Translations under genes and position numbers: made by a program
The notes under the pieces: generated by a model
The model's database searches: none
Told to the model about the DNA's origin: nothing
The model's input: only the letters and a program-made list of their open reading frames with translations
Source: Candidatus Eiseniibacteriota bacterium
GTDB lineage: Bacteria > Eisenbacteria > RBG-16-71-46 > CAZAMP01
Reading direction: 5' to 3'
Length of the DNA stretch: 64,000 nt
Assembly (NCBI GenBank): GCA_965224245.1
Contig: OZ245046.1
Span: 5,280,001-5,344,000, forward strand
In this document: positions 1-64,000 of the stretch, piece after piece
Numbering within the stretch: the first letter of the stretch is position 1
Layout of the letters: every line of letters begins with the position of its first letter

Positions 1-1
1 C

Positions 2-1399
2 GGTGAGTCCGAACTCCTGCTCCATGTCCCACGGCGTCAGGACCTGCCGGAACAGGATCGACTCCTTCAATCCCGGTGCGTACTCGGCGAGCGTGTCCAC
101 GACGGCGTCGCCGAAGGCCTCACGACGCGACGGCCAGTTCTCCGCGCCCTCCTTGATGTGGTACGGCGCGTACTGCACGAAGCACGAGATGATGTGCTTG
201 CCCGGCGGCGCCACCGTGTGGTCGACCAGCGAGGGGATGACCACGTTGATGTACGGGCGCTCGGAGAAGTCTCCGTACTTGGCCTGGTCGTACGCGCGCT
301 CGAGATACTCGATGCTCGGCGCGATCGCGATGTCGCCGCGGAGGTGATGCGAGCCCGGCCGGCATGCGAACTCGGGCAGTCGATCCACGGCCAGGTTCAC
401 CTTGCCCGAGCTGCCCCGGAGCTTGTACCGGCCGATCTGGCGCTGGAACTCGTCGTCCAGATGCTCGGGGCCGACCATGCGCAGAAACGTGCGGTGGGGA
501 TCCAGCCCCGACACGACCGCGCGGGCGTGGATCTCGTCCCCGCCCTCCAGCACGACGCCCCTCGCGCGCCCGTCACGGACGATGAACCGCTCCACCGGAG
601 CCTCGGTCCGGATCTCCGCGCCGTAGCTCCGGGCGGACGACGCGATGGCGAGGCTCACCTGCCCGGTTCCGCCGCGACTGAAGCCCCAGGAGCGGAACGC
701 CCCGTCGATCTCGCCCATGTAGTGATGCAGGAGCACGTACGCGGTGCCGGGCGAGCGCACGCCGAGGAACGTCCCGATGATGCCGCTCACTGACATTGGC
801 GACTTCAGAACCGGTGACTCGAACCACAGGTCCAGAAAGTCGACGGCGCTCATCGTGAAGAGCTGGAGGTTGAGCTGTCGGAGATCGGGATCCAGCGCGC
901 GGACGTGACCTCCGAGGCGAAGCAGCTGCGCCACGTCGCGCGGCTTCATCGACGTGGGGTCGGGGGCCGGCGAGTCGATGATGGCCTTGGCGAAGTGCGC
1001 CATCTTGCTCATGGCCATTCCGAACTCGGGATACGTCTCTGCATCACGGGCGCTGAACGCGGCGATCTCACGGCGCGTGGTGTTGGCGTCCGACCAGCGA
1101 CACAGCGAGCGTCCGTCCGGAAGGGGCAGGAACGAGCACTCTAGCGGGATCATCTCCATCCCGTGCCGCGCCAGCTCGAGCTCGCGGATGATGTGAGGTC
1201 GAAAGAGGCTCACGACGTACGAGCACACCGAGAAGTGGAAGCCGGGATACAGCTCCTCGGATACCGCGGCCCCGCCCAGCACGTGTCGACGCTCCAGGAC
1301 CAGCACGCGCTTGCCCGCCTTCGCCAGGTAGGCGGCGCAGGTGAGCCCATTGTGGCCGCCACCGACGACGACGGCATCGTAGCTTCCGGGCGACGGCAT
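2..1399 (-). CDS. NAD(P)/FAD-dependent oxidoreductase, phytoene dehydrogenase-like family (3' end runs off the window)
   Basis: Absent from the ORF track because it has no stop in the window. My translation from ATG 1399 reads MPSPGSYDAVVVGGGHNGLTCAAYLAKAGKRVLVLERR (Rossmann GxGxxG), later SGKVNLAVDRLPEF and VAPPGKHIISCFVQYAPY. The start overlaps the upstream TGA (TGATG). Confidence 0.88.
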   Translation of the reverse strand, partial: MPSPGSYDAVVVGGGHNGLTCAAYLAKAGKRVLVLERRHVLGGAAVSEELYPGFHFSVCSYVVSLFRPHIIRELELARHGMEMIPLECSFLPLPDGRSLCRWSDANTTRREIAAFSARDAETYPEFGMAMSKMAHFAKAIIDSPAPDPTSMKPRDVAQLLRLGGHVRALDPDLRQLNLQLFTMSAVDFLDLWFESPVLKSPMSVSGIIGTFLGVRSPGTAYVLLHHYMGEIDGAFRSWGFSRGGTGQVSLAIASSARSYGAEIRTEAPVERFIVRDGRARGVVLEGGDEIHARAVVSGLDPHRTFLRMVGPEHLDDEFQRQIGRYKLRGSSGKVNLAVDRLPEFACRPGSHHLRGDIAIAPSIEYLERAYDQAKYGDFSERPYINVVIPSLVDHTVAPPGKHIISCFVQYAPYHIKEGAENWPSRREAFGDAVVDTLAEYAPGLKESILFRQVLTPWDMEQEFGLT

Positions 1400-2589
1400 C
1401 AGCTTCGCTTTCGTGGGGGGTCGAAGAACGGCTTGTCGCGAACGGTGGCCGTGACGCGGTGGCGTACGTACTCGACGGTGACCTCGATCCGGAGCTCCTC
1501 GCCGACCCGCCCGTGTGGCGAGCGCACCGTGGCCAGCGCGAGGTTCTTCTTCAGCGTCGGCGACCAGGTGCCGCTGGTTGCCTGTCCGACCTGCCGGCCG
1601 ACGGCGTCGTACACGGGTACCGGCGTCCGCCAGGCGGCCATCGGAATCTCGGGGGGGAGACCCTGCGCGGCGAAGAGCGTCTCGACCTCGTCCCAGTCGA
1701 TCTCGAGCCCGACGAACCGGCGCCTCGGGCCGGCGGTCATCTCGGCCCGGAGCGCGCCCTGGCCGATGAACGGAGCGCGCTTCAGCTGGACGGTCCACCC
1801 GAGCGCGGTCTCGTAGGGTGTCGACTTCCGCGCCTCGATGAGGCAGTGATTGGCGCTGAAGTAGTCGACGCCGTTCATGATGAAGCCGGCCTCGATCCGC
1901 GTCATGTCCAGCGCATCCAGGCCCACCGGCAGCATGCCGTGCGGTGAGCCGGCGTCCATCAGGCGATCCCAGAGGTCGGTGGCGAGGTCCGCGTCGGTCC
2001 AGACCTCGTAGCCGAGGTCTCCGGTGTAGCCGGTCCGGGTCACGATCACGGGGACCTCGCCCACGCGCGCCGGCATCGCGCGAAAGAATCCCAGCGAGGC
2101 CACGTCCCCGTCGGCGACCGCATCGAGGATCTCGCGCGAGCGGGGGCCCTGCAGAGAGAGCGCGGCCACGCGCTCGGTCGAGTCCTCGATGGCCACGTCG
2201 AAGCCCCCTCGATTGCGCTCGAACCAGGCCAGACTCGGCTCGGCCGCGGTCACGCGGAAGTGCGTATCCCCCAGTCGGGTGGCGGTTCCGTCGTCCAGGA
2301 GCTTTCCGCGATCGTCGCACCAGCAGAGATAGCTGACCCGGCCGACGCGCATCTTCGGGATGTTGCGGACGGTGACGTATGCGAGGAAGGCGGCGGCGTC
2401 GGGACCGGTGACGTCGTACTTGTACAGCGGCGTGACGTCGAGGAGTCCGGCGGTATGGCGGATCGCGTAGTACTCGCGATCGGGATAGGTGTCGTAGGCA
2501 CAGACCGCGTAGTAGCCGGCCCAGTCCTTCCAGCGAAGGCTCTGGCACCGCTCGGCCGTGCGGGCATGGAACGGGCTCGGAATGGGCAT
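1399..2589 (-). CDS. Aminomethyltransferase family protein (GcvT-like, folate-binding)
   Basis: EYYAIRHTAGLLDVTPLYKY, DDRGKLLDDG, LSLQGPRSR, TRTGYTGDLGYE, TRIEAG, TSGTWSPTLKKNLALA, PFFDPPRK. Start chosen at MPIPSPFH. Confidence 0.9.
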   Translation of the reverse strand: MPIPSPFHARTAERCQSLRWKDWAGYYAVCAYDTYPDREYYAIRHTAGLLDVTPLYKYDVTGPDAAAFLAYVTVRNIPKMRVGRVSYLCWCDDRGKLLDDGTATRLGDTHFRVTAAEPSLAWFERNRGGFDVAIEDSTERVAALSLQGPRSREILDAVADGDVASLGFFRAMPARVGEVPVIVTRTGYTGDLGYEVWTDADLATDLWDRLMDAGSPHGMLPVGLDALDMTRIEAGFIMNGVDYFSANHCLIEARKSTPYETALGWTVQLKRAPFIGQGALRAEMTAGPRRRFVGLEIDWDEVETLFAAQGLPPEIPMAAWRTPVPVYDAVGRQVGQATSGTWSPTLKKNLALATVRSPHGRVGEELRIEVTVEYVRHRVTATVRDKPFFDPPRKRS

Positions 2590-2767
2590 GTGCGTCACGC
2601 CGTGTGTGTCGTTGACGTTCCCCGAGAGGCTCGATCGTGCCGCTCGTCGCGAAGAACGAGAGAGCATACGAGCCGCGAGCCGCCGTGCCAATAGTCACGC
2701 GCATGGTCGATGCGAACCCGGCCGTCGCGCAGGCCCGAGCCGGGGAGGCCCGGTCCCGGGGACGGCG

Positions 2768-3319
2768 TCACCGGCCGTCCAGCCGCGCCGAGGCGGCGGC
2801 CCGCCAGACGCTCGCCGTCCGGTCGTCGAACAGCACGAAGCGAAAGGCGTCCAGGAGTCCCGAGCCCTCGAGCGCGGCCCGAACGGCGATCGGCGCCGCC
2901 TCGTCGATCGGGTATCCGTAGACGCCGCACGAGATCGCCGGGAAGGCGATCGTGCGCGCACCGTGCTCGTGTGCCAGGCGGATCGCGTTCGCGTGCGCCG
3001 AGGCGAGGAGCGGCGCCGACGCCTCTGGTGACTCGTAGACCGGTCCGACGGTGTGCACGACGAGCCGCGCCGGAAGATCGAAGCCCGGCGTGATGCGCGC
3101 CTCGCCGACCGGGCACCGGACGCCGGGCGTGACCTCCGGCACGGCCTCGCAGGCCGATCGCAGGCGAGGCCCCGCCGCACGGTGGATCGCCCCGTCCACG
3201 CCGCCCCCGCCGAGCATGCGCGGATTGGCGGCGTTCACGATGGCGTCGACCCGCACGGTCGTGATGTCGCCCCGCGCGATGACGAGCTCGGCGCCGGACT
3301 CCAGCTCGAAGGTGCTCAC
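2768..3319 (-). CDS. Macro domain protein (O-acetyl-ADP-ribose deacetylase, YmdB-like)
   Basis: GDIT, DAIVNAAN, GGGGVDGAIHRAAG, VVHTVGP, IAFPAISCGVYGYP. GTG start with GGGAG upstream. Confidence 0.93.
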   Translation of the reverse strand: MSTFELESGAELVIARGDITTVRVDAIVNAANPRMLGGGGVDGAIHRAAGPRLRSACEAVPEVTPGVRCPVGEARITPGFDLPARLVVHTVGPVYESPEASAPLLASAHANAIRLAHEHGARTIAFPAISCGVYGYPIDEAAPIAVRAALEGSGLLDAFRFVLFDDRTASVWRAAASARLDGR

Positions 3320-3456
3320 ACCCGTGCTCCCGTCCCGTCCGGTGGGTCCGGACCCAGCCGGACGAAGATGTCTCCCGTGGCGCCGCCGTGCTACGCTGGC
3401 CGCACCACGACGCATCCCGACCATCCCCCGGGTACCGACACGACGAGGCACACCCG

Positions 3457-4617
3457 ATGATCACGATCACACGCGCGGCGGCCCGGGCGGCGCCCGCGCT
3501 GGTCGCCGTCGCGACAGCCGCGAGCGCGGCCACCGTTCGCGTTCCCGGCGATCAGCCGACCATCCAGGCCGGCATCGACGTCGCCGCCGAGGGCGACACC
3601 GTGCTCGTCGCGCCCGGAACCTACTCGGGCGAGGGGAACTTCGGCGTCAACTTCAGTATGACGACCACGCCGGCGCCGCACAACGTCGTGCTCCTCAGCG
3701 AGGCGGGAGCCGAGGTGACGATCATCGACGTGGAGGGGGGGCCGGCGACACCGTTCCGGCGCGGCATGGTGTTTCGTACCGGCGAGGGGCCGGAGTCCGT
3801 CGTGGACGGGTTCACGTTCATCAACGGCTACATGTCCTCCGGCGGCGACGGTGATCGAGCGCGGCGTCACGAGCTGTCCGGGGGCGCGATGGCGTTCCAG
3901 AACGTCGGAACGTCGCCGACCATCCGGAACTGCGTGTTTCGGGACAACGTCGCCTTCTACTCCGGTGGTGCGCTGGAGGCGGAGTTCGCCGCGGCGCCGC
4001 TGATCGAGAGCTGCGTCATCGTCGGCAACTTCAGCAATGATCGCGGGGGCGGGGCGAGCGCCGAGCGCATGGCCGGCATGACCTTCCGGAACTGCCTGAT
4101 CGCCGGCAACTATGCGGCGGTGGCGGGAGGCGGCCTCGCCCTTTCGGCCAGCACCGTCGTCGAGGGCTGTACGATCGCCGGCAACCGCTCGACGCAAGGG
4201 GGTGGGCTGGACGTCCGGTACCCGGCCACGGCGACGGTGACGAGCTCGGTCATCTGGGGGAACTGCGCCGACGGTACGGGCGACGAGGTGTTCCTGGAGA
4301 TGGGCAACGTCGTGCCCATCCTCCAGCTGAGTTGCTCCATCTTCGATCCGAGCGCCGCCGATCTCCAGGGCGTGTACGAGGCCACCGACACGATCGCGTC
4401 GGACCCGTACTTCTGCGAGCCCGGGGACTGCGCCACGGCGCCGTCCACCTCCGGCGACTACTCGCTCGCCGAGAACTCGCGAGCGCTGTCGGGAAACCCG
4501 TGCGAAGTGATCATCGGCGCCACCGGGGCGGGATGCGGCCCGATGACTCCGGTGGTGTCGACGTCATGGTCCGCCCTGCGCGAGCGCTTCCGGCCCGACG
4601 GGGTGTCAGGACGGTGA
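3457..4617 (+). CDS. Secreted right-handed parallel beta-helix repeat protein
   Basis: Ala-rich signal peptide; VRVPGDQPTIQAGID..GDTVLVAPGTY; repeated GGA/GGG..I.NC.I.GN units; C-terminal tail STSWSALRERFR. Confidence 0.85.
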   Translation: MITITRAAARAAPALVAVATAASAATVRVPGDQPTIQAGIDVAAEGDTVLVAPGTYSGEGNFGVNFSMTTTPAPHNVVLLSEAGAEVTIIDVEGGPATPFRRGMVFRTGEGPESVVDGFTFINGYMSSGGDGDRARRHELSGGAMAFQNVGTSPTIRNCVFRDNVAFYSGGALEAEFAAAPLIESCVIVGNFSNDRGGGASAERMAGMTFRNCLIAGNYAAVAGGGLALSASTVVEGCTIAGNRSTQGGGLDVRYPATATVTSSVIWGNCADGTGDEVFLEMGNVVPILQLSCSIFDPSAADLQGVYEATDTIASDPYFCEPGDCATAPSTSGDYSLAENSRALSGNPCEVIIGATGAGCGPMTPVVSTSWSALRERFRPDGVSGR

Positions 4618-5463
4618 TCGGCCGAGCGTCAGCCGCCGAGCGACGAGGACCCCGACGTAGCAGAACGGCGTGTCCAGGAACGCGAACGCCCACTTGACGG
4701 TGTAGCTGGCCAAGATGACCGCGGCAATCGCATCCCAGGGCATCTTCCAGTAGAAGTGAAGGAAGATGGTGTTCACGATGATCGTATCGACGAGCTGGGA
4801 GATCATCGTGGACGCATTGTTTCGAAACCAGAGCGCACGTCCGTTCGTGAGCCGCCGCCAGAAGTGAAACAGCCGATTGTCCACGAGCTGTGCGGTCAGA
4901 TAGGCCGTCATCGACGCGAAGAGCAGCGTCCCCGGGGCGTCGAACGTGAACTGAAACGCGGCCTGCGCGGCCACGACGTCGGCCGCACCGCTCTCCAGGA
5001 GTCGTTCGGGCGCGAAGACCCCGGCGAAGCCCTCGGGCACGTTCCAGATGGGCGAGCCGGGCAGGGCTCTGGCGATGCGGAGGATCCCCAGCATCAGGAA
5101 CGAGGCTCCGAAACCCAGCCACACCATCAGATCTGCCCGTCGCCGGCCGTACGTCTCCGAGACGACGTCGGTGATCAGAAACGTGATCGGGTACGTGATG
5201 ATGCCGGCGGTCAGGGTCAGGGCCTCGCCTCCGCCCTGGCCGGAGATCAGACGCTGGATGACGGCGTCGGCAGCGCGGAGAAAGATGCCCAGGATCGGCA
5301 GATCCAGAGGCATGGAGAACAGCTTCGTGCCGATAATGTTCGTCAAAAGGAGCATGGACAGAAACAGCCCGCTGAGCACGAAGTAGCCCGTTTCGTAAGG
5401 GCCGGGCGGTACGTGCGCGACGTGGCCCCTCGAGGCGCCGGTGGCGGAGTCCGGACGGGACAA
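4606..5463 (-). CDS. Queuosine precursor transporter (VUT/YhhQ family)
   Basis: LTNIIGTKL, GIITYPITFLITDVVSETYGRRRA, ASMTAYLTAQLVD, WFRNNASTMISQLVDT, DTPFCY. TTG start with GAGGAG upstream. Confidence 0.88.
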   Translation of the reverse strand: MSRPDSATGASRGHVAHVPPGPYETGYFVLSGLFLSMLLLTNIIGTKLFSMPLDLPILGIFLRAADAVIQRLISGQGGGEALTLTAGIITYPITFLITDVVSETYGRRRADLMVWLGFGASFLMLGILRIARALPGSPIWNVPEGFAGVFAPERLLESGAADVVAAQAAFQFTFDAPGTLLFASMTAYLTAQLVDNRLFHFWRRLTNGRALWFRNNASTMISQLVDTIIVNTIFLHFYWKMPWDAIAAVILASYTVKWAFAFLDTPFCYVGVLVARRLTLGRSPS

Positions 5464-5590
5464 GGACGCTCCTCTCGCGAGTGGCCGGAATCGACCGGGA
5501 CGACGTGGGTCCGGCGGCTGAGCACAGCCGCGCGATGCTATATTAAAGGAAACCCCGGGACGCTCAACCTACCTCACGCCGACGACTAGA

Positions 5591-7714
5591 ATGCCTCCAT
5601 CGCAAGACGCCAGCGCCACCACGAAGCGCGCGAGGACCAGCCGCGCGGCGACCGTCCTCGGCATGGACATCCTGTCCGCCGAGAGCACGACGTTCGTGGC
5701 GTCCCGGCACAGGCTCGTCGTCGGGATCACGCTGACGGCGGTCCTCCTGCTCGCGCTCGCACTTCGCCTGGTGAATCTCGACCGCCTGGGGTTCTGGGTC
5801 GACGAGGACCTCACCTGGCTGGCCGTGACCGGCATCCTCGATCACGGATGGCCGACCATGCCCTCGGGCGAGCCCTACCTGCGCGGCCTGCCGTACTCGT
5901 ACGTCGTCTCCGGCTTCGCCGCCGTTCTCGGGGTGAACGAGCTCTCGCTTCGGCTGCCCAGCGTCCTGCTCTCGCTGGGCACGGTGGTCATGGGCTTCGT
6001 GTTCGCACGCCTGGTGGCGGGCGCGCGGGTGGGCCTGTTCGTCGCGTTTCTCCTCGCGGTCTCGGTCTGGGAGATCTACTACGCGCAGATGGCCCGCATG
6101 TACGCCGCGCTCTGTCTGTCCTACATCAGCACCGCGTATCTGTTCGTGCGCGGGTTCATCCGGCACGAGGAGCGTTTCCGCCCGTGGGCGATCGTGCTGG
6201 CGGTCGTGTGCGTGTTCATCCATCGCCTCGGCGCCACGCTGGCGCTGGTGTTTCTGTGCCCGATGCTGCTGCCCAGGCGCCACCGTCCGCCGACGCGGTG
6301 GATGCTCGCCGGCGCGTTCGCGATCGCGGTCACGCTGGTCGGCTTGACGCTCCTGGCCGAGACGCGCGAGCTCATGCCCATCGTGCGCGAGCAGACGAAC
6401 CAGTTCCTGCACGTCCCGCTGCTGCCACCGATCGACCTGAACTCGTCTCGGGTGCTGGCCGTCGACGCGTTGCGCGAGAACCTCGCGCTCGGCTCGGTCC
6501 TGGCCGTGGTGCTGATCGCGGCCCTTCTGGGAACGATCTGGAAGATGCCGAAGCCACTGGTCGGATCCACCGACCCCCTGCAGCGTGTGGTGGCCGCGGC
6601 CGCCGGCGTGACGTTCTGCGTGACGCTCCTGGCGAATCAGTGCGTCCTGGCCTCGGTGTCCGCGCTCATCTACCTGAAGCTGTCCTCGACCGACCAGGAG
6701 AACCTGATCGCCCGGGCCAAGCTCGTGATCGGGTGCGGCGTGATCGTCGTGGCCGCGATCCTCTTCACCCACATGGTCCTGGCCGGTCCGGGCGTGGTGG
6801 CGGATCGACTGTTCGTGCGTCTCTTCGTGTCGCTCCCGGTGCCCTACTATCGCGCGCTGTTCTGGATGTATCCGGCGACCACGCTGGTGGCGGCCGGCGG
6901 CGCGCTCTTCGCGTTCTGGCGCGGGATCAATCGTGCGACCACGCAGGAGCCGCTGATCGTGTCGCTGATGATCCTGGGCCCGCTCCTGCTGATGGGGCTG
7001 GGCGCGGCACCGTTCTACGGTCGTCGCTACACCTACTATCTGAACGGGCTGTTCATCACGTACTTCGTCATGACGGTGGCGTGGGCGTGGCGCATCATCC
7101 GGGCGCGCCGCGCGCGGCTGCATCCCACCGGCTGGGGAGCCGTCGTCGCGTTCGGCGTCCTGTGCACGGTGAGCTTCGTCGAGCTCGTGGATCTCCCAGA
7201 GGCGTGGGCGGTCACGCACCGACACTACGGCTACAACCGCGACATCATCTCGCACCCGGACGTGGGATCGAGCTTCCACTACGACTACGCGGGATGTGCG
7301 GCCTGGATTCGCGAGAACCGCCAGCCGGGAGACGTCGTGATGGCCGACCGGGCGACCGAGAGCTGGATTTACCACGTGCAGCCAGACTACCGCATCACCG
7401 ACCTCGACGGTGTCTACGCGCGGCGGCCCGATGGACAGATCGTCGACTGGTACACCGGCATCCCGCTCCTGCACACGCGCATGCTCCTGGAAGAGGCGCT
7501 GGCCAAGCACGCCGGACAGACCATCTGGATCATCCACACCCAGGAGCAGCCGAACGGTCCCCACGTGCCCACTCCGCCCGGGATTCCCGCGCTCCTGGAC
7601 GAGATGAAGCCGGTACACGTCTTCGACTCACGCGACGGCGCGACCCGCGTACTCCGATTTCAGCCCGACGCCGCGGCGGCCCTCGCCGTGCGCCAGGCGA
7701 AGGCCGACTCCTGA
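5591..7714 (+). CDS. GT-C fold polytopic glycosyltransferase (ArnT/PMT-like, GT39/GT83-like)
   Basis: LRLVNL..GFWVDE acidic motif in the first loop, LRLPSVL, YYAQMARMY, many TM segments, soluble C-terminal domain. Exact start uncertain. Confidence 0.8.
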   Translation: MPPSQDASATTKRARTSRAATVLGMDILSAESTTFVASRHRLVVGITLTAVLLLALALRLVNLDRLGFWVDEDLTWLAVTGILDHGWPTMPSGEPYLRGLPYSYVVSGFAAVLGVNELSLRLPSVLLSLGTVVMGFVFARLVAGARVGLFVAFLLAVSVWEIYYAQMARMYAALCLSYISTAYLFVRGFIRHEERFRPWAIVLAVVCVFIHRLGATLALVFLCPMLLPRRHRPPTRWMLAGAFAIAVTLVGLTLLAETRELMPIVREQTNQFLHVPLLPPIDLNSSRVLAVDALRENLALGSVLAVVLIAALLGTIWKMPKPLVGSTDPLQRVVAAAAGVTFCVTLLANQCVLASVSALIYLKLSSTDQENLIARAKLVIGCGVIVVAAILFTHMVLAGPGVVADRLFVRLFVSLPVPYYRALFWMYPATTLVAAGGALFAFWRGINRATTQEPLIVSLMILGPLLLMGLGAAPFYGRRYTYYLNGLFITYFVMTVAWAWRIIRARRARLHPTGWGAVVAFGVLCTVSFVELVDLPEAWAVTHRHYGYNRDIISHPDVGSSFHYDYAGCAAWIRENRQPGDVVMADRATESWIYHVQPDYRITDLDGVYARRPDGQIVDWYTGIPLLHTRMLLEEALAKHAGQTIWIIHTQEQPNGPHVPTPPGIPALLDEMKPVHVFDSRDGATRVLRFQPDAAAALAVRQAKADS

Positions 7715-8559
7715 TCGGCCTCGAGTCGCCAGTCGCACTCCTTCTCGCAGTTGAACCACACCAGACCGGCCAGCGCGTGGGAGCGAACGACCGACCACGC
7801 CCCGGCGATCCAGTCGGCCCGACGGGCGTCGGGCGGACATGCGGTCTCGGCCACGAAGATAGGGGCGTCCGAGCAGCTCCGCACCGACTCGATCGCGGCC
7901 GCCAGGAGGCGGTCCGGCTCCAGCCACCGGGCGCCCTCCAGGAGTCCGCACCAGTTGTACGCGTCGAGGCCGATCAGATCGACGTGGTCGGCGCCCGGGA
8001 ACGTGCGGGTGATCGCGTTCGACGGCACGTCCGGGTGCGAGGAGGCGTGCGGCGACCACACCCACGTCACGTTCGTCGCCCCGGCGCCGGCGAAGATCTC
8101 GCGCAGGTGATGCCAGGTCGCCACCACCTCGTCGGGCGAGTTGCCGTTGACCGTCGCCCCCCACGGGTACCAGCTCCCGTTCATCTCGTGCATCGGGCGA
8201 AGCCAGATCTCGTGCGGCCTCGCGGCCAGCGCACGCGCCCACTCGACGACGTAGCCGTCGAAGTGCCCGCCGAGTATCCGCGAGAGTCGATACCGGGGCT
8301 GATCCTCCGGTCGCGCTCCATGGGGACGATCTCCCGGTAGGCGCCAGGGCTCCCACGTGATCATCGGGAGGCGCCCGCGGCGGACCACCTCGTCCAGCCA
8401 GGCGTGCTGGACGTCGCGATACCGCGAGCCCCACGCCTGGTAGATCGAGATGACGTCGAAACGCGTGTCGAGCGCGCGCTCGACCGCGTCGAGATCGGCG
8501 ACTCGCGGAGGATAGTGAGGAAGGTAGATGCCGCTGAAGGGGGCGGCCGGCTCCGTCAC
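7660..8559 (-). CDS. Glycoside hydrolase family 26 (beta-mannanase/lichenase-like)
   Basis: ITWEPW, WLRPMHEMNGSWYPW (acid/base HE), WVWSP, DLIGLDAYN, PIFVAET (nucleophile). GTG start overlaps the upstream TGA. Confidence 0.88.
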   Translation of the reverse strand: MTEPAAPFSGIYLPHYPPRVADLDAVERALDTRFDVISIYQAWGSRYRDVQHAWLDEVVRRGRLPMITWEPWRLPGDRPHGARPEDQPRYRLSRILGGHFDGYVVEWARALAARPHEIWLRPMHEMNGSWYPWGATVNGNSPDEVVATWHHLREIFAGAGATNVTWVWSPHASSHPDVPSNAITRTFPGADHVDLIGLDAYNWCGLLEGARWLEPDRLLAAAIESVRSCSDAPIFVAETACPPDARRADWIAGAWSVVRSHALAGLVWFNCEKECDWRLEADQESAFAWRTARAAAASG

Positions 8560-10100
8560 GCGGCGTCCCCTAGGCGCTTTCGGGACAGCGAGGCACGGAT
8601 GATCCCGCTCACGCTCCAGATGGCCCACGCGCCCCAGGCCACGTCCACCCAGAACACCGGCCAGGGCAGCGTCCGGTAGACGGCCGAGTAGATCACCGCG
8701 ATCACGATCACGACACAGAGACCGATGTGCGGGAGCACCCGGACGACGTCCCGGGATCCCGCCTCCCGCTCATTCGGCTTGCGGTTGACCGCGTACGCGG
8801 GCTTCGACCACCGGGCCCGGAGCGCCCGGAATGCCGCAGCCGCGAACACCGGGAAGAGCCCTACCCACTGGCGATAGGCCTTGGCGGTCGGATCGGACGG
8901 CCGGTTCAGGAGCAGGAACGCAGCGGTCTGGAGCACGAAGTAGATGCCGCGCACGAGCACGTAGTGCCAGAGCGGGCAATGCACGAGGAACGTCCCGGTG
9001 AACAGCGACCACGGCGGCACGATCAGAAAGACCGGCATCACGAACGCCGAGACCAGGTACGTGTAGCCGATCTGGAAGTACTGTGCGCGCTGAACGGCGC
9101 GGAGGCCGCGCCGCCGGAGGGGGCTGTCCCAGAAGAACAACCGGAGGCTGTCGAAGGCCCACTGTCCGCGCTGTCGAAACGTCCCGCGCGTGTCGATGGG
9201 CATCGATCCCGTGGTCAACGCGTGGTCGTAGTACAGGGAGCGCCAGCCGCGATCGTGCAGGCGCATCGACGTGTGGAGGTCCTCGACGAGGTTCCAGGTG
9301 CTGAACCCGCCGACGTCCTCGAGCGCGTCTCGCCGGTAGATCACGCCCGACCCGCACGAGAAGGCCGCGTTGTGATGGTCCTTACCCCGCTGCATGACCT
9401 CGTAGAAGATGTTGTCACGGTTGCTGTACGGATCGCCTTCGGGCACCCGGAAGTGCTGGCGGGTCTGCAGAAAGGCCACGCGATCCAGATCGGCGAAGCC
9501 GACGGTCTCGGACAGGATCTCCGGATGGCAAACCTGATCGGCGTCGAGCGTGAGCACGAGCTCTCCGTGCGTGTGTGCCAGACCGTAGTTCAGGTTGCCC
9601 GCCTTCGCGTCGGTGCGGTCGAGGCGTGCCAGGTAGGCGACGCCGTACCGCTCGGCCAGGGCCCGGACGTCGGCCCGGCCGCCGTCGTCCAGCACCACGA
9701 CGCGGAAGTCGGGGTAGTTGATCTCGGTCGCGGCGCGCACGGTCGGCTCGAGCACGTCGAGCGCCTCGCCGGCGGTGGTGATCAGCACGTCGACCGATCG
9801 CGATCGGCGGGGCGTGATCCGGGCGGGATCGTGGAAGCGGCGCTGCCACGTGACGAGTGCGTAGAGATCGAACGACACGAGCGCGAGTATCTCGGCGATC
9901 AGCACCGCGACCGGTACCACCGCCGCGTCGCGGTTGTAGACCCCGATGTACCATACGATGTAGACGAGCGCGGCCACGTTCGTCAGCGCGACCAACGACT
10001 GGGCCCAGAGGCGACGCGAGCGGTCGTCGCGTTCGCGATAGCGACGGTTGGCGCGACGGCCGACGAGATCGGTCACGTAGTTGCGCACGCCGTTCGTCAT
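8556..10100 (-). CDS. Processive GT2 polysaccharide synthase (BcsA/cellulose-synthase-like, no PilZ)
   Basis: SVDVLI, LDDG, KAGNLN, LDAD, QTRQHF, FSCGSG, VED, QRGQW; N- and C-terminal TM helices. Confidence 0.9.
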   Translation of the reverse strand: MTNGVRNYVTDLVGRRANRRYRERDDRSRRLWAQSLVALTNVAALVYIVWYIGVYNRDAAVVPVAVLIAEILALVSFDLYALVTWQRRFHDPARITPRRSRSVDVLITTAGEALDVLEPTVRAATEINYPDFRVVVLDDGGRADVRALAERYGVAYLARLDRTDAKAGNLNYGLAHTHGELVLTLDADQVCHPEILSETVGFADLDRVAFLQTRQHFRVPEGDPYSNRDNIFYEVMQRGKDHHNAAFSCGSGVIYRRDALEDVGGFSTWNLVEDLHTSMRLHDRGWRSLYYDHALTTGSMPIDTRGTFRQRGQWAFDSLRLFFWDSPLRRRGLRAVQRAQYFQIGYTYLVSAFVMPVFLIVPPWSLFTGTFLVHCPLWHYVLVRGIYFVLQTAAFLLLNRPSDPTAKAYRQWVGLFPVFAAAAFRALRARWSKPAYAVNRKPNEREAGSRDVVRVLPHIGLCVVIVIAVIYSAVYRTLPWPVFWVDVAWGAWAIWSVSGIIRASLSRKRLGDAA

Positions 10101-11911
10101 CGGGTGCTCCTGACGCTCAGCGCGAAGCGCCGGAGCGTGTATCGATCGTCGCTCTCGTCGTGATTCGTCGGCGACTGCAGATAGAACGCGTCGCCCACCA
10201 GGTCGATGCCGCCGGTGATGCCGATGCCGAGCTGGAGTCGGTGCTCACTGCCGACGCCGTCGGCGTCCGGCTCGTAGGAGAGGCCGTGGTCGGTCATCAG
10301 CCACGCCGTCGAAGGGAGTGCCCGCTCGTAACGCATTCCGATCCCGAACGCCTCGAAGCCGGCGGGGCTCCAGATGCGCGGGTCGCGGTGGTCGGTGGCG
10401 AGCGCGTAGACCTGACCGCGCACCGTCAAGCCGGACGAGACGCGGAGCTCGGCACGCGCGAAGCCCTGACGTCGGGTGTTGCCGTCGTCGGTGAACAGGG
10501 AATCATCGTCGAGGCTGGCCAGCGACGCATCGGCCATGAGCATCCACCGATCGGTCGGGCGCGTGACGAGGCGCACGCCCAGCTCGGCCATCCGCAGCGC
10601 GTCGTCCACGACGTCGAGTCGGATCAGCTCGTTGTAGAACCGGGGAGCGAACGGGTCGGCGAGGTTCGCCGCGTCGTACACCGCACCGCGAAGCGCGACG
10701 TCGACACGCGCCGCGAGCGAGCCACCCACCTCCAGAAAGCCCGCGTGCGTCGTGCGTCCGGCTCGCGGCTCGGGGTCGTACACGGAGAGCGTGTAGCCGG
10801 CGCGCACGGCGACGCCGGATGGCCAGGCTCGCGCCAGCTGGATCGGCACCGACCAGCGTCGCACGGAGCGATCCTCGGCCTCGTGGCGCGTCCACGTGGC
10901 ACCGGCGCGCACCGCCGTCCGGCCCAGCACGGCGTCGATCGGCACGACCATGCCCAGCCGCTCGACGTCGTTGGCGTCCCGGAGAAGCTCCACCCGAAGC
11001 TCGGCCCGGGGGGCCCGGGCGTCCTCGACGCGACGACGCCACGACCGCGCGTCGACGTTGGCCGGATCCAGCTGCCCGGCCGCGTCGAAGTGACCGAGTG
11101 CCCGGCGGCGATCGCCGTCGATCAGTGCGAGACGACCGTCGATCACCTCGAGGCGCGCGGCCAGCGACGGGTCGAGATCGTCACGGACGATCCGTCGCGC
11201 GCGCTCGCGGGCGGCGTCCACGTCACCGGCCCACAGCGCGGTCTCGGCCAGGCCGACCGCCGCGGCCGCCGTCGGACCGTCGCGCGCGATCACCTCGGTG
11301 TAGTCGGCCTCGGCCCGGGCGAGATCGCCCTGCCAGCTGGCCAGACGGCCGCGTTCGACCTGGGCGTCCCGCCGGATGGGCGCCGGCAAGTCCGACTCCT
11401 CCAGGAGCGCGTCGTACGCACGTCGCGCGCGGTCCCGATCGTCGTCCCATCCGTAGGTCCGTGCCAGCGCGAGCCGCGCTCTCGGGTCGTGCGGTCGTTC
11501 GGCGAGGATCTCGTCCAGCATGGCCTCGGCCTCGCGCCGGTTCTCGGGACGATAGCTGTAGAGCTCTGCGAGGGAGAGCCGGACGTCCGGGTGGGTCGAG
11601 CCGAGCGCAATGGCCCGCCGCAGCTCGGCGATGGCCGCGTCCAGGCGGCCGGTCGCGCGCAGGCACTCCGCGAGGCCGCGATGCGGCTCGGGCGCGGTCA
11701 TGTCGCGCGCGATGAGCTCGCGGAACGTCGCCTCGGCCTCGGCGATCTCGCCCGCGACCAGCTGCTCCCACGCCTCGTCGACCGATGCGGCGAGGGCCGC
11801 GCCGGTGGTGACCGCCAGGCACACGAGCGCCGCCAGACCCATCCGGACGACGCGCTCGCTCGCTCGGCGGGCCCGGTCACGACGGGAGGGCGGCGACACG
11901 GACGGCTTCAT
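10097..11911 (-). CDS. TPR-repeat protein with probable C-terminal outer-membrane beta-barrel (BcsC/PgaA-like export component)
   Basis: Signal peptide (..TGAALAA), ~7 TPR-like repeats (LAECLR..G, LARTYGW, LAETALWAGD), C-terminal alternating beta-strands. Stop overlaps the GT2 start (ATGA). Confidence 0.65.
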   Translation of the reverse strand: MKPSVSPPSRRDRARRASERVVRMGLAALVCLAVTTGAALAASVDEAWEQLVAGEIAEAEATFRELIARDMTAPEPHRGLAECLRATGRLDAAIAELRRAIALGSTHPDVRLSLAELYSYRPENRREAEAMLDEILAERPHDPRARLALARTYGWDDDRDRARRAYDALLEESDLPAPIRRDAQVERGRLASWQGDLARAEADYTEVIARDGPTAAAAVGLAETALWAGDVDAARERARRIVRDDLDPSLAARLEVIDGRLALIDGDRRRALGHFDAAGQLDPANVDARSWRRRVEDARAPRAELRVELLRDANDVERLGMVVPIDAVLGRTAVRAGATWTRHEAEDRSVRRWSVPIQLARAWPSGVAVRAGYTLSVYDPEPRAGRTTHAGFLEVGGSLAARVDVALRGAVYDAANLADPFAPRFYNELIRLDVVDDALRMAELGVRLVTRPTDRWMLMADASLASLDDDSLFTDDGNTRRQGFARAELRVSSGLTVRGQVYALATDHRDPRIWSPAGFEAFGIGMRYERALPSTAWLMTDHGLSYEPDADGVGSEHRLQLGIGITGGIDLVGDAFYLQSPTNHDESDDRYTLRRFALSVRSTR

Positions 11912-12143
11912 GGCGATCCTTCGAGTGGTGAGAACCTGACGCTGATGTCCCGGCTCATCGCGCTGCTGGCAGTCGGAAGGCTCGCGAATGGCGAGAACAG
12001 TATACCGACGCCGCCGACGATCGACCAAGACGGCCGACCTTGACCCAATCTTCGGTCTCTGAGACACTTTTCTCGCAATCGGAAGTCACACATGATCCGG
12101 CGTGCGGGTCTCGCGCCCGGGTCGCATCCCCCGAGGAGGCGTC

Positions 12144-12197
12144 ATGAAGTCGATGGATCTCGTCCACGTGGCCGACGTCTCCGGTCCCGCCGCCTAG
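12144..12197 (+). other. Candidate 17-codon upstream/leader ORF (MKSMDLVHVADVSGPAA) before rsgA
   Basis: GAGGAGG at 12133-12139, ATG 12144 (second in-frame ATG 12153), TAG 12195-12197. Confidence 0.35.
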
Positions 12198-12369
12198 GCT
12201 ACGTCGCCGTCGGAGCCCCGCGGCTCCTTCGACCTCGTCGGACCCATCCGCTCGCCGCCGGCGCGAGCCCGGACCTCGATCGGCCCCACTCACGCGTCCG
12301 TACGTCGCTTGCCGTGCCCGAAGGTCGGTCGCGGCTCCGTCTGGATTCGTCGTCGAGGGAGTTCCAATC

Positions 12370-13452
12370 GTGGATCGACACGCACTCGCGGCGCTGGGCT
12401 TCGACCCGGCGCATTTCGATGTTCTGGCCGGGCTGGAGCCGAAGGAGCTCACGCCCGCCCGGGTGGTCGCCGAGCATCGCGACCGCTACGTCCTGACCTC
12501 GGACACCACCGACCGGTGGGCGGTGGTGAGCGGACGGTTTCGCGCCACCGCCGGTGACGGCGACGCCTGGCCGGCCGTCGGGGACTGGGTGGCCGCGCAG
12601 CACGTCCCCGACGGCGTGTCCGTCATCCATCACGTGCTACCCCGCCGGACGCGCCTGGAGCGCCTGGCCGCCGGCGGCGTGGCGCGTAGTCAGGTGCTGG
12701 CCGCCAACGTGGACGTGGTGTTCATCGTCACGTCCCTGAACGCGGACTACAACCCGCGACGCCTCGAGCGCACGCTCGCGCTCGTCTGGGAGAGCGGCGC
12801 GCGCCCGGTGATCGTGTTGACGAAAGCCGATCTGTCACCCGACGTGGAGGCGGCGACGTCGGCCACCGAGACGCTGGCCATCGGCGTGCCGGTGCACGCG
12901 GTCTGCGCGCCGACCGGGGACGGGCTGGACGCCCTCCTGCCGTATCTCGGCCTGGGGTCGACGGTGGCGCTCGTGGGGTCGTCGGGCGTCGGCAAGTCGA
13001 CGCTCGTGAACGCGCTCGTGGCCGAGCCGGCGATGGCCACCCGCGAGGTGCGCGCCGGCGACGATCGCGGCCGCCACACCACCTCGCACCGACAGCTCGT
13101 GCGGGTGCCCACGGGCGGCGCGATCGTCGACACTCCGGGGCTCCGCGAGGTGGGCCTGGCCGGCGATGACGGCGGCCTGGACGCCGTCTTCGGCGACATC
13201 GACGAGCTCGCCCGATCGTGCCGGTTCGCCGACTGCGGCCACCAGACCGAGCCCGGGTGTGCCGTGCTGGCGGCGATCGCGTCGGGAGAGATCACGAGCG
13301 AGCGGCTCAGCGGGTACCGCAAGCTCCAGCGGGAGGCCGCGCACGTGGAGCGCCGGCGAAGCGCCCGGGCACGAAACGAAACCAAGCGCCGCTGGAAGCG
13401 AATACACATGGCCATGCGGGAGCGAAAGAAGGTCGACCCGCGTTTCCAGTGA
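12370..13452 (+). CDS. rsgA: Ribosome small subunit-dependent GTPase A
   Basis: AVGDWV, LAANVD, LTKADL, GSSGVGKSTL, GRHTT, DTPGLRE, zinc finger CRFADCGHQTEPGC. Confidence 0.96.
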   Translation: MDRHALAALGFDPAHFDVLAGLEPKELTPARVVAEHRDRYVLTSDTTDRWAVVSGRFRATAGDGDAWPAVGDWVAAQHVPDGVSVIHHVLPRRTRLERLAAGGVARSQVLAANVDVVFIVTSLNADYNPRRLERTLALVWESGARPVIVLTKADLSPDVEAATSATETLAIGVPVHAVCAPTGDGLDALLPYLGLGSTVALVGSSGVGKSTLVNALVAEPAMATREVRAGDDRGRHTTSHRQLVRVPTGGAIVDTPGLREVGLAGDDGGLDAVFGDIDELARSCRFADCGHQTEPGCAVLAAIASGEITSERLSGYRKLQREAAHVERRRSARARNETKRRWKRIHMAMRERKKVDPRFQ

Positions 13453-13470
13453 GCATGCCGGGAGGATGCC

Positions 13471-13860
13471 GTGACCGAACGCAACCCCGTCGTTCCGACG
13501 CCCACGTGGATCGATCGTGCCATCGAGTCCGCGATCGCGCGTGGCGAGTTCGACGACCTGGCGGGCGCCGGCAAGCCGTTGCCGCCGCACACGGGCGACG
13601 AGAACTGGTGGGTCCGGGACAAGCTCCGCCGCGAGGGCGTGTCGTTTCTGCCCCGGGGGCTACAGGTTCGTCGTGAGATCGAGCGGCAGCTCGACGCGGT
13701 GCTGGCGCTCGACAGCGAGGAGTCCGTCCGAGCGCGGATCGACGTGCTCAACGCCGACATCGCGTCCGCGAACGCACGCGTGATCGATGGGCCGTCGGTC
13801 GATCTGGCGCCGATCGATCCGGATCGCGTCGTGGAGAGGTGGCGGGCCGCGCGGGAGTGA
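13471..13860 (+). CDS. DUF1992 domain protein
   Basis: WIDRAIESAIARGEFDDLAGAGKPLP..ENWW..KLRREG..LP. Confidence 0.85.
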   Translation: MTERNPVVPTPTWIDRAIESAIARGEFDDLAGAGKPLPPHTGDENWWVRDKLRREGVSFLPRGLQVRREIERQLDAVLALDSEESVRARIDVLNADIASANARVIDGPSVDLAPIDPDRVVERWRAARE

Positions 13861-13963
13861 ACGGCCCGGTCGGTCGGGGCCCCTGTCGTCCGGGCGCGTG
13901 AATGGTATGGTCCCTCCGCCAACGAACGCCCCCGCGGGGGCGCGCGGACTCGGGGGAGGTGAC

Positions 13964-16465
13964 GTGCCGTTCGAGGTCGGCGACAAGGTCCAGCATCGTT
14001 ACAACCGAGACCTCGGGCCCGGCGAGATCGTCGAGATCGCATCGGGACGCATGCGGGTGCGATTCCCCAGGGACGACGTGACGCTCGAGTTCGCCGCCGG
14101 CGACGGCGTGTTCGAGCCGTTTCACGTCGATCCCGCCAGGGATCCGGACCGATGGCACGAGTCGCCCCCGAACGACCTCGTGGAGCGACTGGCGCGGCTC
14201 GAGAGCGATCCGTTCCCGGACTGGAAGAACCGGATGGCCGCGTCCCGCCTGGCCGCCCTCCGCGAGGCCGATGGGCTGGGGTCGTTCCTTGGCGGACGGA
14301 TCACGCTCCATCCGCATCAGCTCTACGTGGCCGAGCAGGCGGTGCGCACCGATCCCGTCCGCTGGCTTCTCGCCGACGAGGTCGGTCTCGGCAAGACGGT
14401 CGAGGCGTGTCTGATCCTGAACCGACTCGTGCGAACCCGCCGCGCCGAGCGCGTGGTGGTGGTCGCGCCGTCGTCACTGACCGTCCAGTGGCTGGGCGAG
14501 CTCTATCGGAAGTTCCACCAGAACTTCGTACTGCTCGACACGGAGCGCGTGGCGGACGTCGCGACCGACTTCGGCTCGGGCTTCAACCCGTTCGACGCGC
14601 ACGCGCGCGTCGTGGTGGCGCTCGAGCTCCTTTGCGAGGACGATCGGCTGCAGCGGCATCTCGTCGATGCCCCGCCGGATCTGTGCGTCGTGGACGAGGC
14701 GCACCGCCTCGAGCGCCGCTGCGGTCACCCCGGCTCGCCGGCCTACCGAGCGCTGGCGCCCGTGCTCGCCGGGGCCAGGCACGCGCTTCTCCTGTCGGCA
14801 ACACCGGTCGAGGCCGACGCCCACGGCTTCTTCCGGCTGCTCGAGCTGCTGCGACCCGGAGAGTTCTCGTCGTGGGACGCGTTTCGTGACGCGCTGGATC
14901 GGGGCGTGCCGATCGTGCCCTGCGCCAGCTCCACGCGCCGGGACGACATCGGCGGGCTGCCCCCTCGCCGTCCGTGCCCGACGCGGTGTCCGGTGCCGGC
15001 GGACGTGCTCGCGCGCGAGCGCGAGATCCGCGCCGGGGACCGCTCGAACGCGCTCGCCCGGCGGCGCCGAGCCGAGGAGCTCGAGTCGCTCCTTGCCACA
15101 CCATGGGGCGAGACGGATCCGCGGCTCGAGTGGATTCTGGCCGAGGAGAGGCGCTGGCACGAACGGGGCGACAAGATGCTCGTGTTCGTGCACGCGCGGG
15201 AGACGCTGACCCATCTGAAGAAGCGTCTCGAGGGGGCGACGTTTCGGCGCGTCGCCGTGTTCCACGAGGATCTGTCCCCCGCCGCGCGCGATCTCGAGGT
15301 GGCTCAGTTCGCGTCGACGGTGGGATCCACGGTGCTGATCTCGACCGAGTCCGGGGGCGAGGGCCGGAACTTCGAGTTCTGTCGCGGCATCGTGCTCTTC
15401 GACCTTCCCTGGGATCCGGTGCTCGTGGAGCAGCGCATCGGGCGCCTCGATCGGATCAGTCGCACGACGCCGGTCGACATTCACTACTTCGTTCCCCAGG
15501 GCGGATTCGGGCGCGACGTGGTCGAGCTCTACGAGGCGCTCGGGATCTTCGAAGCGCCCCTCGGGGGACTGGATCGCTCGCTCGGACACGTCCGCGACGC
15601 CATCGTGTCCGCCGTGTGCGGGACCGCGGACACGGCTCCGAGCAGCCGGAGTCACGACGGTGGCGGTGCCGGCCTCGACGTCGAGGCGATCGTCTCGGAG
15701 ACGTTGCGCCTGCGCGCGCGGGTGAACAGCGCGCTCTACACCGATCTCCACGAGCACCGATACCGGGGAGCCATGGCGGACGACATCCTGGCGCGGATCC
15801 CGCCCGAGCTCGACTCGCTCAACGCGACGGTCGTTCTGGGCGCGTGTCGGCGATACGGCTTCGACGTCGTGGACAAGGGCGAGGTCGCCAGGTGGTACGT
15901 CGAGTTCGGAAACGAGGCGACCGTCGAACACGTCCCCGGCATGACCGAGGGCACACGGCTCCTCGGGACGTTCGATCGCGCGGAGGCCGTGCGCAATGAG
16001 TCGCTCGAGTTCTTCGCGGCGGGACATCCGCTGGTCGAGGGCGTGCTCCTGGAGATCGAGGACGGTGCGCGCGGCCGGATCCTCCTGGCCGATGTGACGG
16101 TTCCGCCCGGCGCGGACGTGCCGCCGACCTTTCTGGTGGTCGCTCTCGTCGATCGTGTCGCCGGAGCGCCGCATGCCGACACGACGGAAGTGCCGGGGCG
16201 CGCCGGCGCCGGACCGTCGGTGATCGTGACCGATCTCACCGGTGTTCCGAGACCCGAGTGGCGCGAGCACGTTCTCGAGGACGGCGGAGCGACCTGGCGA
16301 CCGGTGGATCTCCGGGACTGGGGGCTGGGCCCCGACGATGCCAGAGCCCGGGCGGAGTGGTCCGCGGCCATCCGCTCGCTGGGGCCCGCCCTGGAGGCGC
16401 TGGGTCGCTTTCAGGCGCTCGCCGTCGTCCGCGCACAGTCGTCCGGCGCTGCCGAGCCCACCTAA
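13964..16465 (+). CDS. SNF2-family helicase, RapA/HepA-like
   Basis: LHPHQLYVA, LLADEVGLGKTVEA, VVDEAH, LLLSATP, STESGGEGRNFE, DLPWDP..EQRIGRLDR, RapA-like C-terminus GTFDR..A...HPLV. Confidence 0.88.
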   Translation: MPFEVGDKVQHRYNRDLGPGEIVEIASGRMRVRFPRDDVTLEFAAGDGVFEPFHVDPARDPDRWHESPPNDLVERLARLESDPFPDWKNRMAASRLAALREADGLGSFLGGRITLHPHQLYVAEQAVRTDPVRWLLADEVGLGKTVEACLILNRLVRTRRAERVVVVAPSSLTVQWLGELYRKFHQNFVLLDTERVADVATDFGSGFNPFDAHARVVVALELLCEDDRLQRHLVDAPPDLCVVDEAHRLERRCGHPGSPAYRALAPVLAGARHALLLSATPVEADAHGFFRLLELLRPGEFSSWDAFRDALDRGVPIVPCASSTRRDDIGGLPPRRPCPTRCPVPADVLAREREIRAGDRSNALARRRRAEELESLLATPWGETDPRLEWILAEERRWHERGDKMLVFVHARETLTHLKKRLEGATFRRVAVFHEDLSPAARDLEVAQFASTVGSTVLISTESGGEGRNFEFCRGIVLFDLPWDPVLVEQRIGRLDRISRTTPVDIHYFVPQGGFGRDVVELYEALGIFEAPLGGLDRSLGHVRDAIVSAVCGTADTAPSSRSHDGGGAGLDVEAIVSETLRLRARVNSALYTDLHEHRYRGAMADDILARIPPELDSLNATVVLGACRRYGFDVVDKGEVARWYVEFGNEATVEHVPGMTEGTRLLGTFDRAEAVRNESLEFFAAGHPLVEGVLLEIEDGARGRILLADVTVPPGADVPPTFLVVALVDRVAGAPHADTTEVPGRAGAGPSVIVTDLTGVPRPEWREHVLEDGGATWRPVDLRDWGLGPDDARARAEWSAAIRSLGPALEALGRFQALAVVRAQSSGAAEPT

Positions 16466-16536
16466 ATCGTTGTTGTCAAATCAGCTATTCGGCCCCGGCC
16501 GGTTTCGACCCGGACCCGACATCGGTGCCGAAGGGG

Positions 16537-16566
16537 TTGAGCCTTTTTGGCTGGTGTTGCTAGAAT
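16537..16566 (+). promoter_or_regulatory. Putative sigma70 promoter for the 16808 gene
   Basis: TTGAGC-N18-TAGAAT with extended -10 TG (TGcTAGAAT) in an AT-richer intergenic region. Confidence 0.45.
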
Positions 16567-16807
16567 CGTGCAGTTGCCAGACAGCGACTCGCTGTGGAAC
16601 ACAGAACGCCAGTTTCGGGGGCCGCAGAACGTCGGCTCCCGCCGAAGTTTTTTGGATTTGCGCCTGGTCTTTGAAGCGCTCAGAACGAGCGCACGAAAGG
16701 GGGATGCTGCAAGCCGGTTCGTAACGTTTCGCTTCTCGAGGGAATTCGACACCGTTGCGTCACAGCAATGGACGAACTTTCGTTCGCACAACTTCAAAGG
16801 GGCACCA

Positions 16808-17494
16808 ATGAAGAAGCTTGGAGCGTTCTTCGCTATCTGTGCGGTCGCCGCATTCTCCGCGCAGGCCGAGGTTCAGCTCGAGCGCGGTCCGTTCACGCTC
16901 GAGTTCGATGGTCTCGATGCGACCGATTGCGAAGGCGAGATCAAGTGGGTTCAGGAGCCGGACGGCGCGAGCGGTCTCGCGGCTCAGGACGACCAGTGCT
17001 ACCCGTTCCTGGCTCAGATCGCCGACAACTTCCTCGGTGACGGCAACGACATCGTGGGCGTTGGCTGGTACGGCGTGTACTGGAACGGTTCGCCGCTTCC
17101 TCCGGATGCGTTCCGCATCGAGATCTACACCTCGGACGCCGACGGCTGCCCGGGCGACCTGGTCTACTCGGACGAGACGAGCGACTACAACCAGACGCTC
17201 GGCGCTCCTGACGGCTACTGCTCGCAGGTCACGCCGTTCAACAAGGCAGACGGCGTCAGCTACCACATCTCGGTGACGGCCGTGTTCTGCTTCCCGCCGC
17301 AGTACGGTTCGGCGACGGGTGTCGGTGACGGTCAGCAGGCCTGCTTCCGTTCGGCTTTCTTCGGCTTTGCCGACTGGACGCCGGCGACGGACGTGTTCGG
17401 CGTTCCGTACGACCTGGCGTTCCTGCTCTACAACGAGCCGGGCACGCCGACCGAAGAGGCTTCGTGGTCGTCGATCAAGAAGCTGTATCAGTAA
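16808..17494 (+). CDS. Secreted Cys-containing protein of unknown function with C-terminal SWSSIKKLY tail
   Basis: Signal peptide MKKLGAFFAICAVAAFSAQA; beta-rich, acidic; ADNF/GVYWN/FRIEIY strands; followed by an intrinsic terminator. Confidence 0.85.
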   Translation: MKKLGAFFAICAVAAFSAQAEVQLERGPFTLEFDGLDATDCEGEIKWVQEPDGASGLAAQDDQCYPFLAQIADNFLGDGNDIVGVGWYGVYWNGSPLPPDAFRIEIYTSDADGCPGDLVYSDETSDYNQTLGAPDGYCSQVTPFNKADGVSYHISVTAVFCFPPQYGSATGVGDGQQACFRSAFFGFADWTPATDVFGVPYDLAFLLYNEPGTPTEEASWSSIKKLYQ

Positions 17495-17517
17495 GCTCCT
17501 CCAAAGCTGACTGATTG

Positions 17518-17548
17518 GCCCCGAGGGCTTCGGCCCTCGGGGCTTTTT
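17518..17548 (+). terminator. Rho-independent terminator
   Basis: GCCCCGAGGGC-TTCG-GCCCTCGGGGC-TTTTT: perfect 11-bp stem, UUCG loop. Confidence 0.92.
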
Positions 17549-17584
17549 CGTGTGCGGCGGTCTGGGTCGCTCGAAGAATCCGTG

Positions 17585-18317
17585 GCGCGTGTCGGGAGCG
17601 CCGGGGGTGGTGTCGCCAGCGGTCCCTCGGGGGCGCGTGTCGGGAGCGCCGGGGGTGGTGTCGCCTGCGCTCCGGCTGGCGGTGTGGGCGTGAGATCGGG
17701 TGGGGGCATCATTTCGTGTCGGAGCGGCTCCGGGGGGTGTGGGTGTCGCATCAGTCGCTCCGGCGACACCACCCCCGTCGCTCCCTCACGCGGTGGGGGT
17801 CTCGGGAGTGTTTTCCGGGGGTCGGCGTCGCGGGTGTGATTGGGTGCGGGGTGCTCGTGGGGTGTTGCACCCGGGTGTTCCCGACGGCGGGGGCGCGTGT
17901 CGGGAGCGCCGGGGGTGGTGTCGCCAGCGCTCCGGCTGGCGGTGGGGGCGTGAGATCGGGTGGGGGCATCATTTCGTGTCGGAGGGGCTTCGGGGGACGT
18001 GGGGGTCGCATCAGTCGCTCCGGCGACACCACCCCCGTCGCTCCCTCACGCGGTGGGGGTCTCGGGAGTGTTTTCCGGGGGTCGGCGTCGCGGGTGTGAT
18101 TGGGTGCGGGGTCCTCGTGGGGTGTTGCACCCGGGTGTTCCCGACGGCGGGGGCGCGTGTCGGGAGCGCCGGGGGTGGTGTCGCCAGCGCTCCGGCTGGC
18201 GGTGGGGGCGTGAGATCGGGTGGGGGCATCATTTCGTGTCGGAGGGGCTCCGGGGGACGTGGGGGTCGCATCAGTCGCTCCGGCGACACCACCCCCGTCG
18301 CCCCCTCACGCGGTGGG
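17585..18317. repeat. Tandem 260-bp structured repeat (2 full copies + 1 partial, plus a short leading partial)
   Basis: GGGGCGCGTGTCGGGAGCGCCGGGGGTGGTGTCGCC recurs at ~17630, 17890 and 18150 (period 260); partial at 17585. Each unit has an internal inverted repeat (e.g. 17894-17925 vs 18022-18052). Confidence 0.92.
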
Positions 18318-18636
18318 CGATACGGGGGCGTTCGGCTCGCATCGGTTTCTGCGGCGGGTGACAGGTACGCCGGAGTTGCGCATCCGACGATGTGAGGGGC
18401 ACGGAGATCGCCCCGTCCAGTCGGCTTTCGGTCGCCGTGTACTCGGGTACACGTGCTCCGCTGGCGGGCCACGGGTCGCACGGTGTCCAGCGGTGAGCGG
18501 TCACGACCGCGCATCGTGCGTCCGCCGCAGCCATGCGTGGTGACGTCACCCGCTGAGCCGGGCCGCCGCGGTCGATGCCGGCGTCAGGCGTGACCGACCC
18601 CGTGCGATGGCCGCTCGGCCCCGGGCCCCCGACGTA

Positions 18637-18884
18637 GGGTCGGCGAGGGTGGGGCCGGAGTCGCGACTCGTGCGACACCGGTGCCTCGCAAAGCCGCTCC
18701 GACACGAAATGATGCCCCCAGCCGATCTCACGGCCACGCCGTCAGCCGGAGCGACGGAGCGCCCCACCCTCGTCGACCCGGCACTGGAACCCCACGCCGT
18801 CAGCCGGAGCGACGCCGCCGGAGCGACGGAGCGCCCCACCCTCGTCGACCCGGCACTCACCCCAAGCCGTCAGCCGGAGCGACG
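18637..18884 (-). repeat. Inverted, diverged copy of the same repeat family plus three GCCGTCAGCCGGAGCGACG sub-repeats
   Basis: ~18696-18731 is the reverse complement of GTGAGATCGG(G/C)TGGGGGCATCATTTCGTGTCGGAGC; sub-repeats at 18738, 18796 and 18866. Confidence 0.85.
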
Positions 18885-19925
18885 CTCGTCGGAACGAACC
18901 GGTTCGTCGAGGAACCGGTCGACGAGATCGGGGGTCGGGACCCAGCACGTCTCGGGGCGCCCGAACCACCGGTACCGGTGCCGCGCGACGACGTCGTAGC
19001 CCAGGTCCCGGATCGGACGGGGGACGATCCAGAGCAGCATCGAGGCGAGTCGCCAGGGCCAGCCCAGGTGGAGGCCGATGCGGACCACGGCCGCGGAGCG
19101 CACGTGCACGCGTGGCCCGTCCACGAGCGCGATCGAGTCCACGCCAGCGAGGTCGGCGCCGATCGCCCTGAGGCGATCGGCCGCGGCCTCGGATCCCAGC
19201 CGCGCGAACCGGAAGCGTGCCTCGGGGTCGCGCGCGATGACGAACTGCACCGAGCCGCTGCAGAGGTTGCAGACGCCGTCGAACAGCACGAGCGGGTGTG
19301 ATCGGGAGTCGGTGCTCACGGGCGGATCCCCCAGGGTGACCGGGTGCGCGCGCGTCGGCGCCGCGACCTCGGACAGCGCCGCGAGGTCCGACCACGAGCG
19401 CTCGGCGAGCGAGAACTCGTCGAGCATCCTCACGAGGACCTCGCCGGTCGCGCGGGCGTCGGCGGCCGCACCGTGCGCGCCCGTCAGCTCGCCCCCCACG
19501 AAGCGCCGGAACGCGCCGGTCAGCGAGCGCGGCTCCGAGCGCCGCCAGATCCGGTACGGATCGATCAGCGCGATGCCGGACAGATCCAGGGGCTCGAGCC
19601 CGTGCCGCCGCAAGGCGCCGTCGAGCATCCCCAGATCGAACGACAGATTGTACCCCACCAGCGCGGTTGCGCCCGTGATGCGGGATCGGATCTCGCCGGC
19701 GGCCTCGGGAAGCCGGGGACAGCCCGCCACGTCCTCGTCGGTGATCCCGTGGATGGCGGACGCGTCCTCCGCGATCGGGACCAGCGGGCGGAGGCGCTGC
19801 ACCCAGACCGGGGCGGATCGGCCAAGTCCTTCCTGGATGGCGACTTCGATGATGTCGTCCCGCTCCCTGTCCAGCCCCGTGGTCTCCACGTCGAGGATCA
19901 CGATGCGCGTCGCAGGGTCAGTCAT
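18870..19925 (-). CDS. DEDDh 3'-5' exonuclease (DnaQ-like) in frame with a DCC1-like (DUF393) thiol-disulfide oxidoreductase
   Basis: ILDVETTG, YNLSFDLGML, AHGAAADA; then VLFDGVCNLC..FVIARD..RFRFA..RDLGYDVVARHRYRWFG; no stop between the domains. Confidence 0.82.
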   Translation of the reverse strand: MTDPATRIVILDVETTGLDRERDDIIEVAIQEGLGRSAPVWVQRLRPLVPIAEDASAIHGITDEDVAGCPRLPEAAGEIRSRITGATALVGYNLSFDLGMLDGALRRHGLEPLDLSGIALIDPYRIWRRSEPRSLTGAFRRFVGGELTGAHGAAADARATGEVLVRMLDEFSLAERSWSDLAALSEVAAPTRAHPVTLGDPPVSTDSRSHPLVLFDGVCNLCSGSVQFVIARDPEARFRFARLGSEAAADRLRAIGADLAGVDSIALVDGPRVHVRSAAVVRIGLHLGWPWRLASMLLWIVPRPIRDLGYDVVARHRYRWFGRPETCWVPTPDLVDRFLDEPVRSDERRSG

Positions 19926-20185
19926 CGTCCGGTCTCCGGTGCGGGGGACCCGAGGCCCTCGTTGGCATTCGCCCCAACTTCGCAATTTAGGGTTCAGGTT
20001 GCCCCAGAGCAATCCGATCCATGGGGCGACGCGTGTAGCTGGCCGAAAACCGCCACGGAGAAACACCGAGCGAGATCGGTCACGTCACCCGGAACGAAAT
20101 GACGTCGCGATCGAGAGAGAACGCGCGACACGCGGTCTCCAAACCACGGGGCACCGATGGTCGGCGCCCAGCCAGGGAGGATCTC

Positions 20186-21466
20186 ATGGCCATGTCGTCT
20201 ACTCGCACCCTCACCGTCTGGATCGCCGCCCTGGCGACCGCGGTGCCAGCGCTGGCCGGACCGGACGGCAACGCGGAGTTCTCGGCCGAGGTACGCTGGC
20301 GTCCCGAGTCCAGCAGGGCCGAGCTGGCGTCGGGCACCAGCACCGAGACGGTGCAGCTCCTGCGAACGCGCCTCAACGCGTCGTTCACCGCGTCGGAGAA
20401 CACGAGCGCGTTCGTGCAGCTCCAGGACGCGCGCACGCTCGGACAGACCAACGACACGGGTGGACCGACGTCGGGGTCGGTGAGCGAGACGTCCGATCTC
20501 GGGGTGCACCAGGCCTACCTGCAGATCAACGAGCTCTTCAATCCGAACTTCGGTCTCCAGGCCGGCCGGTTCGAGATGAACTACGGCAACCAGCGCCTCA
20601 TCGGCGGGGTCGGCTGGTCGCAGTTCGGTCGCGCCTTCGACGGTGCCCGTATCACCGCCCGCCAGGAGGCGTGGAGCGCCGACTTCATCATGGCCAAGCT
20701 CGTCGAGCGCATGGGTGACGTGTCCGGCAACGAGGATGTCGACCTGTACGGGATCTACTCGACGTTCCATCAGATGAACGCCGACATGTTCCTCCTGTTC
20801 GACTACGACAAGCGCAAGATCGCCGAGGAGCGCCAGATGAAGCGCTGGACGGCCGGTACGTACACGAAGCAGCCCGTCGGCGAGAACATGGACGTGACGG
20901 TCAACGGCGCGTTCCAGTTCGGCTCGGTCGCCGCCGACGACAGCCTGGGCGGCGCGATGACCATGGACCTCTCGGCCTTCATGGCGACCGTGGAGTTCGG
21001 CTACAACCCGATGCAGAGCTCGCGCTCGGAGAGCGGCTTCACGCGCATGGCGGCCGGCGTGGACTACACGTCGGGCAACGACCCGGACTCGGACTCGTGG
21101 AACGCGTTCGACAACCTGTACTACACGGACCACAACTTCCGCGGCATGATGGATCAGTTCACGTTCTCGCCGTCGACGGGGTTGATGGACCTCTACCTGA
21201 GCGGCAGCTTCTCGCCGGCGCCGGACTGGAGCATGACCGCCGCCGCGCACAACTTCACCACGCCGCAGGACTTCCCGAGCATGATGGACGGGGAGGCCGC
21301 GTCCTCGCTCGGCAACGAGTTCGATCTGGTCATCTCGAACAGCTCGCTCGAGAACGTCTCGATCGAGGCGGGTGGTGCCGCGTTCCTCGCGACCGAGGAC
21401 TTTGCGGGACCGGATCCCGACACCGAGTTCTGGGGCTTCCTCCAGGTCTCGGTCGGCCTCCAGTAG
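20186..21466 (+). CDS. Alginate-export (AlgE-like) family outer-membrane beta-barrel
   Basis: Signal peptide; RTRL..AFVQLQDAR, VHQAYL, GRFEMNYGNQRLIG..GW..GRAFDG, DYTSG..FDNLY, GNEFDL; GGAGG RBS. Confidence 0.8.
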   Translation: MAMSSTRTLTVWIAALATAVPALAGPDGNAEFSAEVRWRPESSRAELASGTSTETVQLLRTRLNASFTASENTSAFVQLQDARTLGQTNDTGGPTSGSVSETSDLGVHQAYLQINELFNPNFGLQAGRFEMNYGNQRLIGGVGWSQFGRAFDGARITARQEAWSADFIMAKLVERMGDVSGNEDVDLYGIYSTFHQMNADMFLLFDYDKRKIAEERQMKRWTAGTYTKQPVGENMDVTVNGAFQFGSVAADDSLGGAMTMDLSAFMATVEFGYNPMQSSRSESGFTRMAAGVDYTSGNDPDSDSWNAFDNLYYTDHNFRGMMDQFTFSPSTGLMDLYLSGSFSPAPDWSMTAAAHNFTTPQDFPSMMDGEAASSLGNEFDLVISNSSLENVSIEAGGAAFLATEDFAGPDPDTEFWGFLQVSVGLQ

Positions 21467-21530
21467 ACACGCTGTCCTCTGACGCCCGCGCGCGCGCACG
21501 CGCGCGCGGCCTCCCCGTCGCCGCCGGTGC

Positions 21531-23594
21531 TCAGCGCCGGCGGCGTCTCTTCAGCCAGCGATCCAGCCACGCGAAGACCTCGCCGTACCAGTGCTCGCTG
21601 TTGCGCGGCTGCAGGATCCAGTGGTTCTCGTTGGAGTAGCACACGAGCCTCGCCTCGAGCCCCATCGCCTTGTAGACGTTGTAGACCTCCAGACCCTGCG
21701 TGTACGGCACGCGGTAGTCCAGCTCTCCGTGCAGGACGAGCATCGGCGTCCTGAAGCCCTCTGCGTGGCGCATCGGATTGTAGCGATCGAGGCCCTCGAG
21801 GTTGGACCACGGCTCTCCGCCCATCGCGCGACGCCGTCCCTGCGTGAAGTCCGACGCGTACTGCGACTGGAGATCGGCCACCCCGGCATGATTGACGGCG
21901 CACGCGAACCGGTCCGTCTGCGAGCAGATCCACGACACGAGGTAGCCACCGTAGGATCCGCCCGCGATCGCCATGCGGCGCCGGTCCACGAGGCCTTCCT
22001 CGATCAGGAGATCGGTCGCGCGCATGATGTCGATGTACGGCTGATCGCCCCATCGCCCGAGGATCGATGCCGTGAAGTCGTGTCCCCACGACGTCGACCC
22101 GTGGAAGTTCACCAGCGCGGTGACGTACCCGCGCGCGGCGAAGCTCTGCGCGCACCAGCGCCAGTGCCAGCCGTCCCCGAAGGTGCCGTGCGGCCCCCCG
22201 TGAATGAGATGCACCAGCGGCTTGGGTCCCGTCGGTGCGTTCGGCGGCAGGACGACGTACATCTGGACCGGGTCGCCCTCCGCGCCGTCGAAGATGTACT
22301 CGTGGACGGCGCCCGTCCGCACCCGCGACATGGCCGGCTCGGTCGCGTGGGTCGCGCGCCGTCGCCCGCGACCGGAGTGGAGCAACGTGAACACCTCCCC
22401 GGGTGCGTCCAGGGACGACTCGGTCAGCCAGAGACGATCGCCGCCGACGGCCACCGCATCGAACGATCCGCCTCGATGTCGCTGCCGGGGACGGCGCGCG
22501 TCGTCCCGCCGCACCGCCGCGGGCAGATCCAGGTGGAAGATCGCCGACCGACCGTGTGTGCCCGCCACGAGGAACAGATCGCGAGGCGAGGCACCGAACG
22601 CCCACGAGTCGGCGGAGCGGTCCCAGGCCTCGGTGAGGACCGTGTGTTTCCGCGTCCGGCGGTCGATCGCGACCAGTCGAACCCGATCCCCGTAGAACGT
22701 CGCGTCACGCTGCAGTCCACAGACGAGCCAGCGTCCGTCGGGGGAGTAGCGCGGTCCCCAGAGGTTGGCTGCTCCCGCCACACGGATCGCACGCATGCGC
22801 CCACCCCGATCGGGATGCAGTCGCGCGGGAACGCTCACGATGTACACGCCCCACGTGATCGGATCGAACGGGGGCTCCGCGCGCACGGCCGGAAACGCGA
22901 TCTCGCGGCCGTCGGGCGCCACGTCCAGGGGGCCCTCTCCCCACCGGGTGGACGAGGGCGTCAGATCCACCAGCGTGCGCGTCTCGAGATCCAGCACGAA
23001 GACGTGGCGGGCCTTGGCGTCGGTGATCCAGGTATCCCAGATTCGGTACACGCGATTCTCGGTGACGTGCACCTTCACCGGGCTCTCGTCGATCTCCTTC
23101 TTGCGTGCCGCGGTGGCTTCGATCGTCAGCGCGTCGGGGTACAGCGACGAGAAGAACGCGATCCGACGCCCGTCGGGGAGCCAGGCCGGCGCCTCGGCGC
23201 CGAGCGGAAGGTCGGTCACCCGTTCGGGCTCGCCGCCGTCCATCGGCATCACGTAGAGCTGCCGCTGGTCGACGTGCTTGCAGTCGTGCTCGGACGACGG
23301 TCCGTCCTTGGGGCCCGCGCCCGGCTTTCGCAGGAAGGCCAGTCGCGTTCCGTCGGTGCTGAGGGCCGGAGACGTCGCGCTGCGGTCGGGCGCCGTCAGC
23401 GGCGTGGCGTCGCCCACCCGGCGTGAGGAGCCCGGCGGGGCCGACACGCGCCAGAGCCGCGTGATCGAGCGGTTCGCGTCCATTTCGGATCGCCGGATCG
23501 GCACGACGGCGAACGTCCCGTCGGCGGAGGGAACGGCGCCGCCGACGCGGGGAAGCTCCCAGAGGTCTCGGGTGGTGATGGGATCGCGCGCCAT
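21531..23594 (-). CDS. S9 family peptidase (dipeptidyl aminopeptidase/acylaminoacyl peptidase)
   Basis: N-terminal beta-propeller (SPDG repeats), IHGGPHG, GGSYGG nucleophile, HGELDYRV, ENHW. Confidence 0.93.
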   Translation of the reverse strand: MARDPITTRDLWELPRVGGAVPSADGTFAVVPIRRSEMDANRSITRLWRVSAPPGSSRRVGDATPLTAPDRSATSPALSTDGTRLAFLRKPGAGPKDGPSSEHDCKHVDQRQLYVMPMDGGEPERVTDLPLGAEAPAWLPDGRRIAFFSSLYPDALTIEATAARKKEIDESPVKVHVTENRVYRIWDTWITDAKARHVFVLDLETRTLVDLTPSSTRWGEGPLDVAPDGREIAFPAVRAEPPFDPITWGVYIVSVPARLHPDRGGRMRAIRVAGAANLWGPRYSPDGRWLVCGLQRDATFYGDRVRLVAIDRRTRKHTVLTEAWDRSADSWAFGASPRDLFLVAGTHGRSAIFHLDLPAAVRRDDARRPRQRHRGGSFDAVAVGGDRLWLTESSLDAPGEVFTLLHSGRGRRRATHATEPAMSRVRTGAVHEYIFDGAEGDPVQMYVVLPPNAPTGPKPLVHLIHGGPHGTFGDGWHWRWCAQSFAARGYVTALVNFHGSTSWGHDFTASILGRWGDQPYIDIMRATDLLIEEGLVDRRRMAIAGGSYGGYLVSWICSQTDRFACAVNHAGVADLQSQYASDFTQGRRRAMGGEPWSNLEGLDRYNPMRHAEGFRTPMLVLHGELDYRVPYTQGLEVYNVYKAMGLEARLVCYSNENHWILQPRNSEHWYGEVFAWLDRWLKRRRRR

Positions 23595-23738
23595 GGTTCC
23601 TCCCCGGAGATGGACGTGTGTCGAAGGTATCGTCGGCGCGATGGTAGTGACCCCCGTCGGATTTGCAATCCCGGAGCGAGTCGAGGACACTCTTCGGTTC
23701 CCGTGCCGCTGCATCGCATCCACACAAGGAGTTCAACC

Positions 23739-25238
23739 GTGTCCAGCTTCTCGACCCTGGAGGCCACGCTCCGGGAGATCAACGATCTCCGCGCGGCGGC
23801 CGCGGTCCTCTCGTGGGACCAGACGACCTACATGCCGCCGAGAGGCGGCGAGGGGCGGGGCCGGCAGCTCGCGACGTTGCATCGACTCGCCCAGACCCGG
23901 CTCTCCGATCCCGCGCTGGGCGAGCGGCTGGAAGCCGAGCGCGCGCGGACCCGGGACGATCCCGACGGTTACCCGGCACGCCTCGTGAACGCCGCCATCC
24001 GCGAGCGGGATCGCTCGTGCCGGGTCTCGCCCGAGCTCTGGGGCGAGATCCACGAGCACCAGGCCCGGTCGTACCAGGCGTGGGTGGCCGCACGTCCCCG
24101 AAACGACTTCGCGAGCGTGAAGCCCATACTCGAGCGCACGCTCGAGCTGAGCCGGCGCGTGTCCGACTGCTTCGACGGCCATGCTCACGTGGCGGATCCG
24201 CTCATCGCGTTCTCGGACGAGGGGATGACCGTCGAGACGCTGCGCGAGCTGTTCGGGGAGCTCCGGTCGTTCCTGACCCCGCTCGTCGAGGCGATCGCTC
24301 GGGCGGAGGCGCCCGACGACGCGTGTCTCTCCCGCCGGTACCCGATCGAGGATCAGATCCGCTTCGGGGAGGCCGTGATCCGTGACTTCGGGTTCGACTT
24401 CAGCCGCGGCCGACAGGACCGATCCCCGCATCCGTTCATGACGCGGTTTGCGGCCGGCGACATCCGCATCACGACTCGTCTCGACGAGGTGGATCTGGCC
24501 GGCGGGCTCTTCGGCACGCTGCACGAGTGCGGCCACGCGCTCTACGAGCTCGGCATCGATCCCGCGTACGACGCCACGCCGCTGGGAACGGGGGTCTCCG
24601 CCGGTGTGCACGAGAGCCAGTCCCGTCTGTGGGAGAACCTCGTGGGACGCTCCAGGCGTTTCTGGCGGGGGAGGTATCCCGCGCTCCAGGCCGCGTTCCC
24701 CGATCAGCTGGCCCGCGTGTCGTGCGACGAGTTCTACGCGGCGGTGAACCGGGTTCAGCCGGGACTCATCCGGACCGAAGCGGACGAGGTCACATACAAC
24801 CTGCACGTGATCGTGCGGTTCGACCTGGAGCTGGCCCTTCTGGAGGGATCGCTCGCCGTGGCCGATCTACCCGACGCGTGGCGAGAGCGGTACCGGCGGG
24901 ATCTCGGGATCACACCGCCCGACGACAAGGACGGCGTGCTGCAGGACGTGCACTGGTTCTCGGGGCTGATCGGGGGCGCATTCCAGGGCTACACGATCGG
25001 GAACGTGCTGGCGGCGCAGTTCTACGAGTGCGCCCTCGGTGCGCATCCGTCGATCGAGGACGAGATCGAGGCCGGTCGGTTCGACACGCTGCACGGGTGG
25101 CTCCGCGAGAACGTCTACCGACACGGTGCCGCGTATCGCGCTCCCGAGCTGGTCCGGAGGGTCACCGGAGGCGACATGGACGCCGCGCCCTACCGCCGGT
25201 ACCTCACGACGAAGTTCGGCGCGCTCTACCGGCTGTAG
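23739..25238 (+). CDS. Carboxypeptidase M32 (Taq-like)
   Basis: LSWDQTTYMP, HPF, IRITTR, HECGHALYE (HExxH), HESQSR, IRTEADE, GVLQDVHW. Confidence 0.95.
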   Translation: MSSFSTLEATLREINDLRAAAAVLSWDQTTYMPPRGGEGRGRQLATLHRLAQTRLSDPALGERLEAERARTRDDPDGYPARLVNAAIRERDRSCRVSPELWGEIHEHQARSYQAWVAARPRNDFASVKPILERTLELSRRVSDCFDGHAHVADPLIAFSDEGMTVETLRELFGELRSFLTPLVEAIARAEAPDDACLSRRYPIEDQIRFGEAVIRDFGFDFSRGRQDRSPHPFMTRFAAGDIRITTRLDEVDLAGGLFGTLHECGHALYELGIDPAYDATPLGTGVSAGVHESQSRLWENLVGRSRRFWRGRYPALQAAFPDQLARVSCDEFYAAVNRVQPGLIRTEADEVTYNLHVIVRFDLELALLEGSLAVADLPDAWRERYRRDLGITPPDDKDGVLQDVHWFSGLIGGAFQGYTIGNVLAAQFYECALGAHPSIEDEIEAGRFDTLHGWLRENVYRHGAAYRAPELVRRVTGGDMDAAPYRRYLTTKFGALYRL

Positions 25239-25268
25239 GGCGCGTTAGGGGTTCCCGCACGCCGGACC

Positions 25269-26111
25269 CTAGGCGACCGAGCGGTTGTCGTCTCGCTTCT
25301 CGCCTCGGCCGTCTTCCGACGCCCGACGCGTCGCAGGCGTCATCGGTGAGACCCCGGTCTCCGGCGTGTCGGGGAACTGGAAGTCGTCGGGAAGATCGAT
25401 CTCGAGGCTCCGTGACCCGTGGTGCATGTAGGCGCTGGGTGACAGGCACGGAATGCCGTCGGTGGCGACCGCCAGCGGAAACGCCTCGTCCTCGAACTCC
25501 ACCGAGCCCTCCCGGAGCGATTCCTCGAAGGCATCGACCACGCACGACAGGAACTGCGTGCCCTCGCACCGCCGGATCTCCTCCAGCGCCTGGTCGCGAT
25601 CCAGACCGGCCCGATAGGGCCGGTCGGTGGTCAGCGCGTCGTAGGCCGACGCCACGAGAATGATCTGGCTGCCCAGGGGCACGTCGTCACCCGAGAGGCC
25701 TCGAGGGTACCCTCGCCCATCGGGCTGCTCGTGATGGGCGCGGATCAGGTCGGCGGCACCGACGAGATCGGAGACACGGCGGAGCAGCTCGTACCCGACC
25801 TCCGGATGCGTCTGCACCTGTGCGCGCTCGTCGCTGGTCAGGGCGCCGGGCTTGAGCAGGATGTCGCGCTCGATCGCCGTCCGGCCCACGTCGTGGAGGA
25901 GCGCCGCGATCTCGACGTCGCGGAACGCGGACCCCTCGAGGCCGAGCTTCCCGGCGGTCGCCCGCGCGTACCCGAGGATCCGGTTGGATCGACCTCTGGC
26001 GTACGGATCGGCGGCGTCCATGACGGCGGCCATCACTCGGATCACGTAGAGCATGTCGTCGGCGGAGGCGGGCGCGTGCCCGCGCGGTCCTAGATCTGGT
26101 GAATGGCTCAT
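25269..26111 (-). CDS. HD-GYP domain protein (possibly degenerate c-di-GMP phosphodiesterase)
   Basis: LLHDVG, HHEQPDGRGYPRGL, RPYR, GTQF. Start overlaps the upstream stop (ATGA). Confidence 0.88.
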   Translation of the reverse strand: MSHSPDLGPRGHAPASADDMLYVIRVMAAVMDAADPYARGRSNRILGYARATAGKLGLEGSAFRDVEIAALLHDVGRTAIERDILLKPGALTSDERAQVQTHPEVGYELLRRVSDLVGAADLIRAHHEQPDGRGYPRGLSGDDVPLGSQIILVASAYDALTTDRPYRAGLDRDQALEEIRRCEGTQFLSCVVDAFEESLREGSVEFEDEAFPLAVATDGIPCLSPSAYMHHGSRSLEIDLPDDFQFPDTPETGVSPMTPATRRASEDGRGEKRDDNRSVA

Positions 26112-27178
26112 GCTACTTCCTGACGTGCTCGAAGGCGTTCGAACTTGGATTTCTCGATGGCGTGCAGGTACGCCTCTTCTCCCGTGATCACGGCGTTCTG
26201 TACCAGCTCCATCAGCTTGGCATCCAGACTCTGCATTCCGTCGCGGGCACCGGATTGAATCGCGGACGTGAGCTGGTGCGTCTTTCCGGACCGGATCAAC
26301 GCGCCAACGGCCGGCGTGTTCACGACCACCTCGGCCACCGCACACCGCTCGTGTCCCTCGATCGTCCGCACGAGCTGCTGCGAGACGATCAGCCGCAAGC
26401 TGTCGGCGAGCGAGGCGCGCACCTGATCCTGACGCTCGGCCGGAAACATGTTGATGATGCGATCCACGGTGCGAACCGCGCCGCTGGTGTGCAGGGTGCC
26501 GAGAACCTGGATGCCCGTCTCCGCCGCGGTGATGGCCAGTCCCATGGTCTCGAGGTCGCGCAGCTCGCCGACGAGCACGAGGTCCGGGTCCTCTCGCAAC
26601 GCGGCGTGTAGTGCCAGCGCGAACGACGCGGCGTGAGATCCGATCTCCCGCTGCGTGACCGAGCACGACTTGTGGGCGTGCACGAACTCGATCGGGTCCT
26701 CGATCGTGATGATGTGGCCCTTTCGGGTCTCGTTGATGTGATCGATGATGGCGGCCAGTGTCGTCGACTTCCCGGAGCCGGTGGGACCGGTGACCAGCGA
26801 GAGACCACCGGCGTCCCAGAGCCGCGCCAGCGCGGCCGGGGGCAGCCCCACGTCCTCGAGCGGGATGAGGCTGTTCGGGACGTGACGGAAGACCGCGCCC
26901 AGTCCCGAGAGGTGCCGGTACACGTTCACACGGAAGCGACCCAGGTCCGGTGCGTAGTAGGCGAAGTCCGTCGAACTCTCCGTTTCGAGCTCGTGCCGGA
27001 TCCGGTCGTCGATGATCTCATCCAGAAGACGCTGCATGTCGTCGGCGCTCAGCGACCGGAAGCGAACGGTGTGGAGCGACCCCAGGATGCGGATGCGTGG
27101 CGGCTCGTTGGCCACGAGGTGGATGTCCGATCCGCCCTGCTTCACGGCGAGCTCGAGGAACGCGTGCACCCGGTTCAT
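26108..27178 (-). CDS. pilT: PilT/PilU family type IV pilus retraction ATPase (second copy)
   Basis: GGSDIHL, GRFRVN, GPTGSGKSTT, TIEDPIEF, LREDPD..VGELRD, GTLHT, AVGALIRSGK. Confidence 0.9.
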   Translation of the reverse strand: MNRVHAFLELAVKQGGSDIHLVANEPPRIRILGSLHTVRFRSLSADDMQRLLDEIIDDRIRHELETESSTDFAYYAPDLGRFRVNVYRHLSGLGAVFRHVPNSLIPLEDVGLPPAALARLWDAGGLSLVTGPTGSGKSTTLAAIIDHINETRKGHIITIEDPIEFVHAHKSCSVTQREIGSHAASFALALHAALREDPDLVLVGELRDLETMGLAITAAETGIQVLGTLHTSGAVRTVDRIINMFPAERQDQVRASLADSLRLIVSQQLVRTIEGHERCAVAEVVVNTPAVGALIRSGKTHQLTSAIQSGARDGMQSLDAKLMELVQNAVITGEEAYLHAIEKSKFERLRARQEVA

Positions 27179-28272
27179 GCGGCGCCTCGCGATCCGGGGG
27201 ACGCGTCGGCGCCGGCGAGGTGCGGCAGGAACTCCTTGCGATCGGTCGCGTACCGGACCGCGTCCTCGGGATCGGCGTCGCCGGCGCGCACCAGCTTCAG
27301 GAGGGCATGGTCCATCAGCTGCATGCCGTGCTTGATTCCGGTCGCCATGACGCCCGGTATCTGGTGCGTCTTGCCCTCGCGAATGAGCTGGGAGACGGCC
27401 GACGTGACCGCCAGCACCTCGACGGCGGCCCGGCGGCCGCGTCCGTCCGCAGCCTTCACCAGACGTTGGCTCAGCACGTATCGCAGGTTCTCGGCGAGGG
27501 TGGTCCGGACCTGGTTCGACTGCTCGCCCGGAAATGCGTCCAGGATGCGATCCACCGTCTGCGCCGCGCTTCGCGTGTGGAGCGTGGCCAGCACCAGGTG
27601 TCCGGTCTCCGCCGCCTCCAGCGCCAGCGAGATCGTGTCCACGTCCCGCATCTCGCCGACCAGGATGACGTCCGGATCCTGTCGGAGCGCCGATCGCAGC
27701 GCGCCGGCGAAGCCGTTGGCGCTCGTCCCGATCTCCCGCTGCACGACCAGACACGACTTGCTCGTGTGCACGAACTCGACCGGGTCCTCCAGCGTGGTGA
27801 TGCTCGCCGAGCGCGTCCGATTGACCCGGTCCACGATCGACGCGAGAGTCGTCGACTTCCCGGTCCCGCACGCCCCGGTCACGAGGACGAGCCCGGAGCT
27901 GAGATCGGCGATCTCGTTCGTGATCGGAGGCAGGCTCAGCGACTCGAGGGTCGGCACCGTCTCGGGGATGACGCGGCAGATCATCGTCATGCCGAACGCC
28001 GATCGGCAGACGTTCACGCGAAAGCGTCCGACGCTCTCACTCACGTAGGACAGGTCGGTCGCCCCGACCGAGCCGACCTCGGCCAGCGCCCCCTCGGGGA
28101 GGATCTCGTCCACCATCGAGGCGATCTCGACGTCGGTCAGATCGCGGTACTTGATGGCGGCCAGGTCGCCGTCGAGCCGCACGAGAGGAGGACGGCCCAC
28201 CGTGAAGTGCACGTCGGAGCATCCTTGCTCGCGGCACAGCTTCAGGAAAGCGTCGATTCGAGCGACCATCAC
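27175..28272 (-). CDS. pilT: PilT/PilU family type IV pilus retraction ATPase
   Basis: GCSDVH, GRFRVN, GACGTGKSTT, TLEDPVEF, LRQDPDVILVGEMRD, AETGHLVLATLHT, AVSQLIREGK. Confidence 0.92.
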   Translation of the reverse strand: MMVARIDAFLKLCREQGCSDVHFTVGRPPLVRLDGDLAAIKYRDLTDVEIASMVDEILPEGALAEVGSVGATDLSYVSESVGRFRVNVCRSAFGMTMICRVIPETVPTLESLSLPPITNEIADLSSGLVLVTGACGTGKSTTLASIVDRVNRTRSASITTLEDPVEFVHTSKSCLVVQREIGTSANGFAGALRSALRQDPDVILVGEMRDVDTISLALEAAETGHLVLATLHTRSAAQTVDRILDAFPGEQSNQVRTTLAENLRYVLSQRLVKAADGRGRRAAVEVLAVTSAVSQLIREGKTHQIPGVMATGIKHGMQLMDHALLKLVRAGDADPEDAVRYATDRKEFLPHLAGADASPGSRGAA

Positions 28273-30716
28273 GCGGCCAATCGCTCGACCGTCTCCAGGA
28301 AGGCGGCCATCGTTCGGGGACGGTCGTCGCGGTTCCTCGACATGGCCGCGGCGACGAGGTCGCTGACGTCGACGGGGAAGCCGTCGATCACCGAGGACAG
28401 GTCGGGGATGGACTTCTCCAGGTGCTGGAACAGGATCTTCACCGCGCTCTCCGCCTCGAACGGGCGGGTGCCGGAGAACATCTCGTACATCATGACGCCC
28501 AGCGAGTAGACGTCGATCCGCTCGTCGACCTCCACGTCACCCTTGATCTGCTCGGGTGCCATGTAGTGGGGCGTCCCGATCAGGATGCCGCTCTGGGTGA
28601 GCCGGGAGCCGACGTTCTGCCCCATCGACGCCAGGCCGAAGTCCACGACCTTGACCGCGTCCTCCGGCCCCAGCAGGACGTTCGGCGGCTTCACGTCCCG
28701 GTGGATGATCCCCTCCGCGTGAGCGGCCGCGAGTCCGGACGCGACCTGCCGGACGATGGGCATGCCGCGGCCGGGCGTGAGCCGCTTCTCCTGAGCCAGC
28801 ACCTTGCCCAGGTCGCGGCCCGCGAAGTACTCCATCGAGATCGCGTGCTGATCACCGATCGACAGGAGGTCGTGGATTCGGATCACGTTGCGATGCGTGA
28901 TCCGGCGAGTGAGCTTCAGCTCGCGCACGAAGCGCTGCCGCATCTGATCGTCCATCGCGATGCGGGGCGTCAGCACCTTCAGGATGAGATCCTCGTTCAC
29001 GGCCAGGTCGGTCACGAGGTAGACCCAGCCGAACCCACCGCCCCCGACCTTGCGCTTGATGCGATAGCGATCCAGCAGGAGCTCCCCGCTCTCCCACTCG
29101 GCCGCCGGGGGGACCGGGGGTGGCTCGGCGCCGGTGGAGCCGCTCGACACCCCGCCCGGGATCGGCGTTGCCTGGGTGACCGCATGCAGAACGGAGTCGG
29201 GTGAGGACGCCGCGGATGCCGTCGGAGACAGCATGGAGGGCGACGTCAACGGCGGCAGGGGTGTGCCCGTCGTCCGCGAAGGGGCCGGCGCCCGCGTGAC
29301 GGTGGGAGCCACGACGATCGGCATCACCCCTGGGGAATGCGAGGAGCGCCGCGGTGCTTTGCCCAGCGTCTCCCGGATCAGGGCCTGGCTCTCGGGCGAG
29401 ATGCGCGCCCGCGCGAGCGTGCGAAGAGCCGCCACGGCCTCGTCGCTGCCCTTCGAATCGCGAAGCGCCACCTCGCACAGCGCAGGCACCGCCCGCTCGT
29501 CGCCCAGCGCGGCCAGCGCGGTGGCCGCCAGTCCGGCCACGGACTCGTCATCCTGCAAGAGCGTCACGAGGGGCTCGACCGCCCGGGGATCGCCCGTCTT
29601 CGCCAGCGCGTCGATCGAGCGTTCACGAACCCACCAGTCCAGATCGTCGAGCGCTCCGATCAGCTTCTCGACCGCCCGCGTGTCGGGCACCGAGATCAGG
29701 ATCTCCACCGCGTACCGGCGGACGAAGTCGTCCTCGCTGTCCATGAGCTGGAGGATCGCCTCCACGACACGGTCGCCGCCGAGCGTCCCCAGTGCATCCG
29801 CCGCGCGCGAACGCACCCACCAGTCGTCGTCCTCGTTGAGCGTGCGAACCAGGTCGGTGACCGCGTCGGTCGTCGCGACGTGGTTCAACACCTCCACCGC
29901 CGCACGGCGGGCGTACTCGGACTCGTCCTTCAGCACGTCGACCAGGTGCGGGACCGCCGAGGCGTCGCCGATCTCCGTCAGCACGTCGATGGCGGCACTG
30001 TGCACCTTCAGATCGCCGTCGCGAAGCATGCGGCAGAGTGACGGAATGGACTCGGGGTTCCCGAGCACCCCGAGCGTCTGGACCGTCTCCAGGCGGAGAC
30101 GCGAGTCCCGGGCGTCCAGCATCGGCAGCAGCGCGGCCGCGTTGCCGGCCGTCCCGATCTGGCCGATCAGGCGAACGACCTGGGGCAGGAGCCAGGGGTC
30201 GTTGCTCTCGAGCAGCCCCATCAGGCAGTCGATCGCGGCGGCGTCGCCGCGGATGCTCAGGAGGCGGAGCATCAGCCCCTGGATCGGGCGATCGCCGGCC
30301 GTGAGGTGCTCGAGCAGCACGGGCGTCGGGAACTCCGTCGCGCGCGCCTCGATGATCGACTCGAGACGGCGCCGGCCGCGCTTCGCCGTGCGCATGGCGT
30401 CGATCAGCGCCGACACCTCGAACGCCTGTGACTCCCGGAGGATCTCCTCGACCGCGTCGGCGATGCGGGTCTTGGGGGAGCCGAGAGCGTCGAGGTAGGC
30501 GTCCAGGCTGTCCGGGCCGAGGATCCGGGTCAGGACGTCGCGGGCCGCGTCACGGCCGGACCGGCTGTCGAGAAGCGGGAACAGCTCGTCGAGGACGCCG
30601 GCGCCCATCTCGACCAGACGCGTCTTGGCGTCGGACAGCGCGGTGGCATCCGCCCGGTCTCCGAGCTTGAGCACCTTCATGTGCCGGCTGGCGACGAGAC
30701 GCCGCACGATACCCAT
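28269..30716 (-). CDS. HEAT-repeat + Hanks-type Ser/Thr protein kinase
   Basis: ~8 HEAT-like repeats (LGVLGNPESIPSL, DWWVRSRAADALG), Pro/Ser linker, GGGGFGWVY, ILK, HRDVKPPN, DFG, GTPHYMAPE, DVYSLG; no TM seen. Confidence 0.93.
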   Translation of the reverse strand: MGIVRRLVASRHMKVLKLGDRADATALSDAKTRLVEMGAGVLDELFPLLDSRSGRDAARDVLTRILGPDSLDAYLDALGSPKTRIADAVEEILRESQAFEVSALIDAMRTAKRGRRRLESIIEARATEFPTPVLLEHLTAGDRPIQGLMLRLLSIRGDAAAIDCLMGLLESNDPWLLPQVVRLIGQIGTAGNAAALLPMLDARDSRLRLETVQTLGVLGNPESIPSLCRMLRDGDLKVHSAAIDVLTEIGDASAVPHLVDVLKDESEYARRAAVEVLNHVATTDAVTDLVRTLNEDDDWWVRSRAADALGTLGGDRVVEAILQLMDSEDDFVRRYAVEILISVPDTRAVEKLIGALDDLDWWVRERSIDALAKTGDPRAVEPLVTLLQDDESVAGLAATALAALGDERAVPALCEVALRDSKGSDEAVAALRTLARARISPESQALIRETLGKAPRRSSHSPGVMPIVVAPTVTRAPAPSRTTGTPLPPLTSPSMLSPTASAASSPDSVLHAVTQATPIPGGVSSGSTGAEPPPVPPAAEWESGELLLDRYRIKRKVGGGGFGWVYLVTDLAVNEDLILKVLTPRIAMDDQMRQRFVRELKLTRRITHRNVIRIHDLLSIGDQHAISMEYFAGRDLGKVLAQEKRLTPGRGMPIVRQVASGLAAAHAEGIIHRDVKPPNVLLGPEDAVKVVDFGLASMGQNVGSRLTQSGILIGTPHYMAPEQIKGDVEVDERIDVYSLGVMMYEMFSGTRPFEAESAVKILFQHLEKSIPDLSSVIDGFPVDVSDLVAAAMSRNRDDRPRTMAAFLETVERLAA

Positions 30717-30860
30717 GTGGCCGATCCTGTGTCCCGGCCCCCGCGCCGGTCGGAGGACGTTTGGAGTTCCCGCTCCCTCCAATCATCGACCGGGATCCCA
30801 TGCGTGTTTAGGCGAGATGCGCTATGTCCATGGGAAACTAGGCCGATGCGACGAGAGGGT

Positions 30861-31427
30861 CTAGAGGAGCCGTCCGAGAAGGAGGCTCAGCAAGACCCCC
30901 GCGACCATGGCCGACACCCCGACGATGATCAGCGTTCGGCGAGCGTGCGGCGCCTCGGACTCCTCGGGCGCCGCCTTGGCATTCGTCACGAGCCGGAGCG
31001 CCGCCTGGGCCTCCTCGGCCTTGGACGACTCGATCACACGGGCCAGCTGATCGCGCGAGAGGACGGTCGTGCCCTCGACCGCGGTCGTCGGCGCGTGGCT
31101 CTCGCCGTGATCGGCCGCCCGCTTGTCGGTCAGCGAGATCGACAGCGAGAACTTGCCCACACGGATCACGTCGTCATCGGAGACGTGGTCGCGCGACAGC
31201 GGTTCGTCGTTCAGATAGGTCCCGTTGGCGGATCCGAGGTCCTTGACGACGTATCCGGCCGACGTCCACTCGAACTCCAGGTGGTTGCGCGAGACCCCGG
31301 GGTTGTCGAGGACGACGTCGGACTCGGGGTCACGCCCGACCGAAACACACTCCGAGGTGAAGCTATACGTCCGGAGCGCGCGGCCCTTCAGCGACACCTG
31401 GATCATGAGGAAGCGACTGTCCGGCAT
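30861..31427 (-). CDS. FHA domain protein with C-terminal transmembrane anchor
   Basis: VGR..DVVL..VSRNH..KDLGSANGTYLN; C-terminal hydrophobic helix. Confidence 0.92.
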   Translation of the reverse strand: MPDSRFLMIQVSLKGRALRTYSFTSECVSVGRDPESDVVLDNPGVSRNHLEFEWTSAGYVVKDLGSANGTYLNDEPLSRDHVSDDDVIRVGKFSLSISLTDKRAADHGESHAPTTAVEGTTVLSRDQLARVIESSKAEEAQAALRLVTNAKAAPEESEAPHARRTLIIVGVSAMVAGVLLSLLLGRLL

Positions 31428-31697
31428 TGGAAGTCCTCGAAAGGGTGTTGTCACAGCTACCACTCGGACACCGACGGTTACGGATCTCGACGCATGTAAT
31501 GATCGGCACGAAAAGACGCGTTTGTAGACTCTTCCGAACCGGTTGAGGTCAGCCCTGCGGGGTGCCCAGCAATCTGAGGTTCGGATCGACAGAAATCTGA
31601 TGAACCGGCCCCCGGCGGTACGGGCGAGGGGTGCCCGTGTGGGGCATAACGTGCTCGGGTGCAACCTCTTGTAGGGGAAGGCGGGAGTCCCCGCCAC

Positions 31698-31714
31698 CTG
31701 GCACGAAGCGTGCG
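31698..31714 (+). promoter_or_regulatory. Putative sigma54 (-24/-12) promoter
   Basis: CTGGCACGAAGCGTGCG: TGGCACG with exact GG-N10-GC spacing. Confidence 0.55.
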
Positions 31715-31850
31715 ACCGGATGAGGTCGACCGACGGCGAACATGATTGAGGCGTGCGTCGCGAGCGTTTCTTCTCCGTTTCTCATCCAGCGACGCCGTCT
31801 TTTCTTGCCGCTCCGATGCCCGTCTCCGGCGGTAGCGGAGACCGGCCATG

Positions 31851-31906
31851 GACCCTGGACCGCTGCCTCCGAGGAAATCCATCCATAGGCGGTCCGGGGT
31901 CTTTTT
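31851..31906 (+). terminator. Intrinsic terminator-like hairpin
   Basis: GACCCTGGACCGC...GCGGTCCGGGGTC followed by TTTTT; a second hairpin GTCTCCG..CGGAGAC at ~31822-31842. Confidence 0.6.
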
Positions 31907-32053
31907 CTGTGCCCGGTCCGGAGCCGCACGGTCCCCGAGCCCGGCGATCCCCCGAGTTTGAACCGCCTCACGCCCTTTGTTATCGTTCCGGCCGCCTTCG
32001 CAACCCGCGGCGCACCGGTCGCGCCACGAGAGTCCCGGGCAAGACGAGGTGTC

Positions 32054-32374
32054 ATGAGCCAGAAGGGCTCGCGCTCGATCACGGCACTGGTGGCGATCCC
32101 GATCGTGATCGCGCTGTGCTGGGTTGTCCCACGCCTGATCGTGGGCTGGATCGGCCTCGACGGGCACTGGGCACCGTACCTCTACCAGTACCTCCTCGGC
32201 GGGCTGATCTTCGTGATCGGGCTCTGGGTCATCCGGCGGAGCGGCGCCTGCGACTTCGACCGACCCGGCGATCGACGCTGGTTCGGATACCTCGTCTTCG
32301 GATACTTCAGCTACGCCGCCCTGCACGGTGTCGTGTTCTGGCTGGCGGAAGCCGTGCCGTTCAAGGGGCCGTGA
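32054..32374 (+). CDS. Small membrane protein (3 predicted TM) preceding the symporter
   Basis: GAGGT RBS; three hydrophobic segments; ends 2 nt before the symporter ATG. Confidence 0.75.
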   Translation: MSQKGSRSITALVAIPIVIALCWVVPRLIVGWIGLDGHWAPYLYQYLLGGLIFVIGLWVIRRSGACDFDRPGDRRWFGYLVFGYFSYAALHGVVFWLAEAVPFKGP

Positions 32375-32376
32375 CG

Positions 32377-34368
32377 ATGGCGTCCTTCCGGGATCTCCTC
32401 GGCCGCGCAGCCACGCCGGGGGCGCTCGCGGCGCTCGCCACGCTCGCACCGGCGATGGCGCGGGCGGCCGAGAGCGGCGAGTTCGAGATCGCGCTTCCTT
32501 CGGCCGCTCAGGGCATCGTGCTCGTCATCTGCATCGTGTACTTCATCGCGGTCCTGGCCTTCGGCGCCGTGTTCGGCCGCTTCTCGAAGGACACGCACGA
32601 CTTCTTCTACTCCGGTCAGCGCTTTCCGTGGTGGCTCGTGACGGCGTCCATGATCGCCACCGGCATCGGCTCCTACTCGTTCCTGAAGTACTCCGAGGCC
32701 GGCTTCAACAACGGTCTGGGATCCACGGCGACCTACATGAACGACTGGTTCGTGATGCCGTTCTTCATGTTCGGGTGGCTGCCGATCATCTACTTCTCGC
32801 GCGTTCGATCCATCCCCGAGTACTTCGAGCGACGGTTCAACTGGGTCGCGCGATACCTCGCGGTCACGATCATCCTGGCGTACATGCTCTTCTACATCGG
32901 ATACAACCTGTTCACGATCGCGGTGGCGATCCAGGGGATCACCGGGGTCGGGATCTGGATCCCCGTGCTCGTGTGTACGGTGATCATCGGATTCTACGTG
33001 ACGTTCGGCGGACAGACGGCCGTGATCTTCACCGACCTCGTGCAAGGCGTCATGCTGTATGCCGCCGGCGCGGCGGTGCTGATCGCCGGCATCATCTGGC
33101 TGGGCGGTCCGGGCGAGTTCTGGGGCTGGCTGCCCGTCGAGTTCCGCAATCCGCTCCCACACATCAACGAGCAGGCGCGCTTCTCGACGGCCAACAACTT
33201 CTGGGGCGAGGGGATCGCCGGCTCGATCGCGTTCACGTTCATGAACCAGGGCTTCATCATGCGCTACCTGGCAGTGAAGTCCGTCAGCGAGGGGCGCAAG
33301 GCGGCCGTCGCGAACGTGGTGTTTCTCTTGCCCATCTCGGCCGTCGTCGTGGGATGCGCCGGGTGGATCGGGCGCGCGATGATCACCAAGGGCGCGGCCA
33401 CCGGGAACGTCCCGTTCGAGCTGCACGACACGTATCACGCGTTCACGACGGTGCTGTGGACGGTCATGAACCACAACCCGTACGTGTTCGGGTTCATCAT
33501 GGCCGCTCTCCTGGCGGCGCTGATGTCCACCGTCGACACCCTGATCAACGCGTGCGCGGCGATCGGGGTGAACGATCTCTACCGGCCGTTCGCGAAAAAC
33601 CACACCGAGAAGCACTACCTGCGCGCGGCTCGCGTGGTCAGCATGCTGGCCACGGGGGTGGGGCTGCTGCTGGTCTATCTCTTCACGACGATGAAGGACG
33701 ACCTGTTCAATCTCCACTACAAGGGGGTCATGGTGATCATCCCCGCGATGGTCACCGCGATCTTCCTCGGTGCGTTCTGGCCCCGATTCAACCGGTGGGG
33801 GGCCACCATCGGCATGATCGGCGGCAGCGCGTTGAACGTGATCACGGCGCTCTATTGGCAGGAGTCGCTCGTGGATCCCCTGAGTCGGTTCGTGCTGGCG
33901 TATCCGGCGGACGGTGCGCCGAACCACTCGCTGTTTCAGGGACTGTTCGGCGTGCTCGCGACCGCCGTGATCGGCATCGGGGTGACGCTCCTGACGCCGC
34001 CGGATCCCGAGAGCAAGACCGAGGGTCTGACGGCCTTCTCGATCGGCGAGGCGATGCGACGCTTCAAGGGCGGTCTGCCCAACCTGCGACGCGGTGAGAA
34101 GAGCGTGATCTCCGGGCTGGCGCTCGCGAAGGACGACTCGGTCGGAGGGTGCGTGAGGTTGCCCGCGCCCGCGATGGCGGAGCTGGCCATCGAGGAGGGA
34201 GATCTCGTCTACGTCGCCGACGCGCGCTGGTATCTCGGCGGACTGCGGTCGGTTCAGCTTCACGCGGGCCCCGCCACCCCGGGCGAGGCGGTGCTGATGG
34301 ACGAGGCGAGCGTCGAGAAGGGCTCTCTGTTCCTGAACCGGCCGTGTCGCGTCGAGAAGATCTTCTGA
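32377..34368 (+). CDS. Sodium:solute symporter (SSS/SLC5 family)
   Basis: DFFYSGQRFPWW..ASMIATGIGS, SIPEYFERRF, GGQTAVIFTDLVQG, RYLAVKS, AALLAALMSTVD; soluble C-terminal extension. Confidence 0.93.
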   Translation: MASFRDLLGRAATPGALAALATLAPAMARAAESGEFEIALPSAAQGIVLVICIVYFIAVLAFGAVFGRFSKDTHDFFYSGQRFPWWLVTASMIATGIGSYSFLKYSEAGFNNGLGSTATYMNDWFVMPFFMFGWLPIIYFSRVRSIPEYFERRFNWVARYLAVTIILAYMLFYIGYNLFTIAVAIQGITGVGIWIPVLVCTVIIGFYVTFGGQTAVIFTDLVQGVMLYAAGAAVLIAGIIWLGGPGEFWGWLPVEFRNPLPHINEQARFSTANNFWGEGIAGSIAFTFMNQGFIMRYLAVKSVSEGRKAAVANVVFLLPISAVVVGCAGWIGRAMITKGAATGNVPFELHDTYHAFTTVLWTVMNHNPYVFGFIMAALLAALMSTVDTLINACAAIGVNDLYRPFAKNHTEKHYLRAARVVSMLATGVGLLLVYLFTTMKDDLFNLHYKGVMVIIPAMVTAIFLGAFWPRFNRWGATIGMIGGSALNVITALYWQESLVDPLSRFVLAYPADGAPNHSLFQGLFGVLATAVIGIGVTLLTPPDPESKTEGLTAFSIGEAMRRFKGGLPNLRRGEKSVISGLALAKDDSVGGCVRLPAPAMAELAIEEGDLVYVADARWYLGGLRSVQLHAGPATPGEAVLMDEASVEKGSLFLNRPCRVEKIF

Positions 34369-34416
34369 CCCGGATCGCCCGACGCCCCCGGGCCACCACC
34401 GCCGGTCCTCTCCCGG

Positions 34417-35601
34417 CTAGTCCGGGCGCTGCCTCGCCTCCCGCACGCCACGCGCATACTCGTTCCAGGCCGCGGTCATCTCGCGCCGCATGGCGTCGGC
34501 CTCCTGGGTGTGACCGAGCCGCTCGGAGAGGTCCGCGCAGCGAAGCTTGTACGCCGGCCGCGCCGGATCCAGGCGTACCGCCGCGTGAGAGGCCAGGAGC
34601 GGGATGCGCGTCAGGCCCTGGGCCTCGAGCGCTCCGGCCCGGGAGTCGAGCTCGACGGCCACGCGGTCTCCTGGGAACGCCACGGCGAATGCGATCGTCG
34701 CGACGAGGAGGGCGGCCGCGAACCAGTCGCTGCCGGCGCTCTCGGCGTTCGGCCGGAACCGCGCCTCGCGGATCCCGTCGAGCGCCTGCACGAAGAGCCA
34801 CAACGCGAGCGTCGCGAAGAGGCCGCACGCGATGAGCATCGCCAGCTCCATGTGGTCGGGCGCCACCACCGGGCGAGCCGCCTCGTGGTTGAGCGTCCAC
34901 AGCCACGGCAACATCGCGAGCACCGAGCCGATCCCGACGAACGGACCGACCGCGAACGCCGTCAACGCCGCGCGCCGCGTGCGATGCATCAGGAAGAGCC
35001 CCGAGCCGGGAATCAGGAACCCGAGCGCACCGACCATCACCGATCGCCGGAGCAGCCGGGGTGTCACCTGGCGCGACCAGAGCACCTCCTCGGCCGTGAA
35101 CAGAACGGCGCGCGCCGCCGCCACCCCCGCCAGACACGTGACCACGAGCGCGATCAGCGGTGCCACGAGAACCAGGCGCGCATCCTCGGCGGTGGGCCTG
35201 AAGCCGGTGATCAGTAGCGACAGCACGCCCACGGTGCCGACGGTGCCCGCGATCGAGACGGACATCCACACGCGATGCCGCCGGCCGGCGCCGGTCACGA
35301 GCACGCCGAGGGGGCCGGTCAGGAACGTGGCCGCGATGACGAGCATCGCCCGGCGAATCGAGACCGACAGCTGGGAGGTCTTTCGCGCGGACGTGCGGGC
35401 GCCCGTCGACGCGGCGCCCGGCTCGACCCGTCCTCGTGAGCTCGTGGGCGGAGGCACCAGCGTCGGCATGCGCGACGACGATGGCGGCACGACTGCGTGC
35501 GCCCGCCCGGCGTTCGACGCTCGGCTCTGGCGCATCGGGCGTGCGCCCGCGCCGTCGCCGTCGTCGATGACCCAGACTTTCCCTTTCCTGGGATCGCTCA
35601 C
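34417..35601 (-). CDS. Hypothetical multi-pass membrane protein with TPR-like C-terminus
   Basis: AAAGGAG RBS + GTG; low-complexity N-terminus, ~7 TM helices, helical tail AVRLDPARPAY. Confidence 0.65.
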   Translation of the reverse strand: MSDPRKGKVWVIDDGDGAGARPMRQSRASNAGRAHAVVPPSSSRMPTLVPPPTSSRGRVEPGAASTGARTSARKTSQLSVSIRRAMLVIAATFLTGPLGVLVTGAGRRHRVWMSVSIAGTVGTVGVLSLLITGFRPTAEDARLVLVAPLIALVVTCLAGVAAARAVLFTAEEVLWSRQVTPRLLRRSVMVGALGFLIPGSGLFLMHRTRRAALTAFAVGPFVGIGSVLAMLPWLWTLNHEAARPVVAPDHMELAMLIACGLFATLALWLFVQALDGIREARFRPNAESAGSDWFAAALLVATIAFAVAFPGDRVAVELDSRAGALEAQGLTRIPLLASHAAVRLDPARPAYKLRCADLSERLGHTQEADAMRREMTAAWNEYARGVREARQRPD

Positions 35602-35840
35602 GACGTCTCCTTTCGACCGCTCGGTTTCTGCACGACGACCCACGCAGCTTTGATGCCACCGTCGCCGTACGCTCTCCGGGACGCAATGCGGACAGGGGGT
35701 TACGAGGTTCGGCGGCGGTTTCCCGGTGGCTCTGGAGAGCCAGCGCCGCGTCGACCATCGAGGCGGGTTGCGACGGTGCGTTGCAAAAGGCGAGTGCGAG
35801 CCCCGGGGCGCCGCGGCCGGAGGGGCCGCGGTGGATGACG

Positions 35841-36305
35841 TCAGCCGCCGTCCGCGTCGCTGGATTCATCCGTGGGTGTGTCCGCGGCGTGCGCGCGCAG
35901 CCGAACGAGCGTCGCGCCCCAGCCCCCACGCGTGTGATCGGCGAGTCGATACGATCGCACCGCCGGGTGCCCGTCCAGCAGCGCATGAACGATGCGGCGC
36001 TGCACGCCCTTGCCCTTTCCGTGGACGACACGCACCTCGTCGTATCCGAGGCGTCGCGCCTCGTGGAGGTAGGTGTCGACGAGGTCCCTGATCTCGCGGG
36101 GGTCGAACGCATGAAGGTCGATCTCGTCCCCGATCGGCAGATCGACGACCGGCGGCTCGACGTCCTCGGGCGCCTCGGAGGATGCGAAGGGGTCACGTCG
36201 CGACGCGCCGGCGGCTTCCGATCGGGTGCCGTCGCGCCGACCCTCGGGGCGGATCCACCCCAGGCGCTCGAGCATTGCTCCGATCGTACGCCTCACATCC
36301 ATCAC
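35841..36305 (-). CDS. Smr/MutS2 C-terminal domain protein
   Basis: EIDLHAF..VRVVHGKGKGVQR..GGWGATLV. Confidence 0.9.
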   Translation of the reverse strand: MMDVRRTIGAMLERLGWIRPEGRRDGTRSEAAGASRRDPFASSEAPEDVEPPVVDLPIGDEIDLHAFDPREIRDLVDTYLHEARRLGYDEVRVVHGKGKGVQRRIVHALLDGHPAVRSYRLADHTRGGWGATLVRLRAHAADTPTDESSDADGG

Positions 36306-36513
36306 CCTCTCCTGGACATCGTTGTCCGACCCGCGCCAACTCTACATGATGTGCACCGGCACCCAGCGGCTCGGCGATCAAAGACGCACACGGCCCGGCG
36401 ACGGCGAACACGCTCAGCCGGATCGGGCCGCCGGCCCGGGAGTCGTCGATCGGGTATCATGGGAGCGGCCGAACGCTGGAGCACTTACGCCACTCTCGAG
36501 GCCCCGGAGCATC

Positions 36514-37086
36514 ATGTCCGACTCACGTCGTCTGGGTGATCCCACATCCCATCAGCCGGGCCACGATTTCTCGTTCAGCTATCGCGTGCCCCAGGGGGAC
36601 TCGCGCGATCGACTGGTGTGCGATCGCTGCGACTGGGTCCACTACGTCAACCCCGTCATCATCGTCGGCAGCGTGGTGACCCGGGGCGACGAGGTCCTGT
36701 TGTGCCGGCGCGCGATCGAGCCGCGGCGCGGCTACTGGACGATCCCGGCGGGGTTTCTGGAGGAGGGCGAGAGCTCGGAGGAGGGTGCCAGGCGTGAGGC
36801 CATGGAGGAGGCCAGCGCCGAGATCGAGCTGGACGCGATCCTCGCCGTGTACGACATCCCGCGGATCAGCCAGGTGCAGATCATGTTTCGCGGCACGCTC
36901 GTCTCGGACGACGTCCACCCCGGACCCGAAAGCGAGGTCGTCGAACTGTTTCCCTTCGAGCACATCCCCTGGGACGACCTCGCGTTCCCGAGCGTGGGGT
37001 GGGCGCTCGAGCACCATCGCCGGGTGGTGGGAGTCCGGAGCTTTCCGCCGTTCCGGACGCCCGAGACGTTCGACCCGCGCCCGTAG
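36514..37086 (+). CDS. NUDIX hydrolase with N-terminal Nudix_N-like region
   Basis: RLVCDRCDWVHYVNP, LLCRRAIEPRRGYWTIPAGFLEEGESSEEGARREAMEE (Nudix box), IPWDDLAFPS. Confidence 0.92.
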   Translation: MSDSRRLGDPTSHQPGHDFSFSYRVPQGDSRDRLVCDRCDWVHYVNPVIIVGSVVTRGDEVLLCRRAIEPRRGYWTIPAGFLEEGESSEEGARREAMEEASAEIELDAILAVYDIPRISQVQIMFRGTLVSDDVHPGPESEVVELFPFEHIPWDDLAFPSVGWALEHHRRVVGVRSFPPFRTPETFDPRP

Positions 37087-37219
37087 CCGCCGCCCGCCAT
37101 CCTCGGTCCTCTTGCCCCGCACGCGCCACCATGACCGACCTTATCGCCGTGTTTCGACCATAACGTCGAAACACGGCGCGAGGGCCCCTCGGTGCCTCGT
37201 GGACTCGACGATCATCAAG

Positions 37220-37284
37220 TTGCTTTATTAAAGCAATTTATGTGATTGTGCGACCTGCGGCAAGTCTCTGGCACTACCGATGCA
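37220..37284 (+). promoter_or_regulatory. AT-rich palindrome plus putative sigma54 promoter
   Basis: TTGCTTT-ATT-AAAGCAA at 37220-37236; TGGCACTACCGATGCA at 37269-37284 (GG-N10-GC). Confidence 0.55.
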
Positions 37285-37363
37285 TTGGAGATCCGGATAG
37301 TTCGACGAAATTCGTCGGACGCCGACTTCATCGTCGATCTCGACGGCAAACGGAGGTGCTGAC

Positions 37364-37627
37364 ATGAAGACCCTGAAGCTTCACCGGATGGCGCTGGCGG
37401 CGGCTTCGCTGGCGATGGTCGCGAGCGCGGCGAATGCGATCCCCGAGAACGGTCTCGGTGGCCTCACCTGCTGCGCCGAGGATCTGCCGTACGAGGTTCT
37501 CGACCCCTACACCGATGACGTCGACGGCAGCTGGTACCGCGACGCGGGGTCGGACGGCGAGGCCGAGGTGGTCGGCGGCGGCGGTGGCGACGTCGCCGAG
37601 CCCCCGAACTCCTCCACGGGCGGCTAG
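37364..37627 (+). CDS. Small secreted acidic protein (87 aa) of unknown function
   Basis: GGAGGT RBS; signal peptide ending AANA; mature part with CC and a D/E/G-rich tail. Confidence 0.7.
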   Translation: MKTLKLHRMALAAASLAMVASAANAIPENGLGGLTCCAEDLPYEVLDPYTDDVDGSWYRDAGSDGEAEVVGGGGGDVAEPPNSSTGG

Positions 37628-37799
37628 GCGCGCCGGAGATGTGGGCCCCCCCCCGGGTGCCGGGGTCGGCTCCGCTGCGTGCCCGCGGTAGCCGGCTCCG
37701 GCCACCCCGTTTCCCCGGGGTCGTCGACCCCCCACCATCGATAATGACGGTCGTCCTCGAGCGCGATCGGGAGACGCATGGTGAAGCCCTCCGGGATGC

Positions 37800-40700
37800 T
37801 CAGCCGGCGGGAGACGCCTCGAAGTACACCGTGGCCAGGGGTGGCAGATCGAACCGGAGCGCGTTCGGGTGCCCGTGCACCGGCGTCTCGGTGCTCTCCA
37901 CGCCGTCCAGCACGCCGACGCCGCTGCCTCCGTAGCGTTCGGCGTCGCTGTTCAGGAGCTGGCGCCAGCGTCCCGCCCGGGGTACGCCCAGCGAGAAGTC
38001 CCGGCGCACCACCGGCGTGAAGTTCGAGACCACGAGCACGATGCCGTCACCGCCGGCGTCCCTGCGCAGGAACGAGTACGCGCTCCGATCCCGATCGTGG
38101 CAGTCGATCCACTCGAACCCCGTCCCCGGCGAGCAGTCCGACGTGTGAAGGGCGGGCACGGTGCGATAGATCGCGTTCAGATCGCGGAGCCAGCGCGAGA
38201 GTCCCGCGTGGGCCGGCATGTCGGAGACGACCCAGTCGAGCTCGGACTCGTGGTTCCACTCCTGCCACTGCCCGAACTCCGCGCCCATGAACAAGAGCTT
38301 CTTTCCGGTCTGGCCGTACATGTAACCGTAGAGCGCGCGCAGGGTCGCGAACTGCTTCCACCAGTCGCCGGGCATCTTCGAGAGCAGCGACCGCTTTCCG
38401 TGCACGACCTCGTCGTGCGACAGCGCCAGAAGAAAACGCTCGGAACCGGCATAGATGCCCCGGAACGTGAGCTTGTCGTGGTTGCCGCCCCTGAACAGCG
38501 GATCGAGCGCCACGTACTCGAGGGTGTCGTTCATCCACCCCATGTCCCACTTGTAGTCGAAGCCGAGCCCCCCTTCGTGAACCGGCGCGCTGATCCTGGG
38601 CCACGAGGTGGACTCCTCGGCGATGCGAAGCGCGCCCGGATGGCTCGACCCGATCGCGTCGTTCAGCTGCTTCAGGAACTCGATCGCCTCCAGATTCTCG
38701 CGGCCCCCGTGGCGGTTGGCGACCCACTCGCCCTCGTTGCGGGAGTAGTCGAGGTACAGCATCGACGCCACCGCATCCACGCGGATCCCGTCGACGTGAT
38801 AGCGCTCGAGCCAAAGGGTCGCGCTCGAGATCAGGAACGCCCGAACCTCGGGACGCCCGTAGTTGAAGATGTGGGTCTTCCAGTCCGGGTGGAAGCCCTG
38901 GCGGGGATCGGCGTGCTCGAACAGGTGGGTCCCGTCGAAGTAGCCCAGTCCGTGTCCGTCCGTGGGGAAGTGCGAGGGCACCCAGTCCAGGATGACGCCG
39001 ATGCCGTGGCGGTGCAGCTCGTCCACGAGGAACATGAAGTCCTCGGGAGACCCGAACCGGCTCGTGGGAGCGAAGTACCCGGTGGTCTGATATCCCCAGG
39101 ATCCGTCGAAGGGATGCTCGGTGATCGGCATCAGCTCGACGTGGGTGAAGCCGAGGCGCGAGAGATAGCGCGGCAGCGCGTCGGCCAGCTCGCGGTACGT
39201 GAAGGGGCGCCCCTCGGCGTGCCGACGCCAGGAACCGAGGTGCATCTCGTAGATCGCGATCGGCGCGTCCGGTGACTGGCGCTCGGCGCGCGACGCCATC
39301 CATTCGGCGTCACCCCACTCGTACGCGACCTCGTGCACGACGGATGCCGTCCGGGGCGGGATCTCCGCGCGGCTCGCGAACGGATCGGCCTTCGTGCCCT
39401 CGTGACCGCCGACCCGGGAGATGATCCGGTACTTGTAGACCGCGCCCTCGGCCGCCTCGCGAACGAAGCCCGCCCAGACGCCCGAGGCTCCCACCGGCTT
39501 CAGCGGGTGGGCGGTGGGACTCCAGCCGTTGAAGGACCCGATCACGTGTACCGAGCGCGCCGCGGGCGCCCAGACCGCGAAGTGCACACCCTTCTCGTCG
39601 CCGTCGGTGACGACGTGCGCACCGAGCTTCTCGAACAGACGGAAGTGTCGACCCTCGTTGAAGAGGTACACGTCATCGGGCGTCATCGCGACCTCGGCCC
39701 GCGAGCGGACCGTGACGCTCGCGCGCTCGGCCCGGGCACGCCCGGCGCCGGCGTGCTCGGCGCGGATGCCGCCGGCCCGCGCATCACGGATCGCCGCCAT
39801 GCAGCGCGCCGCACCCGGGTGCTGGGCGATCTCCTCCAGCGAGAGCGCCGCCACGTGACGCCAGTTGGGGTGGGCGTCGGTGGTGCCCGGGACGTTCTGC
39901 GCGCGCGTCTCGAGCCAGAGGTCCTCGAGCGACACCATCGTGATCTCGGCGGGTCGGCGTGCGATCTCGCGGAGCGTGCCCACGAGGAGATCCTCCGGCG
40001 TCGGCTCTCCTCCGACGTGGCCACGGAGCCGCAGCACGCGCTCGAGATCGCCGAGGGCCTGAACGCGCCTGGCGCGAGCCTCGGGCTCCTTCTCCGCGGG
40101 GAGCAGGCCCACCTCGACCCACGTCGTGATGTCACCGCCCTCGAGGAAGCGCGCGAACGGAGACATGTCGTGCGTGTTCAGGCTCGTGACGGATTTCGGT
40201 GGACGATCCTCGAAGGCCGATACGGCATCCCGCTCCAGCTCGCCCTGCACGACGTGCATGCGCAGGATGTGATGCCGGGCGAGACGTTCGCGAACGCCGC
40301 CGGCCACGGTGCCGAGATCCTCACCGATCAGGATCGTGTCGTGCCGGACCGACTCGATGCAGAGAATCGCGTAGAGCTCGTCGAACGGCATGCGCACGTA
40401 GCCGCCGGACTCTCCCGGCATCCCCGACGGGATCCAGTACTGGCGATGCAGTCCCAGCGCGTGATCGATCCTGAGCGCGCCGGCACGCCGGCAGTGGTGT
40501 CGGATGAACGCGATCACGTGCTCGTGACCGTGGTGCCGCGACACGTCCGGTCGGATCGGGGGCAGGCCCCAGTCCTGCCCCGACGGGGCCAGCGGATCGG
40601 GCGGCGCCCCGACCGCAGTGTTCATCGCGAAGAGGTCGCCCTCTCGCCACGTGTCGAAGCTGTCGGCGTGCACGCCGATCGGGAGGTCCAGGTACAGCCC

Positions 40701-41879
40701 GGGGCCGTGCGCGGAGAGCCGATCGGCGCACGCGGCGAGCTGCTCGTCCGCGATCCACTGCACGTACTGGTGGAGACGGAACGCATCCTCGTCGTAGCCA
40801 TCCGGTGTGAGCGCGCCGAACCGGGCCTCGTGGGACCACGCCGACCAGCCGCACTTCTCGCGTTCGCCGGCCGCACGAAACGCGGCATAGTCGTCGAGCA
40901 TCGGACGGGACGCGCGAAACGCCTCGAACTCCGCGCGGCGCGGCGAGTCGCCCGAGAAGAAGCCCTTGCTGAGGCGCTTCAGTACGGTTCGCATCAGCGT
41001 CATCTGGGTGCGTGGATCGGTCCGGTCGCCGCTCCGCAGCCTGTCGAACGCATGCCGGATGCGTTTGCCTTCGAGGATGCGCTGGGCGGCGCGGTTCGTC
41101 GCGAGCTCGGGGATCCGTTCCAGGTCGACGTGGAGCTCGTTCCAGAACAGCCGGCTCACGGGCGCGTAGGGACTGATCTCGTACGGCTCGTCCAGGAACG
41201 CGGGCAACAGCGGAAGCGTTCCGACCAATCCGGCGCCGTAGCCGGCCGCCCAGTCCCCGAGGGCCGCGAGGTCGCCGAAGCAGCCGGTGCCGTGGGAGCG
41301 CTCGGAGTGGAGCGCGTACAGGGGAACGAACACGCCCCACGCGCCGAACGCGCCGTCGCCGGAGCCGTGCGCGGGGCGGTACGCATGCTCTGGCGCGGAG
41401 AAGACGCGACAGACCACCGGCTCGCCGCCGAGCTCCAGGCGGAGCTCGTGATATCCGATCGGCAGGCCTCCCGGGAGGGTGAGCCGGAGGCGCACGTACG
41501 GTACGCCGCCGACCTCGTAGGCCCGGACCTTCGGCAACGTGACGAGATCGACGTCCAGCGGGCGTTCCTCGCCCGACTCCAGCTCCAGCATCCCGACCAC
41601 GCGACCGGTCGCCATCCGGGCCGGCATGCGCAGGGAGACCGACACCGGACCGCCGTTCCACGCGACCGCGATCGGGTCGAGCGTCTCGGTGGCCAGCCGG
41701 CGCACGCGCTCGTCGAGCGCGCGTTCGACGCCCTCGCTCGGGGGAGAGCCCCGGAGTGCTCCGATCAGCGCCTCCAGCGTGTCCGGCGCAGCCGAGACGG
41801 TCTTGCCGAGCACGTCGGTGTACTCGGTGAGAATGCCGTGCAGCCGAGCCAGTCGGCGCAACGCGTGGCTGACCGCCAC
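37800..41879 (-). CDS. malQ-glgB: Fused 4-alpha-glucanotransferase (GH77, MalQ) - 1,4-alpha-glucan branching enzyme (CBM48+GH13_9, GlgB)
   Basis: MalQ: WGVFVPLY, SPYAPVSRLF, YLDLPIG, GAPPD..GQDWG, LRIDH, IGEDLG, THD. GlgB: FAVWAP, IYEMHLGSW, SWGYQ, DWVPSHF, DGIRVDAV, IAEES, LSHDEVVHGK. Confidence 0.95.
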   Translation of the reverse strand: MAVSHALRRLARLHGILTEYTDVLGKTVSAAPDTLEALIGALRGSPPSEGVERALDERVRRLATETLDPIAVAWNGGPVSVSLRMPARMATGRVVGMLELESGEERPLDVDLVTLPKVRAYEVGGVPYVRLRLTLPGGLPIGYHELRLELGGEPVVCRVFSAPEHAYRPAHGSGDGAFGAWGVFVPLYALHSERSHGTGCFGDLAALGDWAAGYGAGLVGTLPLLPAFLDEPYEISPYAPVSRLFWNELHVDLERIPELATNRAAQRILEGKRIRHAFDRLRSGDRTDPRTQMTLMRTVLKRLSKGFFSGDSPRRAEFEAFRASRPMLDDYAAFRAAGEREKCGWSAWSHEARFGALTPDGYDEDAFRLHQYVQWIADEQLAACADRLSAHGPGLYLDLPIGVHADSFDTWREGDLFAMNTAVGAPPDPLAPSGQDWGLPPIRPDVSRHHGHEHVIAFIRHHCRRAGALRIDHALGLHRQYWIPSGMPGESGGYVRMPFDELYAILCIESVRHDTILIGEDLGTVAGGVRERLARHHILRMHVVQGELERDAVSAFEDRPPKSVTSLNTHDMSPFARFLEGGDITTWVEVGLLPAEKEPEARARRVQALGDLERVLRLRGHVGGEPTPEDLLVGTLREIARRPAEITMVSLEDLWLETRAQNVPGTTDAHPNWRHVAALSLEEIAQHPGAARCMAAIRDARAGGIRAEHAGAGRARAERASVTVRSRAEVAMTPDDVYLFNEGRHFRLFEKLGAHVVTDGDEKGVHFAVWAPAARSVHVIGSFNGWSPTAHPLKPVGASGVWAGFVREAAEGAVYKYRIISRVGGHEGTKADPFASRAEIPPRTASVVHEVAYEWGDAEWMASRAERQSPDAPIAIYEMHLGSWRRHAEGRPFTYRELADALPRYLSRLGFTHVELMPITEHPFDGSWGYQTTGYFAPTSRFGSPEDFMFLVDELHRHGIGVILDWVPSHFPTDGHGLGYFDGTHLFEHADPRQGFHPDWKTHIFNYGRPEVRAFLISSATLWLERYHVDGIRVDAVASMLYLDYSRNEGEWVANRHGGRENLEAIEFLKQLNDAIGSSHPGALRIAEESTSWPRISAPVHEGGLGFDYKWDMGWMNDTLEYVALDPLFRGGNHDKLTFRGIYAGSERFLLALSHDEVVHGKRSLLSKMPGDWWKQFATLRALYGYMYGQTGKKLLFMGAEFGQWQEWNHESELDWVVSDMPAHAGLSRWLRDLNAIYRTVPALHTSDCSPGTGFEWIDCHDRDRSAYSFLRRDAGGDGIVLVVSNFTPVVRRDFSLGVPRAGRWRQLLNSDAERYGGSGVGVLDGVESTETPVHGHPNALRFDLPPLATVYFEASPAG

Positions 41880-41995
41880 GGGACCCCCTCAGTTGAGCGC
41901 GAATCGGAAACGCGTACCATACGCGGACCGGCGTCGCCCTCGCAACGACGGTGCTCGTCGAGGGTTTCACGCGCCGGGGCCCGGGGGCGGGAACG

Positions 41996-44470
41996 CTACC
42001 GACCGGCCACGACGATCCGATCCGACACGACGTTCGCGCCGCTCGCCGCGCGCACCCAGTACACGCCCGGTACGACGGGCTCGCCCCGGGTCGTCAGGTC
42101 CCATGTGAACGTGTGAGACCCCGCGGGTCGGCGGCCGTCGGCGAGAAGCGCCACCTCGCGACCCGTGGCGTCGTGCAGGGACATCCGCAGCGGTCCCGCC
42201 GCCTCGAGCTCGATCGCGACCGCCACGAGCCGGGACGCCGGTCGGGGACGCACCGACGCGATCCGGACGGGCCCGCCGCCGAGGTCCGGCGTGGCCGTGT
42301 CCGGCGCGTGCAGCGAGGCGGGCTCTCCCAGGACGACGATGCCGTGCGAGGGCAGCCCGATCGACACCGACTGCGAGAACCCGTCCACCGGGATCGCGTC
42401 GCTCGCGAACGTGCCGGGGTTCTCCGGACCGTCGCCGCCATACGTCGCCGCCTCGCTGTTGAGACGTTCGGCCCAGTCGCCCGGTGACGGAACGCCGACG
42501 CGATAGCTCGCGAAGTCGGTGTTGGAGACGTTCACGACGACCACGAACGCACCCTCGCCGTCGAAGCGCCGGAACGCGAGCACGTTGCCCGACTCGTTCA
42601 GGTGGAACACCTGCCAGGCGGCGCTGGCCCGGAAGGCGCTCTCGGAACGGCGAAGCGCGATCGCGTCCTGGAAGAACCGGAACACGTCGGCATAGGTGGT
42701 CTTCTTCGACCAGTCGATGCGATTGCCGGTGTCGGTGCCGAAGTCCGTGTCCTCCAGCCACTCGGCGCCCTGCAGCATCGCGGGCACCCCGGGCGCGAAC
42801 AGCACGAGCCCCTGTGCGAGCTTGGTGCGTCCCTTCGCGTACTCGTCGTCGTGCGGGAACGTCGGATCGATCGCCTTCACGATCCGTCCGCCACCGCTCG
42901 TCGGCCAGGCCTCGTCGTGCAGCTCGAGGTACGTGGTGACCGAGCTGCCGTCCAGGTACGTGCCACCGCCGTTGATGATGTCGCGGATCTTCCACATCTC
43001 GGGATCACCGAAGGCCGCGTCGAGGAGCTCCTCTCGCAGCCGATCGGTGAACGCGTCGAAGTACTGGCTGTCGAAGCCGGCGCCTCCGAGCGACGTGGGA
43101 CGCGTGATCCACGGGTCGTCGGGAAGCTGCTCGGCGATGACGATCTTGTCGATCCAGCGGTTGTCGACCTCGTCGTTCAGCCGCTGCATCAGCGACCACC
43201 CCGCCGCCTCCTGCGGGGGGATGGTCATGTAGGCGGTCGCGTCCATCCGGAAGCCGTCGACGCGATACTCGTCCAGCCACAGGTGGGCGCTGTGGGCGTA
43301 GTAGTCGCGGACCTCGTCGGCGTCGAAGTCGGCCTGCGCGCCCCACGGCGTGTCCACCTGCGGCGTGTCGAAGTAGATCTGAGAGCCGTCGTAGAACCAC
43401 AGATAGTTGTCGTCGAACGAGAAGTGGTTCCAGACCACGTCCAGGAGCACGGCGATGCCCTCGGCGTGGAGCGCGTCCACCATCGCCTTGAAGTCGTCGG
43501 GCGAGCCGTACTTCCACTCGGGTGCCCAGGCCGTGATCGGGTTGTAGCCGGCCGACAGGTCCCCGGGGAACTCCGTGATCGGGTTCAGCATCACCGCGGT
43601 CACGCCGAGCTCTCCCAGGTGCCCGGCGCGCGCGGCCACGTCGACGTAGCGAGACGGAAACGGCGTGGCGCCCATCGGGTCGTTGCGACCGGCGAACGTG
43701 CCCACGTGCAGCTGGTAGATGATGAGGTCGTCCAGCGCCGGCGTGACGAAGTCGTTCGTGACCCAGGCGTATCCGAAGGGATCGACGATGATCGAGTTGA
43801 GGTTGTCCGATGGATCCAGCGCGCGGGCCCGCGCATCGCTGTTCCAGACCGATCCGTTGAAGAAGTACTTGTACGCGTGTCCCGCCACCGCCGCGGCCAC
43901 GCGGCCGATGAAGTGCTCACCCACCTTGGGCAGGAGATCCGCAGTGGACCAGCCGTTGAACTCGCCCCGCACGTGGACGCTGGTGCGGGTGGGCGCCCAG
44001 ACCCGGAACACGGTGCCGCCCTCCGGCAGCGGCGTGGCGCCGACCGGCGCGTGCGAGAGCGTCGAGAAGTCCAGCACGAACCCGCCGTCCACCGGAGGGG
44101 CGTCGGACATGCCGGTCACGCTGTAGTAGTCGACGTCGGTGCCGTCGATGACCTCGAAGTAGTACGACAGGGACGACGCCGCGGTCGCCGGGATCGTGGC
44201 CGACCAGATCGCATACGCCCCGCGCGCCTCCAGGTACGACGCCGGAATGCTCGCGACCGACCCGTCGTCCACGATGACGTTCACCGCGGAAAGATCGAAG
44301 TGATACGCGGCGAGGCGCACGTCGAACGCCTGCCCGTCGACGGGGCAGATCGGGCGGCGATCCTGCCATCCGACGTGCGAGATGCCGTTCCACTGGACGT
44401 CGTCGTCGGCGGAGACGGTCGTGGCGAGGGTGGCGATCAGGGCTGCCGTGACCGGGATGGTGGATCGCAT
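41996..44470 (-). CDS. Secreted GH13 alpha-amylase-family enzyme (CBM48 + GH13) with C-terminal FlgD/T9SS-like Ig domain
   Basis: Signal peptide; VFRVWAP..GEFNGW; IYQLHVGTF, DVVWNH, DGFRMDA, IAE, ELHDE; CTD LHDATGREV..TWD..PGVYWVR. Confidence 0.9.
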   Translation of the reverse strand: MRSTIPVTAALIATLATTVSADDDVQWNGISHVGWQDRRPICPVDGQAFDVRLAAYHFDLSAVNVIVDDGSVASIPASYLEARGAYAIWSATIPATAASSLSYYFEVIDGTDVDYYSVTGMSDAPPVDGGFVLDFSTLSHAPVGATPLPEGGTVFRVWAPTRTSVHVRGEFNGWSTADLLPKVGEHFIGRVAAAVAGHAYKYFFNGSVWNSDARARALDPSDNLNSIIVDPFGYAWVTNDFVTPALDDLIIYQLHVGTFAGRNDPMGATPFPSRYVDVAARAGHLGELGVTAVMLNPITEFPGDLSAGYNPITAWAPEWKYGSPDDFKAMVDALHAEGIAVLLDVVWNHFSFDDNYLWFYDGSQIYFDTPQVDTPWGAQADFDADEVRDYYAHSAHLWLDEYRVDGFRMDATAYMTIPPQEAAGWSLMQRLNDEVDNRWIDKIVIAEQLPDDPWITRPTSLGGAGFDSQYFDAFTDRLREELLDAAFGDPEMWKIRDIINGGGTYLDGSSVTTYLELHDEAWPTSGGGRIVKAIDPTFPHDDEYAKGRTKLAQGLVLFAPGVPAMLQGAEWLEDTDFGTDTGNRIDWSKKTTYADVFRFFQDAIALRRSESAFRASAAWQVFHLNESGNVLAFRRFDGEGAFVVVVNVSNTDFASYRVGVPSPGDWAERLNSEAATYGGDGPENPGTFASDAIPVDGFSQSVSIGLPSHGIVVLGEPASLHAPDTATPDLGGGPVRIASVRPRPASRLVAVAIELEAAGPLRMSLHDATGREVALLADGRRPAGSHTFTWDLTTRGEPVVPGVYWVRAASGANVVSDRIVVAGR

Positions 44471-44690
44471 GTCGGGTCGTCCCGTGGTCGAGGGTCGGAG
44501 TCGTCGGACGAGGGGCGCTCGCGGACGAGCTTATCACGCTCCTCGTGACCGGCGGACGCCGCCGCATCGCGTCGTGGCGCAGAGCCGTGAGTGTTGCCTC
44601 CAGGTTTCGCACCCGGACGCCGATGCTGAACATGGGGCTCGGTTGCTCACGTCGAGCGTCCGGCCGGGACTCGATGGGGAGGGCAGTGAC

Positions 44691-45884
44691 ATCGCTAACG
44701 TGCTCTTTTGCTGGGAGTTAGGTGGCGGCTGGGGCCACATCGGCCGCGTGTCCCCCCTGGCGTGCTGGCTGGCCGAGGCCGGCCACTCGGTGGACTTCGT
44801 GAGTCGCGACGTCGTCCGTGCCACCGCGGTCGGGATGCCGGGGCGCGTGCTGCCCGCGCCGAGGGTGTCCACGCCGCGTGAGCGCCAGATCCCCAGTCCG
44901 ATGAACTACGCCGAGGTGCTCTCGAACCTCGGATGGGACAGCGAGGCGTCACTGTCGGGGCTCGTTCGTGCCTGGCGCGATCTGATCCTCGTGTGCGGCG
45001 CCGACCTCGTGGTCGTGGACCACGCACCGGGAGCCGCGCTGGCGGCCCGCACGCTGCGATGCCCGTTCCTGTCGGTGAGCGCCGGTTTTGCGGTGCCGCC
45101 GAACGTCGCCCAGCTGCCGCTCCTGCGCGACGGCGTGCCCGAGCCGCGCGTCGCGGCCGCCCACGCGGCCGAGCGCGGGCTCCTGGAGCGGATCAACCGC
45201 ATCGGCGAGACGCACGGGCTCGCACCGCTCACGTCGGTGGGCGCGCTGTTCCAGGACGCGGAGTCCGTGCTGCTGACGACGTTCGCCGAGCTCGACCACT
45301 ACCCCGATCGCCCCGGGTCTCTCGAGTACGTCGGCAGCTGGACCACCGGGTCGGGCATGCAGCCGACCTGGCCGGCCGGGGACGGCCCGAAGGTGTTCGC
45401 CTACCTGAGCGGGCTCCCGGTGAGCCGGTACGTGCTGAAGCGGCTCGGACGGCGGGACATTCCCACGGTCGCGTACGTCGACGACGAGCCGGTCACCGGC
45501 GGTGGCAGCGTGACCGTCCTCCCCGTGCCCGCCGACCTGGCGATGGCCGCGCGGGAGTGCGACGTGGCGATCACGAACGCGGGGCACGGCGTGGCCACCG
45601 CGATGCTGCGGGCGGGCAAGCCACTGGTGATGATCCCACGGGTTCTCGAGCAGCAGCTCCTCGCGCGACGGATCCGGGCGCTCGGCGCCGGTGAGACGGT
45701 ACCGCTCGAACAGCCGCGGACGTTCGAGGACGTGTTCGCCACGGTCGTCGGGGACGACGTGTACCGGCGCGCCGCGGAGGCGTTCTCCGAGCGCTACGCC
45801 GACTGGATCGACGAGGATCGGGCCGTGCACGTGGCCGATGCCATCGGAGCGGTGGCTCGCCGGGTCGCCGGCGGAGTGGCCTGA
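44691..45884 (+). CDS. GT-B glycosyltransferase (GT1/GT28-like)
   Basis: ANVLFCWELGGGWGHIGR, ADLVVVDHAP, CDVAITNAGHG..GKPLVMIP..EQ. Start uncertain: ATC 44691 or GTG 44700. Confidence 0.8.
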   Translation: MANVLFCWELGGGWGHIGRVSPLACWLAEAGHSVDFVSRDVVRATAVGMPGRVLPAPRVSTPRERQIPSPMNYAEVLSNLGWDSEASLSGLVRAWRDLILVCGADLVVVDHAPGAALAARTLRCPFLSVSAGFAVPPNVAQLPLLRDGVPEPRVAAAHAAERGLLERINRIGETHGLAPLTSVGALFQDAESVLLTTFAELDHYPDRPGSLEYVGSWTTGSGMQPTWPAGDGPKVFAYLSGLPVSRYVLKRLGRRDIPTVAYVDDEPVTGGGSVTVLPVPADLAMAARECDVAITNAGHGVATAMLRAGKPLVMIPRVLEQQLLARRIRALGAGETVPLEQPRTFEDVFATVVGDDVYRRAAEAFSERYADWIDEDRAVHVADAIGAVARRVAGGVA

Positions 45885-45911
45885 CGCCGGCCGTCGCCGT
45901 CTCGGGCGGGG

Positions 45912-46739
45912 TCAGCCCTTGACGCCGCCGAGCGTGAGCCCAGAGACCAGGAAACGATTCAGCACCAGGAACAGCACGACCACGGGGACGCTCACGAGCA
46001 GGCTCGCCGCCGCATAGTTCGCCCACTCGGTCTGGAAGCTCCCGGCCAGGTTGGCCAGCCCCAGGGGCAGCGTGTAGAGCGCCTGCTTGTTCAGGATCAC
46101 GCGCGCCACGATGTACTCCGACCATCCCGACATGAACGAGAAGAGCCCGGTGATCACCAGCGCCGGGCGCGCCAGCGGCAGGACCACACGCACGAACGCA
46201 CCGATCTGGCTCGTGCCGTCCACGCGAGCCGCCTCCTCCAGCTCGACCGGGATCGTGTCGTAGTAGCCCTTCATCGTCCACACGCAGAACGGCAGCGCGG
46301 TGGCGGTGTACGCGACGACGATGCCGAGCATCGTGTCCACGAGCCCGAGGCGGCTCATCAGCACGTACAGCGGCAGCAGGAGCATCGTCGCCGGGAACAT
46401 CTGGGTGACCAGGAGCCCCACCATGCCCGCGCCGTGACCCCGGAACCGGAACCGCGAGAACGCGTAGCCGGCGGTCGACGCCAGGGTCACCCCGAGGAGG
46501 GTGACCGACCCCGCGGCCACCGTCGAGTTCCGGAGCCAGAGGAAGAAGTCCTTCTCGAAGAGGACCTTCCGGTAGGCGACCAGGGTCGCGTCCTCGGGGA
46601 TCAGCCGGAGCGACGTCGAGTAGAGCGCGTCTCCGGGTCGGAGCGAGATGCCGAGCACCACCAGGATCGGGTAGATGATCGCGAACGTGAGCGCGGCGAG
46701 CACGACGTGAAAGAGGAGTCGCCGGAGAACGTGCGTCAT
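45912..46739 (-). CDS. malG: Maltose/maltodextrin ABC transporter permease
   Basis: WLRNS, AGYAFSRFRF, QMFP, MKGYYDTIP.ELEEAARVDG (EAA loop), LVSGLTLGGVKG. Confidence 0.93.
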   Translation of the reverse strand: MTHVLRRLLFHVVLAALTFAIIYPILVVLGISLRPGDALYSTSLRLIPEDATLVAYRKVLFEKDFFLWLRNSTVAAGSVTLLGVTLASTAGYAFSRFRFRGHGAGMVGLLVTQMFPATMLLLPLYVLMSRLGLVDTMLGIVVAYTATALPFCVWTMKGYYDTIPVELEEAARVDGTSQIGAFVRVVLPLARPALVITGLFSFMSGWSEYIVARVILNKQALYTLPLGLANLAGSFQTEWANYAAASLLVSVPVVVLFLVLNRFLVSGLTLGGVKG

Positions 46740-47617
46740 GCGGCCGCTCCTTCCGTGGCCCGGTTCTGCCGGAGGAACCACAGGACGAACGCGAGCAGGA
46801 TCAGGAAGATCACCACCGAGAACGCGGCCGCGTACCCGTAGCGGTAGTACGTGAACGCCGCCTTGTACACGTACGTGACCAGAATGTGCGACTTGTCCGA
46901 CGGCTGTCCGCCGTTCGTGACCAGCCAGATCACGTTCAGGTTGTTGAACGTCCACACGGTGCCGAGCGAGATGGCGGGCACCATGACCGGTCTGAGGTTC
47001 GGGATCGTGATGTGCCGGAAGCGCTGCCACGCCGACGCGCCGTCGATCGACGACGCTTCGTACAGCTCCTTCGGGATCGACTGCAGACCGCCGAGGGCGA
47101 TCACCATCATGAACGGAAAGCCGAGCCAGACGTTCGTGAGCGTGGGGGCCACGAACGCCCAGAGCTCGTTCGACAGCCACGGCACCTTGTCGGCGTGAAG
47201 CCACTTCTCGAGGATCAGATTGAACGCGCCGTACTCGTAGTTGAACATCCCGCGCCAGGTCAGCGCGACGATGTACTGCGGCACCGCCCAGGGCAGGATC
47301 AACAGCGCGCGGTAGATGGGCTGTCCGGCGAACGGACGGTTCAGGAGCACCGCGAACGCGACGCCGATCACCACGTGACTCACGACGTTTGCCACCGTCC
47401 AGATGACGGTCTTCAGGAACGTCGTGTAGAGCGCGGGCTCCTCGAAGAGGCGCCGGTAGTTCTCGAACCCGACGATCTTCGGATCACGCACCGTGTACAG
47501 GTTCATGTTCGTGATCGACAGGTACAGGTTGTAGACGAACGGATAGAGCACCACGATCGCGATGATCGCGACCGTGGGCGCGAGGAGGAGATACGGCAGG
47601 CGGCGTTCTCGGGTCAT
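46736..47617 (-). CDS. malF: Maltose/maltodextrin ABC transporter permease
   Basis: VGFENY, LILPWAVP, NVWLGFPFMM, LQSIPKELYEASSIDGA, TFNNLNVI. Confidence 0.93.
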   Translation of the reverse strand: MTRERRLPYLLLAPTVAIIAIVVLYPFVYNLYLSITNMNLYTVRDPKIVGFENYRRLFEEPALYTTFLKTVIWTVANVVSHVVIGVAFAVLLNRPFAGQPIYRALLILPWAVPQYIVALTWRGMFNYEYGAFNLILEKWLHADKVPWLSNELWAFVAPTLTNVWLGFPFMMVIALGGLQSIPKELYEASSIDGASAWQRFRHITIPNLRPVMVPAISLGTVWTFNNLNVIWLVTNGGQPSDKSHILVTYVYKAAFTYYRYGYAAAFSVVIFLILLAFVLWFLRQNRATEGAAA

Positions 47618-48879
47618 CAGCCCTTCATCTCGTCGATCTTCCGGAGCGCCTCCTGCTGCATCTGTCGGGCCGCCTCGGCCGGGGTGAGCGATCCGTTCCA
47701 GACGCTCTGGACGCCGGGGCGCATCGCGTCCCAGATCGCGCGCATCTCGGGTACGACCGGCATGCGGCGCCCGACCATCACCTGCGAGCGCGAGGCCTCG
47801 AGCGTCTCGTCGCTCTGGATCGCCGGATCCTGGTAGGCCGCCTTGCGCGTGGGCAGCGTTCCGAGCCGCGTCGCGAAGTCGATCTGGCTGCGAACCGACG
47901 TGAGCTCCTCCAGCAGCGCCTCGATCCGCGCCAGCTTGGCCCCGGTGACGCGCGCGTTGATGGAGTACCCCTTGGACGAGATCATGGGCGCCGGCCACCG
48001 TCCGTCGATCCTCGGCAGACGACTGATCGCGATGTCGACGCCCGCCTTGCGATACGCCGACCACGACCACGGTCCGTTGATGATCATCGCCGCCCGGCCC
48101 TCGCTGAACAGCGTGTGTGCAAGCTCGTAGTCGCACTCCGCCGGTGACACGCCGTGCTCGTTTCGGAGCGCGTCGTATAGCCCCAGCGCCTTCACCATCG
48201 CGGGCGTGTCGAGCGTCGGGGCGTGGCTCTCGTCCATGACCCAGCCCCCGGAGCCGGTCAGAAACGGGATCACCCAGAACGGCTCACCCACCTGGAACAC
48301 GAGCCCGTACCGATCGATGCGGCCGTCGCCGTTCGTGTCGACCGTGTTGGCCTTCGCGATGGCCACCAGCTCGTCCCAGGTCTCGGGCGCGTCGGGGACG
48401 AGCGCGGTGTTCCGCACGAGCGCCAGGTGATTGCCCAGCTGATCGGGCAGCGCCCACACGTGACCGTCCAGCGTGTCGAACGCCTCGGGCACGAACGCGT
48501 CGAGCGCGTCGCCGAGGATCTCGTCCAGGGGATGGATCACGCGCATGATCGAGAACGGGCCGATCTGATCGGAGGGACCGAACACGAGATCCGGTCCGCC
48601 GCCGGCCAGCGCCGCCGTCTGGAACTTCGTTCGAAGATCCTCGGTGGACTCGTGACTCACCTCGAACGTGAGCTCCGGGTGATTGGCCTGTACCTCGGCC
48701 AGGTGCTCGGTCAGGACCGATCGCTCCTCGGGATCCATCTGGACCCAGATCGCGATCGTGGTGTCCGTGGCCGACCCACCGTCACCTCCGCCGCAGGACA
48801 GGGTGAAGGTCGCCACGATCGCGCAGGCGACCGCGATCGCGCCCGCGCGAGAACGGATTCCGATCCTCGAAGTCCACAT
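47617..48879 (-). CDS. malE: Maltose/maltodextrin-binding lipoprotein (MalE/MdxE-like)
   Basis: Lipobox FTLSC; GPDL..SDQIG, PETWDEL, AAMIINGPW, MPVVPEMRAIW. Confidence 0.9.
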   Translation of the reverse strand: MWTSRIGIRSRAGAIAVACAIVATFTLSCGGGDGGSATDTTIAIWVQMDPEERSVLTEHLAEVQANHPELTFEVSHESTEDLRTKFQTAALAGGGPDLVFGPSDQIGPFSIMRVIHPLDEILGDALDAFVPEAFDTLDGHVWALPDQLGNHLALVRNTALVPDAPETWDELVAIAKANTVDTNGDGRIDRYGLVFQVGEPFWVIPFLTGSGGWVMDESHAPTLDTPAMVKALGLYDALRNEHGVSPAECDYELAHTLFSEGRAAMIINGPWSWSAYRKAGVDIAISRLPRIDGRWPAPMISSKGYSINARVTGAKLARIEALLEELTSVRSQIDFATRLGTLPTRKAAYQDPAIQSDETLEASRSQVMVGRRMPVVPEMRAIWDAMRPGVQSVWNGSLTPAEAARQMQQEALRKIDEMKG

Positions 48880-49219
48880 GGCCGGCTCCCGGAGACGGGT
48901 GTGAGCGCCTCGAACTGGCGTGGCCGGACGATAGCGCGTCCGTCGGACCCGGGCAACGGCTCGACATCGCGCAACGACCAGATTCCGCAAGGGTTTGGGA
49001 CGTCGCCGCAGGCCCCACTGGCGGTGCGCGCTCCGTGGACGAAACCCGCCGCATCCGGTAAAATCGACCGTTCCGAGTTCGCCGGATTCTGCCAGGCCAG
49101 GCGCCCCCGGGCCGCGTCGCGTTCGCCCGGACGCACGTCTCCGAGGCTGCGCTCTGCATCGTCGACCCAGCGCCTTCGAGCGCGACGTCGCGCGCCCGCG
49201 CGACCAGGAGGTACCGAGC

Positions 49220-51289
49220 ATGATCACCCGCCGAATCGCGTTGCCGGCCTGCGCCGCGTCGGCCTTTCTGTGCGGCCTGACCGGGGCCGCCGGAGCCGAG
49301 GGTTTCGGCACGCCGACGATCGACGGCGTCATCGATGCCGTCTACGGCGACCCCGAAGCCACCGACCCCACCGACGATGCGCCGCAGGGATTCGAGCACC
49401 TCGACCTCGGTCGCCTGTATGTCTGCAATGACGTCGACTACTGGTACTTCGCGTTCGAGGCGGACGACGACGTCCTGGCCACGAACTGGGGCAAGTACAT
49501 GATCGAGATCGACACCACGAACGACGCCGCCGGCGCGACCGTGGACGCGTGGGGTCGCAACGTCGTGATCAGCGATCCGCACAAGCCCGAGTTCTCGCTC
49601 CGGAGCTGGGTGGACGGCGGCGGCGCCTACAGCGCGGCGAAGACCCAGGTCTGGGCCTGGGACGGCGCCTCCTGGTCGACCGACGGCGCCCTGGACGACG
49701 CCGCCGTGGCCGAGGGCACAACCAGCGTGTTCGAGTGGAAGGTGGCCAAGACCCGCATCGGCAGCCCGTCGACGATCTGGTGCGAGGTGTTCACGACCGC
49801 CGGCGGCGGCGGCGACAACGCGCAGGACACGTCGAACGACCCCGCCGACGACTGGAACGCCACCGACTGGACGACCACCGCGGTGCTCGCCAACTCCACC
49901 GAGGTCGCCGAGACGTCGGGATCGGACGTGACGCCGCCGACGCTGGTCTCGGTCACGGGTATCGGTCAGGATCCGATCACCGACCTCCTGCTCGAGTTCT
50001 CCGAGGCGCTCGAGCAGCTGTCCGCCGAGACGACCGGCAACTACAGCATCGACGATACCGCCGTGACGATTCTCAGTGCCATCCAGGACACGATCGAGCC
50101 GCGCAAGGTGACCCTCGTCACCGAGTACGTTCCGGCTCCCGCGGGCGAGGGCTCGAGGGGCGCTACAGGGCTTCCGTACGGGCAATGCTTCGAGGTGACG
50201 GTGACCGGCGTCGAGGACGTCGCGGGCAACCCGATCGTCGACGACGGCATCTCGAACGTGGCCGGGTTCCAGCTCTGGAGCCTCACCTTCCGGGCCAACA
50301 TGAACCTGCGCCTCCGGGACGTGTCGTACTTCCCCGACACCGAGGACGTGGGTCTCGAGGGCAGCCAGTCGCCCCTCACGTGGGATCCGGTCGGCGATCT
50401 CCTGCTCGACGACGCCGACGGCGACAGCGTGTACACGGCGACCGTCCAGTTCTCGTTCCCGTGTGAGAGCATCCCGGCACCCGGCGGAAACACGCTCGAG
50501 TACAAGTTCACCCACAAGGGCGAGTACGAGTCGATCGGCAACCACTTCTACGCGTTCGATCCGCTCATCGGTGAGGACGTGCTCAACATCTGGTGGAACG
50601 ACGTCGCGCCGAGCGACATCACGGCCAACGTCGTCGACGTGATCTGGACGGTCGACACGAGTGGAGAGACCGTGCCCCCCGTGGACGGCGTGGACGTGCT
50701 CGCGCTGAACGGGAGCCAGCTCCCGCTCAACTGGGACGTCCCACCGCTGGGGTCGAGCGCGCTTCGGGACAACGGAGTCGCGCCCGACGATACGGCCGGC
50801 GACGACATCTGGTCGATCCGCGTGCGCTTCCCGGTGGGCACGTTCAGGACCGTCTACCACAAGTTCGTCCTGAACGACGTCTACGAGTGCGAGGACCAGG
50901 ACAACCGCAGCATCACCATCGACGACGCGACCTACAGCGACACGAACCCGCAGATCCTGGACACGGCCACCTACGATCAGTGCGTGATCCTCGGCGTCGA
51001 AGACGCCTCGCTGCCCCGGCTGCAGATGGTGGCGCGGCCGAACCCGTCGACCCGGGGCACGTTCATCGCATTCACGACCGATCGTGAGACCGACGTCCGG
51101 GTGACCGTGCACGACGTGCAGGGACGGCAGGTACGTGAGCTGGAGGACGGGCCGATGCCGATCGGGCGCACGGCGATCTTCTTCGACGGGCGTGACGCCG
51201 GCGGGCGTGCGCTCGCGTCGGGCACGTACTACGTCCGGATCGAGACGGCGGATGGCGTGGAGACGCGTCCGCTGACGCTGATGCGCTGA
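49220..51289 (+). CDS. Secreted multi-domain carbohydrate-binding protein with C-terminal FlgD/T9SS-like Ig domain
   Basis: Signal peptide; N-terminal PTIDGVID..Y beta-sandwich; Ig-like DVTPPTL; two CBM-like modules (DDADGDSVY..YKF; LRDNGVAPDDTAGDDIW); CTD RPNP..VHDVQGRQV..DGRD..ASGTYYVR. No catalytic motif seen. Confidence 0.75.
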   Translation: MITRRIALPACAASAFLCGLTGAAGAEGFGTPTIDGVIDAVYGDPEATDPTDDAPQGFEHLDLGRLYVCNDVDYWYFAFEADDDVLATNWGKYMIEIDTTNDAAGATVDAWGRNVVISDPHKPEFSLRSWVDGGGAYSAAKTQVWAWDGASWSTDGALDDAAVAEGTTSVFEWKVAKTRIGSPSTIWCEVFTTAGGGGDNAQDTSNDPADDWNATDWTTTAVLANSTEVAETSGSDVTPPTLVSVTGIGQDPITDLLLEFSEALEQLSAETTGNYSIDDTAVTILSAIQDTIEPRKVTLVTEYVPAPAGEGSRGATGLPYGQCFEVTVTGVEDVAGNPIVDDGISNVAGFQLWSLTFRANMNLRLRDVSYFPDTEDVGLEGSQSPLTWDPVGDLLLDDADGDSVYTATVQFSFPCESIPAPGGNTLEYKFTHKGEYESIGNHFYAFDPLIGEDVLNIWWNDVAPSDITANVVDVIWTVDTSGETVPPVDGVDVLALNGSQLPLNWDVPPLGSSALRDNGVAPDDTAGDDIWSIRVRFPVGTFRTVYHKFVLNDVYECEDQDNRSITIDDATYSDTNPQILDTATYDQCVILGVEDASLPRLQMVARPNPSTRGTFIAFTTDRETDVRVTVHDVQGRQVRELEDGPMPIGRTAIFFDGRDAGGRALASGTYYVRIETADGVETRPLTLMR

Positions 51290-51331
51290 CGGCCGGCGGC
51301 GAGGTCCACGCAGCACGCGCAGGTAATACTT

Positions 51332-51360
51332 CCCCGCGTCCCTCGGGACGCGGGGTTTTT
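51332..51360 (+). terminator. Rho-independent terminator
   Basis: CCCCGCGTCC-CTCG-GGACGCGGGG-TTTTT. Confidence 0.9.
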
Positions 51361-51466
51361 CGTTTGACGCGCTCGAGCGATGGGCTCAACGTGGGACCGT
51401 TCGTGGTTCGATCGGACGGCCGAGGTCGAACGCGACACTCCCCTGCCCAGGGACGAGGGAGGTGCC

Positions 51467-52414
51467 ATGTCCTCGAGTCTCCACGTCATCTTCGGCGCCG
51501 GTCAGGTCGGCGTGCCGCTGGCCGAGCGACTTCTCGAGCGCGGCATGAGCGTCCGCATGGTCAAGCGCTCGCCGTCCGACGACGTACCCGACGGCGCCGA
51601 GCTGGGGCTCGGTGACGCGAGCGACGCGGAGTTCTGCCGCGAAGCCAGCCAGGGCGCCGATGCGATCTATCACATCATGAACCCGCGCTACGTGGCGAAG
51701 GTGTGGCGCGAGCGCCTGCCCCTGTACATGCAGAACCTGATGCAGGCCGCGGCGTCCGCCGAGGCGCGGCTGGTCGTGCTCGACAACCTCTACATGATCG
51801 GCCCCACCGGTGGGGTTCCGATCGACGAGGACACGCCGGTGTCGCCGTGCTCGGCGAAGGGGAGGGCGCGTGCCCGGGCCGCCCGGATGCTCTTCGACGC
51901 CCACGAGCGGGGCGACGTGCGCGCCGTCGTCGGGCGAGCCTCCGACTACTACGGACCGAGGGGGACGCTGACGCATCTGGGCGATCCGTTCTGGAAGCCC
52001 GTCCTCGCCGGAAAGACCGCGCGCATGGTCATCGATCCCGACGCGGTCCACACGTATCACTACATCCCCGACGTGGCCGCCGGTCTCGCCGAGCTCGGGC
52101 TGGCGTCCGAGAGCGTGCTCGGCCGCGTGTGGATGCTGCCCTGCGCGCCCGCCCGGACCGCCCGCGAGCTGATCGCCGACCTGTCCACCGCGCTGGGGCG
52201 CGAGATCGCCGTGTCGCGAACTCCACGCCCCGTGATCAAGGCGCTCGGCCTGTTCGTGCCGATGCTGCGAGAGGTCGACGAGATGCTGTACCAGTGGGAC
52301 GAGCCGTTCATCGTCGACGACAGCCGGTTCCGGAAGCGCTTCGGGGCCACGGCCACCGATCCGGTCGAAGGCGCCGCGGCCACGGTGGCCTGGGCGCGCG
52401 AGCACTACGCCTGA
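51467..52414 (+). CDS. NAD-dependent epimerase/dehydratase family (atypical SDR)
   Basis: HVIFGAGQVG, LDNLYMIG, KGRAR, RASDYYGP, EMLYQW..PFIVDDS. Confidence 0.88.
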   Translation: MSSSLHVIFGAGQVGVPLAERLLERGMSVRMVKRSPSDDVPDGAELGLGDASDAEFCREASQGADAIYHIMNPRYVAKVWRERLPLYMQNLMQAAASAEARLVVLDNLYMIGPTGGVPIDEDTPVSPCSAKGRARARAARMLFDAHERGDVRAVVGRASDYYGPRGTLTHLGDPFWKPVLAGKTARMVIDPDAVHTYHYIPDVAAGLAELGLASESVLGRVWMLPCAPARTARELIADLSTALGREIAVSRTPRPVIKALGLFVPMLREVDEMLYQWDEPFIVDDSRFRKRFGATATDPVEGAAATVAWAREHYA

Positions 52415-52450
52415 TCGCGCGTCCAGGGCCGGCCCCGGTCGGGCCGACGA

Positions 52451-53836
52451 CTACTCGATCGTGCTGATCCGCCAGGTCGAGCGCCGCTCGTCCAGCTCGA
52501 AGCGATAGTCGCCGTCGCCCGGGAACTTGATCGACAGCCCCGTGCCCTCGCCGCTGACGATGCAGGCGTCGCCGCTCGTGACCCCACCCACGAACTCGTG
52601 GATGTCATCCTCGCTCGTGCACGTGCCGTAGTCGTCGTCCCACGCCTCGTTCGTGCGGAACTTGAGCACCCACACCGAGTCGGCATCCACCGAGATCGTC
52701 AGCGTGTCGGCCCACACGCACTGCGACGGGTCCACCAGTGTCATGTGCGGGCCGCCGGGTGGGGGCGGCCAGCCGTTGAACTCGCCGACGATCTCGATCG
52801 CCGAGCTGGTCTGGCACGCCTCGTCCACGAGCAGCGTGATCGGATCCAGCGTCGTCGTGGTCTCGGCGGTCACCTCCACGTCCGTGATCGTTTGGGAGAC
52901 ATAGCCGGCGGCCGAGATCTCGACGCCGACCGTTCCCACCGGAACGTCCTCGATCACGAACGCGCCCGCGGCGTCGGTCGTGCCCTCGATCGTGCCGGTG
53001 CCGGCCGTCACGCGAACGGTGGCCGTGGGCAGCTCGGCCGGATCGTCGTCGAACGTGACCGTGCCCGCGACGGTCCCGAACTCGGCGTCCACGAGCGTGA
53101 TCGTCTCCAGATCGGCCGAGCCGCCGTCGGTGATCACGACCCCGGAGACGTGCCGGTCCACGAAGCCCTCGGCGATGATGACGACCTCGTACGTGCCGGC
53201 GGGCAGGTTCGGAATCGAGAAGGTTCCGGTGCCCGAGCGCGACGTGGTCACCGGCGCCTCGTCCATCGGCTCGATCCGATACGACGGCGGCGTGGTGCCC
53301 TCGTAGAGGAGGATGTTGTACAGCCCGGACTCGAGCACGTCGGCCCGCATGTCGTTGCCGGTGCCCGAGCCGCGCTCGGTGGTGCCGACGAGGCCGTCGC
53401 CGCCGCCGGCGTTCACGTAGTCGTCGCCCCAGGCCCTGCCCACGACGAACTTCCAGGTGATCTCCCCGCTGGACAGATCGCGCGTGTCGACCCAGGCGCC
53501 GCCGCCGAGATAGCGCATGCCCGGCTCGGACCAGTGTGTGGTGCTCCACTCGTTCCAGGAGCCGGTCGGGTGGATCGTGCTCGTGGTCGTCATGTAGCCC
53601 GGCACGTAGTCACGAAGCGCGTAGATGGTGGCGACCTCGCCGACGCCGAGCCCGGCCACGACGCCGCGCAGCTCGGCGGTTCCGGCGGCCTCGCCGGTGG
53701 GGGTGAGGAGCGTCGAGTCGGGTGCGTCGTCACAGCCGAGCCCGCCCAGACCGGCGACGCCGAACGTGGTCAGCGCGGCGAGTCCGAGGAAGGCTCGCCG
53801 GCGCCGCGGGCTCGTGATCGTGAAGGGCTTGTTCAT
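52451..53836 (-). CDS. SusE/SusF-like starch-binding lipoprotein with carboxypeptidase-regulatory-like Ig repeats
   Basis: RRRAFL (Tat-like) + lipobox GLGC; TGSWNEW..WKF..AWGDDY and VGEFNGW..LKFRTNEAWDDDYG..GDYRF modules flanking two GTV/GxFxI Ig domains. Confidence 0.7.
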   Translation of the reverse strand: MNKPFTITSPRRRRAFLGLAALTTFGVAGLGGLGCDDAPDSTLLTPTGEAAGTAELRGVVAGLGVGEVATIYALRDYVPGYMTTTSTIHPTGSWNEWSTTHWSEPGMRYLGGGAWVDTRDLSSGEITWKFVVGRAWGDDYVNAGGGDGLVGTTERGSGTGNDMRADVLESGLYNILLYEGTTPPSYRIEPMDEAPVTTSRSGTGTFSIPNLPAGTYEVVIIAEGFVDRHVSGVVITDGGSADLETITLVDAEFGTVAGTVTFDDDPAELPTATVRVTAGTGTIEGTTDAAGAFVIEDVPVGTVGVEISAAGYVSQTITDVEVTAETTTTLDPITLLVDEACQTSSAIEIVGEFNGWPPPPGGPHMTLVDPSQCVWADTLTISVDADSVWVLKFRTNEAWDDDYGTCTSEDDIHEFVGGVTSGDACIVSGEGTGLSIKFPGDGDYRFELDERRSTWRISTIE

Positions 53837-53839
53837 TGA

Positions 53840-54247
53840 CTAGTCCACGATGAGTACGGAGTTGAACCCGCCGAAGCCGTCGTCGGTCCGGTTCGGGTTG
53901 TTGGGATCTTCCTTCCAGTTCGTCTCGTCGACCTTGAACTTGTACTGGTAGCGTCCGGGTTCCAGGTCCACGACGAGTCGCCAGACGCCGTCGCCGTCCT
54001 CGTCGGCCATCTCGCCCACGCGGAACCCGCCGGTCTCGGCCAGGCCCGCGCACCAGTTGTTGCTCTCCCAGCTCCCGCAGAGCTGGACGATCTGGGCCGA
54101 GGGGCTCGCGAACTGGAACATGTATCCGCCCTGGACGCGTATGGGCGGTGGCAAGCGCTTCTTGATGAACGTGAGCCGCGTGCAGCCGGCCGCCAGCACG
54201 ACCACGGCCAGGGCCATGCACAGCCCCCGGATACGGTGACGCGACAT
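53840..54247 (-). CDS. Small lipoprotein with CBM48/AMPK-beta-like glycogen-binding domain
   Basis: AAGGAGG RBS; lipobox LAAGC; VQLCGSW..DGDGVW..LEPGRYQYKF.VD..WKEDPNNP..DDGFGGFNS. Confidence 0.85.
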   Translation of the reverse strand: MSRHRIRGLCMALAVVVLAAGCTRLTFIKKRLPPPIRVQGGYMFQFASPSAQIVQLCGSWESNNWCAGLAETGGFRVGEMADEDGDGVWRLVVDLEPGRYQYKFKVDETNWKEDPNNPNRTDDGFGGFNSVLIVD

Positions 54248-54284
54248 GGTCACCTCCTTCGAACGGCGCGCCGGCGGCGCGCGT

Positions 54285-56492
54285 CTAGTAGCGAACGATC
54301 GCCTCGAGCTGGAAGCGGCGTTCGTCTTCCAGGGCCCGCTCCGCGCTCACGATGGCGTCGCCGAGCCCCAGGTAGTTCGTCTGCGCCGCCGATCCGTTGG
54401 CGCCGCGCTCGAACAGGAACAGGTCCCGTCCGATGTAATCGTACTCGTTGACCGGCGCGTCGATCACGTAGGGATCCACGCCGTAGCTGAACGCGATGCT
54501 GATGGTGCTCGTCGGCAGGTACGCGATCTCGATGAACGTGGAGACGAACGAGTCGTTCAGATCCAGGATCGCCGAGTCGTAGCTGGCGATGCGGGTGTCG
54601 ACGTAGCCGCGCCAGCGCGGGGCGAGCATGCCCGTCAGGTGGACCAGCGTCTCGACGTAGCTCGGGGTCTTGCCCACGCCGGCGCCGGCGAACGTGCCGT
54701 GATAGGCGAGCTCGACCTGGCGTCCGTCGTGGAGCCCGATGGCGAGGTGCGGCTTGATCACCGACGCGTCGTTCCCGCCGAGCAGCGTGAGCCGCTCGTA
54801 GCTCACCTCGTGCTCGCCGTTCTCGAGCCAGAAGTTCCGCTGGTCGAACCACATCTGCGCGCCCCAGGGCGTGGCCTCGTCGTACGAGAAGCTCGTCTGC
54901 TCGACGTCGACCGCAGCCGCGACCGGGCGGTCGATTCCGGGGAACGGGTCCCACTCGCGCTCGATCGACGCCGAGAGCACGTTCATGTCGTTCGTGAGGT
55001 CGGTGCCCGCCGTGGTGGCGATCGGGGTCAGGTCGTGACGCTGGAGCTCCCAGCTCAGGCTCGCGTCGACGTCCAGGGCGAGCGCGGGCCACGTGAGGCC
55101 GAGAAACGCGCGCACGCTCTCGTCCAGGGTCTGGCTGCCCCGGGGGCCGATGTCGGACTCGTTCCCGGCGCTGACGACCGTGTACACGTCGCTGCCGTCG
55201 ACGGTCGCGGTCTGGATCTCGACGTCGTCACGGACACCCCCCTGGCGGTCCTCGATGACCGACTCGCCCCACAGGAGCTCGGCGTTCACCCGGGGGCCGT
55301 GCTCGCTCCGGTACTCGACGTCGCCACCGAAGGCGTTCCAGCGCTCGAAGAGGCCGACGTACGTCGATCGCGTGCCGAGCGTGTCGACGGTGGCGCTGGG
55401 CACGATCGTCTGAAGCGAGCCGGGGTTGTAGCTCCGATCCATCCGGAACGAGACGCCGACGCGAACGTCGCCCCCCGGCGCCGAGGTGAGCGTCCCCGCA
55501 CGCGCGGCCAGGACGTCCTTGCCGGCGTCACTGACCGCGGTCCGGTAGTCGGTGAGCGGCTGGTCGAACTCGAAGCGTCCCTCGTCGAACACGAGCTGGT
55601 CGGGCGTCATGAACGTCTCGGTGACACCCGGGTGCGTGAAGCCGCCGGGCTCCGAGTCGTCGGAGTAGAGGAGCTGCGCCTCGACGCCGCGAAACGTCTT
55701 CGTCGCCCACGCGCCCACGGTCTCGTAGCCGTAGTCGTGGTCGTAGATCCCGATGCCCCCGACGAGCCGAAGCGGGTCGTCGAACCGGCCCACGCCCTCG
55801 TTGTCCCACAGGACCCCGTCGATCTCGTCGTTGGAGAGCCGCAGCGACCCGCGATCAAAGTTCAGGCGCGTCTGGTAGAAGTCGACGTTGTCGGCCTCGT
55901 TGTGGATGTTGGTGAGCACGTGCGCGCTCAGGTCGTCGTTCACGCGCACGGCGAAGTCCAGGTCGATGTCGAGCGTGGGGCGGCGTAGCTCGTAGCGCGA
56001 GCTCGGCCCGTCGGCCTCCCGGGCGACGTAGTCTCCGATGGATCGCCCGGTCACCACGACCTTCGGGCTCAGCGTCGTGTTGGACGTCGCCGCCATCGCG
56101 GTGAGCGAGCCGTCGGCGGCGATCGTGATCGCGGAGTTTCCGTAATCACCGGCGGTCACGGGGTTTGTGGGGTCGGCGATCCAGTTGCCGTCGACGACGA
56201 ACTTGTAGAGCTGCTGACCGGCCTCCAGGGGAACCGTGATCGCCCACACGCCGTCCTCGTTCGTCATCGGGTTGGCGGTCGTGGACCAGCCGTTGAACTC
56301 GCCGGCCAGACTCACCGAGGACGCGTTCGGATCGGCGTACGTGAACCGGATGCCACCGTCCACGGCCACGGGCTGGGCGTTCGACGCCGCGGGCACGACG
56401 AGAACAGAGGCGATCGCGACCAGGACGGACCACACCCACGAGCGGGCGTGGCGGCGCGGAGTGCGTGGCGACGATACGGCGCGAGTGCCCAT
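54285..56492 (-). CDS. CBM48 domain fused to a predicted outer-membrane beta-barrel
   Basis: Signal peptide; SVSLAGEFNGW..YKFVVDGNWIADP; then amphipathic strands ending FQLEAIVRY (terminal aromatic). Confidence 0.72.
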   Translation of the reverse strand: MGTRAVSSPRTPRRHARSWVWSVLVAIASVLVVPAASNAQPVAVDGGIRFTYADPNASSVSLAGEFNGWSTTANPMTNEDGVWAITVPLEAGQQLYKFVVDGNWIADPTNPVTAGDYGNSAITIAADGSLTAMAATSNTTLSPKVVVTGRSIGDYVAREADGPSSRYELRRPTLDIDLDFAVRVNDDLSAHVLTNIHNEADNVDFYQTRLNFDRGSLRLSNDEIDGVLWDNEGVGRFDDPLRLVGGIGIYDHDYGYETVGAWATKTFRGVEAQLLYSDDSEPGGFTHPGVTETFMTPDQLVFDEGRFEFDQPLTDYRTAVSDAGKDVLAARAGTLTSAPGGDVRVGVSFRMDRSYNPGSLQTIVPSATVDTLGTRSTYVGLFERWNAFGGDVEYRSEHGPRVNAELLWGESVIEDRQGGVRDDVEIQTATVDGSDVYTVVSAGNESDIGPRGSQTLDESVRAFLGLTWPALALDVDASLSWELQRHDLTPIATTAGTDLTNDMNVLSASIEREWDPFPGIDRPVAAAVDVEQTSFSYDEATPWGAQMWFDQRNFWLENGEHEVSYERLTLLGGNDASVIKPHLAIGLHDGRQVELAYHGTFAGAGVGKTPSYVETLVHLTGMLAPRWRGYVDTRIASYDSAILDLNDSFVSTFIEIAYLPTSTISIAFSYGVDPYVIDAPVNEYDYIGRDLFLFERGANGSAAQTNYLGLGDAIVSAERALEDERRFQLEAIVRY

Positions 56493-58102
56493 CAGAAGTT
56501 TCCCTTCACGATCAGCTTGACGATGTTCCGGTTGTCGGCGCTGCCGGCCAGGTCGCCGTCGTCGACGGGGTTCGGCGTGTCGCCGATCCAGCCCGGTCCA
56601 TACTCTAGAAACGCCTCCATGTTGCCGCGCGGGCGGTACTGGAGCTGCGTGAACAGTCCCTTCCGGAGGCGGGCGGGGTCGTTTCCGAACGTGTAGCGCC
56701 CGTAGACCTTGAGTCGCGGGGTGAGGTTGACGCTGCTCTCGACCGACGCGAGCGCCTTCTCGTCGACGCTGTCGAAGTCCTTGATCTTGCCCTGGATCCG
56801 CATCCAGGCCAGGCGGCTCTCCACCTGCACCTCGGCGAAGAGGTCCCGGTTCTGCGTGACGTCCGGGAACTCCGGCTCCGAGAGGTTCCGGTCGATTCGA
56901 TTCGAGTAGTAGAACTTCGTGGTGAAGCCGTTCACGTACTCGACGTACATCTCGGCGTAGAGCTCGGTGAACTTCCGCCGGTCGAAGACGAATCGCTCGT
57001 AGTTGGTGTAGTTGAGCGCCAGCGTGATCGCGCGCTCGGGCACCAGGTACCACGAGTTGAGCCAGATGCCCTGCTCGCCCTGCGCGCGCTGGTCGTCGAG
57101 GGGGCTCGAGAGACGCCCGAGCGGGTTCACGAACTCCGGCCCGTAGTACCAGAAGGACGGCGCGAGGTTGTAGTAGCCGAACGTCGGGTGACCGACGCGA
57201 AGCGCGCGCAGCTCGCCCACCAGCGCGAGGTCGTCCGGCAGCCAGGGATCGAGGCGCTTCAGGCTCGCACTTCCGGGGTCGAAGCCGTCGTCACCCTCGC
57301 TCTGGAATCCCAGGCGCGTCGCGAACTCCAGCGACAGGTCGGTGACGCCGAACTGGTAGCGCATGTCGCCCGCCACCAGATCGAACGCGTTGCTGGGCTC
57401 GCTGGCCTGCGCCTCGACCTTGCGGTTGTACGTCATGCCCAGGCGAAGGCGGTTCCCGAGGAACGGGCGGCGCAGCCGAACGACGTGCGCGTCGTCGGTG
57501 CTGACCGGCGCGAACGCCTCGGCTCCGGCGCCCGGGTTGGACTGCCCGCTGAAGTCGCTGGAGAGGAGCGTCATGTTGGTGCCCCCGAGGCCCCAGAGGT
57601 CCAGACGTGCGCCCTGCGCGTTGTCGGAGTCCTTCAGGTTGTTGGGCTCGACCACGCGGATGAGGTGATTCTCGACCCAGAAGCGATCCTGCCGCTGGAA
57701 GAGGTACAGGTCGGCTCCCCGCGTGGTGCGATCGATCCGGTAGCGCAGATGGCTCTCGCGGTACTGGAACATCGGCCGATTCTGATCGTTGGATCCCGGG
57801 TTCCAGTCGGCCTCGAACTTGACGAACGCCTCCACGCCGGTGGCCGGTGCCGAGAACAGGCGAAACTGCGCGCCGTTGTAGGTGTCGGAGTTGTTGGAGT
57901 CGAAGTCCCACTCGTTGCTGCGGTCCTCCTTCCGCGCGTCGATCTGGATCTGGTACTCGCCCTCGAGCTTGGTGATCGCCGAGGCGTCGATGGCGACGCC
58001 CCCGATCAGCGCGACGGCCAGCGCGCGCGTCGCCAGGCGCGTCGCGGCGTGGCCGGGACGGTCGGGGCGGGCGCGCTCGGCGCGGCGGACTCGGGCTACC
58101 AT
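56492..58102 (-). CDS. Predicted outer-membrane beta-barrel protein of unknown family
   Basis: Signal peptide ..IDASA; alternating strands throughout; ends VKLIVKGNF. Its stop overlaps the downstream start, and its start overlaps the upstream gene's end. Confidence 0.7.
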   Translation of the reverse strand: MVARVRRAERARPDRPGHAATRLATRALAVALIGGVAIDASAITKLEGEYQIQIDARKEDRSNEWDFDSNNSDTYNGAQFRLFSAPATGVEAFVKFEADWNPGSNDQNRPMFQYRESHLRYRIDRTTRGADLYLFQRQDRFWVENHLIRVVEPNNLKDSDNAQGARLDLWGLGGTNMTLLSSDFSGQSNPGAGAEAFAPVSTDDAHVVRLRRPFLGNRLRLGMTYNRKVEAQASEPSNAFDLVAGDMRYQFGVTDLSLEFATRLGFQSEGDDGFDPGSASLKRLDPWLPDDLALVGELRALRVGHPTFGYYNLAPSFWYYGPEFVNPLGRLSSPLDDQRAQGEQGIWLNSWYLVPERAITLALNYTNYERFVFDRRKFTELYAEMYVEYVNGFTTKFYYSNRIDRNLSEPEFPDVTQNRDLFAEVQVESRLAWMRIQGKIKDFDSVDEKALASVESSVNLTPRLKVYGRYTFGNDPARLRKGLFTQLQYRPRGNMEAFLEYGPGWIGDTPNPVDDGDLAGSADNRNIVKLIVKGNF

Positions 58103-59058
58103 CTCGGCTCTCCGAACGGCACTCGGAGCGACAGCTCGTACGAGATCCCGAGGTCGTCGTTCGTCACGAACGCGACGTCGACCAGAAAGCGCTCGGCGGC
58201 CAGGCCGACGCCTCCGGCGAAGTCCCCGCCCGAGACCCCCGCGCGGAGCGCGAACACGTCGTAGAAGGACACCTCGGCTCCCGTGTTGAAGAGCCAGTCC
58301 CCGCGCGCGTCCTGGTTGAGGCTCAGCGCGAACACCGACTCCGGATGCCACCGATACGAGAGGCTGACGTCGTGGATGCGCTCGAGCCGCGTGCGACCGC
58401 CGCCGTCCACGAAGTCGAACGTGGGCTCGATCACGTTGCGGACGACGTAGCCCACGGCCACCGTGGGGGACAGGTTCACCAGCGCGGACAGATCCGCCGT
58501 GAGCTTGCGCTGGGAGCCGTAATCGATCTCGCCGGCGTCGGCGTCGTAGCTGACGCTGGCGAGCTTGACGTTGGCCCCGATCGCCAGCGCGTAGCTCCCG
58601 GTGTAGGCCACGACGTCGCGCGCGACGCCGAACGTGACCATGTCCTCGGAGACGACGTTCTCGACCCCGGTGTGATGCCACGCGACCGAGACCGACGTCC
58701 GGTCGCGGTGATGGACGGCGCTCGCGAACTGGGTACCCAGGTTCTCCACGACGTAGGGCCGGCTGTGCACGAAGAGGATCTCGCTCCGGCGCATGGTGAC
58801 CAGGGCGGCGGTGTTCCACGACACGGCCGACCCATCGTCGGCGATGGCCGAGTAGGCGCGCCCGATGGCGGTCCCTCGTGCCCCGGCGAGCATGCGCTCG
58901 AAGTGGGCGCCCACCGGCTGCGGCGCGAGGGCGCTCAGGGCGACGGCGGCGAACGCCCAGACGAGGATCGAAGCGTCCGGTGACGTGACCCTTGCCCCGG
59001 CGTGGCGCGAGAGCGCGGCGCGCGCCGCCGCCCGAGCGCGGTTCGCCCGCCCGCTCAT
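58096..59058 (-). CDS. PorV/PorQ-like (FadL-type) beta-barrel
   Basis: GARGTAIGRAYSAIADDGSAVSWNTAAL matches the PorV-type GAR..GMG.A..A...D..A..WNPA.L N-terminus; GAE..ALRAG..GGVG; C-terminal LSLRVPF. Confidence 0.78.
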   Translation of the reverse strand: MSGRANRARAAARAALSRHAGARVTSPDASILVWAFAAVALSALAPQPVGAHFERMLAGARGTAIGRAYSAIADDGSAVSWNTAALVTMRRSEILFVHSRPYVVENLGTQFASAVHHRDRTSVSVAWHHTGVENVVSEDMVTFGVARDVVAYTGSYALAIGANVKLASVSYDADAGEIDYGSQRKLTADLSALVNLSPTVAVGYVVRNVIEPTFDFVDGGGRTRLERIHDVSLSYRWHPESVFALSLNQDARGDWLFNTGAEVSFYDVFALRAGVSGGDFAGGVGLAAERFLVDVAFVTNDDLGISYELSLRVPFGEPRW

Positions 59059-60311
59059 CTCACCACCGTGAACGCACGCTTCGCGCGGCTCGGGCCGACT
59101 TCCTCGACCACGCTCAGGATGTAGATACCCCCGGGAACCGGCCGATCGGCGCCGTCACGTCCATCCCAGCGATCCTTGGTCGGGTCGGTGGGAGAGGTGG
59201 CCGGCCGGACGTCCTCGACGTAGAGCGAGCGAACGACCTGGCCGCGCATGTCGTACACGCGGGCGGTCAGGCTCACCTCGCGGAAGTCCTCGGACGTAGA
59301 CGGGTCGAGACGGATCTCGAACTCGAGGTCTCGCGACTCCTCGGGCGAGACGATCGGGTTGGTGATGTGGAGGCTCGTGACGTCGAACTTGATGCCCTCG
59401 ATGGGTGGACGCCGCTTGAAGCGGATGCGCTCGCGGACCGAGGCGCCGAAGTCCGGGTAGCCCGGGACGCCATCGCCGTCCACGGCGTCGTCCGGGTCGG
59501 CGTCCCCGTCCAGCGGAAGGATCGCGTAGTTGTCGATCGTGACCAGCGCGGCGCTGTCCACCGAGTGTCCGTTGAAGTTGTCCGGTGCGGAGTCGGGGCC
59601 TCCGGTGCCGTCGGCGCCGGCGGTGACCACCGCGGCGAGCTTCAGGCGGTCCATGCCGTCGGGGACTCGCCACACGTCGGCGTCCAGCGCCGGCACGAAG
59701 TCCTGCTCGGACTGACCGAAGAAGACCAGCGACCACGGAATCGCGAACTCCATCGCACGATCGGTCGAGCTGCCGTCGAAGGTCGCCACACCTCGGAACT
59801 GCGTGGACGCGACCTGCACGACCTGATTCACGCCGGTGACCGTCCACATCTGCGGCGCGCCGTTCCGGTCCCAGGTGGCGACGAAGAAGTCGGGAGCGAA
59901 GTCACTGGAGAAGACGAAGTTACGGCGCCAGGCATTGACCTCGGTCATGCCGTCGAGACCGGCGACGCCGTCGGCCGAGGGCACCTCGTCGGCGACGTCC
60001 ACGAACAGGATCGTGTTGTTGTCGAAGATGAAGCCGTCAACGGCCAGGTAGAGCGAGTCGGCGTCCCAGGTGACCTTGATCTGGTTGACGTCGTTGAAGG
60101 GCCCCCACTCGGAGTCGTTCAGCGACTCCTCGAGCGTGTTCAGCTCCTCGTTGACGCCGAACACGACCTCGTCGGCCTCGAAGTCGGACGTGAAGCCGTC
60201 GACCTCGAGTCGACCGCCGCGGTCGAGCTCGGTGATGGCGTCGGCCCGTGGCGCGATCGCGCACAGCAAGAGCGCGAGACCGGCGCGGACGACCGGAGCC
60301 TCCAGATACAT
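59055..60311 (-). CDS. Secreted acidic beta-sandwich protein with C-terminal FlgD/T9SS-like domain
   Basis: Signal peptide; VDG, VTWDADSLYLAV, MEFAIPWS (CBM9/DOMON-like); CTD NPIVSP..VYDMRGQVV..WDGRD..PGGIYIL. Confidence 0.72.
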   Translation of the reverse strand: MYLEAPVVRAGLALLLCAIAPRADAITELDRGGRLEVDGFTSDFEADEVVFGVNEELNTLEESLNDSEWGPFNDVNQIKVTWDADSLYLAVDGFIFDNNTILFVDVADEVPSADGVAGLDGMTEVNAWRRNFVFSSDFAPDFFVATWDRNGAPQMWTVTGVNQVVQVASTQFRGVATFDGSSTDRAMEFAIPWSLVFFGQSEQDFVPALDADVWRVPDGMDRLKLAAVVTAGADGTGGPDSAPDNFNGHSVDSAALVTIDNYAILPLDGDADPDDAVDGDGVPGYPDFGASVRERIRFKRRPPIEGIKFDVTSLHITNPIVSPEESRDLEFEIRLDPSTSEDFREVSLTARVYDMRGQVVRSLYVEDVRPATSPTDPTKDRWDGRDGADRPVPGGIYILSVVEEVGPSRAKRAFTVVR

Positions 60312-60410
60312 CTGTCGCGATTTCCCTCGTTGGGGGCCGGCGACTCTGGGCTAGTATCAGGCCCGAAAACTTACCACACTCCCGAGTCGATTTGCCCAGT
60401 GAGGACGCTC

Positions 60411-63400
60411 ATGATTTCCCGACGTTCCACGATGGCGAGCGGACGCGCTCTCGAGCGGCTCGCCGTTGTGGTGGTGGCGCTGTCGATGCTGGCGCCGATG
60501 GCCAGGACCGCCGATGCCGAGACGGTCACGTTCCGATGCGAGGCGCCGGGCGCGAACGCGGTCTTCCTGGCGGGGTCGTTCAACGAGTGGTCGCCAACCG
60601 CGCAGGCCATGTCCGACGCGGACGGCGACGGTGTCTTCGAGGTCGCGCTCGACCTCGAGACCGGGGCGTACCCCTACAAGTTCGTGATCGACGGGACCTG
60701 GACCACCGATGAGACGGCCGCCGGGTTCGAGGCCGACCCGTACGGCGGACGGAACTCGATCGTGTACGTCGGCATGGAGCCTCCGGCGCCCGAAGCGGGC
60801 GGGGGCCGGGCGGCATCGCCGACGGGAGCCGCCACCGCCGCCGCGCCCGCGAGCTCGTCCAGGACGCACGACGTCACGTTCCGGTACGAGCCCGTCATCG
60901 GGGGCGAGCGGGACGTCTTCGTCGCCGGGACGTTCAACGGCTGGGTCACCGATCAGGATCGACTCACCGACGCCGATGCGGACGGCGTCTTCACCCTCAC
61001 GATGCCGCTGGCCGAGGGGCGCCACGACTACAAGTTCGTCGTGGACGGCAACTGGATGACCGACGAGAACGCGGTCGAGTTCGCCGACGACGGCTTCGGG
61101 GGCCGGAACTCCGTGCTGATCGTCGACGCCCAGGGCCAGGTGACCCCCGAGCGAGCGCAGGCCGCTCCGGCGGCGGCCGACGGTGCGCTCTACGACGTCA
61201 CGTTCACCCACGTCGCACCCGCCGCGCGCGAGGCGTTCCTCGCCGGCAGCTTCAACGACTGGTCGACCACCGCCACGCCGATGACGCGCTCGGACGACGG
61301 CACGTTCTCGACCACGCTCGTGCTGTCCCCGGGCTCGTATCCTTACAAGTTCGTCGTGGACGGCACCTGGACCACCGACGAGACGGCCGACCAGTTCGTG
61401 GACGACGGCTTCGGGGGCCGGAACTCGGTCATCGTGGTCGACGAGCGGTTCACGTCGGTGCCGCTGGAGCGGGGGGACGGGCTCGTCTACGAGGGCGACA
61501 TCCAGCACACGGGATCGATCGCCGAGTGCAACATGGTCTCGGACACCGAGGTCGTGTTCCGCGCGCGCGCGTATCGCAACGACGTGGACGGCGTCTCGCT
61601 GATGTGCCGCCGGAGCGTGGAGGGGCCGTGGGACGAGCGTCCGATGACGCGTTTCTCCAGCGACGCCGCGTTCGACTACTTCGAGATCACCTACAGCCGG
61701 CCCGACCCGGTCGACGTGGTGAACTACGGCTTCCTGTACCGGGATGGGGACGTGACCCGCTGGCTGGGTCCGCGCGGGTTCGAGGCCGCCGGCGTCACCG
61801 GAACCGCGTTTCTGTTCAACGCCGAGACCGCGGTCGTGCTGGATCCGCCCGGCTGGGTGCGCGACGGCGTCTTCTACCAGATCTTCCCCGATCGCTTCCG
61901 GAACGGCGACAGGAAGAACGATCAGAAGTTCGAGGAGTGGTACTACGAGGGACGCACGCGATTGCCGCGGGTCGGCCCGCAGAACGGCGAGTACTACCAC
62001 TTCGTGAAGGACTGGGACGACTTCTCCGGTCTGGCCGAGAGCCCCTATCGCTCGGACGGGAAGCCCGACTACTTCTCGTTCTACGGCGGCGACATCCAGG
62101 GGGTCATGGACGAGCTCGACTACCTGGCCGACCTCGGCATCACGATCATCTACTTCAACCCGCTGAACGAGGCCCGGTCGAATCACAAGTACGACGCCAC
62201 CGACTACATGACGCTCGACCCCCACTTTGCCGACCCCGAGCTGTTCGCCCGGTTCGTGGCCGAGGCGCACGAGCGGGGGATCCGGATCGTCGTCGACACC
62301 GTGTTCAATCACACCGGCGACACGCACTGGGCGTTTCAGGACGCGGTGAAGAAGGGGCGCGAGTCGGAGTACTGGGACTGGTACGAGTTCAAGCGCTGGC
62401 CGCTTCCCGAGCAGGGCGAGTACGACGCCTCCAGCTACTACGCGTGCTGGTGGGGCTTCGGATCGCTGCCCGACCTCAACTACGACCTCGTGCTCCCCGC
62501 CGATCGCGAGCACACGGTGTCGGACGTCTCGCAGGCCACGCCCAACCAGCCCGTGGTCGACCATCTGCTCGAGGTGGCGACGTTCTGGATCCAGGACATG
62601 GACATCGACGGCTTCCGTCTCGACGTTCCGAACGAGGTGCCGTTCTGGTTCTGGAAGATCTTCTGCGCCGAGGTCCGGCGTCTGAAGTCCGACGTGTACA
62701 TCGTGTGCGAGATCTGGGGAGATGCCACGACCTGGATCACGCCCGACCTCGTGGACGCGACCATGAACTACCGCTACTTCCGCGACCCGGTCCTGCACTG
62801 GATCGGACAGGGACAGGGCAACGCGGTCTCGTTCGATCGCGAGCTGGCGCCCGGCCGCGTCGTGTACGCGCCGCAGTCGCAGCAGGTCATGATGAACCTC
62901 ATCGACAGCCACGACACGGTGCGCTTCCGCACCCAGGCCAGGGGCGACGCGCGGCGGCTGAAGCTCGCGGCGCTGTTCCAGATGACGTACGTCGGAGCGC
63001 CGCACATCTACTACGGCGACGAGGTGGCCATGGAGGGCGGCGCCGACCCCGACTGCCGCCGTCCGTTCCGCTGGAGCTGGACCGAGGATCCGCTGCGCCG
63101 CGACGTGCACGATCACTACGCGAAGCTGATCGACATCCGCAAGCAATGGCGCGCGCTTCGCCGGGGCACGTTCACGCCGCTGGTCGCGTCCGGGAACACG
63201 TACGCGTATCTCCGCCAGGACACCGAGGGATCGGTGGTGGTGGTGCTGAACAACGGCGAGAAGGCAGTCGAGGCCGCAGTGCCGCTGGACGGCGATCGGG
63301 CGGGGGCCGTGTTCGTGGATGCCTTTACAGGAGAACGAGTTAACGCCCAGGGAGGGGAGCTCTCGGTGGCCGTGCCGCCGGTCAGCGGACGGATCTTCAC

Positions 63401-63425
63401 GCTCGCCCATCCGAGCGGGTCCTGA
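60411..63425 (+). CDS. Exported neopullulanase/cyclomaltodextrinase-type GH13 with three N-terminal CBM48 modules
   Basis: Signal peptide; 3x LAG(S/T)FN.W..YKFV.DG.W.TD..GGRNS; VFYQIFPDRF, GGDIQG, SNHKYD, DTVFNH, DGFRLDV, CEIW, DSHDT, YYGDE..DPDCRR. Confidence 0.93.
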   Translation: MISRRSTMASGRALERLAVVVVALSMLAPMARTADAETVTFRCEAPGANAVFLAGSFNEWSPTAQAMSDADGDGVFEVALDLETGAYPYKFVIDGTWTTDETAAGFEADPYGGRNSIVYVGMEPPAPEAGGGRAASPTGAATAAAPASSSRTHDVTFRYEPVIGGERDVFVAGTFNGWVTDQDRLTDADADGVFTLTMPLAEGRHDYKFVVDGNWMTDENAVEFADDGFGGRNSVLIVDAQGQVTPERAQAAPAAADGALYDVTFTHVAPAAREAFLAGSFNDWSTTATPMTRSDDGTFSTTLVLSPGSYPYKFVVDGTWTTDETADQFVDDGFGGRNSVIVVDERFTSVPLERGDGLVYEGDIQHTGSIAECNMVSDTEVVFRARAYRNDVDGVSLMCRRSVEGPWDERPMTRFSSDAAFDYFEITYSRPDPVDVVNYGFLYRDGDVTRWLGPRGFEAAGVTGTAFLFNAETAVVLDPPGWVRDGVFYQIFPDRFRNGDRKNDQKFEEWYYEGRTRLPRVGPQNGEYYHFVKDWDDFSGLAESPYRSDGKPDYFSFYGGDIQGVMDELDYLADLGITIIYFNPLNEARSNHKYDATDYMTLDPHFADPELFARFVAEAHERGIRIVVDTVFNHTGDTHWAFQDAVKKGRESEYWDWYEFKRWPLPEQGEYDASSYYACWWGFGSLPDLNYDLVLPADREHTVSDVSQATPNQPVVDHLLEVATFWIQDMDIDGFRLDVPNEVPFWFWKIFCAEVRRLKSDVYIVCEIWGDATTWITPDLVDATMNYRYFRDPVLHWIGQGQGNAVSFDRELAPGRVVYAPQSQQVMMNLIDSHDTVRFRTQARGDARRLKLAALFQMTYVGAPHIYYGDEVAMEGGADPDCRRPFRWSWTEDPLRRDVHDHYAKLIDIRKQWRALRRGTFTPLVASGNTYAYLRQDTEGSVVVVLNNGEKAVEAAVPLDGDRAGAVFVDAFTGERVNAQGGELSVAVPPVSGRIFTLAHPSGS

Positions 63426-63446
63426 CGCTGGAAAACATGCCAAGAA

Positions 63447-63455
63447 TGCTATAAT
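63447..63455 (+). promoter_or_regulatory. Putative extended -10 promoter
   Basis: TGCTATAAT between the GH13 stop and the next gene's AGGAGG RBS. Confidence 0.5.
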
Positions 63456-63548
63456 GTCCGGGTAACGACGATGCCCAGGCAGCCTCGCCACAGAAGGGGC
63501 AGCACCCGCGGCCACCGCCACGGGGTGCGAAACGCAGGAGGACTGACG

Positions 63549-64000
63549 ATGAAGAAGTCGTTCGAGCTGGCGCTGGCGGTCGCCCTGGTCGCGATGATCG
63601 CGACCTCCGCCGACGCGTTCTACGCTCGAGGCGCGTACTACGCGGATTGGGCCGCCGACGCCGGCAACGAGCTTCGCGACGACGGGACGAACGGCGACAA
63701 GGTGGCCGGCGACGGGATCTTCTCGGGTCTGATCACCGCCGACGTGGTGGCCGGGGACTACGAGTTCAAGGTCGCCAACGCGGACTGGTCGATCTCGTAC
63801 CCCAACAGCAACGTGTGGATCACCACCACCGAGGACAACCAGCAGATCCTGTTCACGTTCGACACGAACACGTACGACGACGGGTGGTTCCCGGCCACGA
63901 ACATCGTCTGGAGCGACGCGCTTCGTCTCGGCTCGAGCTGGGAGATCACCGGCGGAGCTTCCGAGATCGGATCGTGGACGCCGGGCGATGGCGCGGCGGC
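63549..64000 (+). CDS. Secreted carbohydrate-binding-module protein (N-terminal part only; runs off the window)
   Basis: Not in the ORF track. My translation: MKKSFELALAVALVAMIATSADAFYARG..LRDDGTNGDKVAGDGIFS..GDYEFKVANADW..EIGSWTP; AGGAGG RBS. Confidence 0.8.
   Translation, partial: MKKSFELALAVALVAMIATSADAFYARGAYYADWAADAGNELRDDGTNGDKVAGDGIFSGLITADVVAGDYEFKVANADWSISYPNSNVWITTTEDNQQILFTFDTNTYDDGWFPATNIVWSDALRLGSSWEITGGASEIGSWTPGDGAA

Follow-up and report, generated by a model that had tools for sequence, protein, structure and literature searches.

A conserved α-glucan locus lacking recognizable SusC, SusD and LamB in Candidatus Eisenbacteria and other candidate FCB-group phyla

How might a bacterium capture starch-like polymers and bring them across its outer membrane when the locus apparently devoted to their use encodes no recognized gate? 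Outer-membrane import of large glycans is known to proceed through SusCD-type TonB-dependent complexes, through other TonB-dependent transporters, or through substrate-specific porins, LamB, CymA and ChiP among them. The question is raised by a window of 64,000 nt (contig OZ245046.1, positions 5,280,001 to 5,344,000 of the forward strand; assembly GCA_965224245.1) from the high-GC, uncultured bacterium Candidatus Eiseniibacteriota, a stretch that represents about 1% of the genome and is taken from a 6.45-Mb contig. Gene boundaries were set by third-position GC framing and families assigned with Pfam and NCBIfam scans, which together confirmed the gene content listed in an initial annotation, with corrected boundaries. 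The ORFs scanned in all 64 kb of the window gave no Pfam match to TonB_dep_Rec, Plug, SusD or LamB, and the literature searched yielded no description of such a locus.

The comparative analysis included 78 related neighbourhoods, all of them from metagenome-assembled genomes, of which the 34 flanked by 9 kb or more on each side were treated as long loci; the closest match in the genome collection searched shared 57% identity. Hosts of the related loci belong to Eisenbacteria, Cloacimonadota, Neomarinimicrobiota and Krumholzibacteriia, and the α-glucan locus is typical of Candidatus Eisenbacteria and common to Cloacimonadota and Neomarinimicrobiota. Its conserved core, running from 41996 to beyond 64000, includes six consecutive minus-strand genes (gA to gF, 52451..60311) that are tightly packed, with overlaps of 4 nt (at the gA stop), 7 nt and 1 nt (between the gC stop and the gD start) followed by gaps of 31 and 3 nt. 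The synteny sought in candidate FCB phyla was found, the order gA-gE being kept in 52 of the 56 related loci with room for it, and the four non-collinear loci showing either split matches (L045) or a diverged PorV-like ORF in the place of gB. In the window, the GH13 gene gG is divergent from gA at a distance of 99 bp. Of the long loci, 33/34 have gG and/or malEFG no more than 10 kb away from the operon, upholding the earlier proposal of one conserved α-glucan locus without SusC, SusD or LamB. Other recurrent neighbours encode a pullulanase, a CBM20 esterase, GH57, GH15, a phosphorylase and LacI. Among 87 cluster representatives of all other ORFs in the 78 neighbourhoods, we detected no SusD and a single TonB-dependent receptor, which was a singleton. 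The description of gA-gF as a six-gene outer-membrane operon holds for the gene arrangement but only in part for the products, which comprise three predicted barrels, one T9SS cargo and two proteins that are probably lipoproteins.

The larger two of these barrels, gC and gD, are candidates for a dedicated passage, and we infer a channel function for them from their fold, location and synteny. gC (56492..58102, minus strand; 536 aa, ending in KGNF) is a predicted outer-membrane beta-barrel with no Pfam or NCBIfam match and at least 145 homologue clusters; its AF2 model (pLDDT 85.5, pTM 0.79) has 24 strands by DSSP, the barrel beginning at residue 43. The best Foldseek matches were FimD/PapC usher pores (TM 0.43-0.50, 8-9% identity), with LptD at TM 0.38-0.40. 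These are the closest proteins to gC by size and shape, and ushers have the same 24 strands that the model predicts for gC; however, gC lacks the plug and the N- and C-terminal domains of ushers as well as the N-terminal domain of LptD, identity to these proteins is 8-10%, and no pilus or LPS genes lie near it, so that the likeness appears generic. The initial annotation allowed that the barrels might turn out to be LamB or TonB-dependent transporter homologues, but neither matched a TonB-dependent receptor at profile level or any Pfam barrel family. For gC, hhalign against a genuine TonB-dependent receptor (L007:3278-6208) gave a probability of 0.04%, with no TonB_dep_Rec among 50 relatives. 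LamB was rejected on the lack of a Pfam match, on weak structural similarity to 1mal_A (TM 0.28/0.34, 9% identity) and on strand number (24 vs 18). An Alginate_exp (PF13372) porin was likewise rejected, since 0/50 family members match that model and, in a comparison by hhalign, the PF13372 protein of the window reached a probability of 0.2%; three of the 50 match Porin_4 weakly.

The adjacent gene, gD (54285..56492, minus strand; 735 aa, ending in IVRY), encodes a signal peptide, an N-terminal CBM48 (CBM48/AMPK1_CBM, E=2.7e-13) and a barrel that matches no Pfam barrel family. In its AF2 model (pLDDT 85.5, pTM 0.76) the CBM48 spans approximately residues 42-124 and leads straight into strand 1 at residue 145, about 24 strands can be counted from the DSSP string, and C-terminal helices occupy residues 688-723. 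A barrel-only profile recovered 250 relatives among 1.84e9 representatives, and in a scan of 67 distant full-length relatives every one had CBM48 or CBM20, both starch-binding, at its N-terminus. CBM48/AMPK1_CBM is similarly present in 33 of the 35 gD homologue clusters, the two exceptions being shorter (460-503 aa). Because long and short inter-strand loops alternate in the DSSP strings, this parity suggests that the N-termini of both gC and gD, including the gD CBM48, are periplasmic. Similarity of the two models to TonB-dependent transporters, LamB and ushers is generic at the fold level (TM of 0.5 or less, approximately 10% identity).

Further starch-binding modules and a degradative enzyme surround the barrels. 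Downstream of gD in 63/63 loci with room lies gE (53840..54253, minus strand), a 137-aa CBM48 lipoprotein (AMPK1_CBM, E=1.3e-7) with the highest mean column identity in the operon (56%); its alignment (A5) shows Cys24 conserved in at least 90% of sequences and K31, R33, L34 and P37 invariant, within a conserved post-cysteine linker of consensus LNFIKRRLPPP. The sixth gene, gF (52451..53836, minus strand), encodes a 461-aa probable lipoprotein combining an X25-like starch-binding domain (X25_BaPul_like, E=1e-4) with CarboxypepD_reg Ig-like repeats (E=3e-21, two stretches) behind a twin-arginine-like N-terminus (SPRRRRAFLGL...LGC), and a gF-like or CarboxypepD_reg ORF follows gE in 52/63 loci. 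The neopullulanase-like enzyme with three CBM48 modules reported initially is gG (60411..63425, plus strand), although its ORF start at 58992 overlaps gA on the other strand and has been corrected to 60411. The resulting 1004-aa protein has a signal peptide, three N-terminal stretches of AMPK1_CBM, no sorting tail and a GH13 domain (Alpha-amylase, E=6.6e-57), and falls in the neopullulanase/cyclomaltodextrinase group, with matches to Alpha-amylase_N, Malt_amylase_C and Neopullulanase-like_C and to TVAII/neopullulanase in the PDB (E=5e-113). The catalytic GH13 regions I-IV are intact (DTVFNH, GFRLDVPNE, EIWG, LIDSHD), and an orthologue with at least 80% coverage lies within 10 kb in 24/34 long loci. 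Three CBM48 modules are unusual for a periplasmic enzyme, and an unrecognised export route might carry gG out of the cell. The second CBM protein of the initial annotation corresponds to gH (63549..64000, plus strand), a small secreted X25 starch-binding protein (X25_BaPul_like, E=2e-9; choice_anchor_X, 43 bits in NCBIfam) of which the window end leaves only the 5' part; complete orthologues measure 286-334 aa and carry X25 domains.

Several proteins of the locus have T9SS-type sorting domains that would mark them for the cell surface. The first operon gene, gA (59055..60311, minus strand), encodes a secreted protein of 418 aa with a signal peptide and a body resembling CBM9, closed at the C-terminus by an Ig-like domain of T9SS sorting type that shows mainly at profile level: gA alone yields a weak FlgD_ig match (residues 347-403, 17.3 bits), and the orthologue profile (A4) matches a FlgD Ig domain (E=2e-4) as well as the CTD region of PorU (E=0.02). 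The nearest atlas clusters contain carbohydrate-binding proteins and CBM9 + Por_Secre_tail proteins (scores 0.89-0.97), and gA lies upstream of gC in all 65 loci with room. Between them is gB (58096..59058, minus strand; 320 aa), a divergent FadL-like outer-membrane barrel that matches NF033709 at 41.4 bits (E=1.3e-10; cutoff 90) and falls short of the curated cutoff for all T9SS models. The same NF033709 match is returned by 48/48 gB orthologues (best E=2.6e-20), all reported scores lying below the 90-bit cutoff, and the orthologue profile (A3) aligns with PorV (PDB 6h3i_F, E=1.9e-7) over its N-terminal region only. tblastn places gB in 61/65 loci, and in the other four a positional ORF likewise matches NF033709 below that cutoff. 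At profile level, gB appears to belong to the PorV/PorQ family.

Two further proteins carry type A sorting domains. The first is a secreted 824-aa GH13 enzyme of branching-enzyme/TreZ type (41996..44470, minus strand) with a signal peptide, Alpha-amylase and CBM_48 matches and a C-terminal FlgD_ig-type domain (29.3 bits in Pfam; cutoff 27). It aligns with GlgB (E=2.4e-41) and TreZ (E=2e-37) in the PDB, reads DVVWNH, GFRMD, IAEQ and LHDE at its motifs, and has relatives downstream of gG in four loci (L020, L024, L032 and L050), making it a putative surface enzyme. The second is a 689-aa protein (49220..51289, plus strand; TIGR04183 at 29.8 bits with a cutoff of 23, FlgD_ig E=1.4e-8) that is followed by its own terminator (51332..51355, a 10-bp stem and T tail) and has a relative in 21/34 long loci. 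It had been taken for a CBM protein; our scans found its sorting tail and no CBM family match, with starch-binding look-alikes in the atlas scoring at most 0.78, and that label was withdrawn.

A probable importer of MalEFG type is also part of the locus. malE (47617..48879), malF (46736..47617) and malG (45912..46739), all on the minus strand, have MalE (E=1.2e-41), MalF (E=1.4e-52) and MalG (E=2.1e-52) as their best NCBIfam matches, each below the equivalog cutoff (143/291, 179/392 and 178/261 bits, respectively), and 26/34 long loci have malEFG no more than 10 kb from the operon. The lipoprotein-type ABC importer put forward initially is retained as regards malEFG and the lipobox-like LSC of malE, but Pfam scans revealed no ABC ATPase (malK) in the locus. 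Three neighbouring genes are not conserved parts of the locus by sequence comparison: a cytoplasmic MalQ-GlgB fusion (37800..41879, minus strand; GH77, CBM48 and GH13, with Glyco_hydro_77 E=8e-88, GlgB 932 bits and MalQ TIGR00217 265 bits), for which weak partial matches occur within 10 kb in 2/78 loci, and, inside the locus span, genes for a GT1-like protein (44700..45884) and for an epimerase (51380..52414), neither with a tblastn match in any of the 78. Glycogen as the end point of the pathway, as proposed initially, has the adjacency of MalQ-GlgB as its basis and is tentative.

We read the locus as an apparatus for the capture and uptake of α-glucans (starch, glycogen, pullulan) that is independent of SusCD and LamB, and give this reading a probability of approximately 0.5. 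In the proposed pathway, T9SS would bring three proteins to the cell surface: the CBM48-GH13 enzyme, the tagged protein of 689 aa and gA with its CBM9-like body. There gB, the cognate PorV/PorQ-like barrel encoded next door, would hold gA, and gF and gH may supply further X25 starch-binding modules. Cleavage at the surface would generate large maltodextrins that could pass the outer membrane via gC, gD or both; since neither barrel has a plug domain or a TonB-receptor signature, this passage is proposed to occur by diffusion or binding. Periplasmic CBM48 modules (at the gD N-terminus, on lipoprotein gE and, three in number, on gG) would then catch the chain, and gG may cut it to maltose or short oligosaccharides for import by the lipoprotein-anchored MalE and MalFG, powered by an ATPase presumably encoded elsewhere. 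Imported sugars may be processed in the cytoplasm by MalQ-GlgB. Against this reading stands the need of a 24-strand barrel for a gate, none having been identified, although loops or the C-terminal helices of gD (688-723) may fill the lumen. Further points against it are the absence of malK from the locus, the poor conservation of MalQ-GlgB, the GT1-like gene and the epimerase, and the identity of gD's top Foldseek matches, which are TonB-dependent transporter barrels, at a TM of only 0.30-0.38. With 64 kb in view, a TonB-dependent transporter, LamB or SusCD may also be encoded just past 64000 or elsewhere in the genome.

The same parts could also be arranged as a surface-display platform, an "amylosome" or T9SS attachment module in which gB, gC and gD mainly anchor starch binders and degraders, the gD CBM48 faces outward as in an autotransporter, and the uptake of oligosaccharides falls to unrelated porins or TonB-dependent transporters whose genes lie elsewhere. 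We consider this rather unlikely, even though the gene for PorV/PorQ-like gB follows that of a CTD-bearing cargo, T9SS tags are present on three proteins of the locus, and gD shares the order of classical autotransporters, in which an N-terminal passenger precedes a C-terminal barrel. All parts other than the barrels are, moreover, binders or enzymes, in a view limited to 1% of the genome. Yet two additional 24-strand barrels far exceed the size that an anchor requires, the loop-length parity would put the gD N-terminus in the periplasm, and the conserved periplasmic GH13 and malEFG need a supply of large maltodextrins. A further candidate for a channel does not turn up repeatedly in the 78 loci. 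For the gA-gB pairing proposed in the uptake pathway there is a precedent in Flavobacterium johnsoniae, where genetic linkage of T9SS cargo with its cognate shuttle barrel is described (PMC12618676). The succession of a sorting domain on gA and a PorV/PorQ-like gene in gB resembles such pairings of cargo with shuttle or anchor barrels (PorV, PorQ-PorZ, or PorP/SprF with type B cargo), but, unlike those pairs, it sits inside a carbohydrate-uptake operon and outside Bacteroidota.

An improbable alternative is that gD is an extremely diverged SusC-like TonB-dependent transporter whose plug and N-terminal extension have been swapped for a CBM48, with gE or gF acting as SusD/E/F-like partners in a cryptic, energised SusCD variant. 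The best Foldseek matches of gD (Fiu, OprC, FhuA and FecA, probability 1.00) and the succession of a barrel and two lipoproteins in gD-gE-gF, which mirrors the susC-susD-susE/F order of Sus, would fit such a variant. Those matches, however, combine low TM scores with approximately 10% identity and an rmsd of 13-27 Å, and gD has about 24 strands by DSSP rather than 22. TonB_dep_Rec and Plug (PF07715) are absent from gD, from its 67 distant relatives and from the precomputed Pfam domains listed for its 35 homologue clusters; hhalign against the genuine receptor used for gC returned a 0.3% probability, and the mature N-terminus is a CBM48 instead of a plug. Nor is gD followed by a SusD-family gene, the adjacent gE being a CBM48 of 113 residues and not a TPR-type SusD. 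Least credible of all is an apparatus for export or assembly of a capsule- or glycogen-like cell-surface α-glucan, with the barrels as exporters and CBM48s chaperoning the polymer in the periplasm, which could draw on one database source naming a gC relative "Alginate expo..." and on the nearby MalQ-GlgB and GT1-like genes, but is disfavoured by the Alginate_exp comparisons above, by conserved partners that comprise hydrolases and an importer and no synthases, and by the lack of conservation of those two genes.

Within the uptake reading, we tentatively advance a more specific possibility, which we hold to be short of probable: that gC, gD and gE together constitute an outer-membrane glycan translocon of a new, TonB-independent class. 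A plug-less 24-strand pair would here be served by the periplasmic CBM48s of gD, gE and gG as a binding ratchet that pulls long, even branched α-glucans inward, a "selfish" uptake without SusCD or energy coupling. It would be joined to a dedicated anchor of PorV/PorQ type for the surface binder that T9SS delivers, and may represent the form of starch use ancestral to several candidate phyla of the FCB group.

Among known systems, Bacteroides Sus (SusCDEFG with periplasmic SusA/B) follows the overall logic read from the locus: both combine a surface amylase and surface starch-binding proteins with lipoprotein genes behind that of an outer-membrane barrel, a GH13 of neopullulanase type in the periplasm and an inner-membrane importer. 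As a member of GH13, gG matches two Sus enzymes of that family, SusA (E=2.5e-30) and SusG (about 1e-26). Unlike Sus, the locus has neither a SusC-type transporter nor SusD, its surface proteins would be attached by T9SS tags and a barrel of PorV/PorQ type where Sus uses mainly lipoproteins, it contains two family-less 24-strand barrels, one of them fused to a CBM48, and its importer is of the ABC type, that of Sus being an MFS-type protein. With enterobacterial LamB-MalEFGK it shares a MalE/F/G-like importer and, as we infer, a dedicated outer-membrane maltodextrin passage, but it differs in having no LamB match, in the approximately 24 strands of gC against 18, in a lipid-anchored MalE and in the lack of malK in the locus. 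TonB-dependent maltodextrin transporters without SusD also exist, such as Caulobacter MalA; these are canonical, plug-bearing transporters, and gC and gD show none of their signatures. The initial view of the locus as a "fourth design" accordingly stands in that the window holds no SusCD or LamB, but the count is not strict, because outer-membrane maltodextrin uptake that is neither SusCD nor LamB already exists.

The analysis thus defines an α-glucan system that is conserved across poorly known phyla and present in at least 78 of their species-level genomes; in it, two large barrels with no Pfam or NCBIfam family stand where known gate components would be. If gC and gD are channels, they would represent a new transporter family and a new design principle, the fusion of a carbohydrate-binding module to a barrel. 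The locus would then provide an annotation marker for starch use in SusCD-less genomes, and it would become clearer how abundant uncultured lineages in soil, sediment and digesters take part in carbon cycling.

The window has a G+C content of ~69%, so that long spurious open reading frames are common in it; gene models were set by third-position GC framing, translations and family scans. With these models and Pfam/NCBIfam scans, the gene content that the initial annotation had listed for an alpha-glucan locus at 37800..64000 proved real. The locus comprises a MalQ-GlgB fusion (37800..41879, minus strand) and a secreted GH13 protein that has a CBM48 module and, C-terminally, a sorting domain of FlgD_ig type (41996..44470, minus strand), both recognized by family scans; malG, malF and malE (45912..48879, minus strand), the MalE product carrying a lipobox-like LSC, with no accompanying ATPase gene; a 689-aa protein (49220..51289, plus strand) that has a type A sorting tail for T9SS (29.8 bits to TIGR04183, whose cutoff is 23); a six-gene operon, gA-gF (52451..60311, minus strand), defined by translations and family scans; gG, encoding a GH13 enzyme with three CBM48 modules (60411..63425, plus strand); and gH (from 63549, plus strand), encoding an X25 protein that is incomplete at the window end. 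GC framing places the true start of gG at 60411, since further 5' its open reading frame overlaps gA on the opposite strand. The 99-bp divergent intergenic region between gA and gG (60312..60410) is likely a shared control region; a simple scan detected no sigma-70-like promoter in it. One good terminator candidate lies at 51332..51355, and the promoter and terminator scan was otherwise at background level. A GT1-like gene and an epimerase gene also fall within the span, and have no counterpart in related loci by tblastn. Pfam scanning of open reading frames over the whole 64-kb window returned no match to TonB-dependent receptor, Plug, SusD or LamB families, in agreement with the initial annotation.

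The MalQ-GlgB fusion (1359 aa) joins MalQ (GH77, MalQ_N) to a full GlgB (CBM48, GH13 and Alpha-amylase_C), and is not kept beside the operon in relatives. The GH13 protein at 41996..44470 most resembles enzymes of the branching-enzyme and TreZ types and has recognizable catalytic motifs; it may act as an endo-amylase, a debranching enzyme or a transglycosylase. From its signal peptide and T9SS-type sorting tail, export of this putative enzyme to the cell surface seems likely. Branching-enzyme and TreZ-type GH13 proteins are normally cytoplasmic, and a T9SS tag on one is, to our knowledge, unusual. gG, a neopullulanase/cyclomaltodextrinase-type GH13 (E=5e-113 to TVAII), has regions I-IV intact, and since it has a signal peptide and lacks a sorting tail it would most simply be periplasmic. 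The 689-aa protein had been described as a carbohydrate-binding protein, a description that we drop: a search of the atlas gave no more than leads, at 0.78, Pfam, NCBIfam and PDB gave no support for a named CBM family, and the sorting tail is its sole recognizable feature.

Elsewhere in the window, three consecutive minus-strand genes (7660..12067), for a GH26-like protein, a GT2 cellulose-synthase-like glycosyltransferase and a TPR protein, may form an exopolysaccharide synthesis module. A fusion of a Ser/Thr protein kinase with HEAT/PBS-lyase repeats adjoins an FHA-domain protein (28269..31697, minus strand), suggesting a signalling pair, and an 871-aa sodium:solute symporter family protein (31753..34368, plus strand; start codon putative) has a ~280-residue N-terminal extension before the SSF domain.

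A scan with the gC profile, keeping one genome per species, recovered 78 related loci, which by record title belong to Eisenbacteria/Eiseniibacteriota (38), Cloacimonadota including Stygibacter (18), Neomarinimicrobiota (2) and Krumholzibacteriia (1), with four more labelled Gemmatimonadota and another 15 bearing no label but 'bacterium'; identity reached 57% at best. Gene counts were made by tblastn with 16 proteins of the window. Where the sequence left room 5' of gC, gA was found in 65/65 loci and gB in 61/65, the remaining four having at the gB position an open reading frame that also matches PorV/PorQ; on the 3' side, gE was present in all 63 loci with room and gD in 62, the sole miss (L045) being a locus in which gD matches are split. 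A gF-like or CarboxypepD_reg open reading frame follows gE in 52/63. Synteny across candidate phyla, for which the initial annotation had proposed a search, was found: of 56 loci having room on both sides, 52 have gA-gE collinear. In the 34 long loci, which extend 9 kb or more to each side, gG-type GH13 genes occur in 24 and malEFG in 26; 33 have one or both, and 17 have both.

By coordinates, the operon is packed with overlaps of 4, 7 and 1 nt followed by gaps of 31 and 3 nt. Its first product, gA (418 aa; 59055..60311), starts with a signal peptide and bears at its C-terminus an Ig-like domain that matches, at profile level, the Ig domain of FlgD (E=2e-4) and the CTD region of PorU (E=0.02); its closest atlas clusters are carbohydrate-binding and CBM9 plus Por_Secre_tail proteins, and a sequence search against PDB chains gave one chance-level match. 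On profile matches, gB (320 aa; 58096..59058) is probably a divergent PorV/PorQ-family barrel: NF033709 is matched by all 48 orthologues scanned (best E=2.6e-20, under the curated cutoff), and among PDB entries the gB profile picks out PorV (E=1.9e-7). As single sequences, neither gB nor gC gave a useful match to PDB chains. gE (137 aa; 53840..54253) is a CBM48 lipoprotein with a near-invariant cysteine directly followed by a linker (consensus LNFIKRRLPPP) that is more conserved than much of its CBM48, K31, R33, L34 and P37 being invariant in 42 aligned sequences; the linker looks like a docking segment for some partner. gF (461 aa; 52451..53836) consists of X25-like and CarboxypepD_reg Ig-like repeats behind an N-terminus reading SPRRRRAFLGL...GLGC, in which a twin-arginine-like motif precedes a cysteine of lipobox type and the acidic residues of CDDAPD, and which could direct Tat export and/or surface exposure as a lipoprotein. 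gB, gC and gD could instead form an anchoring or display platform, import taking place elsewhere; the malEFG and gG-type genes of the long loci tell against this reading, which we regard as the less probable one, though to be taken seriously.

The two larger barrels belong to no recognized family: gC (536 aa; 56492..58102) had no match in Pfam or NCBIfam, and gD (735 aa; 54285..56492) matched none except for an N-terminal CBM48. AlphaFold2 with family alignments predicted both confidently (pLDDT 85.5 for each; pTM 0.79 for gC and 0.76 for gD). From the DSSP string, the gC model has 24 strands, with long loops alternating with 2-4-residue turns, an alternation that would place both termini on the periplasmic side. 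gD, counted likewise, would have ~24 strands; its N-terminus is predicted to be periplasmic, and its CBM48 would therefore be periplasmic too, while the last external loop of the model would span 55 residues and hold three helices (688-723). A complex prediction for gD (40-735) and gE (24-137), both supplied as alignments and run without controls, gave a score of 0.00 and a mark of 0.32, and is neutral on binding. At their C-termini the two barrels are at most faintly similar (72 columns by hhalign, probability 21%, E=0.001), and they are at best possible paralogues. No fused or longer forms of gC were found, which is weak evidence by the search tool's own grading. An AlgE/Alginate_exp porin identity for gC was rejected by the family scan of its relatives and by hhalign, which found no relation to the separate Alginate_exp-family (AlgE-like) outer-membrane barrel of the window (20099..21463, plus strand).

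Foldseek against the PDB aligned gC with FimD/PapC usher pores (TM 0.43-0.50), LptD (0.38-0.40) and LamB (0.28/0.34), and gD with TonB-dependent transporter barrels (TM 0.30-0.38, ~10% identity), all of which is generic large-barrel likeness only. The possibility, raised in the initial annotation, that the barrels are TonB-dependent transporter homologues found no backing at profile level, hhalign against a genuine receptor giving probabilities of 0.3% for gD and 0.04% for gC. Homologue clusters (35 for gD and at least 145 for gC in a word-indexed search) are mostly unnamed or 'hypothetical', a few being named 'glycogen-binding domain-containing protein'. A barrel-only gD profile, run with HMMER against 1.84 billion representatives, retrieved 250 relatives at E<=0.001, 172 at 1e-10 and 76 at 1e-30. 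Among 67 of the more distant full-length matches, taken from 150 listed, 66 carry an N-terminal CBM48/AMPK1_CBM and one a CBM20, some in two or three copies, and Plug or TonB_dep_Rec domains occur in none. These domain architectures suggest a gD barrel specialized for α-glucan; that it is a cryptic, extremely diverged TonB-dependent SusC analogue, as its Foldseek matches might hint, seems to us quite improbable.

Unassigned open reading frames of at least 180 aa from the related neighbourhoods (192) formed 87 clusters, and a Pfam scan of one representative each found no SusD and a single TonB-dependent receptor. This singleton lies in L007, which alone among the long loci lacks both gG and malEFG. 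There, a receptor with CarboxypepD_reg, Plug and barrel domains is followed by a 440-aa open reading frame without a family (L007:3278-7573), and may be an unrelated neighbour or part of a hybrid arrangement. The neighbours that recur are enzymes (pullulanase, a CBM20 esterase, GH57, GH15 and a phosphorylase), large CTD-tagged proteins, LacI regulators and an ABC-2 exporter fusion. In relatives with the divergent gA/gG layout of the window, the stretch beyond gG contains gH, a pullulanase, an esterase, a large protein with a CTD or housekeeping genes without relation to the locus, and never susCD. A protein that fuses an ABC ATPase, an ABC-2 permease and a CAAX-protease-like part lies 5' of gA in 23 loci (L012, L014, L018 and L021 among them; for example L014:3403-6291), and a LacI-family regulator, which may control the system in the genomes concerned, immediately 5' of the operon in 7; the window has neither. 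That the locus is a glucan exporter is very improbable indeed.

A SusCD- and LamB-independent apparatus for α-glucan capture and import is the best-supported model, at a probability of about 0.5, and is drawn from ~1% of the source genome, ending at window position 64000. The uptake locus of the initial annotation stands in its parts list, its predicted folds and locations and its very tight joint conservation; what we infer is each step of transport, the topology and that no energy coupling is involved. T9SS would deliver the surface enzyme and binders, gA being held by its cognate PorV/PorQ-like gB; PMC12618676 offers a precedent for gene linkage of cargo and shuttle. Large maltodextrins would then pass through gC and/or gD, be captured by periplasmic CBM48 modules and be trimmed by gG, and the products would be taken up by lipoprotein MalE with MalFG. 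It is a tentative further step to see in gC and gD a genuinely new class of glycan translocon. Searches of openly readable full texts found no published description of the operon or of a CBM48-fused outer-membrane barrel; on that basis this is a glycan-utilization locus whose outer-membrane module is undescribed.

Follow-up and report, generated by a model that had tools for sequence, protein, structure and literature searches.

A conserved six-gene outer-membrane cluster with a predicted role in alpha-glucan capture and uptake in Candidatus Eisenbacteria

Layout and conservation of the gene cluster

During our analysis of a 64,000-nucleotide stretch of DNA (the window) from an uncultured Candidatus Eisenbacteria member, we followed up an earlier note that had described a six-gene outer-membrane operon. 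The genes, G1 to G6, all lie on the minus strand and together span 52451-60311 (Table 1). ORF coordinates and junctions agreed with the overlaps and short gaps that had been claimed: G1 and G2 share 4 nt (ATGA, in the context GTGAGATGAGC), 7 nt are common to the ends of G2 and G3, and a single nucleotide is shared at the G3/G4 junction (TGATG). G4 and G5 are separated by 37 nt if G5 begins at the ATG at 54247, which is preceded by GGAGG, or by 31 nt with an alternative GTG start at 54253, and 3 nt separate G5 from G6. The tight overlaps suggest that G1-G4 are made in fixed proportions. Each product also bears the export signal ascribed to it, since the translations have hydrophobic, signal-peptide-like N-termini in G1, G2, G3 and G4 and lipoboxes in G5 (LAAGC) and G6 (GLGC).

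Table 1. Genes of the cluster and neighboring glucan-related genes in the window
Feature	Position	Strand	Predicted product	Basis
G1	59055-60311	-	secreted protein, 418 aa	ORF list, translation, Pfam
G2	58096-59058	-	PorV/PorQ-superfamily outer-membrane barrel, 320 aa	NF033709, profile search
G3	56492-58102	-	barrel of ~24 strands, 536 aa	AF2
G4	54285-56492	-	CBM48-barrel fusion, 735 aa	Pfam, AF2
G5	53840-54247 (or 54253)	-	CBM48 lipoprotein, 135-137 aa	Pfam, lipobox
G6	52451-53836	-	lipoprotein, 461 aa	Pfam, lipobox
GH13 (neopullulanase type)	60411..63425	+	GH13 with three CBM48 modules and neopullulanase/cyclomaltodextrinase-type catalytic core	Pfam/NCBIfam
X25 protein	63549..64000	+	small secreted X25-domain protein	Pfam X25_BaPul_like 2.9e-9
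CTD protein	49220..51289	+	secreted 689-aa protein with type IX CTD	FlgD_ig, TIGR04183
ABC system	45912..48879	-	MalE-like solute-binding lipoprotein (47617-48879); two ABC permeases, with approximate starts	
GH13 (CTD type)	41996..44470	-	secreted GH13 with CBM48 and FlgD_ig CTD	
MalQ-GlgB	37800..41879	-	fusion of 4-alpha-glucanotransferase (GH77, MalQ) and branching enzyme (GlgB)	

The core order of CTD protein, PorV/PorQ-type barrel, barrel, CBM48-barrel and CBM48 lipoprotein (G1-G5) is collinear and kept in at least three bacterial phyla. Among loci with enough flanking DNA, G3 was flanked by G1, G2, G4 and G5 in 43 of 43 of the Eisenbacteria type, in 12 of 12 from Cloacimonadota (seven found by tblastn, five more by HMM) and in the one such locus (1/1) from Marinimicrobia. 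Exact overlaps of -4 and -1 nt were seen at 39/61 G1/G2, 34/62 G2/G3 and 34/68 G3/G4 junctions, as counted by a script that takes whichever in-frame start codon lies closest to the upstream stop and is biased toward short distances. Because the order is kept across phyla and these overlaps recur, the arrangement is, on comparative grounds, beyond what chance would be expected to give, and the claim that the gene set is conserved together held up in this comparison.

The encoded proteins and their neighbors

G1 has a conserved N-terminal region of ~300 aa followed by a C-terminal FlgD-Ig type domain. The Pfam match of the latter to FlgD_ig was weak (17.3 bits, cut-off 27); in the G1 family alignment A3, FlgD_ig was matched by 42 of the 56 members, Por_Secre_tail by 11/56 and CHU_C by 6/56, and in the PDB the family profile matched the C-terminus of PorU as well as FlgD Ig domains. 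We read this domain as a putative type IX secretion CTD. The N-terminal domain had no sequence match in Pfam or the PDB; CBM9 was an atlas lead only, and G1 itself had no CBM9 match. For G2, the match to NF033709 (PorV_fam) had an E-value of 1.3e-10 and a score of 41.4 bits, under the 90-bit cut-off. All 47 members of its family matched PorV_fam at E≤0.01, the family profile found the solved PorV 6h3i_F (E 3.3e-9), and the genome has three further PorV-like loci. G2 is, judging from these matches, a divergent dedicated paralogue within the PorV/PorQ superfamily. Anchoring in which PorQ holds PorZ and PorV holds PorU is described in PMC5562754. Like these Porphyromonas gingivalis pairs, G2 is encoded beside, and translationally coupled with, a protein having an Ig-like sorting domain (G1), and the type IX translocon protein SprA is present here, as it is in 5/5 other cluster carriers tested. 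Unlike them, the putative G1-G2 pair belongs to a sugar-utilisation operon that encodes two additional barrels, in a host outside Bacteroidota, and G2, unlike PorV, falls below the curated cut-off.

The two unassigned products had been called barrels in the earlier note, and confident AF2 models of G3 (pLDDT 87.8, pTM 0.81) and G4 (pLDDT 86.8) agreed, each showing a beta-barrel of 24 strands, with counts and topology taken from the DSSP strings only. G3, whose last residue is Phe, had no Pfam or NCBIfam match; among the 71 members of its alignment (A1) there was no family match at E below 0.001, Porin_4 appearing at 0.009 in 2/71. Alginate_exp was also considered, and neither G3 nor its 70 relatives matched it. 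The best structural matches to G3 were generic large barrels, with PapC/FimD ushers at the top (PapC Z 15.9, TM about 0.49), then MtrB (14.4) and a SusC-like barrel (14.1). G4 comprises a CBM48 (~42-124), a 20-aa linker and the ~24-strand barrel (145-734), the latter with very long hairpins, a conserved Trp-rich loop (537-575) and a helical loop (671-725). Residues 46-120 exceeded Pfam cut-offs for CBM_48 (4.8e-12) and AMPK1_CBM (2.7e-13), and the module matched an amylase CBM48 in structure (Z 12.8, rmsd 1.5 over 87 residues); the remaining ~600 residues had no Pfam/NCBIfam match, and the barrel aligned, with Z 14-15, to those of ushers and TonB-dependent transporters. No plug domain or TonB-dependent transporter family was matched by either protein in Pfam or NCBIfam. 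Both are single copy in the genome, and hhalign did not clearly relate them as paralogues (probability 11%).

Conservation was 0.67-0.70 in G4 loops L3, L9 and L12 versus 0.48 for its strands, and 0.69-0.71 in G3 loops L1 and L12 versus 0.65. Since long loops and short turns alternate in the models (182 vs 33 aa in G3, 233 vs 38 aa in G4), the N-termini of both barrels, and hence the CBM48 of G4, would by default topology be periplasmic. With 24 strands and no plug, such a barrel would leave a very large opening if its lumen were not filled by loops or by a partner, and we are therefore cautious about a simple-channel reading. In barrel size G3 and G4 are similar to LptD-LptE, MtrB-MtrA and the PapC/FimD ushers (24-26 strands), and a small lipoprotein (here G5) is encoded alongside, as with LptD-LptE; however, they have no sequence relation or family match to LptD, MtrB or the ushers, whose substrates are unrelated.

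G5 is a CBM48 protein above the Pfam cut-off, and its profile matched the pullulanase CBM and the AMPK beta1 CBM in the PDB. Directly behind the lipidated Cys is an invariant basic tether, K-[KR]-R-L-P-P-P, which contrasts with the known, acidic surface-export motif of Bacteroidota and occurs only once among the 44,177 six-frame ORFs of the genome. Lipobox and tether were present in 73/73 recovered G5 homologues, although the script selected by that same motif; invariant positions in alignment A4 were C24, R33, L34, P37, W67, K105 and W113. G6 has an X25-like module (sub-threshold in Pfam), two CarboxypepD_reg Ig-like domains and a C-terminal beta-sandwich-like region, it weakly matched Ig-like modules of scaffoldins in the PDB, and many of its homologues carry acidic or polar residues after the Cys. 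It is the least conserved member, present in 27 of the 38 Eisenbacteria-type loci with at least 6.5 kb downstream; a G6 query found 0/10 in Cloacimonadota loci, where a shorter CarboxypepD_reg protein occupies its place. G6 had no match to a SusE/F family, and we do not retain its earlier description as SusE/F-like.

Several neighbors are also glucan-related. The neopullulanase-type GH13 is divergently transcribed, has a Sec signal peptide and lacks a CTD, and a homologue was found in 39/75 related loci. The X25 gene passes the window edge and stops ~283 nt beyond, as read in the genome. The N-terminal domain of the 689-aa CTD protein resembles that of G1 (hhalign with A3, 75%, E 2.6e-5, 108 columns). 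The solute-binding protein matched the MalE model at 3.4e-41, below the model's cut-off, and GlgB models exceeded their cut-offs on the MalQ-GlgB fusion, which we assume is cytoplasmic. The GH13 with a FlgD_ig CTD is likely a surface alpha-glucan hydrolase. A glycosyltransferase-like ORF also lies within the window. Seven TonB-dependent barrels are encoded in the genome, none in the window and the nearest about 70 kb off. SusD_RagB and LamB families were found neither in this genome (97.4% complete) nor in five other carriers of the cluster, although these genomes may have other porins.

A candidate module for alpha-glucan uptake

Because CBM48 modules on G4 and G5 occur together with GH13s, a MalE-like ABC importer and MalQ-GlgB, the predicted link of the cluster to alpha-glucans is strong. 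This part of the earlier proposal, the connection to alpha-glucans, is supported. Its stoichiometric complex is a possibility suggested only by translational coupling, and the assignment of lipoprotein CBMs to SusD/E/F roles is not supported in that form, as it presumes surface exposure, and the G4 CBM48 would by default be periplasmic and the G5 tether is basic.

We consider that G1-G6 probably constitute a dedicated TonB-independent outer-membrane module for the capture and uptake of alpha-glucan, the substrate being starch, glycogen or pullulan. By analogy with known systems, type IX secretion would export G1 via its C-terminal Ig-like domain and G2 would then keep it on the cell surface, as PorQ does PorZ and PorV does PorU. 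Outside the cell, G6, the X25 protein and the CTD-tagged GH13 would, from their families, bind and cut the polymer. Alpha-glucan chains may cross the outer membrane via G3 and G4, singly or paired, with the long, unusually conserved, aromatic-rich loops of these barrels lining or gating the passage. The CBM48 of G4 and the lipoprotein G5, perhaps docked to a barrel by its invariant tether, would bind glucan at the channel, by standard topology at its periplasmic exit; we lean modestly toward this site over surface display by threading. In the periplasm the neopullulanase-type GH13, with its three CBM48 modules, could trim the chains, the MalE-like ABC system would import the products and MalQ-GlgB would process them in the cytoplasm.

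So arranged, the locus would resemble Bacteroidota SusCDEFG with its periplasmic SusA/SusB in that glucan is bound by surface proteins and met by a surface GH13, the genes for these proteins lie next to those for a dedicated route across the outer membrane, and a neopullulanase-type GH13 without a surface-sorting signal acts inside, ahead of an inner-membrane importer. Unlike Sus, there is no SusC-type TonB-dependent transporter in the cluster (no plug, no TonB_dep_Rec match) and no SusD family in the genome, and the cluster instead has two ~24-strand barrels, a PorV/PorQ-type barrel accompanied by a CTD protein, and CBM48 modules with a probable periplasmic location. With LamB, ScrY and CymA, which are TonB-independent channels for alpha-glucan oligosaccharides, it would share aromatic sugar-contact residues and partnership with a MalE-type ABC importer; however, those barrels have 14-18 strands, LamB and ScrY being homotrimers, whereas here there are two different barrels of ~24 strands, no LamB family match, and a CBM48-fused barrel with lipoproteins.

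Other arrangements of the same parts were weighed. G2, G3 and G4 might instead anchor and present the glucan-binding G1, G5 and G6 as a starch-binding scaffold, with the CTD holding G1 in place, threading or docking doing so for G5 and G6, and the sugars entering via unrelated general porins. Known PorV/PorQ-superfamily members, the group to which G2 belongs, do hold CTD proteins on the surface, the G5 tether resembles a docking peptide, the structural matches include LptDE and MtrB, large barrels of the kind that encloses a lipoprotein or another protein, and G6 has scaffoldin-like Ig modules. We nevertheless regard such a platform as unlikely: anchoring needs far less than two ~24-strand barrels, the CBM48 is fused straight to the G4 barrel, the conserved aromatic-rich loops suggest sugar contact, and the six carrier genomes yielded neither a maltoporin nor a SusCD-type channel. 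The arrangement of the earlier note, in which the G4 CBM48, G5 and G6 would all be displayed on the surface in the SusD/E/F roles and G3/G4 would act as SusC, shares the gene content and conservation that support our favored reading. The 20-residue G4 linker between CBM48 and strand 1 is long enough to thread the lumen, as happens in autotransporters, and in G6 homologues the Cys is often followed by acidic residues, comparable to the Bacteroidota surface-export signal. Against it, the default topology read from loop/turn asymmetry gives both barrels a periplasmic N-terminus, the tether of G5 is basic rather than acidic, G6 lacks the SusE/F match and was undetected with the G6 query in Cloacimonadota, and both barrels lack the TonB-dependent plug; we consider this arrangement quite unlikely.

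Transport in the opposite direction, with the barrels secreting a self-made alpha-glucan (capsule or matrix) fed in by periplasmic CBM48 modules, seems highly improbable to us. Although the default topology places CBM48 where this needs it, the MalQ-GlgB fusion and the glycosyltransferase-like ORF are at hand in the window, and the structural matches include AlgE-type exporters (Z 13.5-13.6), the conserved partners, a neopullulanase-type GH13 and a binding-protein-dependent ABC importer, work inward. In the part of the window that was scanned we saw neither a polysaccharide synthase nor an export component of Wza/Wzx or other type, and Alginate_exp, as noted, matched neither G3 nor its relatives. 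Returning to the uptake module that we favor, we found no published description of such a cluster in the literature, and it looks like an undescribed machine for the capture and uptake of starch-like sugars.

Gene order and surroundings of the cluster

The window spans G000:C1:5280001-5344000 of a 6.94-Mb genome (27 contigs, 97.4% complete, ~68% G+C). Where relatives of its proteins are named, most belong to metagenome-assembled genomes of Candidatus Eisenbacteria (Eiseniibacteriota). Six minus-strand ORFs, designated G1 to G6 in transcription order, are predicted to encode a CTD protein (G1), a PorV/PorQ-type barrel (G2), a further barrel (G3), a barrel carrying a CBM48 (G4), a CBM48 lipoprotein (G5) and a CarboxypepD_reg lipoprotein (G6). 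The earlier note had described these genes as an operon with overlapping or closely spaced junctions, and when we read the DNA at each junction this description was confirmed (see the table). The N-termini of G1 to G4 are signal-peptide-like, and G5 and G6 carry lipoboxes (LAAG-C and GLG-C, respectively) that classify both as predicted bacterial lipoproteins.

Judged by its gene content, the window is a predicted alpha-glucan region, which also includes an epimerase gene and an X25 protein. The MalQ-GlgB fusion, which is unusual, is one 1359-aa ORF in which a 4-alpha-glucanotransferase (GH77, MalQ) is joined to a full GlgB, with the GlgB models scoring above cut-off. The MalE-like binding protein has a lipobox (L-S-C) downstream of an ATG at 48879, the longer mechanical ORF overlapping the adjacent gene, and from this reading it appears to be a lipoprotein. 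The GH13 enzyme divergent from G1–G6 begins with a Sec signal peptide and lacks a C-terminal sorting domain. We also noted two features elsewhere in the window: an Alginate_exp-family barrel (PF13372, 1.3e-21) located beside peptidase genes and unrelated to G3 or G4, and a run of genes for a T2SSE-type ATPase, an 837-aa HEAT-repeat Ser/Thr protein kinase and an FHA-domain protein, which may be a signalling or secretion module.

Features of the window and junctions of the G1–G6 genes (window positions)
Feature	Position	Strand	Remark
Alginate_exp-family barrel	20099-21463	+	
T2SSE-type ATPase, kinase and FHA-domain run	27178-31697	-	
MalQ-GlgB fusion	37800-41879	-	family models
Secreted GH13 with CBM48 and FlgD_ig CTD	41996-44470	-	
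Two ABC permeases and MalE-like putative lipoprotein binding protein	45912-48879	-	
MalE-like binding protein	47617-48879	-	
G1-like CTD protein	49220-51289	+	689 aa; type IX CTD
G1–G6, six ORFs	52451-60311	-	
G6 signal peptide	53740-53836		
GH13 with three CBM48 modules	60411-63425	+	neopullulanase/cyclomaltodextrinase-type; divergent from G1–G6
G1/G2 junction			4-nt overlap, ATGA
G2/G3 junction			7-nt overlap
G3/G4 junction			1-nt overlap, TGATG
G4–G5 junction			37-nt spacer; GGAGG ahead of ATG at 54247; earliest start is GTG at 54253
G5–G6 junction			3 nt apart

Barrel models of G3 and G4

A Pfam/NCBIfam search of the G3 protein returned no matches, and in G4 only residues 46-120 were assigned (CBM48/AMPK1_CBM), the other ~600 residues being without a match. 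AlphaFold2 predicted an all-beta structure for G3 (71-sequence alignment; pLDDT 87.8, pTM 0.81) and, for G4, a CBM48 sandwich N-terminal to a large barrel (35 sequences; pLDDT 86.8, pTM 0.78), and by DSSP each model has 24 strands. As far as prediction goes, then, both are barrels, and the models agree with the earlier proposal that these two unassigned products would be. The C-terminal residues (Phe in G3, Tyr in G4) are aromatic, as is usual for the last residue of outer-membrane barrels. In wide fold searches (Foldseek and VIA-align) the G3 model matched FimD/PapC ushers (TM ~0.49, Z 15.9), MtrB (Z 14.4), a SusC-like barrel (Z 14.1) and AlgE (Z 13.6), while the G4 barrel matched TonB-dependent barrels and FimD (Z 14-15); all of these are generic large barrels, and such matches exclude no library family. 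The G4 N-terminal module superposed on the CBM48 of an amylase, with Z 12.8 and an rmsd of 1.5 across 87 residues.

We considered several known families for these barrels. Neither protein has a plug domain: strand 1 of G3 begins straight after the signal peptide, and G4 has its CBM48 in the place of a plug. Plug and TonB_dep_Rec were unmatched by either protein at E<=0.01, and the resemblance to TonB-dependent barrels is just generic (TM <0.4, Z 14-15). The maltoporin LamB (PF02264) was unmatched by G3, G4 and the other window proteins, and with the chaperone-usher ushers (PapC/FimD) the barrel alone superposed, the usher family itself being unmatched. One source names a G3 relative 'Alginate export...', and none of the 71 G3-family members matched Alginate_exp (PF13372) at E<=1. 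DUF6029 (PF19494), a lead from a language-model search, was unmatched by G3 at E<=1; the genome's sole DUF6029 member is another large uncharacterised protein (G000:C1:3866293-3867945, +) which, despite its language-model proximity, has no profile similarity to G3 (hhalign probability 1% with the G3-family alignment).

Across the 71 family members a Pfam scan gave no match below E 0.001, with two members matching Porin_4 at 0.009. Among 1.84 billion representatives the G3 profile found only 178 proteins at E<=1e-3, and 54 at E<=1e-30, which marks the family as small; no barrel family was matched among 28 distant full-length relatives. Of the distant entries (P0269 and P0227 in the profile search), one has a CsgG-like N-terminal piece, and a protein of 5047 aa contains 14 matches to a 36-residue stretch of the G3 profile. 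A comparison of G3 with G4 (hhalign probability 11%, E 0.0028 over 110 columns) was insufficient to claim paralogy. Searches with tblastn and with HMMs found one copy of each in the genome and no paralogous cassettes that might serve other sugars; in this genome, then, the cluster does not belong to a general multigene family of PUL-like type.

In the barrel models the gaps following odd-numbered strands add up to 182 aa in G3 and 233 in G4, and those following even-numbered strands to 33 and 38 aa. Barrels usually have long outer loops and short periplasmic turns, and this asymmetry therefore suggests that both termini, including the G4 CBM48, are periplasmic. A 20-residue linker is in principle long enough to pass through the lumen, as happens in autotransporters, and we therefore consider the periplasmic placement of the G4 CBM48 only a little better than an even bet. 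Several long loops are conserved at least as well as the strands, L3 (0.67), L9 (0.70) and L12 (0.67) versus 0.48 in G4, and L1 (0.69) and L12 (0.71) versus 0.65 in G3; L9 of G4 is Trp-rich, with W543, W548 and W555 invariant. This pattern is compatible with loops lining, gating or plugging the lumen, or binding partners.

The G1–G2 pair and the lipoproteins

G2 scored 41.4 bits (E 1.3e-10) against PorV_fam (NF033709), which is below the curated cut-off of 90 bits, yet all 47 members of its family alignment matched both PorV_fam and PorVQ2 at E<=0.01 (best for PorV_fam, 2.5e-20); we therefore regard it as a relative within the PorV/PorQ superfamily and not as a curated member. Individual PorV models were matched by 23 of the 47, PorQ by 19 and PorP by 9, and the family profile aligned with the solved PorV 6h3i_F (E 3.3e-9) in both the N-terminal motif and the C-terminal strands. 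Three more PorV-like loci are found elsewhere in the genome, making G2 an extra, operon-specific copy. The C-terminus of G1 matched FlgD_ig weakly (17.3 bits; cut-off 27), and within its family, at E<=0.1, FlgD_ig was matched by 42 of 56 members, Por_Secre_tail by 11 and CHU_C by 6; the family profile also gave a weak match to the PorU C-terminal domain (E 0.015). SprA, the type IX translocon (TIGR04189), scored above cut-off in this genome and in all five other carrier genomes tested. Surface attachment in Porphyromonas gingivalis pairs PorQ with PorZ and PorV with PorU, the first of each pair being the anchor (PMC5562754), and by this analogy we infer that G2 would hold G1 at the cell surface.

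The N-terminal region of G1 (~300 residues) is conserved across its family, with no Pfam match in any of the 56 members and no sequence match in the PDB. We tried CBM9 (PF06452) as a candidate for it; this model matched four other genes and not G1 at E<=10. The G1-like protein in the window, divergent from the MalE-like gene, shares the N-terminal domain type (hhalign probability 75%, E 2.6e-5) and is probably a further surface component of the same locus. Some 12-16 kb beyond the window there is also a 1491-aa CTD protein (G000:C1:5355744-5360216, +), one segment of which is distantly G1-like, with 26% identity across 339 residues.

Scores against CBM48 (PF02922 and PF16561, cut-offs 22.4 and 26.8 bits) were 46.5 and 50.4 bits for the G4 N-terminus and 25.0 and 32.1 bits for G5. 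The G5 profile additionally matched the carbohydrate-binding modules of pullulanase and AMPK-beta1, and in its family alignment W67, K105 and W113, which we take to be positions of sugar-contact residues in AMPK-beta, are invariant. Both are thus CBM48 family members, G5 by its sequence and G4 by its model as well, and may bind sugar.

Between its Cys and the CBM48, G5 carries a basic tether, [LM]-x-[FIV]-[IV]-K-[KR]-R-L-P-P-P, located 1-5 residues further past the Cys. We picked 73 G5 homologues from the fetched loci by Cys plus this motif, which is consequently in all 73 by construction; each also has a signal peptide and lipobox ahead of the tether. Because the motif occurs only once among the 44,177 six-frame ORFs of the genome, it does not serve as a sorting signal in general; it has the look of a peptide for specific docking, through which G5 may attach to a partner. 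In one related locus the G5 homologue (L064:12725-13111) leaves the family frame past the tether, giving a row of 27% identity in the alignment, and this looks like a frameshift or assembly error. G6 has two CarboxypepD_reg domains and a sub-threshold match to X25. Its signal peptide contains S-P-R-R-R-R-A-F-L-G ahead of the lipobox, which resembles a twin-arginine (Tat) motif and was not conserved among the G6 homologues compared.

Conservation of the module and its possible role

A G3 homologue was present in 20 of the 41 same-class genomes searched, counting that of the window, and the order G1-G2-G3-G4-G5(-G6) was repeated in 19 fetched flanking regions wherever the contig was long enough. 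A wider scan, in which each of 185,579 species was represented by a single genome, gave 103 relatives, from which we kept 75 distinct loci labelled in their record titles as Eisenbacteria (37), Cloacimonadota (16), simply 'bacterium' (15), Gemmatimonadota (4), Neomarinimicrobiota (2) and Krumholzibacteriia (1). When the count was restricted to loci extending 2.4 kb or more upstream and 3 kb or more downstream of G3, the genes G1, G2, G4 and G5 were all collinear with it in 43 of 43 loci outside the Cloacimonadota and Marinimicrobia and in the one Marinimicrobia locus. In Cloacimonadota, tblastn found all four partners in 7 of 12 loci and HMM searches completed the remaining five; three of the five G2 sequences in these lay outside the alignment behind the HMM and still scored E 1e-65 to 1e-70. 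The five-gene core G1–G5 is therefore collinear in 43/43, 12/12 and 1/1 loci, and the gene set is strongly conserved as a unit. Overlaps of 4 or 1 nt recurred at 39 of 61 G1/G2, 34 of 62 G2/G3 and 34 of 68 G3/G4 junctions, counts for which the in-frame start closest to the upstream stop was chosen, favouring short distances. The best-conserved member is G5 (53-75% identity within Eisenbacteria, 40-49% in Cloacimonadota), and a GH13 homologue is present in 39 of the 75 loci. G6 is variable. Of the Eisenbacteria-type loci that extend 6.5 kb or more downstream, 27 of 38 have it, and of 10 Cloacimonadota loci none does. In five Cloacimonadota loci (L092, L103, L105, L093 and L090) the sixth position is occupied by a different, ~320-aa protein with weak CarboxypepD_reg matches, after which comes a multi-CBM48 GH13.

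The best-supported reading is that G1–G6 form a dedicated outer-membrane module for alpha-glucan capture and TonB-independent uptake, analogous in logic to the Sus system but with non-homologous parts. Behind it stand the predicted barrels, the CBM48 modules, the conserved gene order, the coupled junctions and the alpha-glucan surroundings. The earlier note had proposed a stoichiometric glucan capture and import complex in which G3 and G4 replace SusC and lipoprotein CBMs replace SusD/E/F; taken as a Sus-like design lying wholly at the surface, this is one rival to our reading. Its observations held, and the barrels and the conservation support part of its interpretation; the SusE/F identity of G6 did not hold up, as the SusF_SusE family (PF16411) was unmatched by G6 at E<=0.01 and the likeness is one of architecture only, that of a lipoprotein made of tandem beta-sandwich modules. 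On where the lipoproteins face, those of Bacteroidota that are exported to the surface carry an acidic signal (C-X-K-(D/E)2, SDDDD or SDDFE; PMC5080379), in contrast to the basic G5 tether. Many G6 homologues have acidic or polar residues past the Cys, and the Bacteroidota rule may not hold in these phyla. As for other channels that might do the same work, SusD (PF07980, SusD_RagB) and the LamB family were each found neither in this 97.4%-complete genome nor in any of five other carriers; the genome does have seven TonB-dependent barrels, none of them in the window and the nearest ~70 kb off.

Channel function for G3 and G4 is suggested by their predicted barrels, and a further rival here is a display platform, in which the same conserved proteins would be held at the outer membrane with no transport. 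The module might also serve glucan export, and the conserved hydrolase and importer partners point against that direction. In its fullest form, the uptake reading would have G3 and G4, both plugless and 24-stranded but different from each other, let long or branched alpha-glucan chains through without TonB energy, and periplasmic CBM48s, one fused to G4 and the other (G5) docked by its tether, would grip the emerging chain as a ratchet, giving directionality, before passing it to the CBM48-rich periplasmic neopullulanase. The private PorV-type barrel would keep the type IX-secreted capture protein above the pore. That these barrels, the CBM48 ratchet and the PorV-held capture protein together make up a new type of outer-membrane glycan importer, in FCB-group phyla without SusCD or maltoporin, is a possibility we put forward tentatively and consider rather unlikely in this full form; if true, 'selfish' polysaccharide uptake would have a route outside the Bacteroidota. 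Our search of the literature on Eisenbacteria, Cloacimonadota, Marinimicrobia and CBM48 barrels found no description of the cluster, with incomplete coverage that took in few subscription journals. The gene module is real, conserved and so far undescribed, and its function is still a predicted one.

The uptake of polysaccharide fragments across the outer membrane is understood mainly through the SusCD-type TonB-dependent complexes of Bacteroidota and the small, specific porins of Proteobacteria, such as LamB. The phyla Eisenbacteria, Cloacimonadota and Marinimicrobia, nearly all of whose members are uncultured, occur widely as degraders in soils, sediments, digesters and the ocean, and with neither type of device found in the six genomes tested, the conserved, translationally coupled five-gene module is a candidate uptake machine for them, built of non-homologous parts. 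Its components are two undescribed barrel families, a barrel to which a sugar-binding module is fused and a putative PorV-type anchor for one particular cargo, and its interest for outer-membrane and glycan-uptake biology is high. The two barrels, the two small CBM48s and the tether peptide are defined proteins on which to study how large glycans could cross an outer membrane without TonB, and how tools of type IX secretion are reused beyond the Bacteroidota.
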